Part shown: positions 1-64,000 of the stretch, piece by piece | Position numbering within the stretch: position 1 is the stretch's first letter | Layout: the number at the start of each line of letters is the position of its first letter | Assembly (NCBI GenBank): GCA_021513715.1 | Contig: CP084167.1 | Span: 2,176,001 to 2,240,000, forward strand | DNA length: 64,000 nucleotides | Source of the DNA: Candidatus Heimdallarchaeum endolithica | Lineage (GTDB): Archaea; Asgardarchaeota; Heimdallarchaeia; Heimdallarchaeales; Heimdallarchaeaceae | Direction of reading: 5' to 3' | Translations under genes and position numbers: made by a program | The notes under the pieces: generated by a model | Seen by the model: only the letters and a program-made list of their open reading frames with translations | Database searches by the model: none | What the model was told of the DNA's origin: nothing

Positions 1-564
1 CGATGTTAATGTAAGAATTGACATGAATAATATATACGTTAATAATAAAATTATTAGTGTCATGCTTGTTTTGAAAGTAAAATCTACTAAACCGCTTGTA
101 AAAGGGTAAATTAATAAAATTGGAATTAGAAAAATAATGTTCTGAAGTGAATAGTATATTACTTCCGAGATTATTTCTAAAATAATATATCTCTTAAGCC
201 CAAATGGTGTTAAAACTATTGATTCAAAAGTACCTTGTCTCATCTCATTTGTTAATGATCCTAATCCTGCTCCTAATATTATAGTACCATATGACGCAAT
301 TAATAACCCAGAAAAAATATAAGAAACACCAGAAACACCATAACTTTCTGTAATTATCATTTGTTTTGGTAATAATAAAGATACGAAGAAATACATTGAA
401 AAAGCAATAAAGCTATTCAAAAATGAGTTAATGATTTTTATTTTGTATTTTGCTATTATTGAAATATTTCTCTTGAGAATTGCTTTGAATCCTGAGAATG
501 TTAATTGAAATTTTATTTGTTTAGTGGAAAATGCTTCTCCTATCTCTTCTAAACTCTCGTACAT
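1..564 (-). CDS. ABC-2 type exporter permease (3' end runs off window)
   Basis: Not in ORF track. Manual translation from ATG at 564 (MYESLEEIGEAF...GSLTNEMRQGTFESIVLTP...) is open to position 1. The E-x3-GT-x-E motif and hydrophobic helices are typical of ABC-2 permeases. Confidence 0.8.
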   Translation of the reverse strand, partial: MYESLEEIGEAFSTKQIKFQLTFSGFKAILKRNISIIAKYKIKIINSFLNSFIAFSMYFFVSLLLPKQMIITESYGVSGVSYIFSGLLIASYGTIILGAGLGSLTNEMRQGTFESIVLTPFGLKRYIILEIISEVIYYSLQNIIFLIPILLIYPFTSGLVDFTFKTSMTLIILLLTYILFMSILTLTS

Positions 565-576
565 CCTATTTCTCTC

Positions 577-1449
577 CTAATAAATTGATACACTTCCTTC
601 TTTTCTTATTTTTTTTAAGCTTAAGTTTACCAGAATCACTCCGAATATTCCAATAATAAAAGTAAACCCTCCTAAAATAGATGCATTTACTAATACGGAT
701 CTAACAAAATCTTCTGAAAATAAAGTTGCATATATTCCTTCTAACCCATATGTTAAAGGCATTATTCTAGAAAAGAACCATGCAACTGGATATCCTTTCA
801 GTAAAATTATAGGAAAAGTGATTCCTGTAAATGCTTTTGTTAATTCATAGAACATCTTTGTTAGTCCAATATTCTTTTTGTACCAAATAGAAATGGAACT
901 GAAGAATATACTTATTGATATATAGGATAACATTATTAGCAAGAAAAGGATAGCGATATAAATAGTAAAATTTAAGGAAAACCAAAAAGGTACCCTTAGA
1001 AAAACTGTTGCTATGAAATATGAAACTAATATGGAAAATGATGACAAAAAGATACCCGCAATTGATGTTCCTAATGCATATTCTATAATATTAAAGAAAA
1101 AAAATGTAGATGACCAGGTTCCAGTAATGATTTCTTGTAGGATATTTTGCTCTGTAGAAGCTAAAGCTGTTCCAACTACCATTTGAAGGGATAAACCAAC
1201 AAAAGCATATTGAAAATATGATATTGATACTCCATGGATTTTAATAGAAATGTCGTTTTCTCCAAAAAAATAAAACATGAAGAAATAAACTATATTCAAA
1301 AACAATGTCATAAAAAATGCGCTTTTGTAGTTTAAAGCTGTTTTTATTTTAGCTTCGATTATAGCTTTAGTTTTTTGAAAAAAGTTATGCTTTTTTGATT
1401 TTTCTACGAAAAAGGGAAGAATTTCTATTACGTTAACCATTTTTCTCAC
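577..1449 (-). CDS. ABC-2 type exporter permease
   Basis: About 6 TM helices, QEIITGTW motif and MPLTYGLEG C-terminal motif; overlaps the ATPase gene. Confidence 0.85.
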   Translation of the reverse strand: MRKMVNVIEILPFFVEKSKKHNFFQKTKAIIEAKIKTALNYKSAFFMTLFLNIVYFFMFYFFGENDISIKIHGVSISYFQYAFVGLSLQMVVGTALASTEQNILQEIITGTWSSTFFFFNIIEYALGTSIAGIFLSSFSILVSYFIATVFLRVPFWFSLNFTIYIAILFLLIMLSYISISIFFSSISIWYKKNIGLTKMFYELTKAFTGITFPIILLKGYPVAWFFSRIMPLTYGLEGIYATLFSEDFVRSVLVNASILGGFTFIIGIFGVILVNLSLKKIRKEGSVSIY

Positions 1450-2480
1450 CTATTACTAATCTTTATTTTCTGCTCTATATTTTCTTCATACTTTTTTTCA
1501 CTAGAATTTAGATAAGCTAAAAATGCTTCTTTTAATGATGGTTGGTAGGGTTGTAGTTGAAACACTTTTCCTCCTCTTTCAACAATCATACTATTTAATA
1601 GAGCAATCGTTTCAATAATCGGAAATTTCTTAGCCACAATTCGAGCATTAAAAATATTAGCGTTTTTCGATATTTCCTTTCTTTTTATTTCTACTAGCTG
1701 CCCTCCAATAACTTGTGAAATTAAAGCTGAAAAGATTTCTTTATTGAATTTTTTCATAGAAAAATGAATGTCAATGAAATTTTTTGAGGCTAATTGTTTG
1801 AAAGATTCAGGAGCACAATCTTTTATTATTTTTCCTTTGTCAATAAGTACAATTCGCTCAGTTAGACTGTCAACTTCTTGAAAATTATGGCTTGTGAGGA
1901 TAATTGTTGTTTTGAACTTTTTGTTGAAATACTCTAATATATTTCTTGCTTTATCTGATGTATTTGCATCAAAACCAAGTGTTGGCTCATCTAATAATAA
2001 TATTTTTGGATTAGGTATGAGTGTTCTAATAAATAGTACTTTTGTTTTCATTCCTGTACTTAATTTCATTACTAATACGTCTCTATATTTATCTAATTCA
2101 AAATAATCTAAAAGCAAATTAATCCTTTTTTTTGCAATTTTTTTTGGAACTCCTGCTAAACTTGAATAAAAAATCAAATTGTCATATATTGACAACCTAT
2201 AATATAAGCTACGCCCACCATTTTCTCCAAATAAAGGTCCAATAAGTTGCCTAATTTTTTTAGAATTTTTAATATTTATATTATTTATAAAAGCTGTTCC
2301 TTGATCTGGTGATACCAACGTTGCTAATATTTTAGTTAATGTTGTTTTTCCAGCTCCATTTGGCCCTAAAAGTCCTACAAACTCTCCTTCTTTAATAGAT
2401 AAGCTAATGTTATTTAGTGCTGTAATCTCTCTTCCCTTTACTTTGTATGTTTTTGTTAAATTAGATATTTCAATTGACAT
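1446..2480 (-). CDS. ABC transporter ATP-binding protein (DrrA-like)
   Basis: Walker A GPNGAGKT, signature LSTGM, Walker B LLLDEPT, H-loop TSH. Confidence 0.95.
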   Translation of the reverse strand: MSIEISNLTKTYKVKGREITALNNISLSIKEGEFVGLLGPNGAGKTTLTKILATLVSPDQGTAFINNINIKNSKKIRQLIGPLFGENGGRSLYYRLSIYDNLIFYSSLAGVPKKIAKKRINLLLDYFELDKYRDVLVMKLSTGMKTKVLFIRTLIPNPKILLLDEPTLGFDANTSDKARNILEYFNKKFKTTIILTSHNFQEVDSLTERIVLIDKGKIIKDCAPESFKQLASKNFIDIHFSMKKFNKEIFSALISQVIGGQLVEIKRKEISKNANIFNARIVAKKFPIIETIALLNSMIVERGGKVFQLQPYQPSLKEAFLAYLNSSEKKYEENIEQKIKISNR

Positions 2481-2496
2481 TCATTAAAAATATACT

Positions 2497-3981
2497 ATGA
2501 AAATATATAAACTCCAAAAATACAAGATATGTTTTAATTCTTTAACTTTATATAGCGAAATCCAGTTTATTATTTTGAGGATTTTGGAATCAAATCGAAT
2601 AGAAAATCGTGAGTATCAAAATTATATAATTGATCATATTTTTACTTCTGTTAATAGCAATCGGAATGTTATTTTAGAACTAGATTGTGGGATGGGAAAA
2701 AGAGTAATTATTTATCGTTTAATAGCAGAAGCTTTTTTAAAAGAGAAAATCTTGATTTTTCTTCAAAATCAATCAAGTTTACAGGAAACAGAAGATTACT
2801 TAAACAATAGATATGGAGGAATTGAAGATTTAGGGGTTATTCATTCAAAACACAGTTCAATCCAAAGAAAATATATCTTAGAAAATAGCAGGATAATACT
2901 TACACTACCTTTATCGTTTATGAATACAATAAAAAAGTACCCAAATATTGTATCTTCCTTTAAAATAATAATTATAAATGAAATCGATACTATAATTAGA
3001 AGAGTTAGTTATAAGACAGTATTGCGAAATCCATGGAATCACATAATTTCTAGATTTAGTCATTGTAAATTTATAGGAATGAGCGGGACTTTAAGAGATT
3101 ATCATACAATCTCTAGTGATAAGAAAGTTTTCAAAAGAAAAGAATTGTCTACGTTATTAGACTTTTTTCCAAATACTGATATCATTTATCTTGAAGATCT
3201 TAATAAAACAGATATTAATAATTATATTACCCACACAGAAATTTATCTTCACCCAGTAAACGATGATTCAATAAAAGAAATTATAGATTTCCTATCATTT
3301 GAAATTAAAAAAATAAAGGATAATATAAAGAAAGATCATTCTAGTGAACTTCAGAACGATGAGATGTTCTTAAATGATCTTCAATTTCTCGATATTGAAC
3401 CAGAAATAATAAAAAAGTTAAATCACCTTTTAATTTTAAGGAAATACGTTTATTCTATGCCTGTTTCCTCCTTTTGGAAACATCTACTTAGATTTGGATT
3501 TTCTCCTGAACAATTACCTCCCTATCCTCAGAAAACAGGAAAAGAAAATTATACAATAAAAGTTGCGCAGAGATTCAAAAAAGTTGTTATTTTATGTTCG
3601 TATTTATCATCCATTTACTCATTAAAAAAACGATTTTTATCTATTGGATATAATGTCTATGTATTAGAAGGAAAAACAACTATAAAAGCGGAACCTCTTA
3701 TAAATTTTAAAAATGCGAAAGAAAAATCTGTATTATTAATTTCTTCTGTTGGAGAACGTGACCTTGATATCCCACAAACAGATGTACTAATTGTTTATGA
3801 TTTAGTTAATAGTCCAAAAACTGTATATCAGAAGATGAAACGTAGTCGAGGAGGAAAGGTGTTTATTTTGTTTTATAATAACACCTCAGAACAGAATAAA
3901 GTCCGTAGAGTAATTAGTGATATTGTAGTTAAATATCCGTGGTCTATTATTTACTATGGAGAAAAAAATGTTAATAGTTAA
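2497..3981 (+). CDS. Hef/FANCM-like SF2 helicase-fold protein with degenerate motifs (true start may be ~2584)
   Basis: Q motif IENREYQ, motif I-like DCGMGKR, motif II-like INEID, motif III GMSGT, motif V VGERDLDIP. Confidence 0.7.
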   Translation: MKIYKLQKYKICFNSLTLYSEIQFIILRILESNRIENREYQNYIIDHIFTSVNSNRNVILELDCGMGKRVIIYRLIAEAFLKEKILIFLQNQSSLQETEDYLNNRYGGIEDLGVIHSKHSSIQRKYILENSRIILTLPLSFMNTIKKYPNIVSSFKIIIINEIDTIIRRVSYKTVLRNPWNHIISRFSHCKFIGMSGTLRDYHTISSDKKVFKRKELSTLLDFFPNTDIIYLEDLNKTDINNYITHTEIYLHPVNDDSIKEIIDFLSFEIKKIKDNIKKDHSSELQNDEMFLNDLQFLDIEPEIIKKLNHLLILRKYVYSMPVSSFWKHLLRFGFSPEQLPPYPQKTGKENYTIKVAQRFKKVVILCSYLSSIYSLKKRFLSIGYNVYVLEGKTTIKAEPLINFKNAKEKSVLLISSVGERDLDIPQTDVLIVYDLVNSPKTVYQKMKRSRGGKVFILFYNNTSEQNKVRRVISDIVVKYPWSIIYYGEKNVNS

Positions 3982-4000
3982 TTTTTTAATAATTGTAGTT

Positions 4001-4828
4001 TTAACCCTTAACTTTGTTTTGAATATATTCTAAAAATTTTGATGTTTCTTCTGTTTTTGCATGAAGATTAAATCCAATAGGAGTAATACTGATGGCCTTT
4101 TTTTCAATGACTGCCCATGTGTCTGAACCTTCTGGAAAGGATTTTTTTCTTTCTCCCCACAACCAAAGGTAAGGTAATCCTCTTGGATCTTTTTTTGCAA
4201 TCATATAATTGTCATATTTGTATAAATTTGGAAAAGTTATGAATATCTCTGTTTCATCTGTTATCTCTACAGGAAAATTAACATTTAGGAAAGCTAAATT
4301 TTTTGGCCATTCTGACTCCAATACTATTCTTGTTATATTTTTAGCTATCCTTGCCATTGGTTCAAAGTTTACTCCGTCTTGTTCTATTAATTGTGCATCA
4401 TCTGCAACATCTGATGAAAAAGCAATTGCAGGAACACCATTTAAAGCTGCTTCAAATGCCGCAGCACAAGTTCCTGATGTCAGAACGGAGTGAATTGAAC
4501 TATTATCCCCATAATTTATTCCGGAGACAACAATATCTGGTTTTTTATTTAGTAAATGAAAGCCAACTAGTACATTATCGGCAGGAGAACCTGATGTGCT
4601 ATAACCTTTTTGTTCCCCTTCAAATTTTACTGATCTATATCTTATTGGTTTATGAAAAGTGAGAGCTTTTGATATTGCGGAACTTGGAGCTCTTGGTGCA
4701 ATACAAATAATATTTCCTAATTCTGCCAATTCTCTCCGTAAACTTTGAAGACCTAAAGATGCAATTCCGTCATCGTTAGTTAATAAAATTGTTTTATCAA
4801 AGCTCATATGGTTAACAGTTTTTAGCAT
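4001..4828 (-). CDS. surE: 5'/3'-nucleotidase SurE
   Basis: ILLTNDDG, GSPAD, VVSGINYG, SGT and DPRG motifs. Confidence 0.95.
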   Translation of the reverse strand: MLKTVNHMSFDKTILLTNDDGIASLGLQSLRRELAELGNIICIAPRAPSSAISKALTFHKPIRYRSVKFEGEQKGYSTSGSPADNVLVGFHLLNKKPDIVVSGINYGDNSSIHSVLTSGTCAAAFEAALNGVPAIAFSSDVADDAQLIEQDGVNFEPMARIAKNITRIVLESEWPKNLAFLNVNFPVEITDETEIFITFPNLYKYDNYMIAKKDPRGLPYLWLWGERKKSFPEGSDTWAVIEKKAISITPIGFNLHAKTEETSKFLEYIQNKVKG

Positions 4829-5066
4829 TTGTTAAATCTTGTCATTTTTTATATTTCTATATTTTTTATCTGTTCTTAAGTGAGATGTGATTTTTTGAAA
4901 TGTGCTTTTTTATAATAAAATGTCATAAAATGGAAGAAAACTAATGTTAGCTAACCTCTAGCAAAAAACATCAAAACCAAAATGCTTTTAAAAATGAACC
5001 TTTGGGTGTTATTCAAGTACAACTTGAATAATAGTAAGTACATCTAGAAACTTAAAGGTGTTAAAT

Positions 5067-6350
5067 ATGAGTTCAAAGGAAAAACCACACTTAAATTTAG
5101 TGATCATTGGTCATGTTGATCATGGAAAATCAACAATGACTGGCCATTTGCTTTATTTATGCGGAGGCATAAGCGAAAGAGAAATGGCAAAATATGAAAA
5201 AGAAGCAGAATCTATCGGCCGTGGAAGTTTCAAATTTGCTTGGGTCTTAGATAAACTTAAGGAAGAAAGAGAAAGAGGAGTAACCATCGATCTTGCTTTC
5301 TACAAATTTGAAACCAATAAATACTATTTCACAATTATTGATGCTCCAGGCCATAGAGACTTTGTTAAGAACATGATTACAGGAACTTCACAAGCAGATG
5401 CTGCTATCCTCGTAGTCAGTGCGGGAACTGGAGAATTTGAAGCAGGAATTAGTGCAACAGGTCAAACAAGAGAACATGCTCTTCTTGCAAAAACATTGGG
5501 TGTCGATCAGTTTCTTGTTGCAGTAAATAAAATGGATCTCGCAGATTATAAACAAGAACGATACGAAGAAATTAAAAATGAAATGGGCCGTGAATTAAAA
5601 CGTTTTGGTTTTAATTTAGATAAGGTCGAATTTGTTCCTTGCAGTGGTATGGATGGTGATAATCTAAAGGATAAATCCACTAAGATGCCATGGTATAAGG
5701 GACCAACAATCTTAGAAGCATTAGACCAATTTGAAGTACCAAAGAAACCAATAGATAAACCTCTTAGATTGCCAGTTCAAGATGTATATACAATTACTGG
5801 TATAGGAACTGTTCCTGTAGGAAGAGTAGAAACTGGTATCCTTAAACCAAATGATGAAGTTATTTTCCAACCAACTGGTAAAAAAGCAAAAGTTATGTCT
5901 ATTGAAATGCATCATGAACAAATTCCAAAAGCTGAACCTGGTGACAACATCGGATTTAGTTGCAAAGGATTGTCAAAGAAAGATGTTCGTAGAGGAGACG
6001 TTGTAGGACATGCTACAAAACCACCCACTGTTGCAGCAGAATTCACTGCTCAAGTCCAAGTGATAAGACATCCTTCAGCTATAGCTGCAGGTTATACCCC
6101 AGTAATTCATGCAGGAACTGCTCAAGTTGCTGTAAGATTTGCTGAACTTGTCAAAAAGATGAGTAAAGGTCAAACTGAAGATAAACCTGCTTTCTTGAAG
6201 AATGGGGATGGTGCAGTAGTTAAGATGATCCCCACAAGAGACATGGTTATTGAAAAATACAGTGAGTTTCCAGAACTTGGTCGTTTTGCCGTTCGAGATA
6301 TGGGTCAAACTGTTGCTGTAGGAATAGTTAAGGACGTTGTTCCTAAATAA
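5067..6350 (+). CDS. tuf: Translation elongation factor 1-alpha
   Basis: [29 protein letters not shown] and GRFAVRDMG motifs; ATG at 5067 follows an AAGGTG SD-like sequence. Confidence 0.98.
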
Positions 6351-6361
6351 ATTCTTTTTTT

Positions 6362-6682
6362 TTACTTTCTTTTTTCAAACCAGTTTACAAAAGCTTCTCG
6401 TAAGTTATTACTTTCTTCAATAATTTGAATATCTTGGAAAGCATCACTACTTTTTTTCTCTTCTTCAATTGCATTTAAAGTTGCAATTCTAGATCTTCTA
6501 ATTTCTCCCCTTCCATCAACTGAAATTACTAAGGTATGGTCGTTAGCATGCATAATAACAAAATTGAATAATTGGCTGTCTCTTAATTCTTCTATTTGTT
6601 TCTTATCAATTTTGAAGTCTAGTTTTCTGTTACATTTAGAGCAAATTAGTGTTTTATTAATGAATTCTTGAATTTTTTCCAT
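6362..6682 (-). CDS. Small hypothetical protein with CxxC...HxxxH putative zinc site
   Basis: ATG at 6682 preceded by GGAG; CSKC and HANDH; last gene of the signalling cluster. Confidence 0.6.
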   Translation of the reverse strand: MEKIQEFINKTLICSKCNRKLDFKIDKKQIEELRDSQLFNFVIMHANDHTLVISVDGRGEIRRSRIATLNAIEEEKKSSDAFQDIQIIEESNNLREAFVNWFEKRK

Positions 6683-6736
6683 TTTTTTCTCCTTTTTCAA
6701 TTTATGCTATAGAAAATTTAACTAAATGTAATTGAA

Positions 6737-7324
6737 TTATTTGAGTGAATATTGTTTCATTGCGGAAATATGTTCACCAGACTCGTTTACAATTATCTTT
6801 TCAACTAAATAATCAAATAATGGATACACGTTATCTCCATACATACCGCTTACAAGAAAGTGCTTTTCAATACCATGTGTATTCATGAAATTATATATGT
6901 CTTCGATTGTTACCTCTGCATCACCAATATCTATTTTGTTTCCTACAAGCACTTCTGGAACTTGAAGAATGTTATTTTCTTTAAAATAACTGCGTACTAT
7001 CTCAACAAATTCATAAAGCAGATATAAGGTTTCTATGTCATTAACGTCGTAAACATATACAATACCTTTCACTCCTCTTAAGAAAATATCAATCATAAAT
7101 CTAAATTGTTTTTGACCTGCGAAATCCCAAATTTGTAAAGCGATTGGTGTAGATTTATGAATAAGATTCTTTACTGCTATGTCAACTCCTTTTGTCATCG
7201 TAATTTTTCCTGCTTCCGATAAATCTTCAGAATATTTTTTTGATATTGTTGTTTTTCCTACTGACCCTTCGCCTAATATCGCAATTTTTAGAGTTTTTTT
7301 TGTTTTCCAATTTTCTGAGATCAT
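6737..7324 (-). CDS. Rab/Ras-like small GTPase
   Basis: G1 GEGSVGKT, G2 TKGVD, G3 WDFAGQ, G4 NKID; no C-terminal Cys prenylation motif. Confidence 0.92.
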   Translation of the reverse strand: MISENWKTKKTLKIAILGEGSVGKTTISKKYSEDLSEAGKITMTKGVDIAVKNLIHKSTPIALQIWDFAGQKQFRFMIDIFLRGVKGIVYVYDVNDIETLYLLYEFVEIVRSYFKENNILQVPEVLVGNKIDIGDAEVTIEDIYNFMNTHGIEKHFLVSGMYGDNVYPLFDYLVEKIIVNESGEHISAMKQYSLK

Positions 7325-7366
7325 TGTTAAGTCAACTACTTTAACTATTTAAAACACCACACTTTT

Positions 7367-8701
7367 TTATTTACCAGCTACTAGGCCATGAATAGAAACA
7401 GTTGTGTACTTTGGTTTTTTACTGAAAATTGAGAATTCACACCCAGAATATAAAGTGATGAAAGGTACGTTATCTCCTAATCTCTCAGCAAGTTTCTTAT
7501 TTTCTTCTGCAATCTTGTCTCCTGCAATTAATAGCCTGTTGGCACAATTAATAAAAATACCAAATTTTGGATTAGTAATTTTCTCAGCGGCTTTATTTAC
7601 ACACTCATAAGCTGATTTTTCTATTCCTAATCCTGACTGTGTAAACAATTCAGCTTTTATGGGGTCTTCAGTTATTTTACTAGGGGGTAAAGTTGAAACA
7701 ACTCCCTTTAGTTTTGGATGATTTGCCGTCATAAATGGGTGGTAGTTTCCATCTTCTTCTTTAATTCCTGATAGATAAAGTGCGTTTGCATAAGAAAATT
7801 TCTCAAAGAATTCATTATATATATCACTTGGGACATCCATTATTTGTAAAAGTTTGTTATTTGCTCTCTCTCCGTTTATTTTTTGAATATATCCGCTTTT
7901 CAATTTGTGAGTGATGGAATATTCCTTTGTCTTTTCTGATTTATCAAAGGTCCAACTATGTCCAAATTTTATTGTATCTGATGAGAAACTTGTTCCTACT
8001 AAAGAATTGCTATAAATAAAATCACTTACAAATTGATAATTGTTTTCTAGATCAATATCGAAAGTTGCACCACCAATTAATTCTGAAACATTATTTATTG
8101 CTAGATAATTCAATAATTCATCTATATAACTTCCAGTACCCAGACCTTGTTTTCCTAATAACCATTCTAATCCTGAACCAAGGACATTAAACATCTTTTG
8201 ATATCTTATAGCAGGATAACTATCGAGTAACTTTAGTTGTTCCATTGCATTTGGTTGAAGTTTTGGTCCTGTAGAAAGAACAAAAGCTATTTTTGATTTC
8301 GCTTTTGTAGTATTATATATTTTTGGGAACTCAGTGATAAACTTCTTTTTCTTTGTTCTAATATTTTTGTAGATAATCGGTCTTTGAACTTTTATCTCGC
8401 TTCCCTTGAAAGTAAAAGCTGCTCCCCCTTGAGTTGTCGGGACTTCATTCTGGACTCCTATTGCTGGAAATGTCCCTCCAATTAGATTCTTTACTCCTGT
8501 TTCTTGAGTTAGTAGTTCTAGGGCTCTTTTGTAATCTGTCCTCTTATATTTTGATGTAAAAGCTATTAGCAGAAAATCAGGTATCCCTTTGATTTCCAGG
8601 ATTACATCATCAATTAGTTCTTTTACTACTTTCTTGAGCGATCGATTACTTACCATTCCTGATTTTACTTGCAAAATGGACACCTCACATATAGTTTTCA
8701 A
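7367..8701 (-). CDS. FIST-domain sensory protein
   Basis: PDFLLIAF..LIGGT N-terminal pattern, FGHSW, KINGERA, FINCANR and C-terminal LYSGCEF match the FIST N and FIST C patterns. Confidence 0.75.
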   Translation of the reverse strand: MKTICEVSILQVKSGMVSNRSLKKVVKELIDDVILEIKGIPDFLLIAFTSKYKRTDYKRALELLTQETGVKNLIGGTFPAIGVQNEVPTTQGGAAFTFKGSEIKVQRPIIYKNIRTKKKKFITEFPKIYNTTKAKSKIAFVLSTGPKLQPNAMEQLKLLDSYPAIRYQKMFNVLGSGLEWLLGKQGLGTGSYIDELLNYLAINNVSELIGGATFDIDLENNYQFVSDFIYSNSLVGTSFSSDTIKFGHSWTFDKSEKTKEYSITHKLKSGYIQKINGERANNKLLQIMDVPSDIYNEFFEKFSYANALYLSGIKEEDGNYHPFMTANHPKLKGVVSTLPPSKITEDPIKAELFTQSGLGIEKSAYECVNKAAEKITNPKFGIFINCANRLLIAGDKIAEENKKLAERLGDNVPFITLYSGCEFSIFSKKPKYTTVSIHGLVAGK

Positions 8702-9044
8702 TTGTACTAGCTTTTCTTTTTGTTTCGACAGCTAATAGACTCAAGTTTGCAGTATTATTTGCTAAAGTTGTTAATATTCCTATTTTTCCTATAGCAAAAA
8801 ACAGAATACATGTATCAGAAAGTTCGTAAGTGACTTTTTGAAGATTATTTCCTCTCATTTCTTGTGAGACTCTAGGAACATTATCCTTACACCATTGTAA
8901 TACCCTTATTTTTCTACTTGTATAGTTATTATCAAATGATGATTCTATTACACTTCCGTCGATTCTAAATAATACTACTGCTTCTACATCTTCTAATTCA
9001 AGTAAATCTTCTAATTCAGATTTTACTCTATTAATAGAACTCAT
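8685..9044 (-). CDS. Roadblock/LC7-domain protein
   Basis: 119 aa; VEAVVLFRIDGSVIES and ANLSLL patterns typical of the roadblock fold. Confidence 0.8.
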   Translation of the reverse strand: MSSINRVKSELEDLLELEDVEAVVLFRIDGSVIESSFDNNYTSRKIRVLQWCKDNVPRVSQEMRGNNLQKVTYELSDTCILFFAIGKIGILTTLANNTANLSLLAVETKRKASTIENYM

Positions 9045-9964
9045 CTTTTTACCTCTTGTACCATTCCACTATCAGCAAGTAATTTTATTATTTCATAAGT
9101 TGTTTCTTGATTTTTTTTGTTCGGCTTTTTTATTAGATCAATGCCAATTTCCGCTATTGTACGCTGTTTTTTATCACTAGATTTAGACCATAGTCTCAAT
9201 TTTTCTAAAACTTCTTGTTTTCTTTCTTCTAAGTACACATTGAACGATGTTTCATGTTCAGTTCCTGTTTCGATTTCAATACCTGTTCCATAGTTAAATC
9301 GTAATGGATAAATTCCTTCTAAATGAGCAGTTTTTCGTGATTTCACCACTTTACAAGTTCTGTTATACTTTCCACCTAAACCTAAGTTTTGGATGTGAAT
9401 TACTGTATCTGATAAGTAGATTGGTACTCTTGTCTCACTTGCACCAATATCTGTTTGTCCAAACGCATTTGGTTCTTCTACTGTCTGTAAAACTGTTCCT
9501 AAAGAACTTAGGTAATTATAGACTTTAGTTAAAACTCTTCTTTGTTCTTTCTCTGTTGTGAATTCCCAAAGAATGGGTGTTAATGGATCTAATACAATCC
9601 TTGTGTGCTTAACTTGTTGTGTTTTCAACTTTTTTGCAAGTGCAGGTAATATTTCAGTCATAAATTCTACTATTTTTTCACTTTCTACTAAATGAATGAC
9701 TTCACTTATATTTTGATGATGTTCTTCAAGATTAATACCAAGAGATTTTCCTTCTGATATTAACTTCTTTGGCTCTTCTTCAAATGATAAGTATAAAACA
9801 TCGTCTCCTGCAATTAATCCTTGTTGTAAGTATGCTAGTGCAAAAGTTGTTTTTCCAGTTCCGCTACTTCCAACAATAGAATTAACTGAGTTTTTTATAA
9901 ATCCTCCGTAGAGTAATTTGTCTATTCCATTAATTCCGGAAGATATTCTATCTATGTTTTCCAT
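9041..9964 (-). CDS. KaiC/RAD55-like RecA-fold ATPase with C-terminal extension
   Basis: RISSGINGIDKLLYGG, GSSGTGKT, YLSFEE, RIVLDP, SDTVIHI and VVKSR motifs. Confidence 0.9.
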   Translation of the reverse strand: MENIDRISSGINGIDKLLYGGFIKNSVNSIVGSSGTGKTTFALAYLQQGLIAGDDVLYLSFEEEPKKLISEGKSLGINLEEHHQNISEVIHLVESEKIVEFMTEILPALAKKLKTQQVKHTRIVLDPLTPILWEFTTEKEQRRVLTKVYNYLSSLGTVLQTVEEPNAFGQTDIGASETRVPIYLSDTVIHIQNLGLGGKYNRTCKVVKSRKTAHLEGIYPLRFNYGTGIEIETGTEHETSFNVYLEERKQEVLEKLRLWSKSSDKKQRTIAEIGIDLIKKPNKKNQETTYEIIKLLADSGMVQEVKR

Positions 9965-10041
9965 TATTATCAATTACTATACATATGAAAATTATATAAA
10001 GGCCAAAAAAATCCTTGAAATGAAAAAGAAGGTTTGTATAA

Positions 10042-10800
10042 ATGAAATTAACTGGTTTCCTCCGTTCGATATTTAGAGGTAAAGAAAAGGATTTCATGGA
10101 AAAATTTTACAAGATGTTAAGTGAAAAAAGGTATGTAAATTTAGCTAGAATTGAAACAAAACTATCCTACACTCAAAGAGTAGAATTAGTAAATAAATTA
10201 CTAGCGGATAATTTAATTTCTGGTATTTTCTTGCCTGAGAAAAAGTACTTTTTTTCATTTGATAAAAAAATGCTGGAAGAAACAGAACAAAGATTTAAGC
10301 AATCAGGCAAATTAGATGCACAGAAGTTAAAAAAGCAATGGTCTATAAATGAAAAATTATTGAAATTTGTACTCCAAAAATTCGGAAAAGGATTTTTGGG
10401 CTATACATACTATTATTCATATGATTATGTTTACTCTCTATTGAAAAATAATTTAGTAAAATGTGAGGATGAGTTCTCTCTTAAGAATCTATCTAGTGAA
10501 CTTGGCTTGGATGAAGAAATTATTATTAAACTTACGAAGACTCTCTTAAATGAGAGTGAAGTTAGAGGGGCGATAAAAGGTAATTCTTTGTTCCTTTCTG
10601 AGAAAAAAACCTTCGAGTTAATAATGGAAATAATTGAAGAACAAAGCGAAAATACCTTTGAGATAGCCTTTGATGATATCTCAAAAGTAGCTGATATTCC
10701 AATAACCTTTATTGAACCAATTCTATTTAAGATTGTTCAAGAAAATCCAGATAGATTCACTTTATATCCTATTGATAAAAAAATATTGATAAAAAATTGA
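10042..10800 (+). CDS. Tandem winged-helix protein (UFL1/DDRGK1/PCI-like)
   Basis: Repeated helix-turn-helix-wing patterns (LLADNLISGIFLPEKKYF; FSLKNLSSELGL...VRGAIKGNSLFLS). Confidence 0.55.
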   Translation: MKLTGFLRSIFRGKEKDFMEKFYKMLSEKRYVNLARIETKLSYTQRVELVNKLLADNLISGIFLPEKKYFFSFDKKMLEETEQRFKQSGKLDAQKLKKQWSINEKLLKFVLQKFGKGFLGYTYYYSYDYVYSLLKNNLVKCEDEFSLKNLSSELGLDEEIIIKLTKTLLNESEVRGAIKGNSLFLSEKKTFELIMEIIEEQSENTFEIAFDDISKVADIPITFIEPILFKIVQENPDRFTLYPIDKKILIKN

Positions 10801-10967
10801 TTTTTTTATTCTTTATACTTCAAGGTAGTAATCACAATTTTTTGTAAGCCCTTTTTCTGACGTTTTTGTTAAGCCAATATAGGTGCTGTTTGTTTTTTTA
10901 CAAAATTTTTTGTACTCCAAATAACGAAATGCTTATTAATAGGAATAAAATGGGTGAGATGATTAAT

Positions 10968-11075
10968 ATGGACTTTAATGTAGTATATGTGTTGACTATT
11001 GTACTAGCAATATTGGGTGCATTTTTTGGACTTTTCTTTCATGCATTTCACACAGGATCATCTGATTCAGAATAA
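10968..11075 (+). CDS. 35-aa single-TM microprotein, OST4-like
   Basis: GGTGAG SD then MDFNVVYVLTIVLAILGAFFGLFFHAFHTGSSDSE; followed by a T-rich terminator. Confidence 0.6.
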   Translation: MDFNVVYVLTIVLAILGAFFGLFFHAFHTGSSDSE

Positions 11076-11099
11076 ACTTTTCTTTATTTCTTCCTCTTG

Positions 11100-13214
11100 T
11101 TAAATTGATTTTAATATTTCATTAGCTCCTTCACGATAATCTAAAAAGTCCACTTTTGATGCACTGACCTCTATAACGTTAAGGTAATTATTTAATCTCG
11201 CAAAACCTGTGATTCTAACAAGTTTTCCTATGAAATTTTTATTTTTCAAGTACATATAAGGTGCTTTATCTGATTCACTCTCATTAATTAAAGATATAAC
11301 TGCTTGTGTTTCCATTCCTATTACATGTTCAGCTGTTTTTCTACTGCAAACTATGTTTAAATTTTCTGTTCCGTCATTTATTACAAAATTGAAAATAAGC
11401 AGGGGGTCAGCTTCAGGAATTACATTATGTGTAGGGCATATAAATTGACCATCATCATCAATAGAAACTTTTTTTCCACAATCTTTACATAAATGATAAA
11501 TAAACTGTCTGTCATACAAATGTATTATTGTTCCTTCTACTACTACTTTCTCTCCTTGTTTTATCTCATCTAAGTCTTTGATTTTCTCTTTTGACAATTC
11601 AATTTCTGCTATTTGATTTCCTGAAACAAATCCTGTCATTTCATCTGGTTTTTTATCACTCTTTATCAAAACAGTGCTATTTGTAATTATCAAATCTGGA
11701 GGGTAGTTTTCATTTATTTTCACTTTTGCATTTATTATTTGGACATAATCATTATCTGAGAATTTCACTAATTTTTTAACGTTATTTCGCCAACATGTTA
11801 CACGAATTTTTCCTGTGTTATCATTTAAATTAAAAGTTTGTAATTCTACTGTTTCTCCTGTTTTTGTTTGGATTTCTCTTATTGGTTCTAAATTTGTTAT
11901 AACTCCACTAACATTTATTATATCTTGGTCACTTGAGATTCCATCAACAGTTGTAAAATCTATACTTAAATCTTTGAGTTTTCCCTTAATTTCATCCACT
12001 ATAATCTTTGTTTGGTTTCCACAGTAAATTTCTAGCCCAAAATTATTATTTTTCTTTGTATATCCTCCTATTATCTTTAGTTGTTTATGAAGATCCTCTT
12101 CATTTACTTTTTTGGCATTGTTGTCCCATAGTACAACACGTATTGAAGTTGTTCCATCAGAAATAATTAAGTTGCGAACTAGTCCTTCTGTCCCATCATT
12201 TCTCCTAAATTCTCTTATAGGCATTATTGAAGTGATAATCCCTTTAGTTGAAACCATTCTGTTTGATTCATTTATATTATCTAAAGGTTCTAATTCTATA
12301 TTTTCAATATTGTTGGCTCGTATTAGTTCTTTTTTTACCTTGACTTCTCTTTCAGCATCTAGTTTTATGATTTTGCTTACTCGTGTAGACTGTAATTCTA
12401 TTTGTCCATCTCCTCTGATCTTGGCGTTTAATCCATTAACATACACTAATTCTCCTATTTTAAACTGCAAAATTTCTGATGCTAATTCATTCCAACAGTT
12501 CACTATTACTTCTCCTGTTTCGTCACCAATAATTGCAGTAACTTTGTATCCTTCTGTCCCATCATTTCTTTGGAAATTTAACATCTCTTCGTCTTTTTTA
12601 GTTATTTTTCCAAAGATTGCTAAATCCTTCTCAGTTCCTTTTATTTTTTCAATTTTATATGTATCTATTTTATATTCTGGTAAATCAGTTTCGCTAATAT
12701 CTGATGGGCGAATTTGGACATATCCTTTGTTTCCTACGTGAAGCTCGCACTCTCCATTTTTACCTTCTTTTGTGTAAGCTCCGATAATTCTGATGGGGTC
12801 TCCAATTTTGCAATTTGCATTCCTTAAATCAGCAACCTTTTGATCCCAACACACTACTCTAATCGTTCCTGTTTTATCTTCAACAATTAATGATTGTAAA
12901 ACTCCTTCTCTATTAGTTGTTTTTGATTGAAAAGTATATTCTCCATATATTCTTAAAACTCTACCAGAAATTGAAACATTATTCAAATTTGGTACTAAAT
13001 CTTTTATTGGGGTTGTGGCAGGTAGAGCTTTTTCGATTTCCTCTCTTGAGGATAAGTCAACATTAAGATCTTTTGCAACAATATGTGCCGCCCCTATTTC
13101 TGTAACAAGATCACCTAGTTTTTCTTTATGTTCCGATATCAATTTATGAATTTCATCTTTTGTTTTTCCTGTTTCTAAAACTATTTTATCAATTATTTCT
13201 TTTAAATTATCCAT
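11100..13214 (-). CDS. rpa: Replication protein A large subunit (multi-OB fold plus Zn finger)
   Basis: Repeated D-x-TG/S-x-I-x-V-x-x-W OB motifs, N-terminal helical domain (GAAHIVAKDLNV), C-terminal CKDC...CPTH zinc finger. Confidence 0.9.
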   Translation of the reverse strand: MDNLKEIIDKIVLETGKTKDEIHKLISEHKEKLGDLVTEIGAAHIVAKDLNVDLSSREEIEKALPATTPIKDLVPNLNNVSISGRVLRIYGEYTFQSKTTNREGVLQSLIVEDKTGTIRVVCWDQKVADLRNANCKIGDPIRIIGAYTKEGKNGECELHVGNKGYVQIRPSDISETDLPEYKIDTYKIEKIKGTEKDLAIFGKITKKDEEMLNFQRNDGTEGYKVTAIIGDETGEVIVNCWNELASEILQFKIGELVYVNGLNAKIRGDGQIELQSTRVSKIIKLDAEREVKVKKELIRANNIENIELEPLDNINESNRMVSTKGIITSIMPIREFRRNDGTEGLVRNLIISDGTTSIRVVLWDNNAKKVNEEDLHKQLKIIGGYTKKNNNFGLEIYCGNQTKIIVDEIKGKLKDLSIDFTTVDGISSDQDIINVSGVITNLEPIREIQTKTGETVELQTFNLNDNTGKIRVTCWRNNVKKLVKFSDNDYVQIINAKVKINENYPPDLIITNSTVLIKSDKKPDEMTGFVSGNQIAEIELSKEKIKDLDEIKQGEKVVVEGTIIHLYDRQFIYHLCKDCGKKVSIDDDGQFICPTHNVIPEADPLLIFNFVINDGTENLNIVCSRKTAEHVIGMETQAVISLINESESDKAPYMYLKNKNFIGKLVRITGFARLNNYLNVIEVSASKVDFLDYREGANEILKSI

Positions 13215-13307
13215 CTAAATCCTCTTTCTTTTTAGTTATCATGATTTTTAATATAGCTTTTTTTTGATATTTTTTTATTTAATTCATCAATGTTCTCTTT
13301 TATTATT

Positions 13308-14636
13308 TTATAAGTAATATTTATCCTGTCCTTTTATTAAACTAAAACCTATTATACATTTATTCTCTTGTTTTAGTTCAAATTTTTTTCCTTGGTAATA
13401 TTTTATTTCTTCGCTAATTACTAGGTGACAATTGGGATATTTTTTAAGAATTTTTAGTAAGTCTTCAATATCTTCTCTCCATATTTGTAAAATATAAAAC
13501 CATAGTTGATTATTTTTTTTATCTATAACATGATATTCTTCCAAAGATGGAAGTAAAGGGTATAAAAACACCTGTTTTGTCTTGGTAATTAGCAAAATTT
13601 TTACATGATTTTTACTTTTTATCCTGATTTCAGGGTTAATTATACCTTGTTGTACAAATCTTTGTTTTGCTCTAGTTAATGTACGTTCTGATATCTCATA
13701 ATTTTCAGTTATCTGTCTAAAATTTGGTCTTTTATAATCTTTTGAACAATTCACTAATAAGCTTATAATATAGTCAATAGATTTTTTTTCTGGATGATTT
13801 GTGTTGTCATGAACTAAATATTGTTTATCCTTTAATTTTTCGTTTTTTTGCAGCATTATTTGTTCTATTATTTTATTTTGTTTGGATAGGTTTCTTTTCT
13901 TTATGATTATTGGAATATTGATTATATACTTTTTATTAACTATTTTATAGTCTGCTGTTTCATTTTCATTTAAAGATATGACTTGTTGTATCTTTAAATC
14001 AGGAAAAAGAGTATAATTCTTTTTTATTAGTGTTGATTTGCCAATTTCTTTTTCTGATAGACTGAAATATTCGTTTATTCCAACTTTTTTCCAATCAATA
14101 CTAGCTTCTAACTTTATTCCTTTTTTCCTCAAATTGTTTATGATTATTGTGATCTTCTTGTTGGAAACGTTTAATCTTTTTGCAATTTCATTAAATATTA
14201 TTGGTTCCTTGTTTTCTATTTGTTCATTTAGCAATTTTAAGAATTCTTTTTCTAGTGGAGTAAATGTGTTTTTTTCTAATAGTTGTCTTGAAAAATAATT
14301 TTCTATTTCTTTTAAATTCATACCTTTGAAATAAATAGAATCATGGAATTGTTTTAGTTCTGGAAAGAAATTTTTGTAATCCGCATATTCCATTAAAAAA
14401 ATGTTTTTTTCATACTCTTTAGAAAAGAAATAACTCTTAAACAGTCTTACAATAATATCTTTTATTGTAGTTTCGAATTTTGGAAAAGAGTCTCTGAATA
14501 ATGTACATACTTTTTTTTGACTATACTTTACTTTTTTCATCCTAAATTCAGTAGGAGATATATAGCCCTTAAGTAGGTTTTCTATTAACTTTTTTATCTC
14601 CTTAATTTCTTCATGGATTTTTGCTTCTTTTATCAT
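13308..14636 (-). CDS. Protein with two wHTH (Lrp/AsnC-like) modules, putative regulator
   Basis: FNEIAKRLNVSNKKITIIINNL and FRQITENYEISERTLTRAKQRF HTH patterns. Confidence 0.55.
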   Translation of the reverse strand: MIKEAKIHEEIKEIKKLIENLLKGYISPTEFRMKKVKYSQKKVCTLFRDSFPKFETTIKDIIVRLFKSYFFSKEYEKNIFLMEYADYKNFFPELKQFHDSIYFKGMNLKEIENYFSRQLLEKNTFTPLEKEFLKLLNEQIENKEPIIFNEIAKRLNVSNKKITIIINNLRKKGIKLEASIDWKKVGINEYFSLSEKEIGKSTLIKKNYTLFPDLKIQQVISLNENETADYKIVNKKYIINIPIIIKKRNLSKQNKIIEQIMLQKNEKLKDKQYLVHDNTNHPEKKSIDYIISLLVNCSKDYKRPNFRQITENYEISERTLTRAKQRFVQQGIINPEIRIKSKNHVKILLITKTKQVFLYPLLPSLEEYHVIDKKNNQLWFYILQIWREDIEDLLKILKKYPNCHLVISEEIKYYQGKKFELKQENKCIIGFSLIKGQDKYYL

Positions 14637-14859
14637 TATCTTTATTACTATGACTATTTATAAAAATACAACAAAATTATTCCTTTAACTTTTACAAGTG
14701 CATATTATTATCGAAAAACTTATTATATATAAGCAAATTGCTATTTTTAACATTAAAAAATTATTATAATTGATGATTATTGCTGATAAATTACATGAAT
14801 ATTATAGTAAACAAAAATTTTATTAATTGTCTTGTTGTTGAGTGTAGTGGGGGATACAA

Positions 14860-15018
14860 ATGCCAACGATTAAGAAATGTGCTATGTGCGGATGTAGTAG
14901 TAATCATCATCTCATAATGGGGGAAGATGGAAAATATTATTGCCTTCCTCATTACGTTGTACAATATTTAAATCACAAATCTGATAATACAAAAACACGA
15001 GTAAACTTTAGTTTGTAA
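14860..15018 (+). CDS. 52-aa zinc-finger microprotein (CxxC-x17-CxxH)
   Basis: Below the ORF-track cutoff. GGGGGA SD-like, then MPTIKKCAMCGCSSNHHLIMGEDGKYYCLPHYVVQYLNHKSDNTKTRVNFSL, then a T-tract terminator. Confidence 0.7.
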   Translation: MPTIKKCAMCGCSSNHHLIMGEDGKYYCLPHYVVQYLNHKSDNTKTRVNFSL

Positions 15019-15099
15019 TTTTTTTTGATTTTATTTCATTTTTAAAATTGAAAAAAATAAATGTAAAACTAAAGAAAAGAAAAAAGAAAAGAGAAGTAA

Positions 15100-17349
15100 T
15101 TAAATTTCTGGGTATAAAGTGTTAAGTTCGGCAGCTAACTGTGCAATATTTGATGGATAAATGACTTCATAGATCCTAACAGTTGGATAAGCTCGTGCTT
15201 CTGATAGACCGCCTAGACCAAAGCTTCTAAAAACTTCTTTGAAGTAAACGAAGCCATCACTCCCTTCTAAAGTTTTTACAGGATAATTTTTCATTAACAT
15301 AAATGACCCACTTTCTGCTGTTTGAGGCCCATTAGGATGAAAAGCAAAACCTGAATTCTCATCATATGCTGCTAATCTATATAGTACAGACATATAGAAT
15401 GGTTCTTTATATATGGTACCTTCTCCTTCTGTTTCTGATTTGGAATAATACGCAGACTCATTTATTCCATATCTAGGAACGGTGGATTCTGCAATACGTA
15501 TTGGCCATATTGCCTTTCCTAGATCTGAACCCAAACCTGTTTCTCCTGCTTGACTGTTGATTAAAACGTACTTTATATTATATTTGTACATTAATTTCAC
15601 TGCCTCTGTGAAGTTCCACATAAGCATTGTTCCAACTATACCTATCTGGGTTTTATTTGTTGTTGCGTTGTCAACAAGTGTTGTGGCATTTCCATAATTG
15701 GTTATCCAATATCCGTAATCCCACCAACTGAGTACCACTGAAGGGCTATTTTTTACTATTCCTTCTCCTTGTGCATTATTCCTTAACCAAAGTAGTGCTT
15801 CTTGCCAATCTGTGAGAGGGAGTAAGTTCTGGCTGTTAACTATTGGTGCCATCTCTGATTGGGCAAAGTTTTTTGCTATTCCCATACTGTGGAAAACAAA
15901 GGTAACTAGTAATCCAAAAATTATCACATATACTATAATTGCCTCATCTCTTCCAATAGATTTTGCAACACGTAGTTTTCTTTTTGTTAAAGCTATTTTA
16001 CCATGAGCACTCAAAGCATATGGGAATAATAATTTGTCAATAGCTATTGCACTTAATAAAGATGCAGCTGGTGCAAGCAACAAGGCTAATCTTATCATTG
16101 AACCAGAGAAATATATGGTTGTTATTCCGAACAATAATACTGTGATATTGACATCTGTTGGTTTTTTTATGCAATAGTAAATACCTACTGGGATCAGAAA
16201 CGTCATGATGTGGATATTATTGAATAATTCTCCCCAAGCCATAGGTTGGTGTTCACTTACAGATGATATTATTGGGATTGAGGATCGACCACTAGGTAGA
16301 ATTACTGCCCAGAATTTATCTGCAATATTTTGAAATATTCCTAAAGAAAGGAAAACTGCTGTAGCAATAGCAACCAAAATTGTTATACTCAGGACTCCAA
16401 TAACCACTACTTTCTTAAACAGTTTTTCACTTAAATTACTGGCCATATTTTGTATCATACTTACTAATATTAGAAACACAATCATTAAGACTGGTATCAT
16501 AATTTCAATGTTGAAAAATTCATTCTTAAGAACACGAATAACAACAAAACCTAAACTTAGTGCTGTAGAAATTGTAATTGTGTAACTTTTTACAATCTTA
16601 TAATTAAGTTTTCGAAGAATTGCCAAGAAAAATACAACTAGAGGTAATAGGTCTAAAACATACCTGTATGCACCCCAGCTTCCCATCAAAGCTGCTAAAC
16701 TTATTCCTGCCCATATTGCTGATGAAGTTCTACCGTTTTTCATAGCTTTTATGAAGAAGTACAAGGAAAGAACAGTAAATAGAATACCTACAGATTCGTT
16801 GTCAAAGAAACCTGCAACGCTTCTTGATAAGAATGCAGGAGTGATTGACATGAAAAATGCAGTAAATAATCCTGTTCTTGGGCTATTAGCTTCTTTTCCT
16901 AGATAATAGGCAGCTATTATGGTTAAAGTCCCATAAATTGCAGGGCTGTAATAAGCTGCTTGTTGTATAGTTACATTTATTGATAGAAAACCGAGAATCA
17001 TTTTTAGTAAAACAGCACTTAAAGGTACTCCCCAATATAATTCTTGTCCAATCTTAAAACCAAAGGGATACCATGAATCCGTTTTAAACCAATGAACAAA
17101 ATTTGCAAAACCATGGTCGCTGATATATGTTGCACTTTGTAGTTGCACATAGGGATCAAATGCTTTTATCAAGGGGTCATATCCTTTGATGACACTAAAC
17201 AATCTTACTATTATTCCTACTGATAAAATAAGTAGAAAAGCTAATTTATGCAGAATATCTTCTTTCTTTATTTCATAATCTTCGAAATGATCGACTATAC
17301 GATCCCATAAATTTGATAACATATCTGATAAGCCTTCGTTGCTAGACAC
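15100..17349 (-). CDS. aglB: Oligosaccharyltransferase AglB/STT3
   Basis: AFDPY, GFFDNE, SVSEH, WWDYG and DNAT motifs; multi-TM N-terminal half. Confidence 0.96.
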   Translation of the reverse strand: MSSNEGLSDMLSNLWDRIVDHFEDYEIKKEDILHKLAFLLILSVGIIVRLFSVIKGYDPLIKAFDPYVQLQSATYISDHGFANFVHWFKTDSWYPFGFKIGQELYWGVPLSAVLLKMILGFLSINVTIQQAAYYSPAIYGTLTIIAAYYLGKEANSPRTGLFTAFFMSITPAFLSRSVAGFFDNESVGILFTVLSLYFFIKAMKNGRTSSAIWAGISLAALMGSWGAYRYVLDLLPLVVFFLAILRKLNYKIVKSYTITISTALSLGFVVIRVLKNEFFNIEIMIPVLMIVFLILVSMIQNMASNLSEKLFKKVVVIGVLSITILVAIATAVFLSLGIFQNIADKFWAVILPSGRSSIPIISSVSEHQPMAWGELFNNIHIMTFLIPVGIYYCIKKPTDVNITVLLFGITTIYFSGSMIRLALLLAPAASLLSAIAIDKLLFPYALSAHGKIALTKRKLRVAKSIGRDEAIIVYVIIFGLLVTFVFHSMGIAKNFAQSEMAPIVNSQNLLPLTDWQEALLWLRNNAQGEGIVKNSPSVVLSWWDYGYWITNYGNATTLVDNATTNKTQIGIVGTMLMWNFTEAVKLMYKYNIKYVLINSQAGETGLGSDLGKAIWPIRIAESTVPRYGINESAYYSKSETEGEGTIYKEPFYMSVLYRLAAYDENSGFAFHPNGPQTAESGSFMLMKNYPVKTLEGSDGFVYFKEVFRSFGLGGLSEARAYPTVRIYEVIYPSNIAQLAAELNTLYPEI

Positions 17350-17575
17350 AGTTATTCACCTAATTGTTGAACTATTTTTTTAGTCTATTATTATTTGAAA
17401 TGAGTAAAAGTGTGAGGTTTAAAAACATTACTTATCAGATTACTTTTTATTCACTAGCTTTTTTTAGGAATAACTCTTCAATCTAATGACTTAGGATTTT
17501 AAACTAAAAAACTCATTAATTAGAAAAACTTATAGTAACTAAAAAAATCTCAATCAAAACTAGAAAGCGATTCAA

Positions 17576-18388
17576 ATGGCGAAGAAATCTAAGTATATTC
17601 TTGTAACTGGTGCGTCTGCTGGGATTGGATTGGCTATTACCAAATTTCTTGCAGAAAAAGGAGATTATGTCATCGCAACGGATAAAAATAAAATTTCTGA
17701 TGATATTCTTGAACAGTATAACAATATTGACTTCTTTAAAATGGATTTAGCTAACCATGATAGTATCCTTTTGACAAAAAAGCTAGTAGAAGACAAGTAT
17801 CAAGAAATAGATGCATTAGTTAACAATGCTGGTATTTTTGTTGGTGGTCCATTGGTTGAGATAGATATAGAGTTAATAAATAGAATTTTTGCAGTAAATG
17901 TGTTTGGAACAATTTTTGTTACTCAAGTTTTTTTTCCATTGATTCACAGGAAAAAAGGAAGGATAATCAATATTAGCTCTGAAGCTGGACGATTTACTCC
18001 TCCGTTTAGTGGGCCTTATTCTATGGTGAAATACACAATTGAATCATTTTCTGATGCTTTACGACGGGAGTTAATGTTTGTCGGAGTTAAAGTTTCAACA
18101 ATACAACCTGGTGCTGTAAAAACTGATCTTCTAAATAAGACTCCCAATTATTATATAACATCAGATTCTTCTTTATTTTCAAAACAAATAAGCCGAATAC
18201 ATCAACTAAGTTCTAGTGAATGGAAAAGAGCTACTGAACCTAACACTATTGCAAAATTAGTATACAAAGTTATACATACAAAAAACCCTAAACCTAGGTA
18301 TAAAATAAAAAATAACCTTGGTAGACGCGTTTTAGAGTACTTACCTGATAGATTGGTGGATAAAATGATAAAAATAATTTTAAGATAA
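17576..18388 (+). CDS. Short-chain dehydrogenase/reductase
   Basis: TGASAGIG, NNAG and YSMVK (YxxxK) motifs. Confidence 0.93.
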   Translation: MAKKSKYILVTGASAGIGLAITKFLAEKGDYVIATDKNKISDDILEQYNNIDFFKMDLANHDSILLTKKLVEDKYQEIDALVNNAGIFVGGPLVEIDIELINRIFAVNVFGTIFVTQVFFPLIHRKKGRIINISSEAGRFTPPFSGPYSMVKYTIESFSDALRRELMFVGVKVSTIQPGAVKTDLLNKTPNYYITSDSSLFSKQISRIHQLSSSEWKRATEPNTIAKLVYKVIHTKNPKPRYKIKNNLGRRVLEYLPDRLVDKMIKIILR

Positions 18389-18467
18389 ATTCACTTTTTT
18401 TATAGTAAAATTAATTAAGCTAGTATGCTTTAATCGTTATTTAAGAAAAGATGTTAAGGGGAAAAAA

Positions 18468-18866
18468 ATGAAACTAGAAAGAAAAATTGCCTATGCTTTA
18501 GCTAAAGAACTTAAAGAAATTACACAACAAGCTAAATTAGAAGCTCTTGCGGTTTTAACTGCAACAGGTGATAGAGTAGCTTTTTATGCAGGAGATAAAA
18601 AAGCTAATTCTACAGAATTATCAGCTATTGGAGCTGCACTTGTTGCTGCAGCTAGATTGGCATTAGAACGTCTTAATTTTTCACCTATTAATGATGTTAT
18701 GGTACGTGGAAAAAATGGTCTGTTGATTATCAAATCCATTGGGGATTTTCACTTAATTGGTGGAACAAGCGACATTGAAGAGTTTAAAACAGCAATAGCG
18801 GTACTATCTAGCCATGCACCAAAAATTGCTGATATTTTATCCTATGTTGAAATTGATGAAGAATAA
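18468..18866 (+). CDS. Roadblock/LC7-domain protein
   Basis: AVLTATG, LSAIGAALV and VMVRGKNGLLII match the MglB/roadblock pattern. Confidence 0.85.
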   Translation: MKLERKIAYALAKELKEITQQAKLEALAVLTATGDRVAFYAGDKKANSTELSAIGAALVAAARLALERLNFSPINDVMVRGKNGLLIIKSIGDFHLIGGTSDIEEFKTAIAVLSSHAPKIADILSYVEIDEE

Positions 18867-18893
18867 ATCTACTTTTACTATTTTTTTAAAATT

Positions 18894-20444
18894 CTAATTA
18901 ATATTTTTGAAATCGATAGCTGTTCTTTGTAAATTCTTCAAATTTATAATATAGGTTTCACCAGGATTAGGATTAATATTCATGCTTTTTTGATATTCTG
19001 TTTGAGATTGAAATGTTCCAGAACTGATTAGTGTCACATTCCTGTAAGTTGAATCTTCACACAAGTGTGTGTGTCCAACATGAAAAATATCTGGAATTCG
19101 ATTGATGACAAGCTGATCAATATAATCAGGCATAATAGGTGTTCTTTGTCCATAAATAGGTACTAAGTGTCTATTTCTCAGCATTTCAACCATAGCAGGT
19201 ACTGCAGATTCATGGGGGATATCCCTAATTGCAGCATTAATGTCTATTATTGAATTACCATGGGACATCAAAACCTCTACATTATGAGCTTTAATATATG
19301 CGGGACTACCCAATAAATGGATATTATCTATTTCATACAGCTCTTCTGCAAATTCTTTTCTAATAGGTGATTGAGGTTCTGCAGCTCTCGCTGCGTCATG
19401 ATTTCCAGGTATAATAATTATCTCAATATCTGAATTGATCTTTTCAAAATACTCTGAAGCTTGCAAATATTGAACTTTAATGTTTTTTAACACAAGATCT
19501 GCATCTTGATTAGGATAAACTCCTACTCCGTCGACTATATCTCCTGCTACAAAAAGATATTTTATTTGTTCTCCTATTTTATTAAATTTTGAGGAATTCA
19601 AGTCAGCGTTGAGAAATTTTATGCTCTTCATAAATACATTTCTGAGAAAATGTCTTGAGCCTATGTGCATGTCAGAAATGAACAGGGCGAAGACATCTTG
19701 CTCTGAATAATGCACTGGTTTATTATATGGAATATCAGGCCAGAAAATATCAGAAATATAGAGTAATCCTCTTCTCCATTGACCTGTGAAACAAAGAATA
19801 GAATCTTCAAGAACATGAATAGCTTTTTGAATTATCGCTTGAGGTTTTTTTACTAGTATTGCTTCTATTTTTCCTTCCAAATCCTCTAATTCAAAAGAAA
19901 AAATACCATTACTCCTTTCATTTTTTGCAAAAACAGAGGCAATAACTGAAACTTGATCACGTGAATCAATTGATTTTAGATATCTTGTGTTAACAATATT
20001 CTTTATATCACGTCTTCCCTCAAATATTTTTGATATCTGTTTAAATCGACTAACAAAATATTCGTGAAATTTATCAACAGAGATTCTATCTATTTCCATT
20101 GAAGGAGTGTTAATAATTTCTAATTCTGTGTCAATTTTATTTTTCCTTTCTCTTGGTATTGCTGAAGGTGGTCTTTTTTGAACAATTTTTTTCTCAACAA
20201 CCTTTTTTTCAATAACTCCTGCTTGTTTTTTTTCCTTTATATCACCTAATCCAGCTTTTGAAATATCTGTTTTAATGATTTTTTTTATTGTATCTAGATC
20301 TAAAATAATTTCTTCTGGTTTAACTTTTAAAATCTTATCTATAATCTCATCTCTATCCGTCTCTTGCATCAAAAACGAAAATGTTTCTGGCGTAAGTTGA
20401 TAACCGCTACTCATAAGTTCTTTAAGCTTCTCGGGAATTACCAT
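18894..20444 (-). CDS. polB: DNA polymerase D small subunit DP1 (proofreading exonuclease)
   Basis: OB fold followed by calcineurin-like motifs SDMHIGS, GDIVDG, PGNHD, SHG and GHTH. Confidence 0.95.
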   Translation of the reverse strand: MVIPEKLKELMSSGYQLTPETFSFLMQETDRDEIIDKILKVKPEEIILDLDTIKKIIKTDISKAGLGDIKEKKQAGVIEKKVVEKKIVQKRPPSAIPRERKNKIDTELEIINTPSMEIDRISVDKFHEYFVSRFKQISKIFEGRRDIKNIVNTRYLKSIDSRDQVSVIASVFAKNERSNGIFSFELEDLEGKIEAILVKKPQAIIQKAIHVLEDSILCFTGQWRRGLLYISDIFWPDIPYNKPVHYSEQDVFALFISDMHIGSRHFLRNVFMKSIKFLNADLNSSKFNKIGEQIKYLFVAGDIVDGVGVYPNQDADLVLKNIKVQYLQASEYFEKINSDIEIIIIPGNHDAARAAEPQSPIRKEFAEELYEIDNIHLLGSPAYIKAHNVEVLMSHGNSIIDINAAIRDIPHESAVPAMVEMLRNRHLVPIYGQRTPIMPDYIDQLVINRIPDIFHVGHTHLCEDSTYRNVTLISSGTFQSQTEYQKSMNINPNPGETYIINLKNLQRTAIDFKNIN

Positions 20445-20545
20445 TCGTGAAAACGGTCTGAAGAATCTATAAAAATATTACACTATTTTACACTAACAAA
20501 ATTATTTGTCCTTTTTTAAATCAAAGAAACTCCTCTCTTTTACTT

Positions 20546-20755
20546 TTAAACATCCTTCTTTCTTTTTTTAATAATATAAACAGAATATGCAAGACCAATG
20601 AACAGTAAACTTATTGATACAATAATAAATATCGATAGTTGGAGAGCACCTGAAAATATCATATAGAATACAATTAAAAGTAGAGGAACACCTATTGAAA
20701 GATTAAAGTAAGGAAGACTTTTCCACTTATTATATTGCTCACTATTTTCAATCAT
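20546..20755 (-). CDS. Small two-TM membrane protein
   Basis: Two hydrophobic helices and a basic tail (IKKRKKDV); start uncertain. Confidence 0.5.
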   Translation of the reverse strand: MIENSEQYNKWKSLPYFNLSIGVPLLLIVFYMIFSGALQLSIFIIVSISLLFIGLAYSVYIIKKRKKDV

Positions 20756-20936
20756 TATTAATAATAAAAATAAATAATATTTATACTCCACAGAAAATTG
20801 ATACTCGGTAAAAAAATTGAAAGTGAAAATATTGTAGTAATTGACAGTTTTTAATAATTTAAAGAGAAAATCTGAAAAAATTTGATTATAATAGGTGTTT
20901 CGCTATATGTTTTTATAGAATTCTAAAATAGATAAA

Positions 20937-22601
20937 TTGCATGTAATGAAAAAAATTGTTAATAAAAATGCAAATTCAGATATCTTGAATCTTTTGCGTT
21001 GTTCTACTACTACAGAATTATTACATCTCCTTAAAAAGCAACAAGAACTGGATTTAGAAAAAAATAACTTAAAGAAAATAAGCAAATTAAAAGTAGATTC
21101 AATTACTAGAACGGAGTTAGAATCTCTTAAATTAGTCTTTATGATTTTTATAAATAAAACAATAAAAGAAATAGAAAACTCAATTTATAATAAAGTAGGA
21201 AAAAAGGAATTTGAAAAGAAGTACAAGCACTTTTTTAGAACAATTAATGAGATTGAAATAGAAGCTTTTGTTAGAATCATCTTATTTTTAGTAGGAATAA
21301 AAGAGGAAGTAGTTTTTGTTAATGATCCACGAGCATATGTTGAGAGATTTCATATAATTTATCTTCTGAGCACATTAACGGTAGGTTATATCGATGAATT
21401 AGTGGGAACAGCAGAAGAGACTCTATGTTTTGGTAAATTTGGAAAGAGGAAAAATAACGGATTTGATCAGTTACTCCTAGGGAGGGACACTTCAGGGAAA
21501 TATATAATTAAAACAATAAACTTGAAGTTTAACGGTTCAAATAACGTATATTTAAAACGTAAATCTAAACTTTTTGAAAAAATAAACACTGAAATAGATA
21601 GCCTAGATAAGGAGGTGAAGGGGAAGAAAGAAATAATAAGGATGTTATTAAGAAAAAGAAGAAGTTCTCTACACGATATTGGCTTAGATTTCCTAAGAAA
21701 AGAAAAAAACGGAGATCTAAAAGAAGCGCTAATAAAAAGTGGTTTAGATCTTGATACAATAAATCTTATCTTAAATGCAGCAATAAAACAACATCAACTT
21801 ATTTCTTTACTTGAAAATGGTTGGACATTTGAAGCAACAAAAAACCTTCAAGGATATTTAGTAGTTACAAACGATATAGTCAATTATATAGATCTAGTGA
21901 GTGAGAACAAATCTATAGTGAGAATTGAAGCAACTGATCTTCAACCAAGAATTAACCTTGATTTTATCGAGATTCCATCATTTGAAGAAAAAAATGAAAA
22001 TAAAAATATTTTCAAAAAAATAGATAATCTTCTTCTCACGAGACTGAAAAAGAGAAAATTTGTTTATAACCTAGAAAATAAATATAGTTTTATAGAGACA
22101 ATCATCAAGATTCAGGATGTTCTTTATAATATTATTACAAAAGAGGGGCTATTCAAGGATTTTGAAGTTTTAAGCAGCTATGAAACAAAACACCGTTTAG
22201 AATTTATTGGGTGCAAAGATGAGCTGTTTTACTATTACTCTTATTTAGAAAAATGGGCTTCTAGATATGCAATTAGAACTTACGACGAAATAGTTCTTAA
22301 TTTAATGCCAACAAATGAACGTTTCTCTTTAATAACAAAAATTTCTGAAAGTAAAAATATTGAAACAATTAACAATATTAAAAGTTTTACAGAGCAAATA
22401 TTCAAAGAAATAATAAAGAAAATAGAAAATGTGGATTTTACAAACCTTTCTTTAGAAGAAATAGAAAATATATTAGCCAATAATTCTTCAATAGCGAAAA
22501 AAGTTACAGAATTTTTCAAATTTAAAGAAGGAACTATAGATGGCAATTGGATAGGACATAAGATAACCGAAAAAAGAAACATGATTCTATTTTTTACGTA
22601 A
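20937..22601 (+). CDS. Hypothetical K/E/I-rich protein with a degenerate PD-(D/E)xK-like motif; possibly the 5' part of an interrupted gene
   Basis: 554-aa ORF; NNGFDQLLLG...YIIKTINLKF; its stop coincides with the left junction of the TnpB element. Confidence 0.55.
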   Translation: MHVMKKIVNKNANSDILNLLRCSTTTELLHLLKKQQELDLEKNNLKKISKLKVDSITRTELESLKLVFMIFINKTIKEIENSIYNKVGKKEFEKKYKHFFRTINEIEIEAFVRIILFLVGIKEEVVFVNDPRAYVERFHIIYLLSTLTVGYIDELVGTAEETLCFGKFGKRKNNGFDQLLLGRDTSGKYIIKTINLKFNGSNNVYLKRKSKLFEKINTEIDSLDKEVKGKKEIIRMLLRKRRSSLHDIGLDFLRKEKNGDLKEALIKSGLDLDTINLILNAAIKQHQLISLLENGWTFEATKNLQGYLVVTNDIVNYIDLVSENKSIVRIEATDLQPRINLDFIEIPSFEEKNENKNIFKKIDNLLLTRLKKRKFVYNLENKYSFIETIIKIQDVLYNIITKEGLFKDFEVLSSYETKHRLEFIGCKDELFYYYSYLEKWASRYAIRTYDEIVLNLMPTNERFSLITKISESKNIETINNIKSFTEQIFKEIIKKIENVDFTNLSLEEIENILANNSSIAKKVTEFFKFKEGTIDGNWIGHKITEKRNMILFFT

Positions 22602-22748
22602 TTTACAGTTGTTGAGGAAAAAGGAGAGAAAAAAGAGGAGAAAGGAGAGAGAGGAAGGAGAGGGGTTTTTATAGGGAAAAAAAGTAAAAGTAAGTAAGAA
22701 GAGAAGAAGAAAAAATAAACAGAAAAAGAAAAGAAGGAAGGAAAAAGA

Positions 22749-24200
22749 ATGGTGGAAGACGTCGTCAAAACCTTGAAAGTGAGAATAAAGAATGAGGTAT
22801 TGACGACGAGGAAGAAGGAAAGGTTATGGAGAATAACGGGGAGAGATACAAGGATAATAGAGAAGTATGTGAGAATTATTCACCACAACAGAAGAAAAAT
22901 ATGTACTAAAACTAAAAATGGGAAAATAAGAGTGCATAGAGGAAAATTAGATGAACTGACACTAACTACTTCAAAAGTTAAAGAAGAAGAGAGAAGAAAG
23001 ACTGTTCCTCACGATCTGAAGAGAATGTTCCCTTATTGTTCTCACAATGAGTTTCAAGAGTGTAGAGATATAGCCGTACAATTATATGAACAAGGGTATA
23101 GACCCAGTCCTACTCGTCCTCCAATAAAGAGAGCAAGAAGGCAACTAATTAATGGAAAAAGGTTCATCCTTATCCATCTGCCAAAAGAGAAGAATAACAC
23201 TCTCACTCGTTGGTGGGTGGGGATAAGAGACTCGTTAGATACGTGGAGAAGAAACACCCCCTATCATCAGAAACTATGGTTACCTTTAGAGATGAGCACT
23301 TTCCACCAGAAAGAGTTAAAGAAAGGGAGGGTGAAAAGTTTAGAACTAAGATATAAACGTTCTACACATGAATGGTGGGTGTATTTCCAACTAAGAGTAC
23401 TTCCTCCTTCTTTTTATCCTACTAAAGAAGATAATTCTTCTTCTCTTCCTTCAGCTGTGCTGGGAATAGATCTAGGGATAAACATTCCTGCTGCAGGAGT
23501 GTTACTGACCCCTAAAAAGAAGTTAACAAAAAAAGAGATAAAGTTCTGGTATAACAAACAGTGGAATAGAATCAATCATCGATATAAACTCAAACTTTCC
23601 CGTCTTCAGAGGAAAGCGGCTTTAAATGACCAGTCGGGTAAAAAACACCAGATTTACCGTTTTCTCGCTCTTCTTCGTCGGAGATATAAAAACGTTAAAC
23701 GGGCATATATTTACCAATTTATAAGCGACGTTGTGCAGACGATAGAAACTTATGCTCGAATGTATGACCTTTTCGTCGTCGTAGGTTACCCTAAACACAT
23801 TCGAGAGGAGAAAGGAAAAGGTAAAAGTACTCGTAATTTTCGTAGAAAACTTCACCAGTGGAATTTTTCTCTTGTTCTTACTCTTCTTCGTCGGGCATTG
23901 ATACTTCGAGGTTTTGACCCTCACCGGATATTGACGATAGAAGAAAGAGGAACATCCTCTCATTGTTCTCGTTGTGGAAGGAAAGTTATCCGTCCTGTTA
24001 GAGGTTTAGTCCATTGCTCCTCTTGCGGTTATACTTTCCACTCTGATCTCACAGGGGCAATGAACATCGCACGAAAGTTCCTTGGTGTTCTTTTCCGTCC
24101 TCAAGGAAACACTATCACTGATTACCTCACTGGTCAACGATTCAGTTCTACTCATTTCATTGTTTGCCTAGGGCTCAGCCATTGGTTGCAGCCCCAGTAG
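22749..24200 (+). CDS. tnpB: TnpB RNA-guided endonuclease with rearranged RuvC-II
   Basis: RuvC-I LGIDLG; RuvC-II position VVVGYP; IEERGTS then Zn finger CSRC...CSSC; RuvC-III HSDLTGAMNI. Confidence 0.92.
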   Translation: MVEDVVKTLKVRIKNEVLTTRKKERLWRITGRDTRIIEKYVRIIHHNRRKICTKTKNGKIRVHRGKLDELTLTTSKVKEEERRKTVPHDLKRMFPYCSHNEFQECRDIAVQLYEQGYRPSPTRPPIKRARRQLINGKRFILIHLPKEKNNTLTRWWVGIRDSLDTWRRNTPYHQKLWLPLEMSTFHQKELKKGRVKSLELRYKRSTHEWWVYFQLRVLPPSFYPTKEDNSSSLPSAVLGIDLGINIPAAGVLLTPKKKLTKKEIKFWYNKQWNRINHRYKLKLSRLQRKAALNDQSGKKHQIYRFLALLRRRYKNVKRAYIYQFISDVVQTIETYARMYDLFVVVGYPKHIREEKGKGKSTRNFRRKLHQWNFSLVLTLLRRALILRGFDPHRILTIEERGTSSHCSRCGRKVIRPVRGLVHCSSCGYTFHSDLTGAMNIARKFLGVLFRPQGNTITDYLTGQRFSSTHFIVCLGLSHWLQPQ

Positions 24201-24420
24201 ACAAAAAAAGAAGATAATTCTATTCTCTTTTAGAGTTAATTCTTTCTTTTTTGTCTCTCGTGGAGTGAAGAAAAGAACTTACAACTCTTTTCTTCTTTAT
24301 GATTCCCACGTTTCGTGTATGATGTCTGTTTCAACTCCTTTATAGTATTGTATGGCTTGGTTGATTTCAAGAGATTAAACTCCTTCAGTTTTTTCTCTTA
24401 CAAGACAGAGTGCGAAAAAC
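24199..24420 (+). ncRNA. Putative TnpB omegaRNA (reRNA) scaffold
   Basis: Three consecutive stem-loops (24199-24256, 24259-24310, 24311-24417) end just before the right junction. Confidence 0.55.
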
Positions 24421-24437
24421 TTTACGTAGAAAAGTAA

Positions 24438-25238
24438 ATCATATCAAAAGACACGTTTGTTATACTAGAAAACGAAAGGGGTGATCTTTTAAGAGTAAGC
24501 GAGAACAGAAAAAGCCCACTGATAACTTGCAAATTCAATTTTTTAAATGAATTGATAAAAAATGTTGATATAAGGAACTTTAGCCCTGTTCTGTTGCACG
24601 AACCAATGTATTTTAAGATAGATAAAAAAGGAAAACTTTTCGTAGACTTTGGTAACTCAAGAATGATAGAGAAAAGAGAAGCTTGGATAAAATATTTAAA
24701 AGAAAAGTACAATTTAAGTGAGGGAAAACTGTCTATTCTGAAAAAAAGAGCAGGGCTATCAACAGCAATAAAACAAGGAATGTCTATAAACGGAGTAAAT
24801 ATGCTGAAAGGAAAAGAAGAAGATATAGCTCTGATAATAGTGATTATGTGGGAATACCAACAAGTATGGAACAAAGTAGGAGAAAAATTCGTGGAATTGA
24901 TAAAAGAAAAAGGTTTTTCGAATGCCAGAAAAGAGAATGCCAGAAAAGAGAATGCCAGAAAAGAGAATGCCAGAAAAAAGAATGCAAAAAAAGAATATGA
25001 AGTGACTAATCAAAACAAGATAAGAGTGAAAGAAGGAAAAGAAAAAAGAGAATACAAAGTTAAACTGGTGGGAGAAAAAGAAAAAAAGCCAAACGTACAA
25101 AAGAAAAAAGTAAACTTACCAGAAGAAAACGAATTGGTAAAGAAATACTTGAAGAGATTAAGAGAAATAGCAGAGAGTGAAGTATTCAAAGGCAAAAAGG
25201 GGGAAATAATAACAATAATAAGAAAACTAAAAATGTAA
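24438..25238 (+). pseudogene. Probable 3' remnant of the gene interrupted by the TnpB element (ORF track 24552..25238)
   Basis: Frame is open upstream of the called TTG back to 24438; no clear SD or ATG; same K/E/I-rich composition as 20937..22601. Confidence 0.45.
24920..24994 (+). repeat. 15-bp in-frame tandem repeat (GAATGCCAGAAAAGA, ~5 copies; ENARK)
   Basis: Three exact and two degenerate copies read directly. Confidence 0.9.
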
Positions 25239-25334
25239 TGGCGACCCTGGGCGGATTCGAACCGTCGACCGCTGACTAGCTTCTCTCAACTGAGATTAGA
25301 AGGCCAGCGCTCTATCCTGCTGAGCTACAGGGTC
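25239..25334 (-). tRNA. tRNA-Arg(UCU) with 19-nt intron at 37/38 and encoded CCA
   Basis: Reverse complement GACCCTG..GCTC..GAGC..CTGGC CTTCTA[atctcagttgagagaagct]A GTCAG..TTCGAAT..CAGGGTC G CCA; canonical bulge-helix-bulge (CTTC/GAAG). Confidence 0.96.
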
Positions 25335-25513
25335 TTATTTTTCCTTTTGATTCTCTTTTTTACAATTCTATCTTAAACTTTTTTGTATTTGACTTAAGTC
25401 TTACTCTTCTACTTTTTCTACTCAATGTCCGTTTTTTACTTTTTCTGCTTTTGTATATTTTTTCCTTTTTTTTTATTCACTCTATCTTTATTTTCTTAAT
25501 GTTATTACTCTCT

Positions 25514-25565
25514 TTGATAGTGATAGTTGATAGCACTATTGATAGTGATAGATGTAATATGATAG
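25514..25565. repeat. Cluster of six TGATAG hexamers
   Basis: ttgatag tgatag ttgatag cacta ttgatag tgatag atgtaata tgatag. Confidence 0.7.
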
Positions 25566-25976
25566 CTAAAAAGAAAGTTAACTAAAGAGGAAAGGAATCT
25601 GTATCTAAAAATGAATAAACTAGCAGGAAAAGAAAAGAGTAAGCTAACAATGATATGTGCTTAAAGCTTATTAAGAAGATACAAAGAGAAAAAGAAAGAG
25701 AAAAAGAAAAAGAAAAAGAAAAAGAAGGAAGGAGAAAAGGTTATTCTATAAACAAACAACTTCAATCTAAAAAAGGTTCATCTAAAAAAATTAATATTTG
25801 AATACTCGGGTTGAATATGTTTCCCCAACACTTACTTCCTATTATAAGAGCAAAGGAATTAAACTTTTGAGGTTATAATTAAAAGCTCTTTTAATATGTC
25901 TTTTAAACGAATATTTGATAAGCTTTTTATATAAGTATATCGATAATTCTTTAGACTTACTAAAGGTGGATTTGAA

Positions 25977-26969
25977 GTGTATAAAAAAGAAACTTTTTTT
26001 GTAATCTTCATAACATTGACAATGTCTGTAATCCCAGCTTTTACTACTCCCACTGTTTCAGTGTTGGCTGTTAAAATGGATAATGATTTGTCAATTGATG
26101 CAGCGATTAGAACTCTCGAACAGAATACACCTGGTATTCATGTTGTTGAGTATGGGTCCTTCGAATATAATCTCCTTTTGTGGAGATCAATCAATCCCAC
26201 AATTTGGATATCACACGGTTCTGAGGAAGGATTTAAGCTAAATGGTGAAATATGTGACTGGTCAAATCTTGAAAAACCTATTAGAACTACTAAAAATAAA
26301 GATATTATCCTTTCTTGCCACTCAGATAGTCTAATTAAACAGACTTCTCTCACTGATAAGGATGTTATTACCTTTAATAGCGCTGTTGATGCTGAATTAG
26401 GTGCACTATTAGTTTCATACGCTCTTACTAATAACAATGGAATCATTAATAAAATTAAATCAAGGATTGAAACAGTTATTTACAGTCCTAAATCTTACAC
26501 TCCTTTGGCATTAAGTGGTATTGAACTTGGCTATTGGACAGTTATGACTATTGTAACTTTACTTATGATTTTACTTGATGTTTATATGGATCCCGAATGG
26601 AATATTATCCAACAAACTGCTATCAAACTTATTGTAATAGGAAAAGTAGGTATTATTACCACTCTATGCTGGCTAGCTCAAGGATGGATTAGCTTTACTA
26701 GTGCCATTGCTGATATGATCGGTTTTATTGTAGATGTGGTAGAATATTTAATACAATTTTTCTATGCTGCGAGTTGGTGGGAAAAACTAATTTATGGTGC
26801 ATGTATAATTGGAGGCTTGATTATATTAGCAGCGGAGCTTACAGCGACAGCAGGTCAATCTGCTTGGTGGAAATTATTTGCTGCTAGTGTTACTATTATA
26901 GCTTTAGCTGCAAATGTTGCTGCTGACTGGATAGATGGTGATGGTGGAAGATACGATATAGTAGGTTAA
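25977..26969 (+). CDS. Exported protein: caspase/CHAT-fold His-Cys domain plus hydrophobic multi-helix C-terminus
   Basis: Signal peptide; WISHGS (H80) and IILSCHS (C114); last ~150 aa are 4-5 Trp/Ala/Gly-rich hydrophobic helices. Confidence 0.6.
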   Translation: MYKKETFFVIFITLTMSVIPAFTTPTVSVLAVKMDNDLSIDAAIRTLEQNTPGIHVVEYGSFEYNLLLWRSINPTIWISHGSEEGFKLNGEICDWSNLEKPIRTTKNKDIILSCHSDSLIKQTSLTDKDVITFNSAVDAELGALLVSYALTNNNGIINKIKSRIETVIYSPKSYTPLALSGIELGYWTVMTIVTLLMILLDVYMDPEWNIIQQTAIKLIVIGKVGIITTLCWLAQGWISFTSAIADMIGFIVDVVEYLIQFFYAASWWEKLIYGACIIGGLIILAAELTATAGQSAWWKLFAASVTIIALAANVAADWIDGDGGRYDIVG

Positions 26970-26977
26970 TCCTTCTA

Positions 26978-27020
26978 TATTTTTCTTTTTCTTTTTCTTT
27001 TTCTTTTTCTTTTTTTTGTT
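26978..27020 (+). terminator. Oligo-T terminator made of (TTTTTC)n
   Basis: Long pyrimidine tract immediately after the stop of 25977..26969. Confidence 0.55.
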
Positions 27021-27064
27021 GGGTTCAGCAGCAAGAATTTATAAACAAAAATAAAAAGGTCTTT

Positions 27065-27913
27065 GTGATGAAGGAAGTCATTAGATTTAAACATTATTTT
27101 GGCTATGGTCGAACTAGATCTATCTTGAAAAAGAATAGTAGAGCTAAACTAATTTTTTTAATATTAAACATCATTCAATGTTTTTTCTACATCCTTATTA
27201 GCTTAAGTTGGTCTTATTTAAACATTTATTTCTTTCTCCTTACTGCTACTAAGTTAGTTGTCATTTACTCACTAGTCATGTTCCCTTTAGTTGTTTTTGT
27301 AGATAATAAAGAGGTCCTTCCTTTATGGAATATAAAGGAGAATAGGAAAAAAATAATTGAAGAAAAGATTCTATTTAACTTGGTTAACGCATTAAAGTTT
27401 TTTCTGCTTAATGTTGGAATAATTTTGATTTTGAAGTTTTCAGGTGTAATTGAGAAGTGGGATAAGACTAACCCTAGTATCACTGTTAGCTTTTATACAC
27501 CTAATGCTCTTGAAGCGATACTAATTGGTTTATTGGTTATTCTCTGTTTCTTTTCGATAATTATCATTAATTACTGGTTTTCACTGCGGTTTATTAGAAT
27601 AGAAGGTTTTGTAGAAGAAACGCAGTTGTTAAAACTAAATAAAAAGAAAATTCTAAGTGGGACTGTTCCTTTTCTGTGTCTCTTTTGGTTTGTTCTCTGG
27701 GGTCTACTTGACCAGGGGTTTATGCTAAATAAATTAAACCGAAATTTTGAAGGAGCAGAAAAAATGTTTGATTTTATTGTGAAAGCTAATTTCTGGGTTT
27801 TAATCTGGGAAATAAGCATCTTAATTATACTTTTTATTGCTCTTATGGCAGACGTAAAACGAATGAAAAGATTTGACATCCAAATTGCAACAAAAATGAT
27901 TATTCCTAAATAA
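27065..27913 (+). CDS. Six-TM integral membrane protein, unknown function
   Basis: Three pairs of hydrophobic helices separated by basic loops. Confidence 0.7.
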   Translation: MMKEVIRFKHYFGYGRTRSILKKNSRAKLIFLILNIIQCFFYILISLSWSYLNIYFFLLTATKLVVIYSLVMFPLVVFVDNKEVLPLWNIKENRKKIIEEKILFNLVNALKFFLLNVGIILILKFSGVIEKWDKTNPSITVSFYTPNALEAILIGLLVILCFFSIIIINYWFSLRFIRIEGFVEETQLLKLNKKKILSGTVPFLCLFWFVLWGLLDQGFMLNKLNRNFEGAEKMFDFIVKANFWVLIWEISILIILFIALMADVKRMKRFDIQIATKMIIPK

Positions 27914-28238
27914 AAAGATAAGTTTATAACGCTTGAAAAACTGTGCGAAGCAAGAGGAAAGAAAAATACAGAATTGTAATGGTGAGGGATTCTTGGGTAA
28001 AGTTGACAAAATCAAATTATAAATAATAGTAGCAAAAAGCAAAAATAATGTTACTAGCATAAAATATTAGAATAGAAATTGCACAGAAAATTAAAAGTGA
28101 GAGGAGGACCTAATTACTTTCCTCTTTTTTCACATTCACAATTATTATGCTTACGCTGATTATCTTTGCAGTACTTTTCTTCTGATGTATGTTTTCTCTC
28201 ATCAACTTAATTTTTGTACAATATTTTTGTACGCCAAT

Positions 28239-28444
28239 CTTGCTCTCGGAAAGATCTGTCTAGGAGGGAGATCTAAACACTCATTGAGCCAGAGGAGAAG
28301 GTTGAGCACTCCTCCACCGTGGAAACTGGATGAATAAATCCTCTCACACGGGAAAGTTAAGTCGTATTCAAATTTTCTTTGATTTCTTTCTTTATGCGAA
28401 TGTTTTTTTTTATCCTGACACGCCGTGCCAGCTTAGAGAGTAAG
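28239..28444 (+). ncRNA. Unidentified structured RNA (~205 nt)
   Basis: GC-enriched intergenic island with a closing stem CTTGCTCTC/GAGAGTAAG and five internal hairpins. Confidence 0.5.
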
Positions 28445-28664
28445 TATTTTTCTTAACATCTATCTTTTTTTTTCACTCTCTACATTAATAATGTCTTTTC
28501 ACTATTTAAACACCAATTTTTTAATTTGACAAAAATGTACAAAAAAGCTCTTCATGAAACCAATCGTACAAATATATAATAAAAAGAAAAGGTGAACCAA
28601 AACCTTATGACCCATCAATCATTAATATTTGAATCAATTTATAAAAAAGGAAAAACGGATTATT

Positions 28665-28732
28665 AAAAAGTCCAATGATAACAAGAACTCCAAGCAATGA
28701 AAAACAGAGAATAAAAACAGAGAATAAGAGGG
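28665..28732 (+). repeat. 68-bp direct repeat, copy 1
   Basis: 65/68 identical to 31421..31488; the first 46 bp are identical. Confidence 0.92.
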
Positions 28733-28790
28733 TGATATTATTTACGATAAAACGATTAGTTTTTTAGCCACCTAGTTATAATAATAATAG

Positions 28791-30071
28791 ATGACTAGTG
28801 TTCATAAGCAGTATCTCGACAAGAATGTTTACGAAGCGACAATTGAGCGTTTAGAGCTTATACTAGATGAATTTGAAAAAGTATACATCTCTTTTTCAGG
28901 AGGAAAAGATTCTTCTGTTTTACTGCAAATATTATTAGAAGTAGCGGAGAGAAAGGGAAAACTACCTGTAGGTGCACTGTTTGTTGATCTGGAGGCACAG
29001 TATAAAGCTACTATCAGACATGTTGAAGAGATGATTATTGATAACCCAAAGGTTGAGCCCTATTGGATTTGTCTCCCTATTAATCTGCGTAATGCAGTAT
29101 CAGTCTATCAGAGCCAATGGCAATGTTGGAACCCAGAAGAGAAAGAAAAATGGGTAAGAGAGATGCCGAAATATGATTGTGTCATCTCAGATGTAAACTT
29201 TTTTCCTTTTTTCCGTTATGGAATGGAATTTGAAGATTTTGTTCCAAAATTTGGAGAATGGTACGCGAAGGGAAAAAAGACCGCTTGTCTCGTAGCTATC
29301 AGAACAGACGAAAGTTTAAACCGCTTCAGAACAATTAAGAGCACAAAAAAGGAGACGTACAAAGGGTTGGGATACTCAACAAAAATAAGTGAAAACGTCT
29401 ATAACTTCTATCCTATTTACGATTGGAGAACAGAGGATATATGGACAGCAGTAGGTAAGTTCAACTTCAAATATAATAAAATATACGACCTAATATATAT
29501 GAAAGGAAAATCTATACATGAAGCGAGAATATGCCAACCGTACGGAGACGACCAGAGAAAAGGGCTAGAACTATTCCGTTATACTGAACCAGATACATGG
29601 GCAAAGGTAGTAGAAAGGGTCTCGGGGGCGAATTATGGGAACATGTATGTCAACACCTACTTGATGGGAAGAAGAAAAGTAATCTTACCAGAGGGACATA
29701 CATGGAAAAGCTATACAGAGTTCTTATTAAACACCTTACCCAGATTTGAAAAAGAGTGGTACTTAAGAAAATTCGATGTTTTCTTCAAATGGTGGGCGAA
29801 AAAAGGAAATTATTATTACCCGAGATATGATAGAGAAAAAGAAAAATTCGTTTATGAAGTAATAGACGAACATAACTATGCAGATGGACTACCTAAAGTA
29901 ATACCAGACTACGCAGAAAGGAAAATGGAAACAGAAAGAAAAGTGCCTTCGTGGAGAAGATTGGCAGAAGTGATAATAAAAAATGACAAACTGTGTAAAA
30001 GGTTAACTTTCTCAGGAACAGTAGGACAATATGCACTATACGAGCACTTGAGGGATGTGTATGGATATTAA
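28791..30071 (+). CDS. ibrA: IbrA/YbdN-like PAPS-reductase-family (PP-loop, DUF3440) protein
   Basis: SFSGGKDS, DLEAQY, IRTDESLNR, YPIYDW, RICQPYG and PSWRR motifs. Confidence 0.88.
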   Translation: MTSVHKQYLDKNVYEATIERLELILDEFEKVYISFSGGKDSSVLLQILLEVAERKGKLPVGALFVDLEAQYKATIRHVEEMIIDNPKVEPYWICLPINLRNAVSVYQSQWQCWNPEEKEKWVREMPKYDCVISDVNFFPFFRYGMEFEDFVPKFGEWYAKGKKTACLVAIRTDESLNRFRTIKSTKKETYKGLGYSTKISENVYNFYPIYDWRTEDIWTAVGKFNFKYNKIYDLIYMKGKSIHEARICQPYGDDQRKGLELFRYTEPDTWAKVVERVSGANYGNMYVNTYLMGRRKVILPEGHTWKSYTEFLLNTLPRFEKEWYLRKFDVFFKWWAKKGNYYYPRYDREKEKFVYEVIDEHNYADGLPKVIPDYAERKMETERKVPSWRRLAEVIIKNDKLCKRLTFSGTVGQYALYEHLRDVYGY

Positions 30072-30687
30072 AAAAATAAATCAAAAAATAGAAAAAATAA
30101 AAGAAGAAATGAAGTTTCTGGAAGAACTAGAACTAGAAGAAAAAGTAGAAGCAATAAACAAACTAAAAATAGCACTAGCAGAATATAGCCCATTCGAAGA
30201 ACCAGTAGACGTGGTAATGTGGGTGAAAGCGGAAAATGTAGTGGCAAACGATTACAACCCAAATAGAGTAGCACCACCAGAAATGAAATTACTAAAACTG
30301 TCAATAGAACAAGACGGATTCACACAACCAATAGTAGGTTATAAAGCAGATGGAGCAGTAATAATAGTAGACGGGTTCCACAGAAACAGAGTAGGAAGAG
30401 AAGAAGAAAAAATAAGAAAAAGATTACATGGATACTTGCCGATAACAGTGATAGATAAACCACTAAGAGAAAGAATGGCGTCAACAATAAGACACAACAG
30501 AGCAAGAGGAACACACCAGATAGGATCAATGGCAGAACTGGTAGCAGAACTACACTTCATGGGGTGGAGCGATAAAAAAATAGCAGAACAACTAGGAATG
30601 GAAAAAGATGAAGTACTAAGGTTCAAACAATTCAAAGGATTAGGAGACCTGTTCAAAAACAGGCAATTCTCAAAAGCATGGCAATAA
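30061..30687 (+). CDS. ibrB: IbrB/YbdM-like ParB/Srx-domain protein
   Basis: ANDYNPN, GFTQPIV, IVDGFHR, STIRHNRARG and C-terminal FSKAW; overlaps ibrA. Confidence 0.9.
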   Translation: MDIKKINQKIEKIKEEMKFLEELELEEKVEAINKLKIALAEYSPFEEPVDVVMWVKAENVVANDYNPNRVAPPEMKLLKLSIEQDGFTQPIVGYKADGAVIIVDGFHRNRVGREEEKIRKRLHGYLPITVIDKPLRERMASTIRHNRARGTHQIGSMAELVAELHFMGWSDKKIAEQLGMEKDEVLRFKQFKGLGDLFKNRQFSKAWQ

Positions 30688-30803
30688 AGGAGAAAACAGG
30701 CAATTCTCAAAAGCATGGCAATAAAGGAGAAAACAGGAAATTCTCAAAAGCATGGCAATAAAGGAGAAAACAGGAAATTCTCAAAAGCATGGCAATAAAG
30801 GAG
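30656..30803 (+). repeat. 37-bp tandem repeat x4 containing the ibrB stop codon
   Basis: AAAACAGG(C/A)AATTCTCAAAAGCATGGCAATAAAGGAG at 30656, 30693, 30730 and 30767; no spacers. Confidence 0.95.
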
Positions 30804-31062
30804 AAAAAGATAAGCAGAGATAAGCAGAGATAAGGAAGAAAGGAAAGAAAAAAAGAAAATAAGTATAAAGAGAAAAAATAATGAAGAAAATAAAACCTTA
30901 ACACAATTGAGAATTAGAAAATAATAAGCAAGAAATGAATGCACTTTTCTAATTAACTCGGATTTTTATACAAAATTTTGGCAATGTAATCTAACACTCA
31001 AGAAAGGAATATGCGGAAAAGAGGAAAAACTAACAATCATTGAGACATGAATGAGATAGTTG

Positions 31063-31102
31063 GAATAAAATAGAATAAAATAGAATAAAATAGAATAAAA
31101 TA
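31063..31102 (+). repeat. 10-bp tandem repeat (GAATAAAATA x4)
   Basis: Read directly. Confidence 0.8.
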
Positions 31103-31420
31103 AAAATGATGATGGCTTACTGTTTCTTTATTTGACTTGATTGTATGATTATTTTATTCAAAAGTCTAATGCGTTTAAATCAGATAAGTAAGATCAACTA
31201 TTGAAAAATCTAATTAAAAACCTATTTTTGTAAGTTTTATGAAGAAGGATGATAGTATACAATTGCTTAGATCACAAATCTAATACTGATAAAAAAAAAA
31301 AGAAAAAGAAAAAGAAAAAAAAGTAGCTGTAAGGGAACCTGAAAGATTACCTCCTATGGAAAAAGAGAAAAAAAAGAAAAAGAATTAGAAAAAATGTTTT
31401 TAGAAAAATTGAGACAAATA

Positions 31421-31488
31421 AAAAAGTCCAATGATAACAAGAACTCCAAGCAATGAAAAACAGAGAGTAAATAAAGAGAATAAGAGGG
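31421..31488 (+). repeat. 68-bp direct repeat, copy 2
   Basis: Matches 28665..28732; lies 15 bp beyond the stop of the 5326-aa gene. Confidence 0.92.
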
Positions 31489-31503
31489 AGGAGCCTATTG
31501 AAT

Positions 31504-34500
31504 TTATTTTGGTTTATTTTTTTTCATTTCTGTTGTTATTGCCTCCCATATCCTATAATAAAAAGTCATACCTAGTTTCACATTTTCATATTTTTGTATT
31601 TTATATCTTATATCTTGCGGATTTTCGTTGTAGTAATTTTTTATATCATAATAATTTTCTATTGTTCCGTATACATCTTCCCATATCAAGTATTCTTTGT
31701 ACATTGTTTTCAGTGCTTCTTCATAGTTCATTAATCCATATTTTGTTATTGGATAGATTAATCCTTTTTTTACATCATTGTTTTTCTTGTATGAAATAGC
31801 TACACGATGAAAAGTACCTCCTTCATCTTCTACAAGCTTTAAATTTAATTTATCGTATTTTTTATATAAACAAAACACATTCACTGAGTTAGTTAATTCT
31901 TCCATTGATATTTTTACTTCTTCTACATTTTCTTCTTCTGCTTTCATGTATGCTAGTGCTATTAAAGAATTCAACATTTCTATTGATATTCCCATCTCAT
32001 TTTTTGTTTCTCCAAAAAGTCCCTTTAGTCCTTCCGCTGTTACCAGGTAGTCTATTCTTCCATATTTTGTTATGTCTTTTTGTAAGTTTATTGTATCTCC
32101 TGTTTGTATTTCTCCTATTATTCCTTTTATTTTTTCCAACATCTCTTTATAGTGCTTATTGTATAGTTCTTGGTTTATTTCTGCTACTTTTTTCATTTCT
32201 TTATCTATTATTTCATTCATTATCTTTAGCACTTTTCTTGTTCCTTTTTCTCCCCCATGGAATGATATGCATATTGTATAATCATCTTTTGTTCTTTTGC
32301 TTAATTTTTTTGTTTGTATTATTTCTACGAATCTATAATTATTCACCTTATTTTCTTTTAATCTTATTAAAAACACCATGTATAAACTTCTTGTATCTTC
32401 TGTTACTTCTGGTATGTATACTCTTTCTCCAAATATACTCTTTAGTTTACTTCTTACTATTTCTAATTGCTCTTTGTACGTCTTATAATCTATTTTTTCT
32501 CCTTCCAGTTCTCCACTGTTTTCTTTGTTATACCATTTACCCAACTTTGTCTCTAGTATTATTTTTTCTATTATTGCTCTTATGTAACCGTTCTCGTTTA
32601 TCAAGAATTCCATATTCTTATCTAATACTATTTTATCTACATTACGCATTAGCGTTACCAGTTCACTTATTTTACTTTTTATTTTTACACTTCTTCCTTC
32701 ATTATTAGCGGTATATCTTACTATCTGACTTTTTATTCCTGGATTTTTCTTTGTTAATTGTGCTAACAGATCATCATCTTCTACTAGTAGTGTTTCTACT
32801 ACGTCTATTTCGTAGTTATATTCCTTTCTTCCTGTTGTAAAAATGTTTATTTCTTCTTCTGTTAACTGATCTTTAAACGCTTCGTAATAACCTATAGGTG
32901 TCAACACATTTTCTAGTATTTGTGCTAGTTTATTGTTTACTTCTGCTGGTGATATTGGAGAATTCACGTTATTTACTATTAAAAAGCTATTAACCATTTT
33001 ATTTATCCTTTCTTTTGGGTTAAACAGGCTAGCCATTTCTTTTAATCTTTTTAGTTCTATTATTCTCTCGTTTATTTCGTTTCTTAACTTTATCATTAAT
33101 TCTTCATCTATTTTTGCTTCACTTGTAAAGAGTATTTTTGCTAATTGTTCTACTATTTGATAATCTTCTTCCTTTGCTTTTTCTATTTCTGCTTTATCAT
33201 CCATTCTGTTTATTACTTCTAAATATTTTTTCATTTCTTCTACTGCATCATTTACATTCATAGGTCTTTTATCTATGATAATCTTGCCGTCCTTATTTAT
33301 ATCCATCTCTAATGCTAGGACATTTTTATTTTTCAAAAATTTGCTAAAATAAAGGGCATTATCAGATATCGCTTTCCATATTTCCGCTTTACTTAATTTT
33401 AGATTCTTTTCTAAAATTGTAAATGTATCATAGGTACTTACTTCTTGTATATTATTTAGTTGTTGTGCTAGATTTACGATTTGTTGTTCTTTACCTGTTA
33501 GTGCATTTTTCCCATTTAATTTTGAATTTATTGGCCAATAAATCATTTCTCCTTTACTATCCTTAATTATTTTTCCATCCCTATCTTGTAATATTAGCAC
33601 AGGTATCAATTCATTATTTTTCTCTATTACTACTCTTATTCGTGCCCAAGTATCTAGTCCTATACCATTTTTCAGTTCGATTTCTTTTCCATCAAAGGAA
33701 TATAGTTTATAATTTATAGGTTCACTTTTTTCTATCTCTGTAATTCTGTTTTCGTCAACTTTTAAGGTGTATTTTATATGTTCTGTTGGTATATAATCCG
33801 TTTTTATTATACGCACACTTTTTTCATCTTTAGCATATTCAGAATTGAAACAGTCTAAATATTCTGCTTTACTTACTACTTTTTCTTGACCATTTTCAAT
33901 AGTCGTATAAAATACAATAACATATCCTTTTGTATGTGATGTTATAAAATATGCTTTAGCATTCTCCCCGAAATCAGTCCTGAATTTTTCATTCAAGCTG
34001 TTAGTATCTATTACATTTAATATCCCTCTAACAGCTATTTTGAGACGTTCTGTGCTTTTTATTGGTTGAAATTGTAAGTATTTTCCTTTTGCTGTTATAT
34101 CGTTATTTTTCTTATCTACTACCTGTACATAATCTAGTAATGTTGAATAACCCGTGCTTGCATGATAGCTTATTTTATATCCTAGCATCGCCATAGCCAT
34201 TTCATCTGTTGTAATCTTGTTAGTCTGGCCACAGAAAAGGTAATTTACTACTCCTAACAGAGTTGAAAATATACCCGTATTACTAGCTATATTTCTTGGT
34301 CTATAATCCACTTCCTTCTTTATTATATGATTTAGTAATTTTGAAGTTAAATATGCTTCCTTATTTGTATAATCATATGCTAAAGGAAAATTGTCTAGCA
34401 AACCTGCAGTTAGATAGTATGCAAAATTATACTTCCCCTTATGTGTGAATGAAGTTTGTAAATCATTATTAGAAAGATACTTTAGTTCTACAAAGTTTCC

Positions 34501-37500
34501 CCCTGTTGTTATAAGATCTATCCCCACGTAATTTTCTGCTATTTTGTCTTGGGGGTTAATTAACTCAATAGTACTTTTTAAGATCGTATTTTTCAAGTTG
34601 ACATTAAAGGGTTTTTTTTCTCCCTCTTTTAGAGATTCTTTAATGGAAATAAATGGATTCTTAGAATCTAAAGTATTGTAAAGTATTTTATCTGTTTTTC
34701 TTAATAATTCTTTCAAGATGTTTATTGATTTTTCTGCTGCAACTTTGGTTGTGGATGTAGATTCTTTTTCTTTTATGTTTTCGAATAGTTTTTGTGTAAG
34801 TTCCTTGTATAAGAACATTCGTTGTAATAAGGTAAAAAGAGGAATAACAGACTTAAGTTGGGAGTGATAAGTAAATTCTTCAGTGCCATCTGTTGTTGGA
34901 TCAAACAGCTTAACTAGTAAACTTTGTCCATAGCCATTTTCTTTTAGCCAATTGAAAAATTTCACATCTAGGTTTTCTGAGAATATGTCTAGTAATTCTT
35001 CTTTATTTATTATTCCTGCCAATCTATCAGGAAGTTCAACGTAACGAATAAAAAATTCAGGAGATCTACTATGTGTTCTTTTTAGTTCTTTTATTGTTTT
35101 TTCTGTTATTTCTTCTAGTTCTTTTTCTGTTATTGTTGGATTCAGTTTTCTTTTCATTTCTTTTACATTTTCAATTGTTTTATCCCAATCTACGAATGAA
35201 TTACGAACTAAGCATATTCCTTCACTTTTTATTGCTTCAAAAACATTAAAATGATCCAACAGATCAAGACTTTCTTTAAAGGACAGTTTACTATCTATTA
35301 TCCCTGCTCCAGTGGTTTTCAGGTCTTGAATTTTATCTATTTTTGTTCCTTCTGGAGTAACTGAGTATACTGGGTATACTCCTTCATTTTGCACGTTTAG
35401 AGCCGTTATATAACTTAATGACAAGTATTTTAGTGGAGCCTCCATTATCAAATTTTGAGTGTTTTGCATTATCAATTGGGCTGTTACTCTTGATTTCAGC
35501 ATTAGTTCTACTAGTTCTTGTGCTTTTATTGGCTTTCCACTTAGCAGTTCGTTGTTTACCCATTTTCTGAGTACGAATGCCGCTACTACATCTATATCAG
35601 TTGCTTTGCTGAAAAGTTCTGCTGCTTCTTTTACTATTGTGTTTATACCCATTAAAGGTGCAGAATAAGTAAGAAGTAACAATTTCTGTGGTAGAAAAAT
35701 AGTAATTTGGGCAAAAGTGTTGACATATTTCAATAATCTTAGAGTGAGAGCAATTTTACCTCCACTATCTAAAAGACTCAAGAATTTGTTGCGTTTAGTG
35801 ATAAATTTAATTATCCGTCTTTCAGCAAAACTTCCAACATTGCTTATGAATCTTATAAAACCTTTTGTTGTTTTTGTTGTAATTCTTGAAGCTTTTGTCA
35901 TTGAATTCAATAAATCTTTTGTTGGAGATTGTGTAGGTGTGGGGGCAAAGAAACAAATAATATTGATAATATCCATTGGTATTTGGGATAAAGCCATTGC
36001 TCTAACAAAAGCGTCAGGAGCACAGACAGAGTCTCTTATATCAGCTAGCAAAGCTGTAACACTGAAAGTATTAACTAGCATTTCCCAGAAAGCTAAAGCT
36101 TCAAAATCGGAAAGTTTGGTCTTTTTTCCATTGAAATAGTGGAAGTAATCTAGGCTTACATACCAATCATAATCTCCAGAATCAGTTAGAGAAGGTACGG
36201 CTATAATGAAGTAACCATCATCAAAATCTTCATGTCCATCAGAATAAGCTTCTTGTACTGAATAGACTTTAATAGAATAAGGGCCATATTTCATTAATTG
36301 TTCTTTGAAATGGTAGTACATGTAAGCATCTCTTTTATTCATGTTGTAGTGTTCAGGAGTGTACTCTTCATTTGTCATCCAATCAATCATTTTCCAGTTA
36401 CCACTTTTTGCCCAATCTTGTAATATTTCCTCCATTTCGTAGTCAGGTACAAGGGGTAAATACTTAGAAGGTTCAGAACCATCACGTGGTTTAAGTTCTG
36501 GTTCATTTTTAACTAAAATGGAGTCGAGATACCAGTCCCAATAATCATTTATACAAAGCAATGATTTAGTTTTTTCGCTAGTGTCAAATATTTCTCCTTT
36601 TGCCAATCCTGCTCCACGGGTTGTTCCTAACATCAACCCCCAAAGCAAGATAAAAGTAGACTTCCATCCTCGATAATCTTCTTCAGAGAGGACAGAGTCA
36701 TCTCCATCATTACCTCTCCAATTACCAAATAAACCTTTGATCAATCCGCCAGAGCGGAAGAAAATACTAAACATCTGTTTAAGAGGGAGTAGAAAAGATT
36801 TCACTCCCATAGTGAATTTTGACCAACCTTTGAGCTCTTTGGTTCTATCCCAGAAAGTGAGAGGATAACTAGTGGTGAAATAGGTAAGGATGTCTGATGA
36901 ATGTATAGCAAACTCTATTATTCCTGCAGAAACATCATAGATAAGTGTACCATTCTCGTCATAAAACTCTGCGGGGATATCTTCCCAAGTATAATCTGCA
37001 CCTAGAATTTCATCAAAAATAGTCAAGCTCACCACATCTGTAGGTAAATCCATATCTACTAACATAATATTCTGGTGAAGATAAGCGATTGCGATCTGAA
37101 AAGAGCTAATGAAATCGTTTTTTACATTCCCATAAAGAGAGGGAAGAATGTTGGTGTTTGTCCACACTTCAGGAGTAGCTAATCCTTCTCCTATCGTGCG
37201 TTCTGTTGTTTCATTTATCCATTCTCTTACAAATTCGCAGTTATCTATTTGATTAGCGGAAGGAAGACCAAACATTGCGTTAGTATTATAAGCATATACT
37301 CTACCTCTAGTGTTAACCATCTCTAGACCATAGCTTTCTTTTGAAACTAGGTCAGTATGATAGGTGTAGAGAGTGTGGCTTTGTTCATCATAAATGTAGT
37401 TACGAGAATAAGTTTCATTTTTTTCCGTAAGGTATAAGTAAGAGGAATCGATTTTGGGTCTATACATTTCTAATTCAAAATTATCAAATTGGACAGTTGT

Positions 37501-40500
37501 GCGAAGAGCATAAGTTTGAGTCAAATTATTATTATAGTCTAACGTATTTTCAATAAGATAATCTTTTGTCAGTTTGAAATCAGTAGAGTTAAGAGGGTCA
37601 ATAAAGGTTAAAGTTTCTTTTTCTTCTTCTTTTTCTAAATCTATGGATATGGAACGAGCTTCAGAGATGTCGACATTAAGACTAGAGTTATATTGAGAAG
37701 AGAGATCGAGAGAGAGACCTGCAACTGTCTCTAAATGAATTTTATCTCTAGAACTTGTAGGTACACCATAACGGTATGCACTAGTAACAGGGTCAACCAA
37801 TGTTTCATTTGCTCCAGGAATAATAGAACAGTCTTCAATATCTGGGACACCAAAACCGTCGTAAAGTTTAGGTATCCACTCAGAATCTATTCCTGGGTCA
37901 TATTGACTGTTGTTGTTTCTATCTTGGAAATACCAGTATTCGACAAAACTGTACATTCCCACCAAGAAAGAAAAAGGTTGAACAAAGGAGTGACTTGTTC
38001 CCTTATCTAATACTATTGCATAATTCATCTGGAAAAGAAGAAATTTCCAGTTGTATTTGGTACCATTAGTAGGGGTGATAAGATTACCTTCTTCATCATA
38101 CCATTTCTTACCTTTGTATAATTCCTCAACTCCTGAAATACCAGTGAAGTAAACTCTCCAATGGTGGTATGTTCCATAGCTATCGACATAGAATCCTCCT
38201 TTGTAAACATTGTAGGGGTTGAGAGGAATAGTATCTATAGTTTGCATTTTAGAGTAGGCAAAAGTTTTAGTATCAGACTTTTTGCGAGTAAAATCGACTT
38301 CTAGTTGGTTATTAAACCGAATAGTATTTTTAGCTAAAACATTAGAATAGTCGACATGCACTTCATCAGGTTCTACAAAGTTGTGAATTAAATCCCAACA
38401 AGGTTCAATTATTGCTCCAAAAAAGGCGTTTTCTTCACTTACACGTTCTAAGATTAGACTTATTTGATGAATGCCCTTTTTATTTAGGAATATGGTAGAA
38501 GGAGGAGAACTGTAGTGATCTAAAACTGAACTTTCATTTACTTCTCCTTTTGCTACTCCTGCCCACAAAGCAACTTCGCGGTTATCCCTTATATCTCCGT
38601 ATACTTCCCAAGGTTCAGTTTTTCTATTTAACCCTTCACTATTGAGAGGAATAAGTAGTTTATCTCCGTAAAAGGTTATTTCATTCCACATAGCTTCGTT
38701 GTCCATAACTAAGGGGATACCATCAATCATCAACTGTTTAATAACTATTGTTTCATGAGTAAAAGCGATGATAAGTTCGCTTTCATTTATATCTTGTGTA
38801 AAGTCTACACAAGTAACAAGGGCTACTTGTTGTCCCGCATGAACAGAATAAGGCAATTCTCCAAGACTGAAAACTCCATATTCATCTTCTAAACTTATTT
38901 TTTCAAAAACGAAACGTTCTTCATTATTCAAGAGAAAAGTTTCTCCTTCCAAAGGCATAGTTCGAGAAAGTAGATGAGTTATAGCTGCTGTCGATTCCCC
39001 GTCGTTGTAATAAGCATTAGAGACTAACCACTCACGTATACGGTTATTATTCTCTCCTGCATTAAGTTGTACTATTCCATCGCTCATATAACTTATTCTT
39101 ATTTTCTTGGGGAAAGAATAAACAGGAAAGATAAGGTGAAGGAATAAAGGAGTGAGTTCAGTTTGAGGGGTGAAGAAACGAGTAGATGAACCCATTCCTA
39201 GTTCTTGTTTTTTCATTATAGTTGCAAAACCTGTGGAAAGGACAAATATACCGTTTGTTTCTATTTCAAAAAAGACTTTACTTGAAGTGAAATCAGAAGT
39301 AAGATAAAGAACAAGATCGTAAGTTATGTGAGTTTGATTGTCTATAAACTCATGATAAACGAATACTTCATCCAGATTTATCCATCCATCAAGAGAGACG
39401 TTATATTGTTGCCATTTTAGTTCTCCAACAAAAGATTGAGTGTCTTTATTTACTGCAGAAACTCTAGCTCCAGCATAAGGATATCTTCCAGCTACTAAAT
39501 TGTTATATACACGAAATTCAGTGAGGTAGAAGGTTGTGTCAGGAGTAACGGTGAACTCTACTTTTTGTTTTTCCGTTGAAAATCCTCCGTATCCATAGTC
39601 GGCATAAGTTTCATATTCTGAGAGATCAAAGGAAGCAGGATAAGTGTCAGTCTTCTTGATGTAAAGAATAAGTTGGAAAAGATCTATTCTGAAATAACTC
39701 CACTTTCCTTCCTCTTTTGTACAAGTAAGAGTAACAGTGAAAAGGTTACTTTGTGAATCGTAAGAATATGCTCCTGTATCTCGTTCAGAATCATTCATAC
39801 CAAAATTGAGAGTGAGTAAAACGGGGTATCTCTCGTTAGTATGTATATCTGTAAGGAAAAAGGGAGTGTCGAAAGTAATATTTCCTTTTCCTTTGGCAAA
39901 TCCTTCTAGTACAAAGTTCTCTCTTTTATCTGGTAGAGGAAGATAACCACCGATAGGTAGAGAGAATTTCGTTACTTTCTGTTGTAACTCTTGGTCATGA
40001 ACAATTTGCTGTCCTCCCGTGTATTTGACTGGGACATATTTAGCGCTCTCGTAGTCGTTTACTTGTGGAACATAAAGGAAAGAAGAGGCATGCTGCTCAT
40101 TTTCTATCATAAGGTGAAATATCGCGCTAATACGTTTGGAAGTGAGAGTAATTCGTAAAGGTTTCTTGTAATCGAACTCTGTTTCAAAAGTATAAGTATA
40201 CTTTCTCCGCTCCAAAGAAGAAGAGATTTGTTCCCACTTCAGAGTCTGAGTCTCGCTTGTTCTATGTTGATCTGTAACGGTTACTGAAACTTCAGAATAG
40301 ATATCATAAACGGTACATCCGAAAACGGTTATAACGACTTTCTTGAGTAACTTGTTTTTTATGCTTGTCGCTCCTGAAAGGTCTTCCTCTTTAACTATTT
40401 TTTCATCTATTTGGTCGTCATCAAAATCTTCTTCTATTCCTCCAAAATATAGATCATCTATTTCTGTTAGACCAGCTCGACTGTGTATTTCGAAAGTGAA

Positions 40501-43500
40501 ATGAGGGTAGTATGTTAAAGGTTCATCGAGAGTAACATTGTACATCTCTCCATTGATGTAGATCAAAAGTTCATAAATTTCTACGGTGTAAGTTGCGTTG
40601 AGTGTTTCATCAAAAGAAAGATAACTATTATTCACATATCTGAAATAAATTCTATTCCACTCGTCTAAACTAAATGTGTGATTAACAAAATAACCGTCAG
40701 AATAGGTCATAGAAGAGGAAACGTCTTCCCCATAACTGAAACGAAGTTTCTTTCCTTCTATAAGTATACTTCCAACAGTATAATCTTTTATTCCCGAATA
40801 ATAACAACCAAATACACTCAAAGATAGTTTGGTGTATAAGGTAGGTTTAATATCAAGTGCAAAATCTACAGGTAAGTTTTCACCTAAAACACTATCTACT
40901 GTAGTGCTAAGTTTAACTTCTCCGGAAACTTCCAAAATATTATCTATAGGAGGTTGGATGTAGTAATCCCCTAATGTTCCTTCTCCTAAATAAAAGTCCT
41001 CTTCCATACCTTCTACAGTCTCTTTAACATGATGGAAAGAAGAAGAGTGTATTCCTTCCATTGTCAGACCGGTTAATTCTCCAGTTTGGAAAACTAACTC
41101 ACATTCTTGCAAAGTAGAAAAAGTGGGGACAGTAAAAGTGAGCATATCACTTTCTCGGTCTAGTTCTTTCCACAAATCAAACTCAATATACGATTCTTCT
41201 ATCCTTACCCTCATGTAAAATTGCTGATACAAACTATTATAGCCGAGATCAACAGGAATAGGAACCCACGTTCCTATCTGCTCTTCATTTGCACCTATTA
41301 TTTTTCTGAAAACTCCCACTTCAAATCTGTTCTCTGAAACACTACTGAGTTTAAACCTTAATACATACTCATAGTTCGATTGTTGGAAAACACCTAAATC
41401 TACAAAATCCTCTTCAGTAATAGCACCTAAAATATAAGGAGAAAATTCAATAACTGTTGCACTTCCAGCTTTAATTACTCTGTCTAATAACGTTTTACTC
41501 TCAGGTTGGATAATTATTCTTTCTCCATCATTTATCCAAGAACTATTAGAATAATCCTCTGCTTTCTTTATTACAGAAGATTTTTCATTTTCTGCTAAAG
41601 TGTGGATGAATACATCTCCAATACTTATACCCAAGTCATTTAAGCCAAAACCAAAACAATTAGGAGGTAGAAGAGAAAAAGTATGAGTATAGTAAGATGA
41701 ATTTAGATAAAATCTATTTTCAAATTCGATAATTTTGTGCCCACTATAGTATAAAGCCAAGTTTTCCTCTGGAATAGCGTATTCCTTTGTATAATCTTCA
41801 CATATACTTCCATTCTCATAAATCCCACTTCCTACATACTCATCGTTTTCTCCTTCAATCAAAGTAAAAGTATAAGCACTATCGCTTATTCCCCCCTCTG
41901 TTAGAGGATCAGAATTATCCCAAGTAATAATGTGTCTATAATCATCTCCATCTCCATCTTCCATCCAGCTATTGATATAGGTTTGTTGTTGTAGATACAT
42001 TGGTTCATAATAGTATTTGTTGTAACCATCATGACTTAAAGTAATAATATATTTGTAAGAATCTTCACTAATTTCTTCCATGTAAATGTTAAAATGCAAA
42101 GTTAGATCTTCGATATTTCTAAATGCGCCTAGACTACTTCTTCCAATGTAAACATGGTAGTAAGGTTGAAAATCTACAACCTCATTATCTAAATCTCCAT
42201 AACCATCAAAATAGTTACCAGAATCATAATAGACAAAGATTCGGAGAACTTTGGGATGATTAGAGTCGTGAGAAGGAAGGAATATTGGTATTGTTTTATA
42301 AAAAGCTAACCTTTCTTCTTCATTTATTCTATTGTCAGAATTAATGCTGAAATATCCTTGTTCCCACAAATCTTCTACTGACCAAGAATCAATTTTGACA
42401 TCAAACTCAAATAAGTTTTTATTTCCCAGATAAGTTCCAGAATAAAATATTGGTAAACTATTGTATTGGTCAAATATCATCATTTCATTAGTAAATATAT
42501 TATCATCGTCATATGTTTCTGTTCCTGATTCACTAAAATATTCGGTATAGGTTATACTATTCTGTCTTAGCATAGCAGGGTAACGGAAAATGAAAGCCGA
42601 GTTGAAATCATCGAAATCATACAGTTCATACTTAGGAATCCTTACCCAAGTTTCACCAAAGGGGAGAGTATATGAATTATAATCAATCGTGGTTCCTGTT
42701 TGATGAGGCTCTACTGGTGTTATGTGAGGCCATACCTCTAAAGACTCTTGTGTTCCATCATGATCTTCATCGTCAAACATCTGCCATCTTAGATTCTCTG
42801 CATGAGAAAATTCCATGTTGGAATAAGAATCGACACTGAAAATTAATCCATTATAACTTGCAAAAGGACTTACGTGAGTTAAAGGATTAACACGTATCCC
42901 TTCGTCTCCATCTATCAGTCCATTGCGATTTTTATCTACCCAATCGTTTTCGAACCAAAGCCCAGAAGAAGGAACAACCCAACGTTCATCTGGTGATTCT
43001 CCATGTCCAAAAAGGTAAGAAGCAGTGTCTATCGCTTTGAATTCATCCCACCAGAGATAATCTATACAAGAATAAAGTTCTTGTCCATTTAGATTTGTTA
43101 AATATTGGGTATGATTAATTTGTAGATCATACCTTGTTATTTTTCCATTATAATCGAAATTATATTTTATGTTTTGGTAATCATTAAAAGTCAAATCTTT
43201 GGCTATAATGGGCGAAGAATCGTCGGTGTTATTATAGAAACTGATTTTACCTAATACATAGAAGGGACTGCTTAATCCATATCTAGATATTTTTTTCGAT
43301 GCAAAGGTTCGAGTAAGATTAGAGTTATTAGGAATGAATAAGTATTCTCCTTTTCTGAATTTATAGATTTCAGGGTCGGTGAAATCTACTTTGAGAGGAT
43401 AGTTTGCTACAAAAATATCTTTATTTTCTAACAAATAGGGTGTGCCGTAAAATAGACAATAAGCATTATATTCCTCTACTAGAAGTTCAGGTTTCCATTC

Positions 43501-46500
43501 AATTGCCCAAGTGGTAGGTAAACCATAAATAGACAAATAGCTTTTTGCATAACTAGGTAAAGAATCTGTAGAGTAAAAAACAAGTTTGCCTTTTTCATCA
43601 TTTACATTTTTTAGTGTAACAAAGAATGCATCATAATCTGCTTCAAAATCGTCGGTGTAGTCTCTTTTCAACTCTTCTGTTTGTCCAAAGTGGACACTTA
43701 GCACTAAAGTTTCATAATCTCTTACATCTATTCTGCTACCTAAAAGTACGCAATGTTCTCCTGATAAATCCTCATAACTAAAACTAGGAGTAAGAGTAGA
43801 GGAGGGGTCAGTCCACTTTTCAGTTATATCCTTATCAGAATAGATAGTTTGGTTCCACCCGTAGGTCACCATATCGCTTTTTCCATCTCCATTTGTATCA
43901 GGATTAGACGGAAAAACAAGAAAAACTTTCAAGAATCCAATATAGTCATACCCTTTGTTTCTTACAAAAGTTTGATTATAAGGATAAAATTTTACAATTA
44001 TTTTGGTATTATCTAATATCTTAGAAGGATCTTTATACGCTTGTGAATCAAACATGCGTAAACTATATTCTAATAATGTTATTCCTTCAGGATTAATCGT
44101 TGTATTATCTACAGGTTTAACTTTTTTCCAAATATCTTCTATTGAGCTGTTACTAATCTGAAAATAAATATCTAAGTTAGTTAATACAGAAGAGAGAGTA
44201 AACAATCTAGATTGAGGATTAACTCTGAAAGACGTTTTGTCTAATCCTTCTGGAGCGTTTTCTGGAAGAGTGTTGACGTACCAAGGTGTGAGAGGGTTGT
44301 CGTTAGGATCGTTAGTAAAGGAAGGTTGTAACTCGGGGTCAATAAGTGTATATAAGTAAGGGTTAGTGTAAAGACTAACGGGAGTATCTAAATAACTTTG
44401 GATATTGTTTTTAATTGAAGCAACAAGTCTGCTGTCGCTGAGGAACGGAACAGAGTGAGTTTTCTCTCTCGGGATAGAAAAATCGATTGTTCCTTCACTC
44501 ATGTCGATCTTGTAAATAATGATGTTCTTAATAACCATAAAGTCTGCAGAACGAAAAGTTATATCTTTTAGTACGTTTCCTCCTTGAATACCTGTTGTAT
44601 CAGCTATGTTTTCGATGTTGAAAGTTATTACTCTCTCTTTAGTTGAAACGAACTCTTTAGTTATAGTACTGGTAGCGGGAATAATATTATCTTCACTGTT
44701 TATGATATTGAAGTCAACAGAAACACTTATGTTTAAAGGAGGATAAACAAGAGTGTAGTTTTCTTTTAATGAGTAAATAGTCAATCTCATGTATTTGAAT
44801 TGTGTTAAATCTACATTGACGTTGGGTATTTTTACCTCTCCATTAAAAGCGACCAGATTGTTTCCAACTATTTTGTATTCCGCATCTATAAACTCATAGT
44901 CAGAGACAACATCGGTTATACCGTCTCCATCCAAATCTTCATTTATCAATGAAGGACTGAATAAAGTATAACCATACGTTTCATACCATTGGTCGTCAAA
45001 AGAAAGATTTTCTGAAGTTTCCTCATCGTAAAAGTTGTAACTCCATCCATCATCACCTAAATTCAACCCGGAAGCATCTTCTAAAGCGTTAGCAGAAAAA
45101 CCGATAGGTGCTGTCATTAGAGATTGTATCTCTATAACTTCAGGAGTAACTTCAAGAGAGTAATGTCTTTCTAACCTTACCTCATAATTACCAGGAATAA
45201 GATCAAGATAAAGACTGTGGGAGTAAAAATCTTTACTTCCATGCTCGGTCCAAGAGATAGTGCCGTAAAAAGTAAAAGTCTCAGGAGCGTTTAATCTTCT
45301 AATATATACATCTATTTGTGTGTTTGGAAAAGTGCCTTGACTTTTAGCTTTAACTTTAAGAAGACAAGGTTCTAATATTTCCATGTCGTAAGAAGCAATA
45401 AAATACTGGTTATCTACATCATTTAAGACCAGATTACCCTCTTCTACATGACTATACTCTGATTTGGAATAATAATCATAAGCGTTGACTACCTCTCCAA
45501 AAGCATGTACTCCACTCCATTCGATAGAGAAGAGTTCAAAAGGCGTCTTCAAGGGTTCGTAAGTTTGGGTTTCTTGATTATAACCTTTTACAAAAATATG
45601 AATATAATTATACATGTATAATGTGGTAGGAAAGGCCAAATATTCTATAATACCTTTCTTTAACAGTTTTTCTCCTATTAGCTCTAATTTGGGTACACCA
45701 TTCAACCCATATGTGGTCATGTATAGTTCTACCATCACATCTTGGTAAGAATGAGCTACAATCAGTAATCTATTCGCTTTTTCGTAATCTGGAGCATCAA
45801 GAGAAAGATAATCAAACTTTACTGTTGCTCCTCCACTTTGTTTTGCTACCACGTTATCAAAAACAGAAAAGATACCTACATCACCGTGAAAACCGTAAAG
45901 TGTAGGCATGTTGATGATTAGGTCTTGACTATTAATGCTTACCTGGTAAGCTCTTAAACCTTTTAGCGATTTTACACCAAAGGAAACGGATTCGTTAAGA
46001 GTAAAATCATCTATCTTTTCAATTTTAGTTATTACTCCATCTTTGTAAATAACTAAAGCAGGATAAAAATACGACTTTTCCCCGTCGTTAACTTCTAAAA
46101 TGTAACCTATTCCGAATTCTACATCTGCCATATAGCCATATATACCTATACCGCTTACTATCCCTTTTTTCTCTATTATCATACTGGTATGTATCTGGAA
46201 TTCTGCTACTTCTGAATCATTTTTGATAATTCTACAACTATCATGCATAACTACTGTATCATCATAACTAACTAGATTACTAGAGAGAATATTTTCATCA
46301 GAATAATATGAACTGTTAATTGTTTCTTCGTTTAAAGTATCATGAAAGATACTTTCTGTTATTTCAGTAAGATAAGAAGCGACATACCCATCTCTATCAG
46401 TACTTAAAGCTAAAACGTCGCTTCCATACATATCTGTAACTATCGTTTTGGAGCGAGGGTTCTTGGCTAGATATTCGGTAGGGTTGATAACTTTGTTATG

Positions 46501-47484
46501 CATTCCTGTATAATAGAAGGTCTTAATACTTAATTCGCTGAAATAAATCTCTATAGGGTTAGTTTCTTCATGACCATAATCTATCTCAAACTCAAACTTG
46601 AACCATATTGTTTTTCCTCTTAAACCTTCTAAATCAGTACTATCAAATAGCAAATCTTCATCTATTGTCCCATCGTCCCAGCTCTCACTTATTATTACCT
46701 CTCTTACATTTCCATAATAGTCAACATAACAATATTTTACAGTGAAATAAATTGTATGGTTATTTTCTTCTATTGGACTAATCATAAATCCATTGTAATC
46801 TAATGTCACAACAGGAACATTAGGAATATAGACAGCATCACTTTCAAAACTGTTGAAAGCGTATAAAGTTACAATATTTGAATCGTTATCGTTGTTAAAT
46901 GTCCCATCGAGTAAAAAGTTGTGATAGTATAATTTTCTAGTATAAACTTTTATTTCTCCTATCCTAACTTTTCCATAAATCTTTATTTTCATGGAGGTTG
47001 TATCTCCAAAAACATACATGGATAAATCTAAATCTAGTTCAGTTGAACTTTCTAACATTGATCTAGTGATAGTATACAAAACTCTAGAATTATTCGCGTC
47101 TAATAATTGTATTTTAGAAGAATAAGACAGATAAGTAGTTTGTATATTTTTAATAGATATTTTTGGGGCCATCTCACTTCCCCAGATGAGTTCGAACTTT
47201 TCACTTACTGCTATTTGTCCTTCTGAAACTTCTAGCACCCATCCATCTGTGTCAAGAACGAATTTCCTGTGTCCCCCATGCCATAAGGGAAGAGTAGAGT
47301 TGCTGAAATCGTCATAGAAGAAAGTGTAATCGGAGTCTCCCTTTATAGGAGTAGTAAACATGGTAATACCTTGAAAAATAGTAATAAGTATAATACCAAG
47401 AACAATAAATTTGATTTTTTTATTGTTAATATTTTTCAAATTGCTTAATAGATCAAATTTGTTAGAATGTATTTTTTTAGACAT
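31504..47484 (-). CDS. Giant 5326-aa exported protein: acidic beta-rich/Ca-binding region, hydrophobic helical region, basic C-terminus with PD-(D/E)xK-like motif
   Basis: Uninterrupted 16-kb ORF; N-terminal signal/TM; DLDGDG, DTNGDG and DKNRNG-type Ca loops; hydrophobic helices at ~aa 3550-3980; GIDL..FVELK at ~aa 4320. Confidence 0.85.
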   Translation of the reverse strand: MSKKIHSNKFDLLSNLKNINNKKIKFIVLGIILITIFQGITMFTTPIKGDSDYTFFYDDFSNSTLPLWHGGHRKFVLDTDGWVLEVSEGQIAVSEKFELIWGSEMAPKISIKNIQTTYLSYSSKIQLLDANNSRVLYTITRSMLESSTELDLDLSMYVFGDTTSMKIKIYGKVRIGEIKVYTRKLYYHNFLLDGTFNNDNDSNIVTLYAFNSFESDAVYIPNVPVVTLDYNGFMISPIEENNHTIYFTVKYCYVDYYGNVREVIISESWDDGTIDEDLLFDSTDLEGLRGKTIWFKFEFEIDYGHEETNPIEIYFSELSIKTFYYTGMHNKVINPTEYLAKNPRSKTIVTDMYGSDVLALSTDRDGYVASYLTEITESIFHDTLNEETINSSYYSDENILSSNLVSYDDTVVMHDSCRIIKNDSEVAEFQIHTSMIIEKKGIVSGIGIYGYMADVEFGIGYILEVNDGEKSYFYPALVIYKDGVITKIEKIDDFTLNESVSFGVKSLKGLRAYQVSINSQDLIINMPTLYGFHGDVGIFSVFDNVVAKQSGGATVKFDYLSLDAPDYEKANRLLIVAHSYQDVMVELYMTTYGLNGVPKLELIGEKLLKKGIIEYLAFPTTLYMYNYIHIFVKGYNQETQTYEPLKTPFELFSIEWSGVHAFGEVVNAYDYYSKSEYSHVEEGNLVLNDVDNQYFIASYDMEILEPCLLKVKAKSQGTFPNTQIDVYIRRLNAPETFTFYGTISWTEHGSKDFYSHSLYLDLIPGNYEVRLERHYSLEVTPEVIEIQSLMTAPIGFSANALEDASGLNLGDDGWSYNFYDEETSENLSFDDQWYETYGYTLFSPSLINEDLDGDGITDVVSDYEFIDAEYKIVGNNLVAFNGEVKIPNVNVDLTQFKYMRLTIYSLKENYTLVYPPLNISVSVDFNIINSEDNIIPATSTITKEFVSTKERVITFNIENIADTTGIQGGNVLKDITFRSADFMVIKNIIIYKIDMSEGTIDFSIPREKTHSVPFLSDSRLVASIKNNIQSYLDTPVSLYTNPYLYTLIDPELQPSFTNDPNDNPLTPWYVNTLPENAPEGLDKTSFRVNPQSRLFTLSSVLTNLDIYFQISNSSIEDIWKKVKPVDNTTINPEGITLLEYSLRMFDSQAYKDPSKILDNTKIIVKFYPYNQTFVRNKGYDYIGFLKVFLVFPSNPDTNGDGKSDMVTYGWNQTIYSDKDITEKWTDPSSTLTPSFSYEDLSGEHCVLLGSRIDVRDYETLVLSVHFGQTEELKRDYTDDFEADYDAFFVTLKNVNDEKGKLVFYSTDSLPSYAKSYLSIYGLPTTWAIEWKPELLVEEYNAYCLFYGTPYLLENKDIFVANYPLKVDFTDPEIYKFRKGEYLFIPNNSNLTRTFASKKISRYGLSSPFYVLGKISFYNNTDDSSPIIAKDLTFNDYQNIKYNFDYNGKITRYDLQINHTQYLTNLNGQELYSCIDYLWWDEFKAIDTASYLFGHGESPDERWVVPSSGLWFENDWVDKNRNGLIDGDEGIRVNPLTHVSPFASYNGLIFSVDSYSNMEFSHAENLRWQMFDDEDHDGTQESLEVWPHITPVEPHQTGTTIDYNSYTLPFGETWVRIPKYELYDFDDFNSAFIFRYPAMLRQNSITYTEYFSESGTETYDDDNIFTNEMMIFDQYNSLPIFYSGTYLGNKNLFEFDVKIDSWSVEDLWEQGYFSINSDNRINEEERLAFYKTIPIFLPSHDSNHPKVLRIFVYYDSGNYFDGYGDLDNEVVDFQPYYHVYIGRSSLGAFRNIEDLTLHFNIYMEEISEDSYKYIITLSHDGYNKYYYEPMYLQQQTYINSWMEDGDGDDYRHIITWDNSDPLTEGGISDSAYTFTLIEGENDEYVGSGIYENGSICEDYTKEYAIPEENLALYYSGHKIIEFENRFYLNSSYYTHTFSLLPPNCFGFGLNDLGISIGDVFIHTLAENEKSSVIKKAEDYSNSSWINDGERIIIQPESKTLLDRVIKAGSATVIEFSPYILGAITEEDFVDLGVFQQSNYEYVLRFKLSSVSENRFEVGVFRKIIGANEEQIGTWVPIPVDLGYNSLYQQFYMRVRIEESYIEFDLWKELDRESDMLTFTVPTFSTLQECELVFQTGELTGLTMEGIHSSSFHHVKETVEGMEEDFYLGEGTLGDYYIQPPIDNILEVSGEVKLSTTVDSVLGENLPVDFALDIKPTLYTKLSLSVFGCYYSGIKDYTVGSILIEGKKLRFSYGEDVSSSMTYSDGYFVNHTFSLDEWNRIYFRYVNNSYLSFDETLNATYTVEIYELLIYINGEMYNVTLDEPLTYYPHFTFEIHSRAGLTEIDDLYFGGIEEDFDDDQIDEKIVKEEDLSGATSIKNKLLKKVVITVFGCTVYDIYSEVSVTVTDQHRTSETQTLKWEQISSSLERRKYTYTFETEFDYKKPLRITLTSKRISAIFHLMIENEQHASSFLYVPQVNDYESAKYVPVKYTGGQQIVHDQELQQKVTKFSLPIGGYLPLPDKRENFVLEGFAKGKGNITFDTPFFLTDIHTNERYPVLLTLNFGMNDSERDTGAYSYDSQSNLFTVTLTCTKEEGKWSYFRIDLFQLILYIKKTDTYPASFDLSEYETYADYGYGGFSTEKQKVEFTVTPDTTFYLTEFRVYNNLVAGRYPYAGARVSAVNKDTQSFVGELKWQQYNVSLDGWINLDEVFVYHEFIDNQTHITYDLVLYLTSDFTSSKVFFEIETNGIFVLSTGFATIMKKQELGMGSSTRFFTPQTELTPLFLHLIFPVYSFPKKIRISYMSDGIVQLNAGENNNRIREWLVSNAYYNDGESTAAITHLLSRTMPLEGETFLLNNEERFVFEKISLEDEYGVFSLGELPYSVHAGQQVALVTCVDFTQDINESELIIAFTHETIVIKQLMIDGIPLVMDNEAMWNEITFYGDKLLIPLNSEGLNRKTEPWEVYGDIRDNREVALWAGVAKGEVNESSVLDHYSSPPSTIFLNKKGIHQISLILERVSEENAFFGAIIEPCWDLIHNFVEPDEVHVDYSNVLAKNTIRFNNQLEVDFTRKKSDTKTFAYSKMQTIDTIPLNPYNVYKGGFYVDSYGTYHHWRVYFTGISGVEELYKGKKWYDEEGNLITPTNGTKYNWKFLLFQMNYAIVLDKGTSHSFVQPFSFLVGMYSFVEYWYFQDRNNNSQYDPGIDSEWIPKLYDGFGVPDIEDCSIIPGANETLVDPVTSAYRYGVPTSSRDKIHLETVAGLSLDLSSQYNSSLNVDISEARSISIDLEKEEEKETLTFIDPLNSTDFKLTKDYLIENTLDYNNNLTQTYALRTTVQFDNFELEMYRPKIDSSYLYLTEKNETYSRNYIYDEQSHTLYTYHTDLVSKESYGLEMVNTRGRVYAYNTNAMFGLPSANQIDNCEFVREWINETTERTIGEGLATPEVWTNTNILPSLYGNVKNDFISSFQIAIAYLHQNIMLVDMDLPTDVVSLTIFDEILGADYTWEDIPAEFYDENGTLIYDVSAGIIEFAIHSSDILTYFTTSYPLTFWDRTKELKGWSKFTMGVKSFLLPLKQMFSIFFRSGGLIKGLFGNWRGNDGDDSVLSEEDYRGWKSTFILLWGLMLGTTRGAGLAKGEIFDTSEKTKSLLCINDYWDWYLDSILVKNEPELKPRDGSEPSKYLPLVPDYEMEEILQDWAKSGNWKMIDWMTNEEYTPEHYNMNKRDAYMYYHFKEQLMKYGPYSIKVYSVQEAYSDGHEDFDDGYFIIAVPSLTDSGDYDWYVSLDYFHYFNGKKTKLSDFEALAFWEMLVNTFSVTALLADIRDSVCAPDAFVRAMALSQIPMDIINIICFFAPTPTQSPTKDLLNSMTKASRITTKTTKGFIRFISNVGSFAERRIIKFITKRNKFLSLLDSGGKIALTLRLLKYVNTFAQITIFLPQKLLLLTYSAPLMGINTIVKEAAELFSKATDIDVVAAFVLRKWVNNELLSGKPIKAQELVELMLKSRVTAQLIMQNTQNLIMEAPLKYLSLSYITALNVQNEGVYPVYSVTPEGTKIDKIQDLKTTGAGIIDSKLSFKESLDLLDHFNVFEAIKSEGICLVRNSFVDWDKTIENVKEMKRKLNPTITEKELEEITEKTIKELKRTHSRSPEFFIRYVELPDRLAGIINKEELLDIFSENLDVKFFNWLKENGYGQSLLVKLFDPTTDGTEEFTYHSQLKSVIPLFTLLQRMFLYKELTQKLFENIKEKESTSTTKVAAEKSINILKELLRKTDKILYNTLDSKNPFISIKESLKEGEKKPFNVNLKNTILKSTIELINPQDKIAENYVGIDLITTGGNFVELKYLSNNDLQTSFTHKGKYNFAYYLTAGLLDNFPLAYDYTNKEAYLTSKLLNHIIKKEVDYRPRNIASNTGIFSTLLGVVNYLFCGQTNKITTDEMAMAMLGYKISYHASTGYSTLLDYVQVVDKKNNDITAKGKYLQFQPIKSTERLKIAVRGILNVIDTNSLNEKFRTDFGENAKAYFITSHTKGYVIVFYTTIENGQEKVVSKAEYLDCFNSEYAKDEKSVRIIKTDYIPTEHIKYTLKVDENRITEIEKSEPINYKLYSFDGKEIELKNGIGLDTWARIRVVIEKNNELIPVLILQDRDGKIIKDSKGEMIYWPINSKLNGKNALTGKEQQIVNLAQQLNNIQEVSTYDTFTILEKNLKLSKAEIWKAISDNALYFSKFLKNKNVLALEMDINKDGKIIIDKRPMNVNDAVEEMKKYLEVINRMDDKAEIEKAKEEDYQIVEQLAKILFTSEAKIDEELMIKLRNEINERIIELKRLKEMASLFNPKERINKMVNSFLIVNNVNSPISPAEVNNKLAQILENVLTPIGYYEAFKDQLTEEEINIFTTGRKEYNYEIDVVETLLVEDDDLLAQLTKKNPGIKSQIVRYTANNEGRSVKIKSKISELVTLMRNVDKIVLDKNMEFLINENGYIRAIIEKIILETKLGKWYNKENSGELEGEKIDYKTYKEQLEIVRSKLKSIFGERVYIPEVTEDTRSLYMVFLIRLKENKVNNYRFVEIIQTKKLSKRTKDDYTICISFHGGEKGTRKVLKIMNEIIDKEMKKVAEINQELYNKHYKEMLEKIKGIIGEIQTGDTINLQKDITKYGRIDYLVTAEGLKGLFGETKNEMGISIEMLNSLIALAYMKAEEENVEEVKISMEELTNSVNVFCLYKKYDKLNLKLVEDEGGTFHRVAISYKKNNDVKKGLIYPITKYGLMNYEEALKTMYKEYLIWEDVYGTIENYYDIKNYYNENPQDIRYKIQKYENVKLGMTFYYRIWEAITTEMKKNKPK

Positions 47485-50400
47485 TATTTTTTACCTCCAA
47501 AAGATTTGAAAAAATGACTGAATTTTCTTCCCCTAGTTTGAGAAAGAGTAGACCAATTACTGGTCAAGAAAAACTTTGCTTTTAACAATAATTTTGGTTT
47601 TTTTATTATTATTAGAGTAATTGTTACTAATAACAAACTTCCGCTAACCAATAAAGGTAATAAAAGCGAATATTTTTGTGAAGAAGACAGGTTAACTATA
47701 ATTCTGTATATTTCACTTACTTGTTCGTTAAGATTCTTATCTCTTGCTATTATTTGAATATAGTAACCAGGAGAGTTTTTAGCTTTAAATCCGATTAGGA
47801 AGAAGGAAGAAAGCATTTCTTTCATATTTTTAGTTTTGATTACTTTCCATCCTTTTTCTGTAGGAGATAAGAAGAGTATTTTTATTTCTTTGATGTTTTT
47901 ATCGACTATTTTGGCGTTGATAGTTATTTGTTCTCCTACACTATAATAATCCGCATAAACTACCTTTACTATCTTTGGTTTGGTTAGATCACTAATATAT
48001 AATGAATAATCTTCTGATGACCATATTCTTCCGAACCAGTTCTCAATTGTAAACATATACTCAAGGGTATCTATTTCGTAACTATCTATAAGCGAAGAAA
48101 GAGGTAAGATGTATGTTTTTCCTTCCTCATCCAAAGGAGTGAGAATAAGCTTACGAGTAGTATATTGATCTACTTTCAAAATGATAAAGGGTCGATAGTT
48201 CTCTGAAGCAAAAGCTTTGTTGAATTTAACAGTTAAGGTTTTTCTACTTTCATTAAATTCTATTTCTTCTACTTTAAGCTCTAAATCCATTGCTCCGAAT
48301 AGACCCTTGTATTCTACATATTTCCAACTACTCCAAGAACTATATTGTCCATAATCATTTCTTACACGGTACTTGAAGTATACCCTTTCTCCTATTCTAT
48401 CTCCTCCAGTTAATTGCTTTTGCCAATAACCATCTCTTGCTGTCCCTGAGTATCGAGATATACCTGAACTCGTTGTGGTATAACTTGAAGTGGTAGGGCC
48501 ATATCTTATTTGGATATAATTGATATTATCAGTGCTACATTTAGCATGTACCCTCGCATAAAAGAGGTCGTTCATAGTTCTATCATTATAACCATAAGCC
48601 CAGACACTTATTATACTAGGAGCGTAATGGACTTCATTTACTTGTAAATAGAAAGCTGAAGAAGTTTGAACATTTCCTGCTTTATCATATGCTACTGCTC
48701 TCCATTCTATCAATTTTCCTGAATAACTGCTATCAGGAACAAAATATACTTGGTAAGTGTTACCAGAGTAATGTGAAATGCTATGGTATACCCAGTTTCC
48801 TGAAGGATCTTTATGTTTAATATAACAAACACGATTAGGTGGAGTACCCGCAAGATCCAATCCACTTGCTAAACTAGAAAGGTCGCTGAAATCTGCACGT
48901 ATATATGTGCTATGTCCTACATCTATTGTATTTCCTGAACTACTAATGGGTTTGGTAACGGAAGGTTTGATGTTATCAATAACTGTAAATGCATCGTTCC
49001 AAGTGTATGAACCCGAGTGCCCATGTGCATCCGTGTAAGTGAATTTAACATCCCATGCCCCACTGTACCATTTGAGATTGGAAAGAGTAAAAGTGGGTGT
49101 TTTAGTATCTTCAGGAGTAGTAGTAATTGTACCATAGACATAGTTAGTAAAACTACTTTCCCCAGGATGTTTGTAGTAGCACTTATATTTTGTATACAGG
49201 GTGGATACACCTCCATCATCAAAAACGTTGATACTAAGTTCAATTGTTGAGCCATATACTGGAGTAGAGTCGTCTACCGAAGGATTGGATCCAGAAGGAT
49301 TAGTAGCATCGACCGAAACTGTAAAGCTATCAGTAATTTCAACTAGATTAATACCATCTGAAGCAGTAATAGTAATCGAAAAAGTATCTTCGTAGTTTAA
49401 TATAGCATTATCAATATAGGAATAGAACTCGTCTTCGAGTGATCCAGAATGAACAGTTCGATAATGAGCTGTTCCTTCTCCATTTTCCTTATAACTGAAA
49501 GTAACCATACTAGGTTCGATATTTACATAATTATCAGAAATAAAGTAAGATATTTTTAAATCATAGGCTTCATTGTTACTTACACCATTAGGGGGAGTAA
49601 AATCAATCGTGGGAGGAGTTTTATCTGATACAATATAATCAAAACTGTAAGTTGCTGAATTACCCGCTTCATCAGTTCCTTTAACTTCAACTATGTATGT
49701 TCCAGTAGTAATTTGTCCAGGTATGGTAATAGAATAATAATTATCTTCTAATAAAGTTCCATCTGTTTGCCATGTCGTCCAATCATCGTTTTCATTTTTA
49801 TATCTATATTGATAATCCATGTAAGGATAAGGAGTTATCTCATCACTAATTTTACAATCAAAAGATAAATCTTCACCTACATCTTTAACAGCTCCATCAG
49901 GACTTTCTTTAAATACGATTCCAGAAGGTGGTTCCTTATCCACTGCATGTAAACTTACGGAATCAGTCCCAAAATATGTTCCTGTTTCATCACTCGCTCT
50001 AACTTCAATATTTATATACTCATCTATCCTATACTCCGTTTTAGGTATAGTGAAAGAGTAAGTACCACTTGAACCTGTTGCACTAGTCCATTCTGTATAA
50101 CTACCAGATTCAATAGAATAACGATATTGAGTATTGTAATCTCCATCTTCATGTTGAACAGAAAAAGTGATATCTATATCTGAAGCATAGTTAATCTCAT
50201 TGTTAGAATAACTAGATGTAATTGTGACAGTAGGAGAAGCTTGGTTAATTCTATATCCCAAACCCGTGTCGTCATTTATATCATCATTATTATCTAATCT
50301 ATATGTTGCTGTGTTTCCACAGTTATCTTGTAAAGTTATAGCTAATGCAACTTTATCCCCTATGTTAAAAATCGAACCATCTATATTTGCTACAATCATT

Positions 50401-53400
50401 TGCCATGAAGAATTAGTAGGATGAGGTTCTGTACCTACGACAGTTCCAGAATAAGACATATCTTGAGTAGGTTGACTGACATCGTCATATTTTATAGAAA
50501 CAACATTTGTTGAGGTTAATGTTGTTGTATCATCATATACTGGAATCTTTATTTGTGATGTGTCTTGATAAACAACTATTTGTGCATCAATTTCATCTGC
50601 TAAGGGGGGTAAATATTCAGTAATTAGAAAAGATAGGGGGTTATTTGTACCTTCTCCACTAACAGAGTTTATGATTAGTTTATTATTACTTTTTGTATTT
50701 TCATCATAGCCATCAAGAATAGAACAGTAAACATAAACATCAATATAGAAGTTTATTCCCACATAGCTAAGATCTAATTGGGGGAAGTCTCCTTCGTATA
50801 ATCCTGTCGAAGGGTTAAATGTATCAAATGTACTGGAAGAGAAGAGAACGTTATCTGAACTTCTTCTAAGATAAACAGTTATATATTCAAAAGTGTAAGG
50901 GGTAGAAAGGTCGACAGTAACTTTTGGAGGATTATAATAATCTACTTCTCCACCCTCTGTTACAACGGGGTTCGTAAGATGGACACTCAACAAGGAAGGA
51001 GAACCATCTTTTATTTGTGTATCATAGTAATATTGAGTTTGAACATTATCGTTAATATCTACAATTTTTGGTCTAATACGAATATAGTTTCCTACAATAA
51101 AATCCGCAGAATCAAATAAACTAGCTTCAATTGTAATATCGTAGGCTTTCCAGTATCTTTCTACCCATTGTCCGGTGGAATTGTAATCATCTAAATCAAA
51201 ATCAGCACAGATACCTATTGAAAAAGAGTAGATAGAACCCCAATTTGAGCCATCAGTTGAGAATTGTATCTCTACAACTGAAGAACAAAGATTGATTCCT
51301 GAAATATCAGTAGCTAAAATAACAATATGTGTCTTACCCTGATAAGTTATTGCAATGGAAGGATCGTATGGTTCTTGAATATCATTTGCCCCTGCCACAA
51401 TTGGGTTAAAGAGAATCCCTACTCCAGTCGGTATATTTGTCTTATAATCAGGAGCTCTTTTATCAACTAAATCAAAAGATTTACTAGTTATTGTCTCATA
51501 ACCATGTATATCTGAAGCTTTTACAATTATATTCAAAATCATGGGTGTTGGGTGAGAACCTTTAGGAATAATGAAGGAGAAGGTATAGATATTATCTATT
51601 CCTTGTATAAAAGTAGCTACTCCCCAATCAGACCACAAACCAGTATAATCTTGATACTTAAAGTGAACATCATTTTCACCTATCACATTATCATCTGTTG
51701 CCAAAATTTTGATATTTGTGTCAAAATCGTATCTAGAATCAGAAGAAGGATCATTTAAGAATAAAGATAAAGAAGGACCTTGAGCATCCGTAATATATTT
51801 TCTGATAGTAGTGTTAAGTATATTTACTCCATCGTCAATTGTAATATGAACAGCGTATTTAGAATTATCATCTAATATTTCATGCCATAAACTTGCATTA
51901 ACAGTCGTTTCAACAAAATAATGCGTATTGTTGACTTTTGTAATAGAAAGTTGGGGGAAAAGTTCATTTTGTTGAGTGGTAAAATCGGATAAGTCAGACC
52001 AAATACCGATTATTGTGTTGCTTGTATCTAATAAAGCTATATCTTCAATTACATAAAAGGATATATTTGTTCCATTAATAAAATTAGGAATGCTCTCTGG
52101 ATGAAAGTTTGCTATTTCAGGGGCATATTTGTCTGTTATTTTGAATTCAAGTTCAAAGGGGTCTTTAGAATATAAATCAACATAAACAATCCCTCCTTGA
52201 CCATCATCAACTTCAATTGTTTGTTTAGCAAATATTTCAAGTTTGACTTTATCACCCACATTTATTCTACTATCTCCGATATGATCTACTTCAAAAATGC
52301 ATTCTGTGCCTTCTATAACATTAGGATACGCAACTTCATTTATTATTTCGTTCCAATCTTCTCCAGCCCAAACAGAAACTCGTTTATATAAGTCAACAGG
52401 AAAAGCGCCATTGTAATGCTCGATAAAAGGTAAATTGCTAGAAGGATCATTAAGTAATTTTACTTTCAAATTATGAAAACCATGGATAGCATTTTCTACA
52501 CCTTCAAGCTTATGTCCAGAGATAATTTGAGGAGTAGATGACCATTCGAGTCTATTGTCTGCAAGAACAATATTCATACTATTAACAGTTCCTTCATTTC
52601 CGAACCTGTCTGTAGCTTTTACTTCACTTACAGAGTCAGGTCCAGTTCCTTCTGGAATATCTACTCTTGATCCTAAGCTATTATCCCAATAATCAATAAA
52701 TTCATCATTTGTACCTGCAATTAGAGTAATATCGTAGTAAAGCACATGGTCATAAATTCCATTATCTATTTCTTCAATAGTAATTGCTTTACACTCTAAT
52801 AAGAATAAATCTATCTTTGTTGCCCAATCTCCAAAAATGTATCTTCCTGGAGAACCAGTATTTCCTTCTCCTACTAAACTTATGGAGGGAACAAAAAAAT
52901 AGTTCAAATCATCCCACAACCAAACTGTTTCTTGAACAAACAAATCTATAAGAGCGAAAACGGTCAAATTACCGTTGTTGGAATTTATGTCATCTTCATA
53001 TGCTGCATCTCTAACTTTTGCAGAGAGTACTAGATCTCCTACATTAGGGTCTGGTTCTCCTCCTGCTTCTCCTTGTAAAGTTAACCAAGTTACCTCAGGC
53101 CCATAGGTATCTTTATAGTATATATCATAATATTGTGAGGAAATGGAATTTCCATAAACATCTTCAACAATGTATCTAAATTGTACATGCTCTGGAGCAA
53201 TAGAATTATATTTAGATTTTAAAAGTTCATAAATATTTACACTGCTATTCTTGTACTTTTTATATGCTGAACCAGAAACATAGTATTTTACAGGTTCTCC
53301 TCCTATCTCTTCAAGTTCCAAATGTAAGTCGGTTATAGAAACCAGCTCAAAATCCGGCGAAATATCAAATCTATCTACATTTATCTCTAAGTTAACACTT

Positions 53401-56400
53401 GATATATCATTTCTATCATTTACCAGAACTGATATTTCGTCTAAAGCACTATCATATGGAATCTCATTTCCCAAAGATCCAGGTTCTCCATGAAGATAAT
53501 CACTATAAGTATAACTTGTGTATAATCTAGGCTGAACTGAATCAGTAACATTAAAGTAAATGGTTTTGACTTGTTCATTATTATAGTAAGAAAGGTCAGA
53601 AGCCTTAATTTCAATAGCAATATAAGAAGCATAAGTTTGTATCCAATGTCCATTCTCATCAAGGACGAAATCGTTAACTGTAACAGAAGGAGTTATTGAG
53701 AAAGTATATCCTTCATTAATTATTCCTAAATCTGCAAGAATAGGAGATTCAATATACTTCTCGTTAAAGTGGTCATATTTTTGTGTATAAATATAATACT
53801 TTACACTCTTTAATTCTGCTCCTGAAATATCTGTTAAGCCTATCTCAAAATACCATGTTGTATCATCAGCACGAATATAGTCTCGACTATCTGGCATGCG
53901 AGGATAATCTATCCAGCAGTCTATCTGAGGAGGAGAAAAATCGTCTACTACTATTATCCGAGGTATCTCTGAACTATCTACATCTAATCTTAAGTCATAA
54001 AAAGAAACTTTGAAATTATAAGAAGACTGAACAACAGTCGAATTAATTTTGAAGACAATTTTGAAATTTTTAACCATCATATAATACTGTGAATTATCTT
54101 CTCCATAGGTATAATTTTCATCACTCCCCCATGAGAGAGGGATAGATAGGAGAGTACGATAATGTTTGATAGAATATAGAGTGATATCATCACTTTCATT
54201 ATATTTAAAGACTAATAGTTCTGTACCGTTAGTAGATGTAGCATAAATTTCATCTACATAAATATAGGAAATGTTAGTAGAAGTTGTATAGTTGAGTTCT
54301 GCATCAATAACTAAATCGCTTATTCTATCACTCAAAATATATGGAATGTTATTAGTTTCTTCAAAATCATTTGTTTGTAGTGTAATATAATTTGTAGTAA
54401 GCATTGTAGAGTAAGAATGACGATTATACCTGGTACTATAAGAATAAGATAAATTGTTACTGAATGGACTTTCGCTTTTCTTCATCCAGCCCTCATAATA
54501 TTGTGGTAGTTGGAAAAGAATGTATCCAGTACCGTTGTTATCCACGTTCTTTGTAGCAGAAATATGATAATGAAGATTAGAATAACTTGAAGCGGTGGAA
54601 ACACTTTTTTCATTATCAAAAATGTACCAATCAATCGTGTTGGGATTTACTGAAATAGAACGATGAATAAGATTATTATAATCATTTAACAATTCTATTA
54701 TGATATTTGTCTGTATTAATGTTCCATTATAGAAGTATTCTGTATTATTAACCCAACTAATTTTTGTTTCGCTTATTAATTCTCTCCAAATATTGTGTTG
54801 TTCCTTAAAATCTTGAACAGTTGTAGAATAGTAAGAACTTAATTCATTTAAGAAATAATTTTCAGTGCTATAATCTGTTCTTGAAGAATTTAATATAATC
54901 TCAAAGTCTAGCCCTTCAGGAAGGTTTACCAAGTCGTTAAGATCTATATCGATAACGGGAGCATTACATTCAGTATCAAAATAATAATCATTAATTATCT
55001 GTTTATTATTAGGCTTAATAAAGAAATCAACAAAATCAAAATATAGTTTTTCATGTAATTCTGGATAGACATATTCAGGTACTGAAGGATCAACCCATTC
55101 ATACAGGGGTTTGAGTAAATCGCCTGTTCTTTTATAGAAATCATCATATATTTTACCGTATAATGCAGAAAAAGACATATCTTTTATTTCAAAATGATTG
55201 AATTCGTCAAAAGTTATGAACATCCAGCTATATCTATTTTTATTATAAGTGTCAATTATTGTGCTATTAGACCATGTAATTGAGGAAAGATAATCCATCG
55301 GTGGCATCGTACTGTTTCCACTATCGATCAGCAATTTTTCCGAAGGAGTGAGACTTTCATAATATACATCATAAGCATCACATACCATTTCTTTAAGCTT
55401 ATAATGAATGCTTAAAGGATTAGTAGGAAAGGGTTCGAACCAACTTTCAGAATAGTGAGACATTAGATCCAAATATGGTTGTTCAAATTGCGGACCTGAA
55501 TAAGCTTGATAATCACTTATATTAGTTTCATAAAATTGAAGCATTAAACTTCCTTGATAGTCTATTGAGAATTTGGAAGCAAAGTAAAGAGGGTTATAAT
55601 ACCCATTTCTGAAATTTACAAAAGTAGGTAGAGAGAAAAGAAGAGCAATTCTTCGAGGTAAGGTTTTATCAAAAGGACTATCTTCTGGATAGGCAAAAGT
55701 CCGTAAATTCTTATCTTCATCAACGTATAAACAAGGTAATAACCTGTTTCTTGACGATTCCGTTGTATCTTTTGTTTCTTTGATAGCTATATAGTTCCAC
55801 TTTGTTATCTCAGGATTTATTGATAGTTCTTCTGTCACATTAGCCAAAAATTGGTCTATTTCAGTGGAAGTATAATATTCTGTTCCTTTATCATGAATGA
55901 AACGATACAAGTTTTGGAAATCGTCAAAATCTTGATGAGCTGACTGATCTATACTGTAAAATATTCCATAATTACGAATATTGTAAACGTCAAGATAATA
56001 ATTATATTTTGAATCACCATCTTGAACAAAAGACCATAGTCCACTTGTTTCATTATATTCTGTTTTAGGAACAACTTCTACAATTATATCTCTATATTCA
56101 TAATTACCATTTATTCCCATTTTTATTAGTCCAGGGTGAGTATAATACCCCGAAGCGACCGATTCATAGGAATTATAAGGTAATGAAATAGGTGCACTCA
56201 AATTGAAAGTATAAGGATAAACATTGTTTGTAGGTTTAACTGCCCATAATTGTATTTTCTCTATTGTATTGGTATCAAAATCTATTATTGTATCAACAAA
56301 ATTGTGGTAGAGGTTTAAAGGTATTTTAAGATAATGTACGGGTTTTGAAGTAAATAATGGCTCATTTTCACTTGTTACATTCAATTCATATTTCAGATGT

Positions 56401-59400
56401 AGTTTACCATCCCATAATCTTTGTAACCCACTCGTTGGCTCTAAATAGGGATATAATTTCTTTTCCCATGTGTTAAACGTATCATCATAATTTACAGCTC
56501 CTCCCCCGAAATCTACTGCAAAAGTATCCCAATATTCTAATCTATTAACAGCATAAAGAGCGTTTTTTGTATATTCATCTATAGAAGTTGATGAAAAATC
56601 CCAAGAAAAGAATCTTGGTGTTCCTGAAACATTAAGAATAAAATGACTATTAATTACAGGAAACTCTTTATAATTTCCAAGATCTATAGAATATTCTTCA
56701 TATTGTATATTTGCACGTTTAAGGATCTTGGGATTTTCTAAAATATCAGGAACCGAATACCAATTAGGTAAAGCATTACTTCCTTGTCCTCCATAATAAT
56801 AAAATTGTTCTGTATTTCCCGCTCCATCGATACATTCTATATAGTAAGTTGTCACAGAACCTAACCCTTCTGTTTCAACAGTAAATGTTTGAGAGAAGGT
56901 GTGCACTCCATCTGTTAAATCAGAGTCTATCAACTCCACAAAACCACTATTTATACCGTTCTTCCAATATAGAATTGCAGAAATAGGTGTGGTGTCTTCA
57001 TCTACTGTTATTGTCACTGTAGCGTTATAAGGTCCTGTGGGATAGGTTTCAAAGTCGGTATTCGTTATCAGATCTCCTCCTGTAAGTATAGGATTAGTTA
57101 TGTCTCGAATACGAACAGCTGTAGGAATGACTTTGGTCATGTAGTTTCCATAAACATCACTTGCAGAAATGGTGAAACGTAATTCATCGTTATTTGACCA
57201 ATATGAAGCTTGAGGGATAATGAAAGTATAATAGGTAATATAACCGTCATAATGTGTTTTTGCCCAATCAATTATTGCAATATCATCATCTACATTTGTT
57301 ATGGCTGTACTTAACTCTCCGTTATCTGGATCAATATAACTATAAGGAGTGAACTCATAGTGATGATACTGTAGAGAAACAGAATGAATGTTACTTGCGT
57401 CATAAATCCCAAAAGTTACTTCTCCATTTTTTTTAGTGCTAATAAAATGAACAATTTGACCTTTATACTCATCTTCATTTTCGATCTTGAATAAAGTATC
57501 CGTATGGTCATAATTTTCTATTTCTACAATTTTTGGTTTAACATGGTCTAATAATTGTACATCTTGAGTGGAAGTAGAAAAAACATTTCCTACCCAATCA
57601 GCAACAACAACATAGTAGTGTAAAGTTCCAGAGTGATTGAAAAACCCAAATGAAGGAGTAGTAATAGTGTCATTTGTTATAGGAGTAACAGAATCATAAT
57701 TTGTATATTCGTAGGTGAATTTTTCTCCAGTATCTAAATACCAGAAGAATTGGACATAAGCTATTCCACTATCCACATCTTCAACAGTAACAGTTATGGT
57801 AGCTGTTTCATTATATTCCATTGAAGTAAAAGTACTGAGAATTATAGCATTAGGCTTATTATATTCTTCTACAAAAATAGTGTAACTGTTACTTATCCCC
57901 AAATTCTCATATGAGTCTAGTGCTGTGAACCAATAAGTGATTAAATCTCTATATTTTAACAAATTTTCAATATTATAATCGAAATAATATACACTTGTTA
58001 TTTCATCTTTATAACAATCTGCTATCTGTTCTGATAAATACTCATAATATGTCCCATCTGTTACATTATATCTATCTATTTTATAATGTACTTGGATATT
58101 GAAAACGTTAGTAGTATCATGTATAGCTGAACTAAACCTTATATTTTTATCGTTTATATCTATCCCAAATATTTTAGCTACATCAAATGTAGGTGCAACT
58201 CCATCTATTACAAGAATACTGTTATTTTCTTTTGGTTCATATGAAACATAGTTTCTTCCATCACTTGCTTTGATAATATAATGTAAATCCACACCTACTT
58301 TTACAGGTTGATGAGAACCATAATAATAAACAAAATCGTGATCTAATCTTTTATCGTATTTATTATTATTCGTTCCTCTTTGGTATAAACGTATAGAATC
58401 TATAATAATTGTATCATTGAAATGGAAAACTTCTCCAATAGGCTCGATTTTTATATAAAACTTGTTTATGATACTTTTTGTTACATCAAAATTATAAAGA
58501 CATGAAGTAGTTTGATTAGTTGATATATCTACATCTAGGTTATATGACGAGTTATAACAATAGTTATTATATCCTTCATCTATATATTCCCAGAATATGC
58601 TATCTGTTTTATTGAATTCTGTATATAATCCTGTAATTCTAAAACTTTTTCCGCTGTCTGTCCTGCTATTTATTACAAACTGATTCCATTTAGAGAGAGA
58701 GACAGGTTTTTCAGTTATTACTTCTATCCATGCTTCTGATAAATTATTATTTAAAAAGAGTTTTAATTTACTATTTCCCTCTTCTTCTATTTCTTGTATA
58801 TAACTAAAATACGAAGAACTCAATCTTAACCCATCATATATTATAGAACCATAATTTGATAAATTAAGATTGATAGAATTAAGCTCCTCAAAACTTATCC
58901 CATCATCGCCGTATTGATAATATTGGAAGTATTCTGTATCATCTCTCAGAAGTTGATACCCAGCTAAATAGTCATCATAAAAATAAGCTGTTGCACTTAC
59001 TGTTTTAAAATTATCTTGTATAGCTACTTTGATATTTACTTCATCTGTTTCTTTTACACTAGTTTTTGGTGTAATCTTAAAATTACTTAACTGTAATCCA
59101 CTAATTCCGCCAGAATAAAATCCAATTTTTCCATTAAGTATTAAAGGTGAATATTTTTCTAAATCCAATATTTTTGAATTTCCATTTAAAATTGATACTT
59201 TCAATAAATCATTATATATCGATCCATTGAGCGTATACTTCAAACTATTATCCCTAACCCAATCAACACTTTCCAATAGAGTTAGTGTATGATTATAAAC
59301 ATAAAATAATTGTAATTTATCTACAGATTGTATATCTCCTGAATAACCTACTTGATCCAGTGTTACAATGGAATTTGTATGCGCCAATAAATAATATTCA

Positions 59401-60911
59401 GGAATACCATCTGTTTTTCTATATTTGAATATTAGACCAAACATTCCATCTGATGTAGGTTTAATATCTATATTGAAATCAAAATCGTCATATGTATGAT
59501 TCACTGTAGATGATAAAATGCAATAATCCCAATCATCATTATTAACAGTTAGTATACCATTTTCATAATACCAATCATCAATTGAATGCGTTCCAACACT
59601 ACTAGTATCTACATTGGTATATTCCCATTCTGTAAATGGTAAAGGAGAACTATTAGAAAGAGATGAAAAATCATATTCTTGTCCCAATTGTGTCCATGGA
59701 CTATATTCAGTAGAAAGAACTTCTGGTTCACTATTATCATTAATACTTATTTCCTTAATGAAGGATTCTTCTCTTGTTTGAGTATTATTGATAAATCCAT
59801 TAGAATCATAGTTTATTATTTGATAACGGATGAGTAAAGAAACTGTAGCTTTTCCTGGATAAACAATAGGTTGTGTGGTTGTTCCATTGAAATAATATTT
59901 TTGCTTTGTAGATTCAACTATCGGAACGTTGTAAATATACTGTTCAAAAGGAGTGTTCTCATTTATTGAAAAATTGGCATAAACTGCTGATATCTTTATA
60001 TCTGTTCCATTAACTGGCCCATCTGCACCAGGAAGAACAGTGGAATAATATGAATCTTCTCTGTAGAGGATTCTGCAACTGATGGAGATATTTTCATCAA
60101 TAGAAGGATAATAAGGAATAGTACGAAACTCTTCTAAATACGGTTTATCTTCTATTACTGGAATATAAAGGTGTTTACTTTCTCCTTCTTGTCCATAACT
60201 ATCTGTTGCATTAAACCATATTTCATAAGTATCCCCTTCATTGAATTTACTTTTATCTGCAGAAAAAGTAAAAGTAAAATTGTTTTCACCAATTTTTGTT
60301 GCTCTCCCCTCTAAAATTATTTCATTATTTATTTTTGATACCGCATCTACTTTCTCACTCCCATCATCCTCTAATCCATCTTCATCATAAACATTAAAAT
60401 TGATTGTTTTAGATTCTCCACCTATTATAAAAAATTCAGGAATATTTTCAGGAGGAATATAGATCTCTGGTGAACCATCTGCTACAACAGTATAATCATA
60501 GATTAACGATTGAGCATAATTGTGATTAGTTGTTGAATCATTAACTTCAATGAAATATCTTACATTAGTATTTGGTTTATATTTGCCTAAACTAACTGCA
60601 TAGGTTTCTATCCTTGTGTCATTGCTAAAAGGAGTAAAAACATATTCCATTTCTTTTTTATATTCCACTCCATCTACAAAATAGATCAAGTATATTTCTC
60701 CTATTCCCGTCTCATCTTTAACGGTAGTAACAACAGTTACTCCCTCGAACTGGTTAGGTATATGTGGAAAATGGTAAACTTTCAGAAATTCAGGAGGAGA
60801 AGTGTCTACAATCTCCCCCTTCACAAGATCCAATCCATTCAAAGAAGAGATAAGAAAAAGAATAATAGTTACAAAAGTTAAATACTTTATTTTTTTATTT
60901 TTCTTCTTCAA
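47484..60911 (-). CDS. Giant 4475-aa surface protein: >20 Ig-like repeats, lectin-like inserts, C-terminal TM anchor
   Basis: Signal peptide; recurring D-x-x-x-P linkers (DTSPP, DGVAP, DITNP, DKYAP, DKTPP, DLTKP); TM helix LLLPLLVSGSLLLVTITLIII followed by a basic tail; stop overlaps the next start. Confidence 0.88.
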   Translation of the reverse strand: MKKKNKKIKYLTFVTIILFLISSLNGLDLVKGEIVDTSPPEFLKVYHFPHIPNQFEGVTVVTTVKDETGIGEIYLIYFVDGVEYKKEMEYVFTPFSNDTRIETYAVSLGKYKPNTNVRYFIEVNDSTTNHNYAQSLIYDYTVVADGSPEIYIPPENIPEFFIIGGESKTINFNVYDEDGLEDDGSEKVDAVSKINNEIILEGRATKIGENNFTFTFSADKSKFNEGDTYEIWFNATDSYGQEGESKHLYIPVIEDKPYLEEFRTIPYYPSIDENISISCRILYREDSYYSTVLPGADGPVNGTDIKISAVYANFSINENTPFEQYIYNVPIVESTKQKYYFNGTTTQPIVYPGKATVSLLIRYQIINYDSNGFINNTQTREESFIKEISINDNSEPEVLSTEYSPWTQLGQEYDFSSLSNSSPLPFTEWEYTNVDTSSVGTHSIDDWYYENGILTVNNDDWDYCILSSTVNHTYDDFDFNIDIKPTSDGMFGLIFKYRKTDGIPEYYLLAHTNSIVTLDQVGYSGDIQSVDKLQLFYVYNHTLTLLESVDWVRDNSLKYTLNGSIYNDLLKVSILNGNSKILDLEKYSPLILNGKIGFYSGGISGLQLSNFKITPKTSVKETDEVNIKVAIQDNFKTVSATAYFYDDYLAGYQLLRDDTEYFQYYQYGDDGISFEELNSINLNLSNYGSIIYDGLRLSSSYFSYIQEIEEEGNSKLKLFLNNNLSEAWIEVITEKPVSLSKWNQFVINSRTDSGKSFRITGLYTEFNKTDSIFWEYIDEGYNNYCYNSSYNLDVDISTNQTTSCLYNFDVTKSIINKFYIKIEPIGEVFHFNDTIIIDSIRLYQRGTNNNKYDKRLDHDFVYYYGSHQPVKVGVDLHYIIKASDGRNYVSYEPKENNSILVIDGVAPTFDVAKIFGIDINDKNIRFSSAIHDTTNVFNIQVHYKIDRYNVTDGTYYEYLSEQIADCYKDEITSVYYFDYNIENLLKYRDLITYWFTALDSYENLGISNSYTIFVEEYNKPNAIILSTFTSMEYNETATITVTVEDVDSGIAYVQFFWYLDTGEKFTYEYTNYDSVTPITNDTITTPSFGFFNHSGTLHYYVVVADWVGNVFSTSTQDVQLLDHVKPKIVEIENYDHTDTLFKIENEDEYKGQIVHFISTKKNGEVTFGIYDASNIHSVSLQYHHYEFTPYSYIDPDNGELSTAITNVDDDIAIIDWAKTHYDGYITYYTFIIPQASYWSNNDELRFTISASDVYGNYMTKVIPTAVRIRDITNPILTGGDLITNTDFETYPTGPYNATVTITVDEDTTPISAILYWKNGINSGFVELIDSDLTDGVHTFSQTFTVETEGLGSVTTYYIECIDGAGNTEQFYYYGGQGSNALPNWYSVPDILENPKILKRANIQYEEYSIDLGNYKEFPVINSHFILNVSGTPRFFSWDFSSTSIDEYTKNALYAVNRLEYWDTFAVDFGGGAVNYDDTFNTWEKKLYPYLEPTSGLQRLWDGKLHLKYELNVTSENEPLFTSKPVHYLKIPLNLYHNFVDTIIDFDTNTIEKIQLWAVKPTNNVYPYTFNLSAPISLPYNSYESVASGYYTHPGLIKMGINGNYEYRDIIVEVVPKTEYNETSGLWSFVQDGDSKYNYYLDVYNIRNYGIFYSIDQSAHQDFDDFQNLYRFIHDKGTEYYTSTEIDQFLANVTEELSINPEITKWNYIAIKETKDTTESSRNRLLPCLYVDEDKNLRTFAYPEDSPFDKTLPRRIALLFSLPTFVNFRNGYYNPLYFASKFSIDYQGSLMLQFYETNISDYQAYSGPQFEQPYLDLMSHYSESWFEPFPTNPLSIHYKLKEMVCDAYDVYYESLTPSEKLLIDSGNSTMPPMDYLSSITWSNSTIIDTYNKNRYSWMFITFDEFNHFEIKDMSFSALYGKIYDDFYKRTGDLLKPLYEWVDPSVPEYVYPELHEKLYFDFVDFFIKPNNKQIINDYYFDTECNAPVIDIDLNDLVNLPEGLDFEIILNSSRTDYSTENYFLNELSSYYSTTVQDFKEQHNIWRELISETKISWVNNTEYFYNGTLIQTNIIIELLNDYNNLIHRSISVNPNTIDWYIFDNEKSVSTASSYSNLHYHISATKNVDNNGTGYILFQLPQYYEGWMKKSESPFSNNLSYSYSTRYNRHSYSTMLTTNYITLQTNDFEETNNIPYILSDRISDLVIDAELNYTTSTNISYIYVDEIYATSTNGTELLVFKYNESDDITLYSIKHYRTLLSIPLSWGSDENYTYGEDNSQYYMMVKNFKIVFKINSTVVQSSYNFKVSFYDLRLDVDSSEIPRIIVVDDFSPPQIDCWIDYPRMPDSRDYIRADDTTWYFEIGLTDISGAELKSVKYYIYTQKYDHFNEKYIESPILADLGIINEGYTFSITPSVTVNDFVLDENGHWIQTYASYIAIEIKASDLSYYNNEQVKTIYFNVTDSVQPRLYTSYTYSDYLHGEPGSLGNEIPYDSALDEISVLVNDRNDISSVNLEINVDRFDISPDFELVSITDLHLELEEIGGEPVKYYVSGSAYKKYKNSSVNIYELLKSKYNSIAPEHVQFRYIVEDVYGNSISSQYYDIYYKDTYGPEVTWLTLQGEAGGEPDPNVGDLVLSAKVRDAAYEDDINSNNGNLTVFALIDLFVQETVWLWDDLNYFFVPSISLVGEGNTGSPGRYIFGDWATKIDLFLLECKAITIEEIDNGIYDHVLYYDITLIAGTNDEFIDYWDNSLGSRVDIPEGTGPDSVSEVKATDRFGNEGTVNSMNIVLADNRLEWSSTPQIISGHKLEGVENAIHGFHNLKVKLLNDPSSNLPFIEHYNGAFPVDLYKRVSVWAGEDWNEIINEVAYPNVIEGTECIFEVDHIGDSRINVGDKVKLEIFAKQTIEVDDGQGGIVYVDLYSKDPFELEFKITDKYAPEIANFHPESIPNFINGTNISFYVIEDIALLDTSNTIIGIWSDLSDFTTQQNELFPQLSITKVNNTHYFVETTVNASLWHEILDDNSKYAVHITIDDGVNILNTTIRKYITDAQGPSLSLFLNDPSSDSRYDFDTNIKILATDDNVIGENDVHFKYQDYTGLWSDWGVATFIQGIDNIYTFSFIIPKGSHPTPMILNIIVKASDIHGYETITSKSFDLVDKRAPDYKTNIPTGVGILFNPIVAGANDIQEPYDPSIAITYQGKTHIVILATDISGINLCSSVVEIQFSTDGSNWGSIYSFSIGICADFDLDDYNSTGQWVERYWKAYDITIEASLFDSADFIVGNYIRIRPKIVDINDNVQTQYYYDTQIKDGSPSLLSVHLTNPVVTEGGEVDYYNPPKVTVDLSTPYTFEYITVYLRRSSDNVLFSSSTFDTFNPSTGLYEGDFPQLDLSYVGINFYIDVYVYCSILDGYDENTKSNNKLIINSVSGEGTNNPLSFLITEYLPPLADEIDAQIVVYQDTSQIKIPVYDDTTTLTSTNVVSIKYDDVSQPTQDMSYSGTVVGTEPHPTNSSWQMIVANIDGSIFNIGDKVALAITLQDNCGNTATYRLDNNDDINDDTGLGYRINQASPTVTITSSYSNNEINYASDIDITFSVQHEDGDYNTQYRYSIESGSYTEWTSATGSSGTYSFTIPKTEYRIDEYINIEVRASDETGTYFGTDSVSLHAVDKEPPSGIVFKESPDGAVKDVGEDLSFDCKISDEITPYPYMDYQYRYKNENDDWTTWQTDGTLLEDNYYSITIPGQITTGTYIVEVKGTDEAGNSATYSFDYIVSDKTPPTIDFTPPNGVSNNEAYDLKISYFISDNYVNIEPSMVTFSYKENGEGTAHYRTVHSGSLEDEFYSYIDNAILNYEDTFSITITASDGINLVEITDSFTVSVDATNPSGSNPSVDDSTPVYGSTIELSINVFDDGGVSTLYTKYKCYYKHPGESSFTNYVYGTITTTPEDTKTPTFTLSNLKWYSGAWDVKFTYTDAHGHSGSYTWNDAFTVIDNIKPSVTKPISSSGNTIDVGHSTYIRADFSDLSSLASGLDLAGTPPNRVCYIKHKDPSGNWVYHSISHYSGNTYQVYFVPDSSYSGKLIEWRAVAYDKAGNVQTSSAFYLQVNEVHYAPSIISVWAYGYNDRTMNDLFYARVHAKCSTDNINYIQIRYGPTTSSYTTTSSGISRYSGTARDGYWQKQLTGGDRIGERVYFKYRVRNDYGQYSSWSSWKYVEYKGLFGAMDLELKVEEIEFNESRKTLTVKFNKAFASENYRPFIILKVDQYTTRKLILTPLDEEGKTYILPLSSLIDSYEIDTLEYMFTIENWFGRIWSSEDYSLYISDLTKPKIVKVVYADYYSVGEQITINAKIVDKNIKEIKILFLSPTEKGWKVIKTKNMKEMLSSFFLIGFKAKNSPGYYIQIIARDKNLNEQVSEIYRIIVNLSSSQKYSLLLPLLVSGSLLLVTITLIIIKKPKLLLKAKFFLTSNWSTLSQTRGRKFSHFFKSFGGKK

Positions 60912-60913
60912 TT

Positions 60914-63031
60914 CTAACCCCCTCCAATCCCTTTTCTTCTAAAAAGAATCCATAGTATTGCCCCTATACTAATTACCCCTACACTAACAAGGGTAATTTG
61001 AACGATTAGACTATCGCTTATTTTTTGTTTTTCTTCTATGATGGTAAAATTCCACGTCCGCGTATATTTCCACTCTTCTGACCAAGAACTATTGGAACTT
61101 TTGACAGTAAACTCTAACGTGTGCTCTCCTATTTCTAAACCTGAATAACTGAAATAATAACGTGTTTCTTGCGCTTCAGCGGTTATATCTCCTCCATCTA
61201 AAATAAGGCTAGGAAGACCGTTACCATAAGAGATGTTAAGGTAAAAGCTTTTTCTAGTCGTGTACTCTTGAATGTTGGTTTTATGCACTATCACCCAAGC
61301 TCGACGAGAACTGATGAGTGAACCTTGAATGTCAATAGCTTGACTATCATTCATTGAACGAAAAACAAGATACTTGATTTCACCATAACCGAATAAATTA
61401 AACGTCTTCTTCATATTGCTTGTTAAAGAAACATCTTCTACTATTAGGTCTCCATCCTCATCTGTCTGCTCAGAGACGAGAGCAACGACTGCAGTTATAT
61501 TTGTTTCTACATTAATAGTATAGTTATATTCTTCTCTAGTTTGTATGGCGTAAACTCTTACAGCATCACCATTTTTGCGGTCTAAAACAGTTTGAAAATT
61601 AACCGTATCACCAATATTCTCAATAGCTAGCTCTATGGGTAAACCATATTGGTATATTCCCCACCCTTCAAAGTTATCTTTTCCAAAATAATCTTTAGTA
61701 GGCTCAGGATAATTATAATAAGCTGTTCCAGAGGATTCGTAGGTGTGTAATAAAATAATTTGCTTTACTTTTGCTACTTTTTCCCAGGTATACTCCCAGT
61801 TAGAAGCAGTCATAGACAAAGCAACTGCAGATATGTATGCACAAGATAGATCTGGAGAAGCTTGAGGGATTACATCATATTCGTTTTTAGCATCTGCAAC
61901 TAGAGCATATTGTGTATAACCCATTGATCCCCCGAAAGCCATGAGATCAGGTTTTAAGCCATAATAGGTGTTACCGTGAGCTGAAGGTTCAATTTTTCCA
62001 TTTTTATTTGCATTTCCTACAGTTATAGCTTTTTTAGCTGTTCCAGGAGAATTAATATAAGAGTTAGACCCTTCGTCACCAGATGTAGCAACAACCACTA
62101 GCCCTTCATCAGCTAACTCATTAATTTTATCATCTATATTCATAACTTGTGAATCTAACCTAAAACTAAGGTTAACTACGGTAATGTTATATTGCTCTTT
62201 GATCGTTTTCAAGTAATCTAGAGCATCTAAAACAGTATCATATGTCGTTTTTCCTTCATCATCAAGAACTTTTAGCGCAATTATTTTTGCCCCAGGACAA
62301 ATACCAGTATATTCCTCTAACAAGGGATAATGGATTGTTCCGTTAATGTATGCACCGTTCTCTTCATCTAAATTACCAACACTTAATTCAAGATATCTTG
62401 TTTTTTCTTCTTTGCTAGTATAAACATAGTGATATTCTCCAGTATCCACCCTAACAGAATCTATATTTTCTATTCCTCTTCCATCCACAAGAAAAATTCT
62501 TATTTCTATCCCTTCTTCCCAATGAAAAGAACAGTCTAAGGTTTCATTAGGTCGAAGATAAAATTTTTTTACAGGAACAAAGTATCGTGGTTCAGTATAA
62601 AAAGAGAAACTATAATTTAAGGCTGAATTGTTCTTACCTGCAATAATAGAAGATACGGCAGTTCCATGTCCATTAACATCAGTTGGCTCATCATAAAGGT
62701 CATTTTCTTCATCAACAGATGAACCTACAAAATCTTTCCAATGAACGAGCTGTTCCTCATCAAACATAAAATGGTTAAGGTTTATTCCCGTGTCCAGTAT
62801 AGCCACAGTCTTATTTCCTGGATCTAACTTTATCCATTCATCTTCTGTTAATTTTCTTACGTTTTTTCCTGAACTTGATTCCTTTGAATTGAGAATATTT
62901 TGTCTATCTTCTCTTTCATCCTCAATATAAGAATATGAATCATTCTCTATATTTATTTGATAAATCGAACTTACGCTTGAAAAAAATATCAGGACTATAA
63001 TAATTGTTATTGCTAATTTGCTTTTTACCAT
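60914..63031 (-). CDS. Membrane-anchored S8 subtilase-fold protein, probably catalytically inactive
   Basis: Signal peptide, ILDTGI, HGTAVS, KPDLMAFG; the GTSMA motif is replaced by SPDLS; C-terminal TM followed by RRK. Confidence 0.85.
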   Translation of the reverse strand: MVKSKLAITIIIVLIFFSSVSSIYQINIENDSYSYIEDEREDRQNILNSKESSSGKNVRKLTEDEWIKLDPGNKTVAILDTGINLNHFMFDEEQLVHWKDFVGSSVDEENDLYDEPTDVNGHGTAVSSIIAGKNNSALNYSFSFYTEPRYFVPVKKFYLRPNETLDCSFHWEEGIEIRIFLVDGRGIENIDSVRVDTGEYHYVYTSKEEKTRYLELSVGNLDEENGAYINGTIHYPLLEEYTGICPGAKIIALKVLDDEGKTTYDTVLDALDYLKTIKEQYNITVVNLSFRLDSQVMNIDDKINELADEGLVVVATSGDEGSNSYINSPGTAKKAITVGNANKNGKIEPSAHGNTYYGLKPDLMAFGGSMGYTQYALVADAKNEYDVIPQASPDLSCAYISAVALSMTASNWEYTWEKVAKVKQIILLHTYESSGTAYYNYPEPTKDYFGKDNFEGWGIYQYGLPIELAIENIGDTVNFQTVLDRKNGDAVRVYAIQTREEYNYTINVETNITAVVALVSEQTDEDGDLIVEDVSLTSNMKKTFNLFGYGEIKYLVFRSMNDSQAIDIQGSLISSRRAWVIVHKTNIQEYTTRKSFYLNISYGNGLPSLILDGGDITAEAQETRYYFSYSGLEIGEHTLEFTVKSSNSSWSEEWKYTRTWNFTIIEEKQKISDSLIVQITLVSVGVISIGAILWILFRRKGIGGG

Positions 63032-64000
63032 TTCTCTTTCACCTATTACCTAAAACGATTATTTTCTCCTTAAACTGATTATTCTCTAATTTATTTTTAA
63101 ATGAGGAAAAAAATTCAGAATATTCAGACTGGAAAAGTTTTGACTCTATTCTATAATTCTTATACGAAAAAACAAGTGTAGTGATTCTTTTTTGTTCTAG
63201 TTCTGTTTTAGTTAGAACACCTCTTCTTAATAAACTGACCATTTTTCCACCTGAATATAAATAGAGTAAAAAGGGAGAGTGTAGAAAGTGAACAATGTCC
63301 ACTTTCTATTTGTTTTTGTTTGCCCATATCCACAGAAATCCCTATTGGGTCTAAAAGGAAGTCAATTTTCTGTATCAGAAACAAGGCAACATGAGCCAAT
63401 TTAGCACTACTCAAGTACTTGGGGTTGGTATTAGACAAGAGTTCGTATCCAAATTGACTCATAAAATGTACGCTTATCGTTCTCTTTAAAAAGCTAACCC
63501 CTATATATAAAGATGCACAGAATTTAGATATTTGACTATTTAAAAAAAAATATTTAGATTCCCATAACAATGTGTAAATATAATGCTCTTCCGCCAAAAA
63601 TGTTATGTTCAGAAGGTGAAAAACTATTTCCATTTTTTTAGAAATACCACTATCTTTTATATAAAAATGTGTATATGTAAAACACTTTTATAAAAAAAGT
63701 TATTCTCGGAAGGTAACAAAACGTTCTATATTTTCAAGAAAAGTCAATCCCATCCCTTATACTGATATATAAACATATGCACGAGGCTTGTAAAAGGGAC
63801 AAAAATGTACAGTATAAGGTATAAAGATCATATTTCAAAAAATAAATTGAAATTAATAAATATTCAATCATCATTTACTTATATTATTAATAGTCAAAAT
63901 TTCTATAGTTTTCACTATATGTATTTAAATATTAATTTCACAATAGTGATCTACATGCCTTTAGATGATAAAACAAAAGATGAAATTATCAAGTCTTTCA

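Follow-up and report, generated by a model that had tools for sequence, protein, structure and literature searches.

TnpB nucleases with a glycine at the position of the canonical RuvC-II glutamate have been described under several names, namely RIIr (PMC10691335), TnpB2, including the archaeal TvTnpB (PMC10530073), and D-phi-G/Ealt (PMC10711439), and this rearranged site is already known from archaeal TnpBs (PMC10691335, PMC10530073). Two clades of proteins with the alternative glutamate have been distinguished by motif: DPG marks Fanzors together with the pro-Fanzors of cyanobacteria, and D-hydrophobic-G marks the other clade (PMC10711439). For archaeal TvTnpB and the mimivirus Fanzor2 ApmFz2, the alternative glutamate was found to be essential and the arrangement active (PMC10530073), and Cas1H-Asgard (aCas1-associated) TnpB groups have been defined as well (PMC10691335). 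IS607 elements such as ISXfa1, CboIStron, and ISC1926 carry the same dinucleotide (GG) at either junction, with a single copy in the empty site, and lack inverted-repeat ends (PMC6188088); for CboIStron, a TAM of TGGG and a self sequence of TCGG were reported (bioRxiv 10.1101/2023.11.20.567912). The genome of Candidatus Heimdallarchaeum endolithica was described as repeat-rich, with TnpB going unmentioned (PMC8813620), and no description of an element with inverted ends, an AT core, and TnpB was found in the literature searched.

The genome consists of a single contig of 3.33 Mb (CP084167.1). We analyzed a window of 64,000 nucleotides of it, to which all coordinates refer unless they are given as genome positions. 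It harbors a 1.86-kb element with tnpB as its sole ORF, which we consider likely to be a non-autonomous, TnpB-only mobile element of Heimdallarchaeaceae, moving by the mechanism proposed below. The locus is organized as follows:

20937-22582, + strand: interrupted host gene, 5' part (813 aa when rejoined; no Pfam hit)
22581-22606, + strand: left junction AT (22581-22582, C-AT-G) and left imperfect terminal inverted repeat (18/26 matches to the right end, AT counted)
22607-22748, + strand: purine-rich 5' leader, no ORF on the + strand
22749-24200, + strand: tnpB, RuvC-II-rearranged, 483 aa (D241, G346, E399, D433; C4 zinc finger 406-426)
24160-24442, + strand: predicted omegaRNA scaffold, overlapping the last tnpB codons and ending at the right junction (its 5' limit is a guess)
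24417-24442, + strand: right terminal inverted repeat and right junction AT (24441-24442, C-AT-A)
24443-24462, + strand: predicted guide in the host flank, matching the empty allele (proposed from TnpB biology)
24443-25238, + strand: interrupted host gene, 3' part, with a short ENARK repeat

The 483-aa product matched PF07282 above the cut-off and NF040570 (NCBIfam guided_TnpB) with 84.6 bits, under the cut-off of 100, and its closest named homologues were found in Ca. Heimdallarchaeum aukensis and other Heimdallarchaeaceae. Its catalytic motifs read LGIDLG (D241), VVVGYP (G346), IEERGTS (E398/E399), and HSDLTGA (D433), and its zinc finger is of the C4 type (C406-C426). The codons of the key residues are located as follows:

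23469-23471, + strand: Asp241, RuvC-I, motif DLG and not DPG
23784-23786, + strand: Gly346, at the canonical RuvC-II Glu position
23943-23945, + strand: Glu399, the invariant alternative Glu in ExxTSxxC
24045-24047, + strand: Asp433, RuvC-III

A first-pass annotation, made from the letters alone, had described a Gly in place of the RuvC-II Glu, two intact Asp residues, and a Glu further downstream. This was confirmed by an alignment of 101 homologues, in which D241, G346, E399, and D433 were each conserved in 101/101. As compensator it had named a pair of glutamates, E398 and E399, 52 and 53 residues past G346, which holds for the latter residue only: position 398 is Glu in just 4/101 homologues and D, N, G, or Q even among near-identical TnpB copies, so that the compensating residue is E399 alone. 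With G346 and a Glu within the range of about 45-55 residues downstream, the protein is by its sequence a member of the known and widespread rearranged-site TnpBs (RIIr/TnpB2, including archaeal TvTnpB), with which it shares the Gly, a D-hydrophobic-G RuvC-I motif, the two intact Asp residues, and an alternative Glu that precedes the zinc finger within ExxTSxxC. The rearranged site is common in archaeal TnpBs and also occurs in an unrelated IS605 TnpB of this genome. What sets the present clade apart from RIIr/TnpB2 is its greater length (470-610 aa, including a conserved LxxWL tail) and its carrier, an inverted-repeat element with AT junctions instead of IS605. Within this clade, the protein, described as long in the annotation, stays below the median of 535 aa, and its supposedly unusual N-terminus superposes on Cas12f/TnpB from residue ~4, so there is no extra domain. 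The C-terminal tail, noted there as well, proved to be real and conserved, forming a predicted helix (467-480) with W479 in 100/101 homologues; the stretch encoding it reaches into the first hairpin predicted for the guide RNA.

The AlphaFold model (pLDDT 86) revealed a TnpB/Cas12f fold; in comparison with known structures, the best match reached Z 19.5 over 367 aligned residues at an rmsd of 5.7 A, and Cas12f/TnpB matches ranged from Z 16 to 19.5. E399 is placed with high confidence directly after strand 394-398, and the ExxTSxxC spacing is identical to that of Fanzor2-like proteins. When the window copy was compared with intact copies from its own genome and from that of the sister species, dN/dS values of 0.11-0.19 were obtained (16 pairwise comparisons), and judged by these ratios the intact copies are under purifying selection. 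Its invariant D-E-D residues, this selection, the predicted structured 3' RNA reaching to the element boundary, and a TAM-like target bias together give good support to the view that the protein is a compact RNA-guided nuclease in working order, and we infer activity from them. A protein that binds without cutting, nuclease-dead or a TldR-like regulator, would fit the loss of the canonical RuvC-II Glu, but the three acidic residues are invariant across 101 diverse homologues and tnpB is mobile rather than fixed next to a partner gene. Moreover, the annotation's statement that such a substitution with a downstream Glu is compatible with activity agrees with the equivalent arrangement being active in TvTnpB and ApmFz2 (PMC10530073), and we regard a dead nuclease as improbable.

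The protein had also been called relevant to Fanzor origins, which in its strongest form would place this Asgard TnpB lineage near the Fanzor ancestor, inherited via the archaeal host of eukaryogenesis. The alternative Glu is shared with Fanzor1, Fanzor2, and pro-Fanzors, and some Fanzors likewise reside in non-autonomous elements, the inverted-repeat, transposase-free architecture being known from Fanzor1 and Fanzor2* elements (PMC10711439). Trees were built on the RuvC region, with 100 taxa under a mixture model and 40 taxa under LG+G4; the DPG-type set, which stood for Fanzor2 only, was picked from viral contigs by motif, and 17/28 DPG-type representatives adjoined an IS607 tnpA. In the 40-taxon tree, all alternative-Glu proteins fell on one side vs canonical TnpBs (99/95), so that the rearrangement may be old and shared, though this would hold for many archaeal TnpBs alike. 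However, the DPG motif of Fanzors is missing from the 483-aa TnpB, which reads GIDLG, with D-hydrophobic-G across its clade, and in the 100-taxon tree 39 archaeal proteins, this one among them, formed a supported clade separate from the DPG proteins. The phylogenetic check against Fanzors that the annotation had suggested, run with Fanzor2 as the only Fanzor group, spoke against the link: the AU test rejected a Heimdall+Fanzor2 clade (p=0.0048; 40 taxa, LG+G4). Mimivirus Fanzor2 also ranked below Cas12f and other TnpBs, both by profile (E 4.9e-10 vs 3.9e-20) and by structure (Z 15.9 vs 19.5), and Fanzors have been traced to cyanobacterial IS607 pro-Fanzors (PMC10711439). Based on its DLG motif, separate clade, and archaeal host, in a comparison with Fanzor2 only, the 483-aa TnpB does not appear to be a Fanzor precursor; a Fanzor link is not supported, and an ancestral position is highly improbable. 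The rearranged active site as such, being already known, carries no special tie to Fanzor origins.

In the 100-taxon tree, the sister group consisted of Asgard Cas1-associated TnpBs. Their Thorarchaeota relatives carry GTTCACTCA downstream of tnpB at 44/71 loci and adjoin a divergent gene for a protein of ~1,600 aa at 47 loci. The N-terminal part of this protein is a helical domain with a fold resembling those of Cas1 and casposase (Z 9-13 for the top 12 hits); next comes a PD-(D/E)XK domain, and the long rest of the protein is unannotated. Pfam and NCBIfam gave no hit for it, and an Atlas search nothing above 0.9. As modelled, the pairing of tnpB with a Cas1-like neighbour matches the Cas1H-Asgard groups of PMC10691335. 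In contrast, GTTCACTCA was found downstream of tnpB at 0/21 Heimdallarchaeaceae loci, no aCas1 neighbour lies beside the 483-aa TnpB gene, and the Cas1-like protein was not found in 31 family genomes, this one included, with the query used; this branch displays its own inverted ends instead. The genome analyzed here has three Cas1 genes. A further clade member, P0125 (852 aa), lies behind an IS607 tnpA and has MazE/AbrB-like N-terminal repeats, and another protein, P0138, possesses N-terminal HTH domains. One Asgard TnpB clade thus appears to be served by three mobilizing systems, namely Asgard Cas1, the serine transposase of IS607, and a third enzyme that would act on inverted ends with an AT core.

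The element is present here in 14 near-full copies, besides several fragments, and at least 11 copies were found in the sister genome; the inverted repeats of other copies match at 16-23/26 positions. Within the inverted ends lies a palindromic TACGTA. Excision in silico of the element with one AT rejoined the neighbouring ORFs to the 813-aa host gene, which has weak homologues in other family members; in the sister species this gene is intact (809-aa open frame), and the site carries a single AT followed by A. Insertion takes place mostly at C-AT-(G/A) and adds one further AT. A 4-bp CATG target duplication was also considered and is excluded, since the left side reads CATG and the right CATA and the sister's empty site has one AT followed by A; it is further contradicted by the CATG/GATG junctions of another TnpB family. 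The same end architecture is shared by a 383-bp MITE and by a canonical-Glu TnpB family, unrelated to the present one, together with its 357-bp MITE; other genera of Heimdallarchaeaceae have it too. The 357-bp MITE has seven copies in the genome, one of them in the window (28200-28556) with the C-AT-G end type, and derives from the canonical-Glu family, to which its 3' 160 bp are 80% identical. A second, related subclade of these elements has the right end in common and shows no clear left inverted repeat. At six loci of this subclade, a 5' extension that varies in length (~430-630 bp upstream of tnpB) seems to include the end of a neighbouring gene, and a DUF87 ATPase is adjacent in some loci.

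The 3' region folds far better than shuffled sequences (z-score -5.6), and conservation among copies stops sharply at the right junction, reading ...TAA(A/C)TCAT before variable flanks, a pattern that fits an omegaRNA with a guide drawn from the flank. A structured 3' RNA up to the element boundary and then a variable guide, both predicted, is the arrangement of the TnpB family. The putative omegaRNA matched no Rfam family. Covariation across genera was weak, and consensus folding across genera gave just one hairpin, as the alignment was poor.

The many independent insertions allow a concrete TAM prediction for a compact nuclease. For this TnpB family, 30 independent insertions with a C-AT left junction were counted, two further copies having a non-C junction. 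None of the 30 lies at T-C-AT, the C being preceded by A, C, or G (V-C-AT); T precedes 34% of genomic CATG, and 0/30 against this background gives a p of about 3e-6. The right end of the element itself reads T-C-AT. The canonical-Glu TnpB family with the same end type behaves differently, inserting at T-C-AT in 10/10 cases with T-G-AT as its own right end; therefore, the target of each TnpB family differs from its own right end. The orphan 383-bp MITE lies at T-C-AT at 5/11 sites (Fisher p=0.0006 vs 0/30, orientation assumed). From these sites we predict a TAM close to V-C-A-T (V standing for A, C, or G) that spares T-C-A-T. As in IS607 elements, it would reach past the core and be unlike the right end of the element itself. 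Alternatively, the bias could come from the step of insertion, through a mobilizing enzyme that reads element-specific ends, rather than from TnpB.

In the mechanism that we propose, an enzyme encoded elsewhere would move the element, with excision and insertion through the AT dinucleotide. The tnpB transcript would read through the right end and yield an omegaRNA with host flank as guide, and TnpB (D241/E399/D433) would cut the empty allele or excision scar beside a 5' TAM of about V-C-A-T, after which repair from the filled chromosome would restore the element. As the element's right end is T-C-A-T, it would itself escape cleavage.

As to the enzyme, a survey of ~160 related loci revealed no partner in cis apart from IS607 (one distant member) and aCas1 (Thorarchaeota branch); Y1 transposases occurred only beside remote homologues, and none of the elements with AT-core inverted ends at these loci was seen to contain a mobilizing enzyme. 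In the two closed genomes, this one and its sister, IS607 (NF033518), IS110, and IS630 transposases had no match. A single tyrosine recombinase is present in this genome, and PF00589 was not detected in the four relatives examined. We name two paralogous solo serine recombinases of the host (240 and 249 aa; genome positions 316728-317450 and 405348-406097) as the main candidates, a 2-bp core between inverted half-sites being typical for serine recombinase sites. The pair was matched in 28/30 family genomes and not outside the family at E 1e-12, and close TnpB homologues are confined to the same family, Heimdallarchaeaceae, a co-occurrence that counts as one clade and not as independent evidence. 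Their catalytic motifs look intact, apart from N for D in DRLxR of the 240-aa copy here, and both lie in fixed, syntenic housekeeping loci without AT-core inverted ends. Since PF00589 was not found in the relatives examined, they might also have a chromosomal role, e.g., in dimer resolution. The best candidate for the movement is a serine-type 2-bp exchange, possibly by this pair. With IS607, the element has in common that a dinucleotide occurs at either junction and singly in the empty site; it differs by its AT core, its inverted-repeat ends, and the lack of an IS607 tnpA match in either closed genome. Tentatively, and with more doubt than confidence for the scheme as a whole, one might see here a symmetric-end TnpB/omegaRNA class of Heimdallarchaeaceae without an enzyme of its own, in which at least two unrelated TnpB lineages and their MITEs share ends, AT-core movement is performed by the conserved host serine recombinase pair, and each TAM is tuned away from the own right end.

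Two other modes of movement have to be weighed. True inverted repeats with a 2-bp AT duplication might point to a DDE cut-and-paste derivative (IS630/Tc1-like) whose transposase is undetected, lost, or supplied by one of the resident IS families, with TnpB acting as proposed above: inverted ends and a gained dinucleotide are the DDE pattern, inverted ends were found in all six DDE-associated TnpB groups (PMC10691335), and a 2-bp duplication and a 2-bp core exchange are inseparable by sequence alone. Yet, the IS630-type domain PF13358 (DDE_3) was matched in 0/5 element-carrying genomes, two of them closed, the resident IS4/IS5-like, IS481-, IS6-, and ISH3-like elements bear other ends, and PF01609 had no hit in a genome that contains seven copies of the element. 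Furthermore, IS630/Tc1 elements duplicate TA, whereas the junction here is AT, and the nearest relative with a mobilizing enzyme in cis carries an IS607 serine transposase, so that we regard the DDE origin as possible, though rather unlikely. Most solo tnpB genes are of the IS605/IS1341 type and are mobilized by a Y1 (HUH) TnpA; that the present gene is such an ordinary case would be in line with the IS605 OrfB label given to homologues by NCBI and with the one Y1 tnpA of this genome. However, IS200/IS605 ends are asymmetric hairpins without gained bases, whereas inverted repeats with AT at both junctions are found here. That sole Y1 tnpA (genome positions 925118-925884) is itself split after its second codon by a MITE of the 383-bp family, which has the same end type as the tnpB element and gained one AT; it belongs to an IS605 element with different ends and with an alternative-Glu TnpB unrelated to the 483-aa protein. 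Movement by Y1 is thus very unlikely, and the serine-type exchange described above is retained as the preferred reading.

Two minor features lie downstream in the window. An atypical tRNA-like call by ARAGORN (25239-25334, - strand) with an undetermined anticodon is probably spurious or intron-containing, and a gene with a DUF3440/PAPS-reductase domain was identified at 28791-30071, where the surrounding region may be accessory.

Follow-up and report, generated by a model that had tools for sequence, protein, structure and literature searches.

A giant protein of a Heimdallarchaeal aloposon with an exchangeable, sequon-free C-terminal cassette

The window analysed here, 64,000 nt of the forward strand of Candidatus Heimdallarchaeum endolithica (GCA_021513715.1, CP084167.1 positions 2,176,001-2,240,000), holds three confirmed ORFs, all on the minus strand, that encode a 705-aa subtilase-like protein (60914-63031), a 4475-aa protein beginning at a TTG codon (giant 1, 47484-60911) and a 5326-aa protein (giant 2, 31504-47484). 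As described in the original prediction, and read directly in the sequence, the subtilase and giant 1 genes are separated by 2 bp (TAG-aa-TTG) and the two giants overlap by 1 bp (TAATG), with GGAGG lying 8-10 nt 5' of the start codon at both junctions. A 67-aa small ORF (63039-63242, minus strand) situated 8 bp upstream of the subtilase gene is probably the first gene of the operon; a 67-aa gene occupies the equivalent place in the sister contig L050, and another giant-gene element of the same genome, element C, carries a 46%-identical copy. By their layout, the small ORF and the genes for the subtilase, giant 1 and giant 2 form one transcription unit with translational coupling, and the order subtilase-giant 1-giant 2 recurs in element C as well as at three loci in genome G011.

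The genome is one 3.3-Mb circle with three giant-gene elements (A, which is the locus described here, B and C) and one region of decayed fragments; it contains two more tandem giant pairs, and the C-terminal sides of the second giants are distinct among the three elements. A 68-bp direct repeat begins 16 bp past the giant 2 stop codon (31421-31488), and is matched by a first copy at 28665-28732 and a third next to the 16S rRNA gene, 5.4 kb past the end of the window, with 65/68 identity over the three copies. The repeats at 31421 and beside the 16S gene are probably the ends of a ~38-kb giant-gene unit, while those at 28665 and 31421 bracket a neighboring 2.76-kb unit, convergent with giant 2, that consists of an IbrA-like gene (PAPS reductase plus DUF3440) paired with an IbrB/ParB-like gene (28791-30687, plus strand; Pfam, and phrog_2159 at 6.6e-71). 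The repeats bracketing the giant-gene unit are not recognisable as tRNA; a tRNA gene (25242-25334, minus strand; Rfam tRNA 51.5 bits, ARAGORN) is found 6.2 kb downstream of the giants, and is the far end of a 44-kb composite extending from tRNA to 16S. A ParA or MinD ATPase had been suggested as worth seeking beyond the window, and ParA (AAA_31, 4.8e-18) is indeed encoded 4-7 kb past its end, together with a 91-aa ORF, a 378-aa winged-helix protein and a divergent wHTH gene, in a module conserved in elements B and C. No capsid, virion or conjugation genes are recognisable in the ~38-kb element, of which about 31.5 kb encodes the subtilase and the giants.

The locus is the published 44-kb HeimV2/aloposon of Ca. 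Heimdallarchaeum, as the original prediction had indicated, and the available portions of that report name its giant proteins 'Otus' and 'Ephialtes' and assign them no function (Wu et al. 2022, PMC8813620). Features common to both descriptions are tandem genes of 3,000-6,000 aa (here 4475 and 5326 aa), an upstream MinD/ParA ATPase set, a downstream tRNA, an IbrA-like gene, a span of ~44 kb, and the presence of three such elements and a decayed region in a single 3.3-Mb circular genome. Aloposons are described as integrating at a tRNA site 3' of the giants; here the tRNA lies 6.2 kb away and the unit is bracketed by the 68-bp repeats. Those repeats are not mentioned in the available portions, nor are the pseudo-subtilase, the junction of the cassette, its sequon desert and the confinement of the Ig repeats to the first giant.

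The subtilase (Pfam Peptidase_S8, 2.8e-27) has a signal-like segment at its N-terminus and, at its C-terminus, a hydrophobic segment followed by RRKG, consistent with the membrane-anchored protein that had been proposed. It had also been called dead, and although the Asp and His motifs are retained, the catalytic Ser is replaced by Asp (GTS to SPD) and so is the oxyanion Asn (AGN to SGD). Both losses are common to the orthologues P0007 and P0008 (83% and 75% identity), and the complete Asp-His-Ser triad with oxyanion Asn of an active peptidase S8 is not present in any of the three. Other relatives are intact, with GTS and AGN kept in 8/8 of those aligned and the catalytic residues kept in elements C, G011 and G012. 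Judged from these alignments, the dead subtilase is a trait confined to this clade rather than one of the whole system.

Giant 1 consists of a signal peptide, at least 18 Ig-like repeats of ~100 aa and a C-terminal transmembrane segment (residues 4418-4436). The anchor and signal-like N-terminus agree with the exported, membrane-bound protein foreseen in the original prediction, but its estimate of more than 20 repeats is not confirmed, an iterated HMM recovering 18 at E<0.01. The same repeat type is found in the first giants of the other two elements (16 in B1 and 15 in C1), and is absent from every second giant. The Ig-like nature of the repeats is suggested by sub-threshold Pfam matches to Big_13, Big_7 and Big_3, with Big_7 above cut-off in the paralogue C1 only.

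Giant 2 is organised around a family-defining hydrophobic block at residues ~3789-3850 (35935-36120, minus strand), with the pattern AL..D(I/V)(R/K)D ... F.R ... QIP.D, in which E, A, L, D, R, D, F, R, Q, I, P and D are invariant among 11 family members; the family is restricted to Heimdallarchaeaceae. The N-side (residues 1-3850; 35935-47484, minus strand) is acidic, has an anchor or signal at residues 26-44, sequons at the expected rate and four DxDxDG-type motifs, and gives only weak concanavalin/CBM-like matches as domain leads. Hydrophobic helices occur at about 3600-3950, the segments being marginal as membrane predictions, and at the block the composition turns from secreted-like to cytoplasm-like. 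The C-side (residues 3851-5326; 31507-35934, minus strand) is an exchangeable cassette, sequon-free, K/E-rich and mostly helical, that is rare (3 matches in a set of 1.84 billion representative proteins). The two AF2 models have low confidence. The anticipated order of adhesion-like region, helices and basic nuclease-like tail is borne out as an acidic N-side, helices and a K/E-rich tail. The tail is not basic, however, as its net charge is ~+1 over ~1,480 residues (summed bins), nor did sequence, profile or fold searches find anything nuclease-like in it.

Comparison with sister alleles locates a sharp discontinuity at the block. Giant 2 (A2) and the allele P0004 are 82-100% identical up to residue ~3850 and 30-42% (about 36%) identical beyond, with the break right after ...QIPMDI..., within about 20 residues past the hydrophobic block. 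Four close pairs in all show a break between N-side and C-side at the block motif, identity falling from 96% to 63% in B2/G015, from 96% to 64-82% in L031/L032 and from 94% to about 60% in L030/L035. Conserved N-termini with swapped C-termini, which the original prediction had put forward as a check, are therefore found, and sharply so, in A2/P0004 and in three pairs from other genomes, and the tail of giant 2 is far from conserved. In the three pairs other than A2/P0004, dS rises from 0.086 to 0.84, from 0.12 to 0.37 and from 0.16 to 0.53 on passing from N-side to C-side. Relaxed constraint does not account for this 3-10x increase in dS itself, and the C-side dN/dS of 0.29-0.43 in these pairs indicates that the region is under constraint. 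The alignments show a slowly evolving N-side of 3,850 residues and a ~1,480-residue cassette that has been swapped between strains by recombination exactly at the hydrophobic block and kept under purifying selection. Furthermore, this genome contains orphan cassette pieces that match the cassette of the sister allele at 64.7% and 97.7% identity and the resident one at only 33%. Because they are found next to duplicated secY 5' ends, within earlier insertions that have decayed, the orphans may be debris and not a maintained reservoir. One orphan frame, lacking any export signal, is still open over 1,159 codons.

A second property of the C-side is its avoidance of N-glycosylation sequons (N-x-S/T), which were counted against the reversed tripeptide as control and assessed by shuffling. 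Residues 3512-5326 of giant 2 contain 0 sequons against 14.3 expected, and 12 reversed tripeptides. Across the C-sides of 11 family members there are 13 sequons against 125 expected (reversed control 108), compared to 452 against 477 on the N-sides; the ~10-fold, direction-specific depletion is seen in 7/7 lineages, with shuffle P <=4e-4 in six of them. A similar block is found in giant 1 (residues 3501-4219; 48255-50411, minus strand), with 0 sequons against 9.2 expected, 10 reversed tripeptides and a shuffle P of 2e-4. The subtilase has 14 sequons against 6.6 expected. Genome-wide, the observed-to-expected ratio is 0.96 for soluble ORFs and 1.27 for membrane or secreted ORFs, the longest sequon-free runs of the genome are in the giants, and an STT3/AglB gene lies within the window. 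Since the C-side is ~10-fold depleted while soluble proteins are not, it appears to be exposed to oligosaccharyltransferase and yet must stay sugar-free. The sequon-desert test may serve as a cheap general flag for exported but unglycosylated protein regions in archaea.

The domain order had been likened to that of polymorphic toxins, and this likeness extends to the conserved N-side and swapped cassette but not to a toxin or nuclease domain, an immunity gene or a co-diverging partner. Searches of the C-side with Pfam, NCBIfam, PHROGs, PDB sequences and profiles, hhalign, Foldseek and VIA found no toxin, nuclease or other enzymatic domain, the models being too poor to exclude a known fold. With Pfam at E up to 10, no nuclease family rises above noise on the C-side; PBECR3, with a cut-off of 30 bits, reaches 15.9 in a single member. 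The 1,476 residues of the C-side include only 11 His and lack both metal-binding motifs and a Walker A motif. No credible immunity-like ORF is present 3' of giant 2, where an 816-bp T-rich repeat spacer is found, and other family members are followed by unrelated host genes. End-to-end comparison of the B/G015 element pair revealed no co-diverging segment besides the cassette, and hence no obvious cognate partner. In none of the six giants does Pfam or NCBIfam match a TPS domain, FHA repeats or a VENN motif, and the operon contains no transporter gene.

The most economical reading of the aloposon surface-protein operon, to which a probability of roughly 45% can be attached, is a contact-dependent apparatus with a polymorphic cassette. 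Giant 1 would serve as a glycosylated Ig stalk, perhaps presenting the effector as the original prediction had proposed, and giant 2 would reach the neighboring cell, where its hydrophobic block may enter a membrane. The cassette would be threaded out of the producing cell and delivered or engaged at the neighbor's membrane, acting possibly as a toxin, as a recognition determinant, or as a protein that pilots or establishes the element. It is less likely, and in our view improbable, that the element encodes a machine that passes a ~1,500-residue polypeptide between Heimdallarchaeal cells, with the block as membrane-entry device and the cassette promoting spread or establishment of the element (as a pilot or fusion-type protein) or kin discrimination. 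Such a machine would give the closest prokaryotic relatives of eukaryotes a contact-dependent route for moving protein or DNA that is unrelated to the secretion and conjugation systems known so far.

Several explanations do without delivery of an effector. The giants might tether a recipient to the donor cell or to an element-carrying vesicle, with the C-side as a distal receptor-binding tip that determines host range and is swapped as recipients vary their surface, involving neither toxin nor immunity. The conserved N-terminus, swapped C-terminus, sharp junction and purifying selection are the pattern of phage tail fibres, the lack of an immunity gene and co-diverging partner is expected, the sequon desert puts the C-side outside the cell, and it would make sense for an element without recognisable capsid or conjugation genes to spend about 31.5 of its ~38 kb on the giants and subtilase. 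Such a tip is nonetheless an unlikely explanation, because typical binding tips are beta-rich, unlike the K/E-rich and mostly helical C-side with its cytoplasm-like composition, total sequon avoidance over 1,500 residues in unrelated cassette types exceeds the need of a binding surface, and the proposal does not account for the conserved hydrophobic block, with its invariant charged residues, that would separate stalk from tip. That cytoplasm-like composition would instead suit a block that is a plain stop-transfer anchor, leaving the C-side in the producer's cytoplasm to bind element-specific partners, such as the ParA/winged-helix module, and to diverge so as to avoid cross-talk among three co-resident elements. 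The distinct C-sides of three related elements in one genome, the ParA module in every element and the persistence of an open 1,159-codon orphan frame without export signal are in keeping with this proposal. We regard it as doubtful, since soluble proteins (0.96) do not share the direction-specific depletion of the C-sides in 7/7 lineages, which also speaks against the plain anchor with a housekeeping cytoplasmic domain that the original prediction had weighed. Moreover, no co-variation is seen in element A between the cassette and the backbone, whose ParA and winged-helix protein are 90% and 88% identical to those of element C, and in B/G015 the ParA modules are 95-96% identical compared to 65-83% for the cassette.

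A classical polymorphic nuclease toxin, with one or more PD-(D/E)xK DNase domains in the tail that kill non-kin cells, is very unlikely. The polymorphic architecture is as expected, and a hairpin-like G-I-D-L-x8-E-x-K motif (D-x10-ExK, residues ~4320-4335) is conserved in 3/3 cassette alleles, but hhalign of this region with the element's own PD-(D/E)xK protein gives a probability of 0.6%, a second proposed nuclease motif is not conserved across the alleles, and the Pfam noise, scarcity of His, missing metal-binding and Walker A motifs and absence of an immunity gene noted above all weigh against it. Slightly lower still is the chance that the giants are ordinary envelope or adhesin cargo with a tail evolving fast through poor constraint. 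The lack of domain matches and low-confidence structure predictions would fit, but the dS data disfavor it, as do the dN/dS values, the sharp junction at an invariant motif and the strong sequon avoidance.

Polymorphic toxins such as CdiA-CT/CdiI, Rhs and MafB combine a conserved N-terminal part with C-terminal diversity generated by recombination and with stand-alone cassettes (Zhang et al. 2012, PMC3482391). Like them, giant 2 is a very large exported protein in which a conserved motif, comparable to VENN or PxxxxDPxGL, marks a sharp junction; the orphan pieces may be remnants of stand-alone cassettes. Unlike them, it has no homology to TPS, FHA, RHS or known trafficking domains and no recognisable toxin domain, adjacent immunity gene or co-diverging partner, its cassette is ~1,480 residues long as opposed to 100-300 in the bacterial proteins, and it is borne on a mobile element in a single-membrane archaeal host. 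Comparison of the alleles supports a polymorphic-cassette logic, and the most economical reading would share its logic with polymorphic effectors of the CdiA/Rhs type while building on an archaeal scaffold unrelated to theirs. If the cassette is delivered between cells, the aloposons would carry a contact-dependent interaction system of Asgard archaea on mobile elements, which would bear on how these relatives of eukaryotes compete and exchange material. The giants in any case gain a defined anatomy, of stalk protein, conserved junction motif and exchangeable, apparently sugar-free cassette, and a population-genetic signature of conflict or recognition, so that their topology, processing and toxicity, and any transfer between cells, can now be addressed by concrete experiments.

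In the mosaics of phage tail fibres and conjugative adhesins, C-terminal receptor-binding domains are exchanged by recombination. Giant 2 is similar in its conserved N-terminus, swapped C-terminus, lack of an immunity gene and encoding by a mobile element, and differs in having a helical, cytoplasm-like, sequon-free tail after a hydrophobic block and in the absence of recognised virion or conjugation genes. In Bordetella the giant exported adhesin FhaB is matured by SphB1, a subtilase anchored at the surface. The present operon likewise joins the gene of a membrane-anchored S8 protease to that of a giant exported protein, which has no sequence relation to FhaB. Processing of the giants in the sister elements is probably the task of an active, anchored subtilase; the protease of this clade is catalytically dead, a pseudoenzyme conserved as such.

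Three open reading frames on the minus strand of the window (genome 2176001-2240000), encoding a 705-aa subtilase (60914-63031), a 4475-aa protein with a TTG start (giant 1, 47484-60911) and a 5326-aa protein (giant 2, 31504-47484), form an operon that lies on a mobile element, is translationally coupled and encodes proteins that are all exported and anchored. The junctions read as originally predicted, with a 2-bp spacing between subtilase and giant 1 (TAG-aa-TTG) and a 1-bp stop/start overlap between giant 1 and giant 2 (TAATG), and a GGAGG lies 8-10 nt 5' of the start at both, which gives translational coupling a firm basis. Upstream, 8 bp separate the subtilase from the end of a 67-aa ORF, and a sister contig has a 67-aa ORF at the equivalent place.

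Relatives of giant 2 are confined to the same family of genomes, where six of 31 carry one (this genome counted); outside that family, a search of 400 genomes of the phylum gave a single marginal match. They are ORFs of 5,200-6,200 aa, except for frames of 1,199-5,287 aa that are ended by contig edges. The sole stretch conserved in every member is a hydrophobic block at residues ~3789-3850 with the invariants E, D-x-R-D, R and Q-I-P-x-D, preceded ~200 residues upstream by a Gly-rich hydrophobic segment and followed ~90 residues downstream by an F-x-P-Q segment. This block joins the N-side (residues 1-3850) to an exchangeable C-terminal cassette (residues 3851-5326). The sister allele, P0004 (5274 aa, on a 32,993-bp JGI contig equal in length to the one with the 83% identical subtilase and a giant 1 of 90-100% identity), matches giant 2 at 82-100% identity up to the block and at 30-42% from ~20 residues past it to the end. 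The second giant of element B, another giant-gene element of this genome, falls from 96% to 63% at the block when aligned with the orthologue from G015, a congeneric genome, and two further pairs fall from 96% to 64-82% (L031/L032) and from 94% to ~60% (L030/L035); the step is milder in more distant pairs. The proposed search for conserved N-termini with swapped C-termini was thus positive in four close pairs, with the break at the block.

Nucleotide comparison of the whole of element B with G015 placed the cassette alone at 65-83% identity and all other segments at 85-100%. The second most diverged segment includes a gene that lies upstream of B1, the first giant of that element, and is oriented away from it (genome 2358861-2360243, minus strand); its 460-aa product begins with a signal-like segment and shares 82% identity with that of G015. 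From N-side to C-side, dS rises 3-10-fold (0.086 to 0.84, 0.12 to 0.37 and 0.16 to 0.53) while C-side dN/dS is 0.29-0.43, values that rule out relaxed, unconstrained tails and point to the C-sides as older, functional alleles recombined onto near-identical N-sides. Contigs of four metagenomes were also placed on window 31400-45000. In one sediment metagenome, X2, the N-side (36000-44600) is covered at ~97% identity and even depth and the cassette (31400-35900) by short, low-depth pieces only, a contig-based hint that this population may carry another cassette allele.

The cassette is also purged of glycosylation sites. Giant 2 has 40 sequons (N-x-S/T, where x is not P) in residues 45-3511 and none in residues 3512-5326, where 14.3 are expected; the same stretch has 12 reversed tripeptides and 16 copies of N-x-A/G/V (16.8 expected). 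Summed over 11 family members, the expectation is 125 sequons for the C-sides and 477 for the N-sides; the counts are 13 and 452, with 108 for the reversed control on the C-sides. In shuffle tests, six lineages out of seven reached P <= 4e-4. Genome-wide, the observed/expected ratio is 0.96 for soluble-like ORFs and 1.27 for ORFs with hydrophobic segments, and giants take ranks 1-4 and 6 among the longest sequon-free runs; each first giant also contains a sequon-free block of 720-1,243 residues. A G-A-N-x-S sequon, kept in all six C-type members (L012, L030-L033 and L035; columns ~220-226 of the family alignment), follows the first hydrophobic segment, precedes the invariant block and is the last sequon ahead of the desert; if it is glycosylated, its loop lies outside the cell. 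An STT3/AglB oligosaccharyltransferase gene (5.4e-47) is found at window 15100-17349 on the minus strand, 14 kb from the element.

Amino-acid composition passes at the block from secreted-like to cytoplasm-like, and one alternative is that the cassette is simply a cytoplasmic tail. The sequon counts weigh against this: neutral cytoplasmic sequence shows no such depletion, from which we infer that the cassette is exported, meets the glycosylation machinery and must stay unglycosylated. A selectively maintained cassette of this kind would exit the producing cell and act at or in another cell. The logic is like that of polymorphic contact-dependent effectors (Zhang et al. 2012, PMC3482391), a kind of system also predicted in archaea, but here the scaffold has no homology to them and there is no canonical immunity gene. 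No immunity-type ORF lies 3' of giant 2, where a T-rich tandem-repeat spacer closes with a 68-bp repeat; at window 30688-31100 the spacer contains a ~36-bp unit four times in tandem and the 10-bp attttattct four times. The main rival reading is that the exchanged cassette is a tail-fibre-like host-range tip serving the element's own transfer.

The original prediction had described a basic, nuclease-like region here, and neither term is supported. Net charge of the tail is about +1, and no domain, toxin, nuclease, NTPase or metal-site motif was found in the cassette with Pfam, NCBIfam, PHROGs, the PDB or a motif scan, which in the tail also failed to find Walker A, HExxH, CxxC or internal repeats. 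A D-x10-E-x-K motif is conserved in three alleles, but hhalign against a bona fide PD-(D/E)xK protein gave no support for that family (probability 0.6%). Nor did Pfam and PDB sequence tests reveal a nuclease tip in the second giant of element C. Exhaustive HMMER searching with the C-terminal 1,200 residues, in 1.84 billion representative proteins, returned three matches, all close kin; PDB sequence and profile searches gave noise only. ESM Atlas features gave no usable match for the tail; for the N-side they yielded weak leads of concanavalin/CBM type, none reaching 0.9. AF2 models had mean pLDDT of 43.9 for residues 4127-5326 (4-sequence alignment; only ~4966-5266 reach 60-87) and 42.5 for residues 3559-4134 (11 sequences). 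With the low-confidence tail model, Foldseek found nothing in the PDB at E <= 0.001, and the best Z in a wide VIA fold search was 6.3, within noise. Several chains of Pol-beta-type nucleotidyltransferases (VIA, Z 4.9-5.9, model residues 832-1085) were discarded, as these scores are under the tool's stated noise level and no invariant carboxylate triad is present in support.

Giant 1 is signal-like at its N-terminus and carries a TM segment at its C-terminus. An iterated HMM located 18 copies of a ~100-aa repeat in it, 16 in B1 and 15 in C1 (the first giant of element C), and none in any second giant. In Pfam the giant 1 repeat matches Big_13, Big_7 and Big_3, all sub-threshold; Big_7 in C1, above its cut-off, was the only hit in Pfam, NCBIfam and PHROGs, for which the queries were the six giants and the C-terminal 600 residues of 10 family members. 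The original prediction of more than 20 Ig-like repeats in giant 1 compares with these 18 copies, which are probably Ig-like. The subtilase (Pfam S8, 2.8e-27) was aligned with eight relatives, among them the element C paralogue and, from genomes G011 and G012, orthologues linked to giants. DTG, HGT, AGN and GTS are intact in all eight, whereas the window's protein has SGD in place of AGN and SPD in place of GTS. Both changes are common to orthologues of 83% and 75% identity, which are otherwise intact and are followed by a giant gene after gaps of 2 and 20 bp; the protein is thus a pseudoenzyme conserved in its clade. Elsewhere in the system the anchored protease is apparently active, so that the subtilase may be called dead in this clade only.

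The 3.33-Mb, single-contig genome (30.8% G+C) has three giant-gene pairs, in elements A (the window's), B and C. Past the window end follow a PD-(D/E)xK gene, a ParA/MinD gene with a 91-aa ORF and the gene of a 378-aa winged-helix protein ahead of it, a divergent wHTH gene and then 16S rRNA; on the 3' side of giant 2 are an IbrA/IbrB (ParB-like) pair and then a tRNA, the tRNA-to-16S span being 44 kb. This arrangement bears out the original identification with aloposons, which the relevant passages of Wu et al. 2022 (PMC8813620) describe as tandem 3,000-6,000-aa genes ("Otus" and "Ephialtes") with MinD/ParA upstream and a tRNA downstream, and to which they relate "HeimV2", a 44-kb element with an IbrA-like gene. 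Element A is thus an already published object; those passages give its giant proteins no function, which is unpublished there.

A 68-bp direct repeat, with no recognisable tRNA resemblance, occurs at window 28665-28732, at window 31421-31488 (16 bp past the giant 2 stop) and at genome 2245409-2245476 (5.4 kb past the window end, 24 bp from the 16S rRNA gene), and therefore divides the 44-kb region into a ~38-kb giant-gene unit and a separate 2.76-kb IbrA/IbrB unit. The backbone of element A (L007 4328-7001) is 86-90% identical to that of C (genome 2399227-2401895; ParA 90%, winged-helix protein 88%, wHTH 86%), yet its giants resemble those of B (26-35%) and barely those of C, which shows that modules are exchanged between elements. 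The 96-nt tRNA gene (window 25239-25334, minus strand), called "tRNA-???" with a four-base anticodon by ARAGORN and scoring 51.5 bits in Rfam, may be an intron-containing archaeal tRNA. Just beyond this end of the element lies a TnpB/Cas12f-like ORF (window 22749-24200, plus strand; Cas12f1-like TNB domain, 5e-10).

Cassette pieces also occur on their own. Between a ribosomal-protein operon and secY (genome 1899217-1905803; L016 4000-10800) are an open frame of 1,159 codons, 64.7% identical to the P0004 cassette and 33% to the resident one, a 175-residue piece 97.7% identical to the end of P0004, and a decayed upstream piece. These stacked giant-gene 3'-end remnants, behind each of which the secY 5' end is repeated, derive from earlier insertions in which the giant-gene 3' terminus lay directly against the attachment site. 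A further, isolated fragment (genome 1204775-1205286), with no giant gene nearby, shares 71% identity with the final ~170 residues of the cassette of C2, the second giant of element C. The 1,159-codon frame is still open in this genome of 31% G+C and, with no export signal, has regained three sequons.
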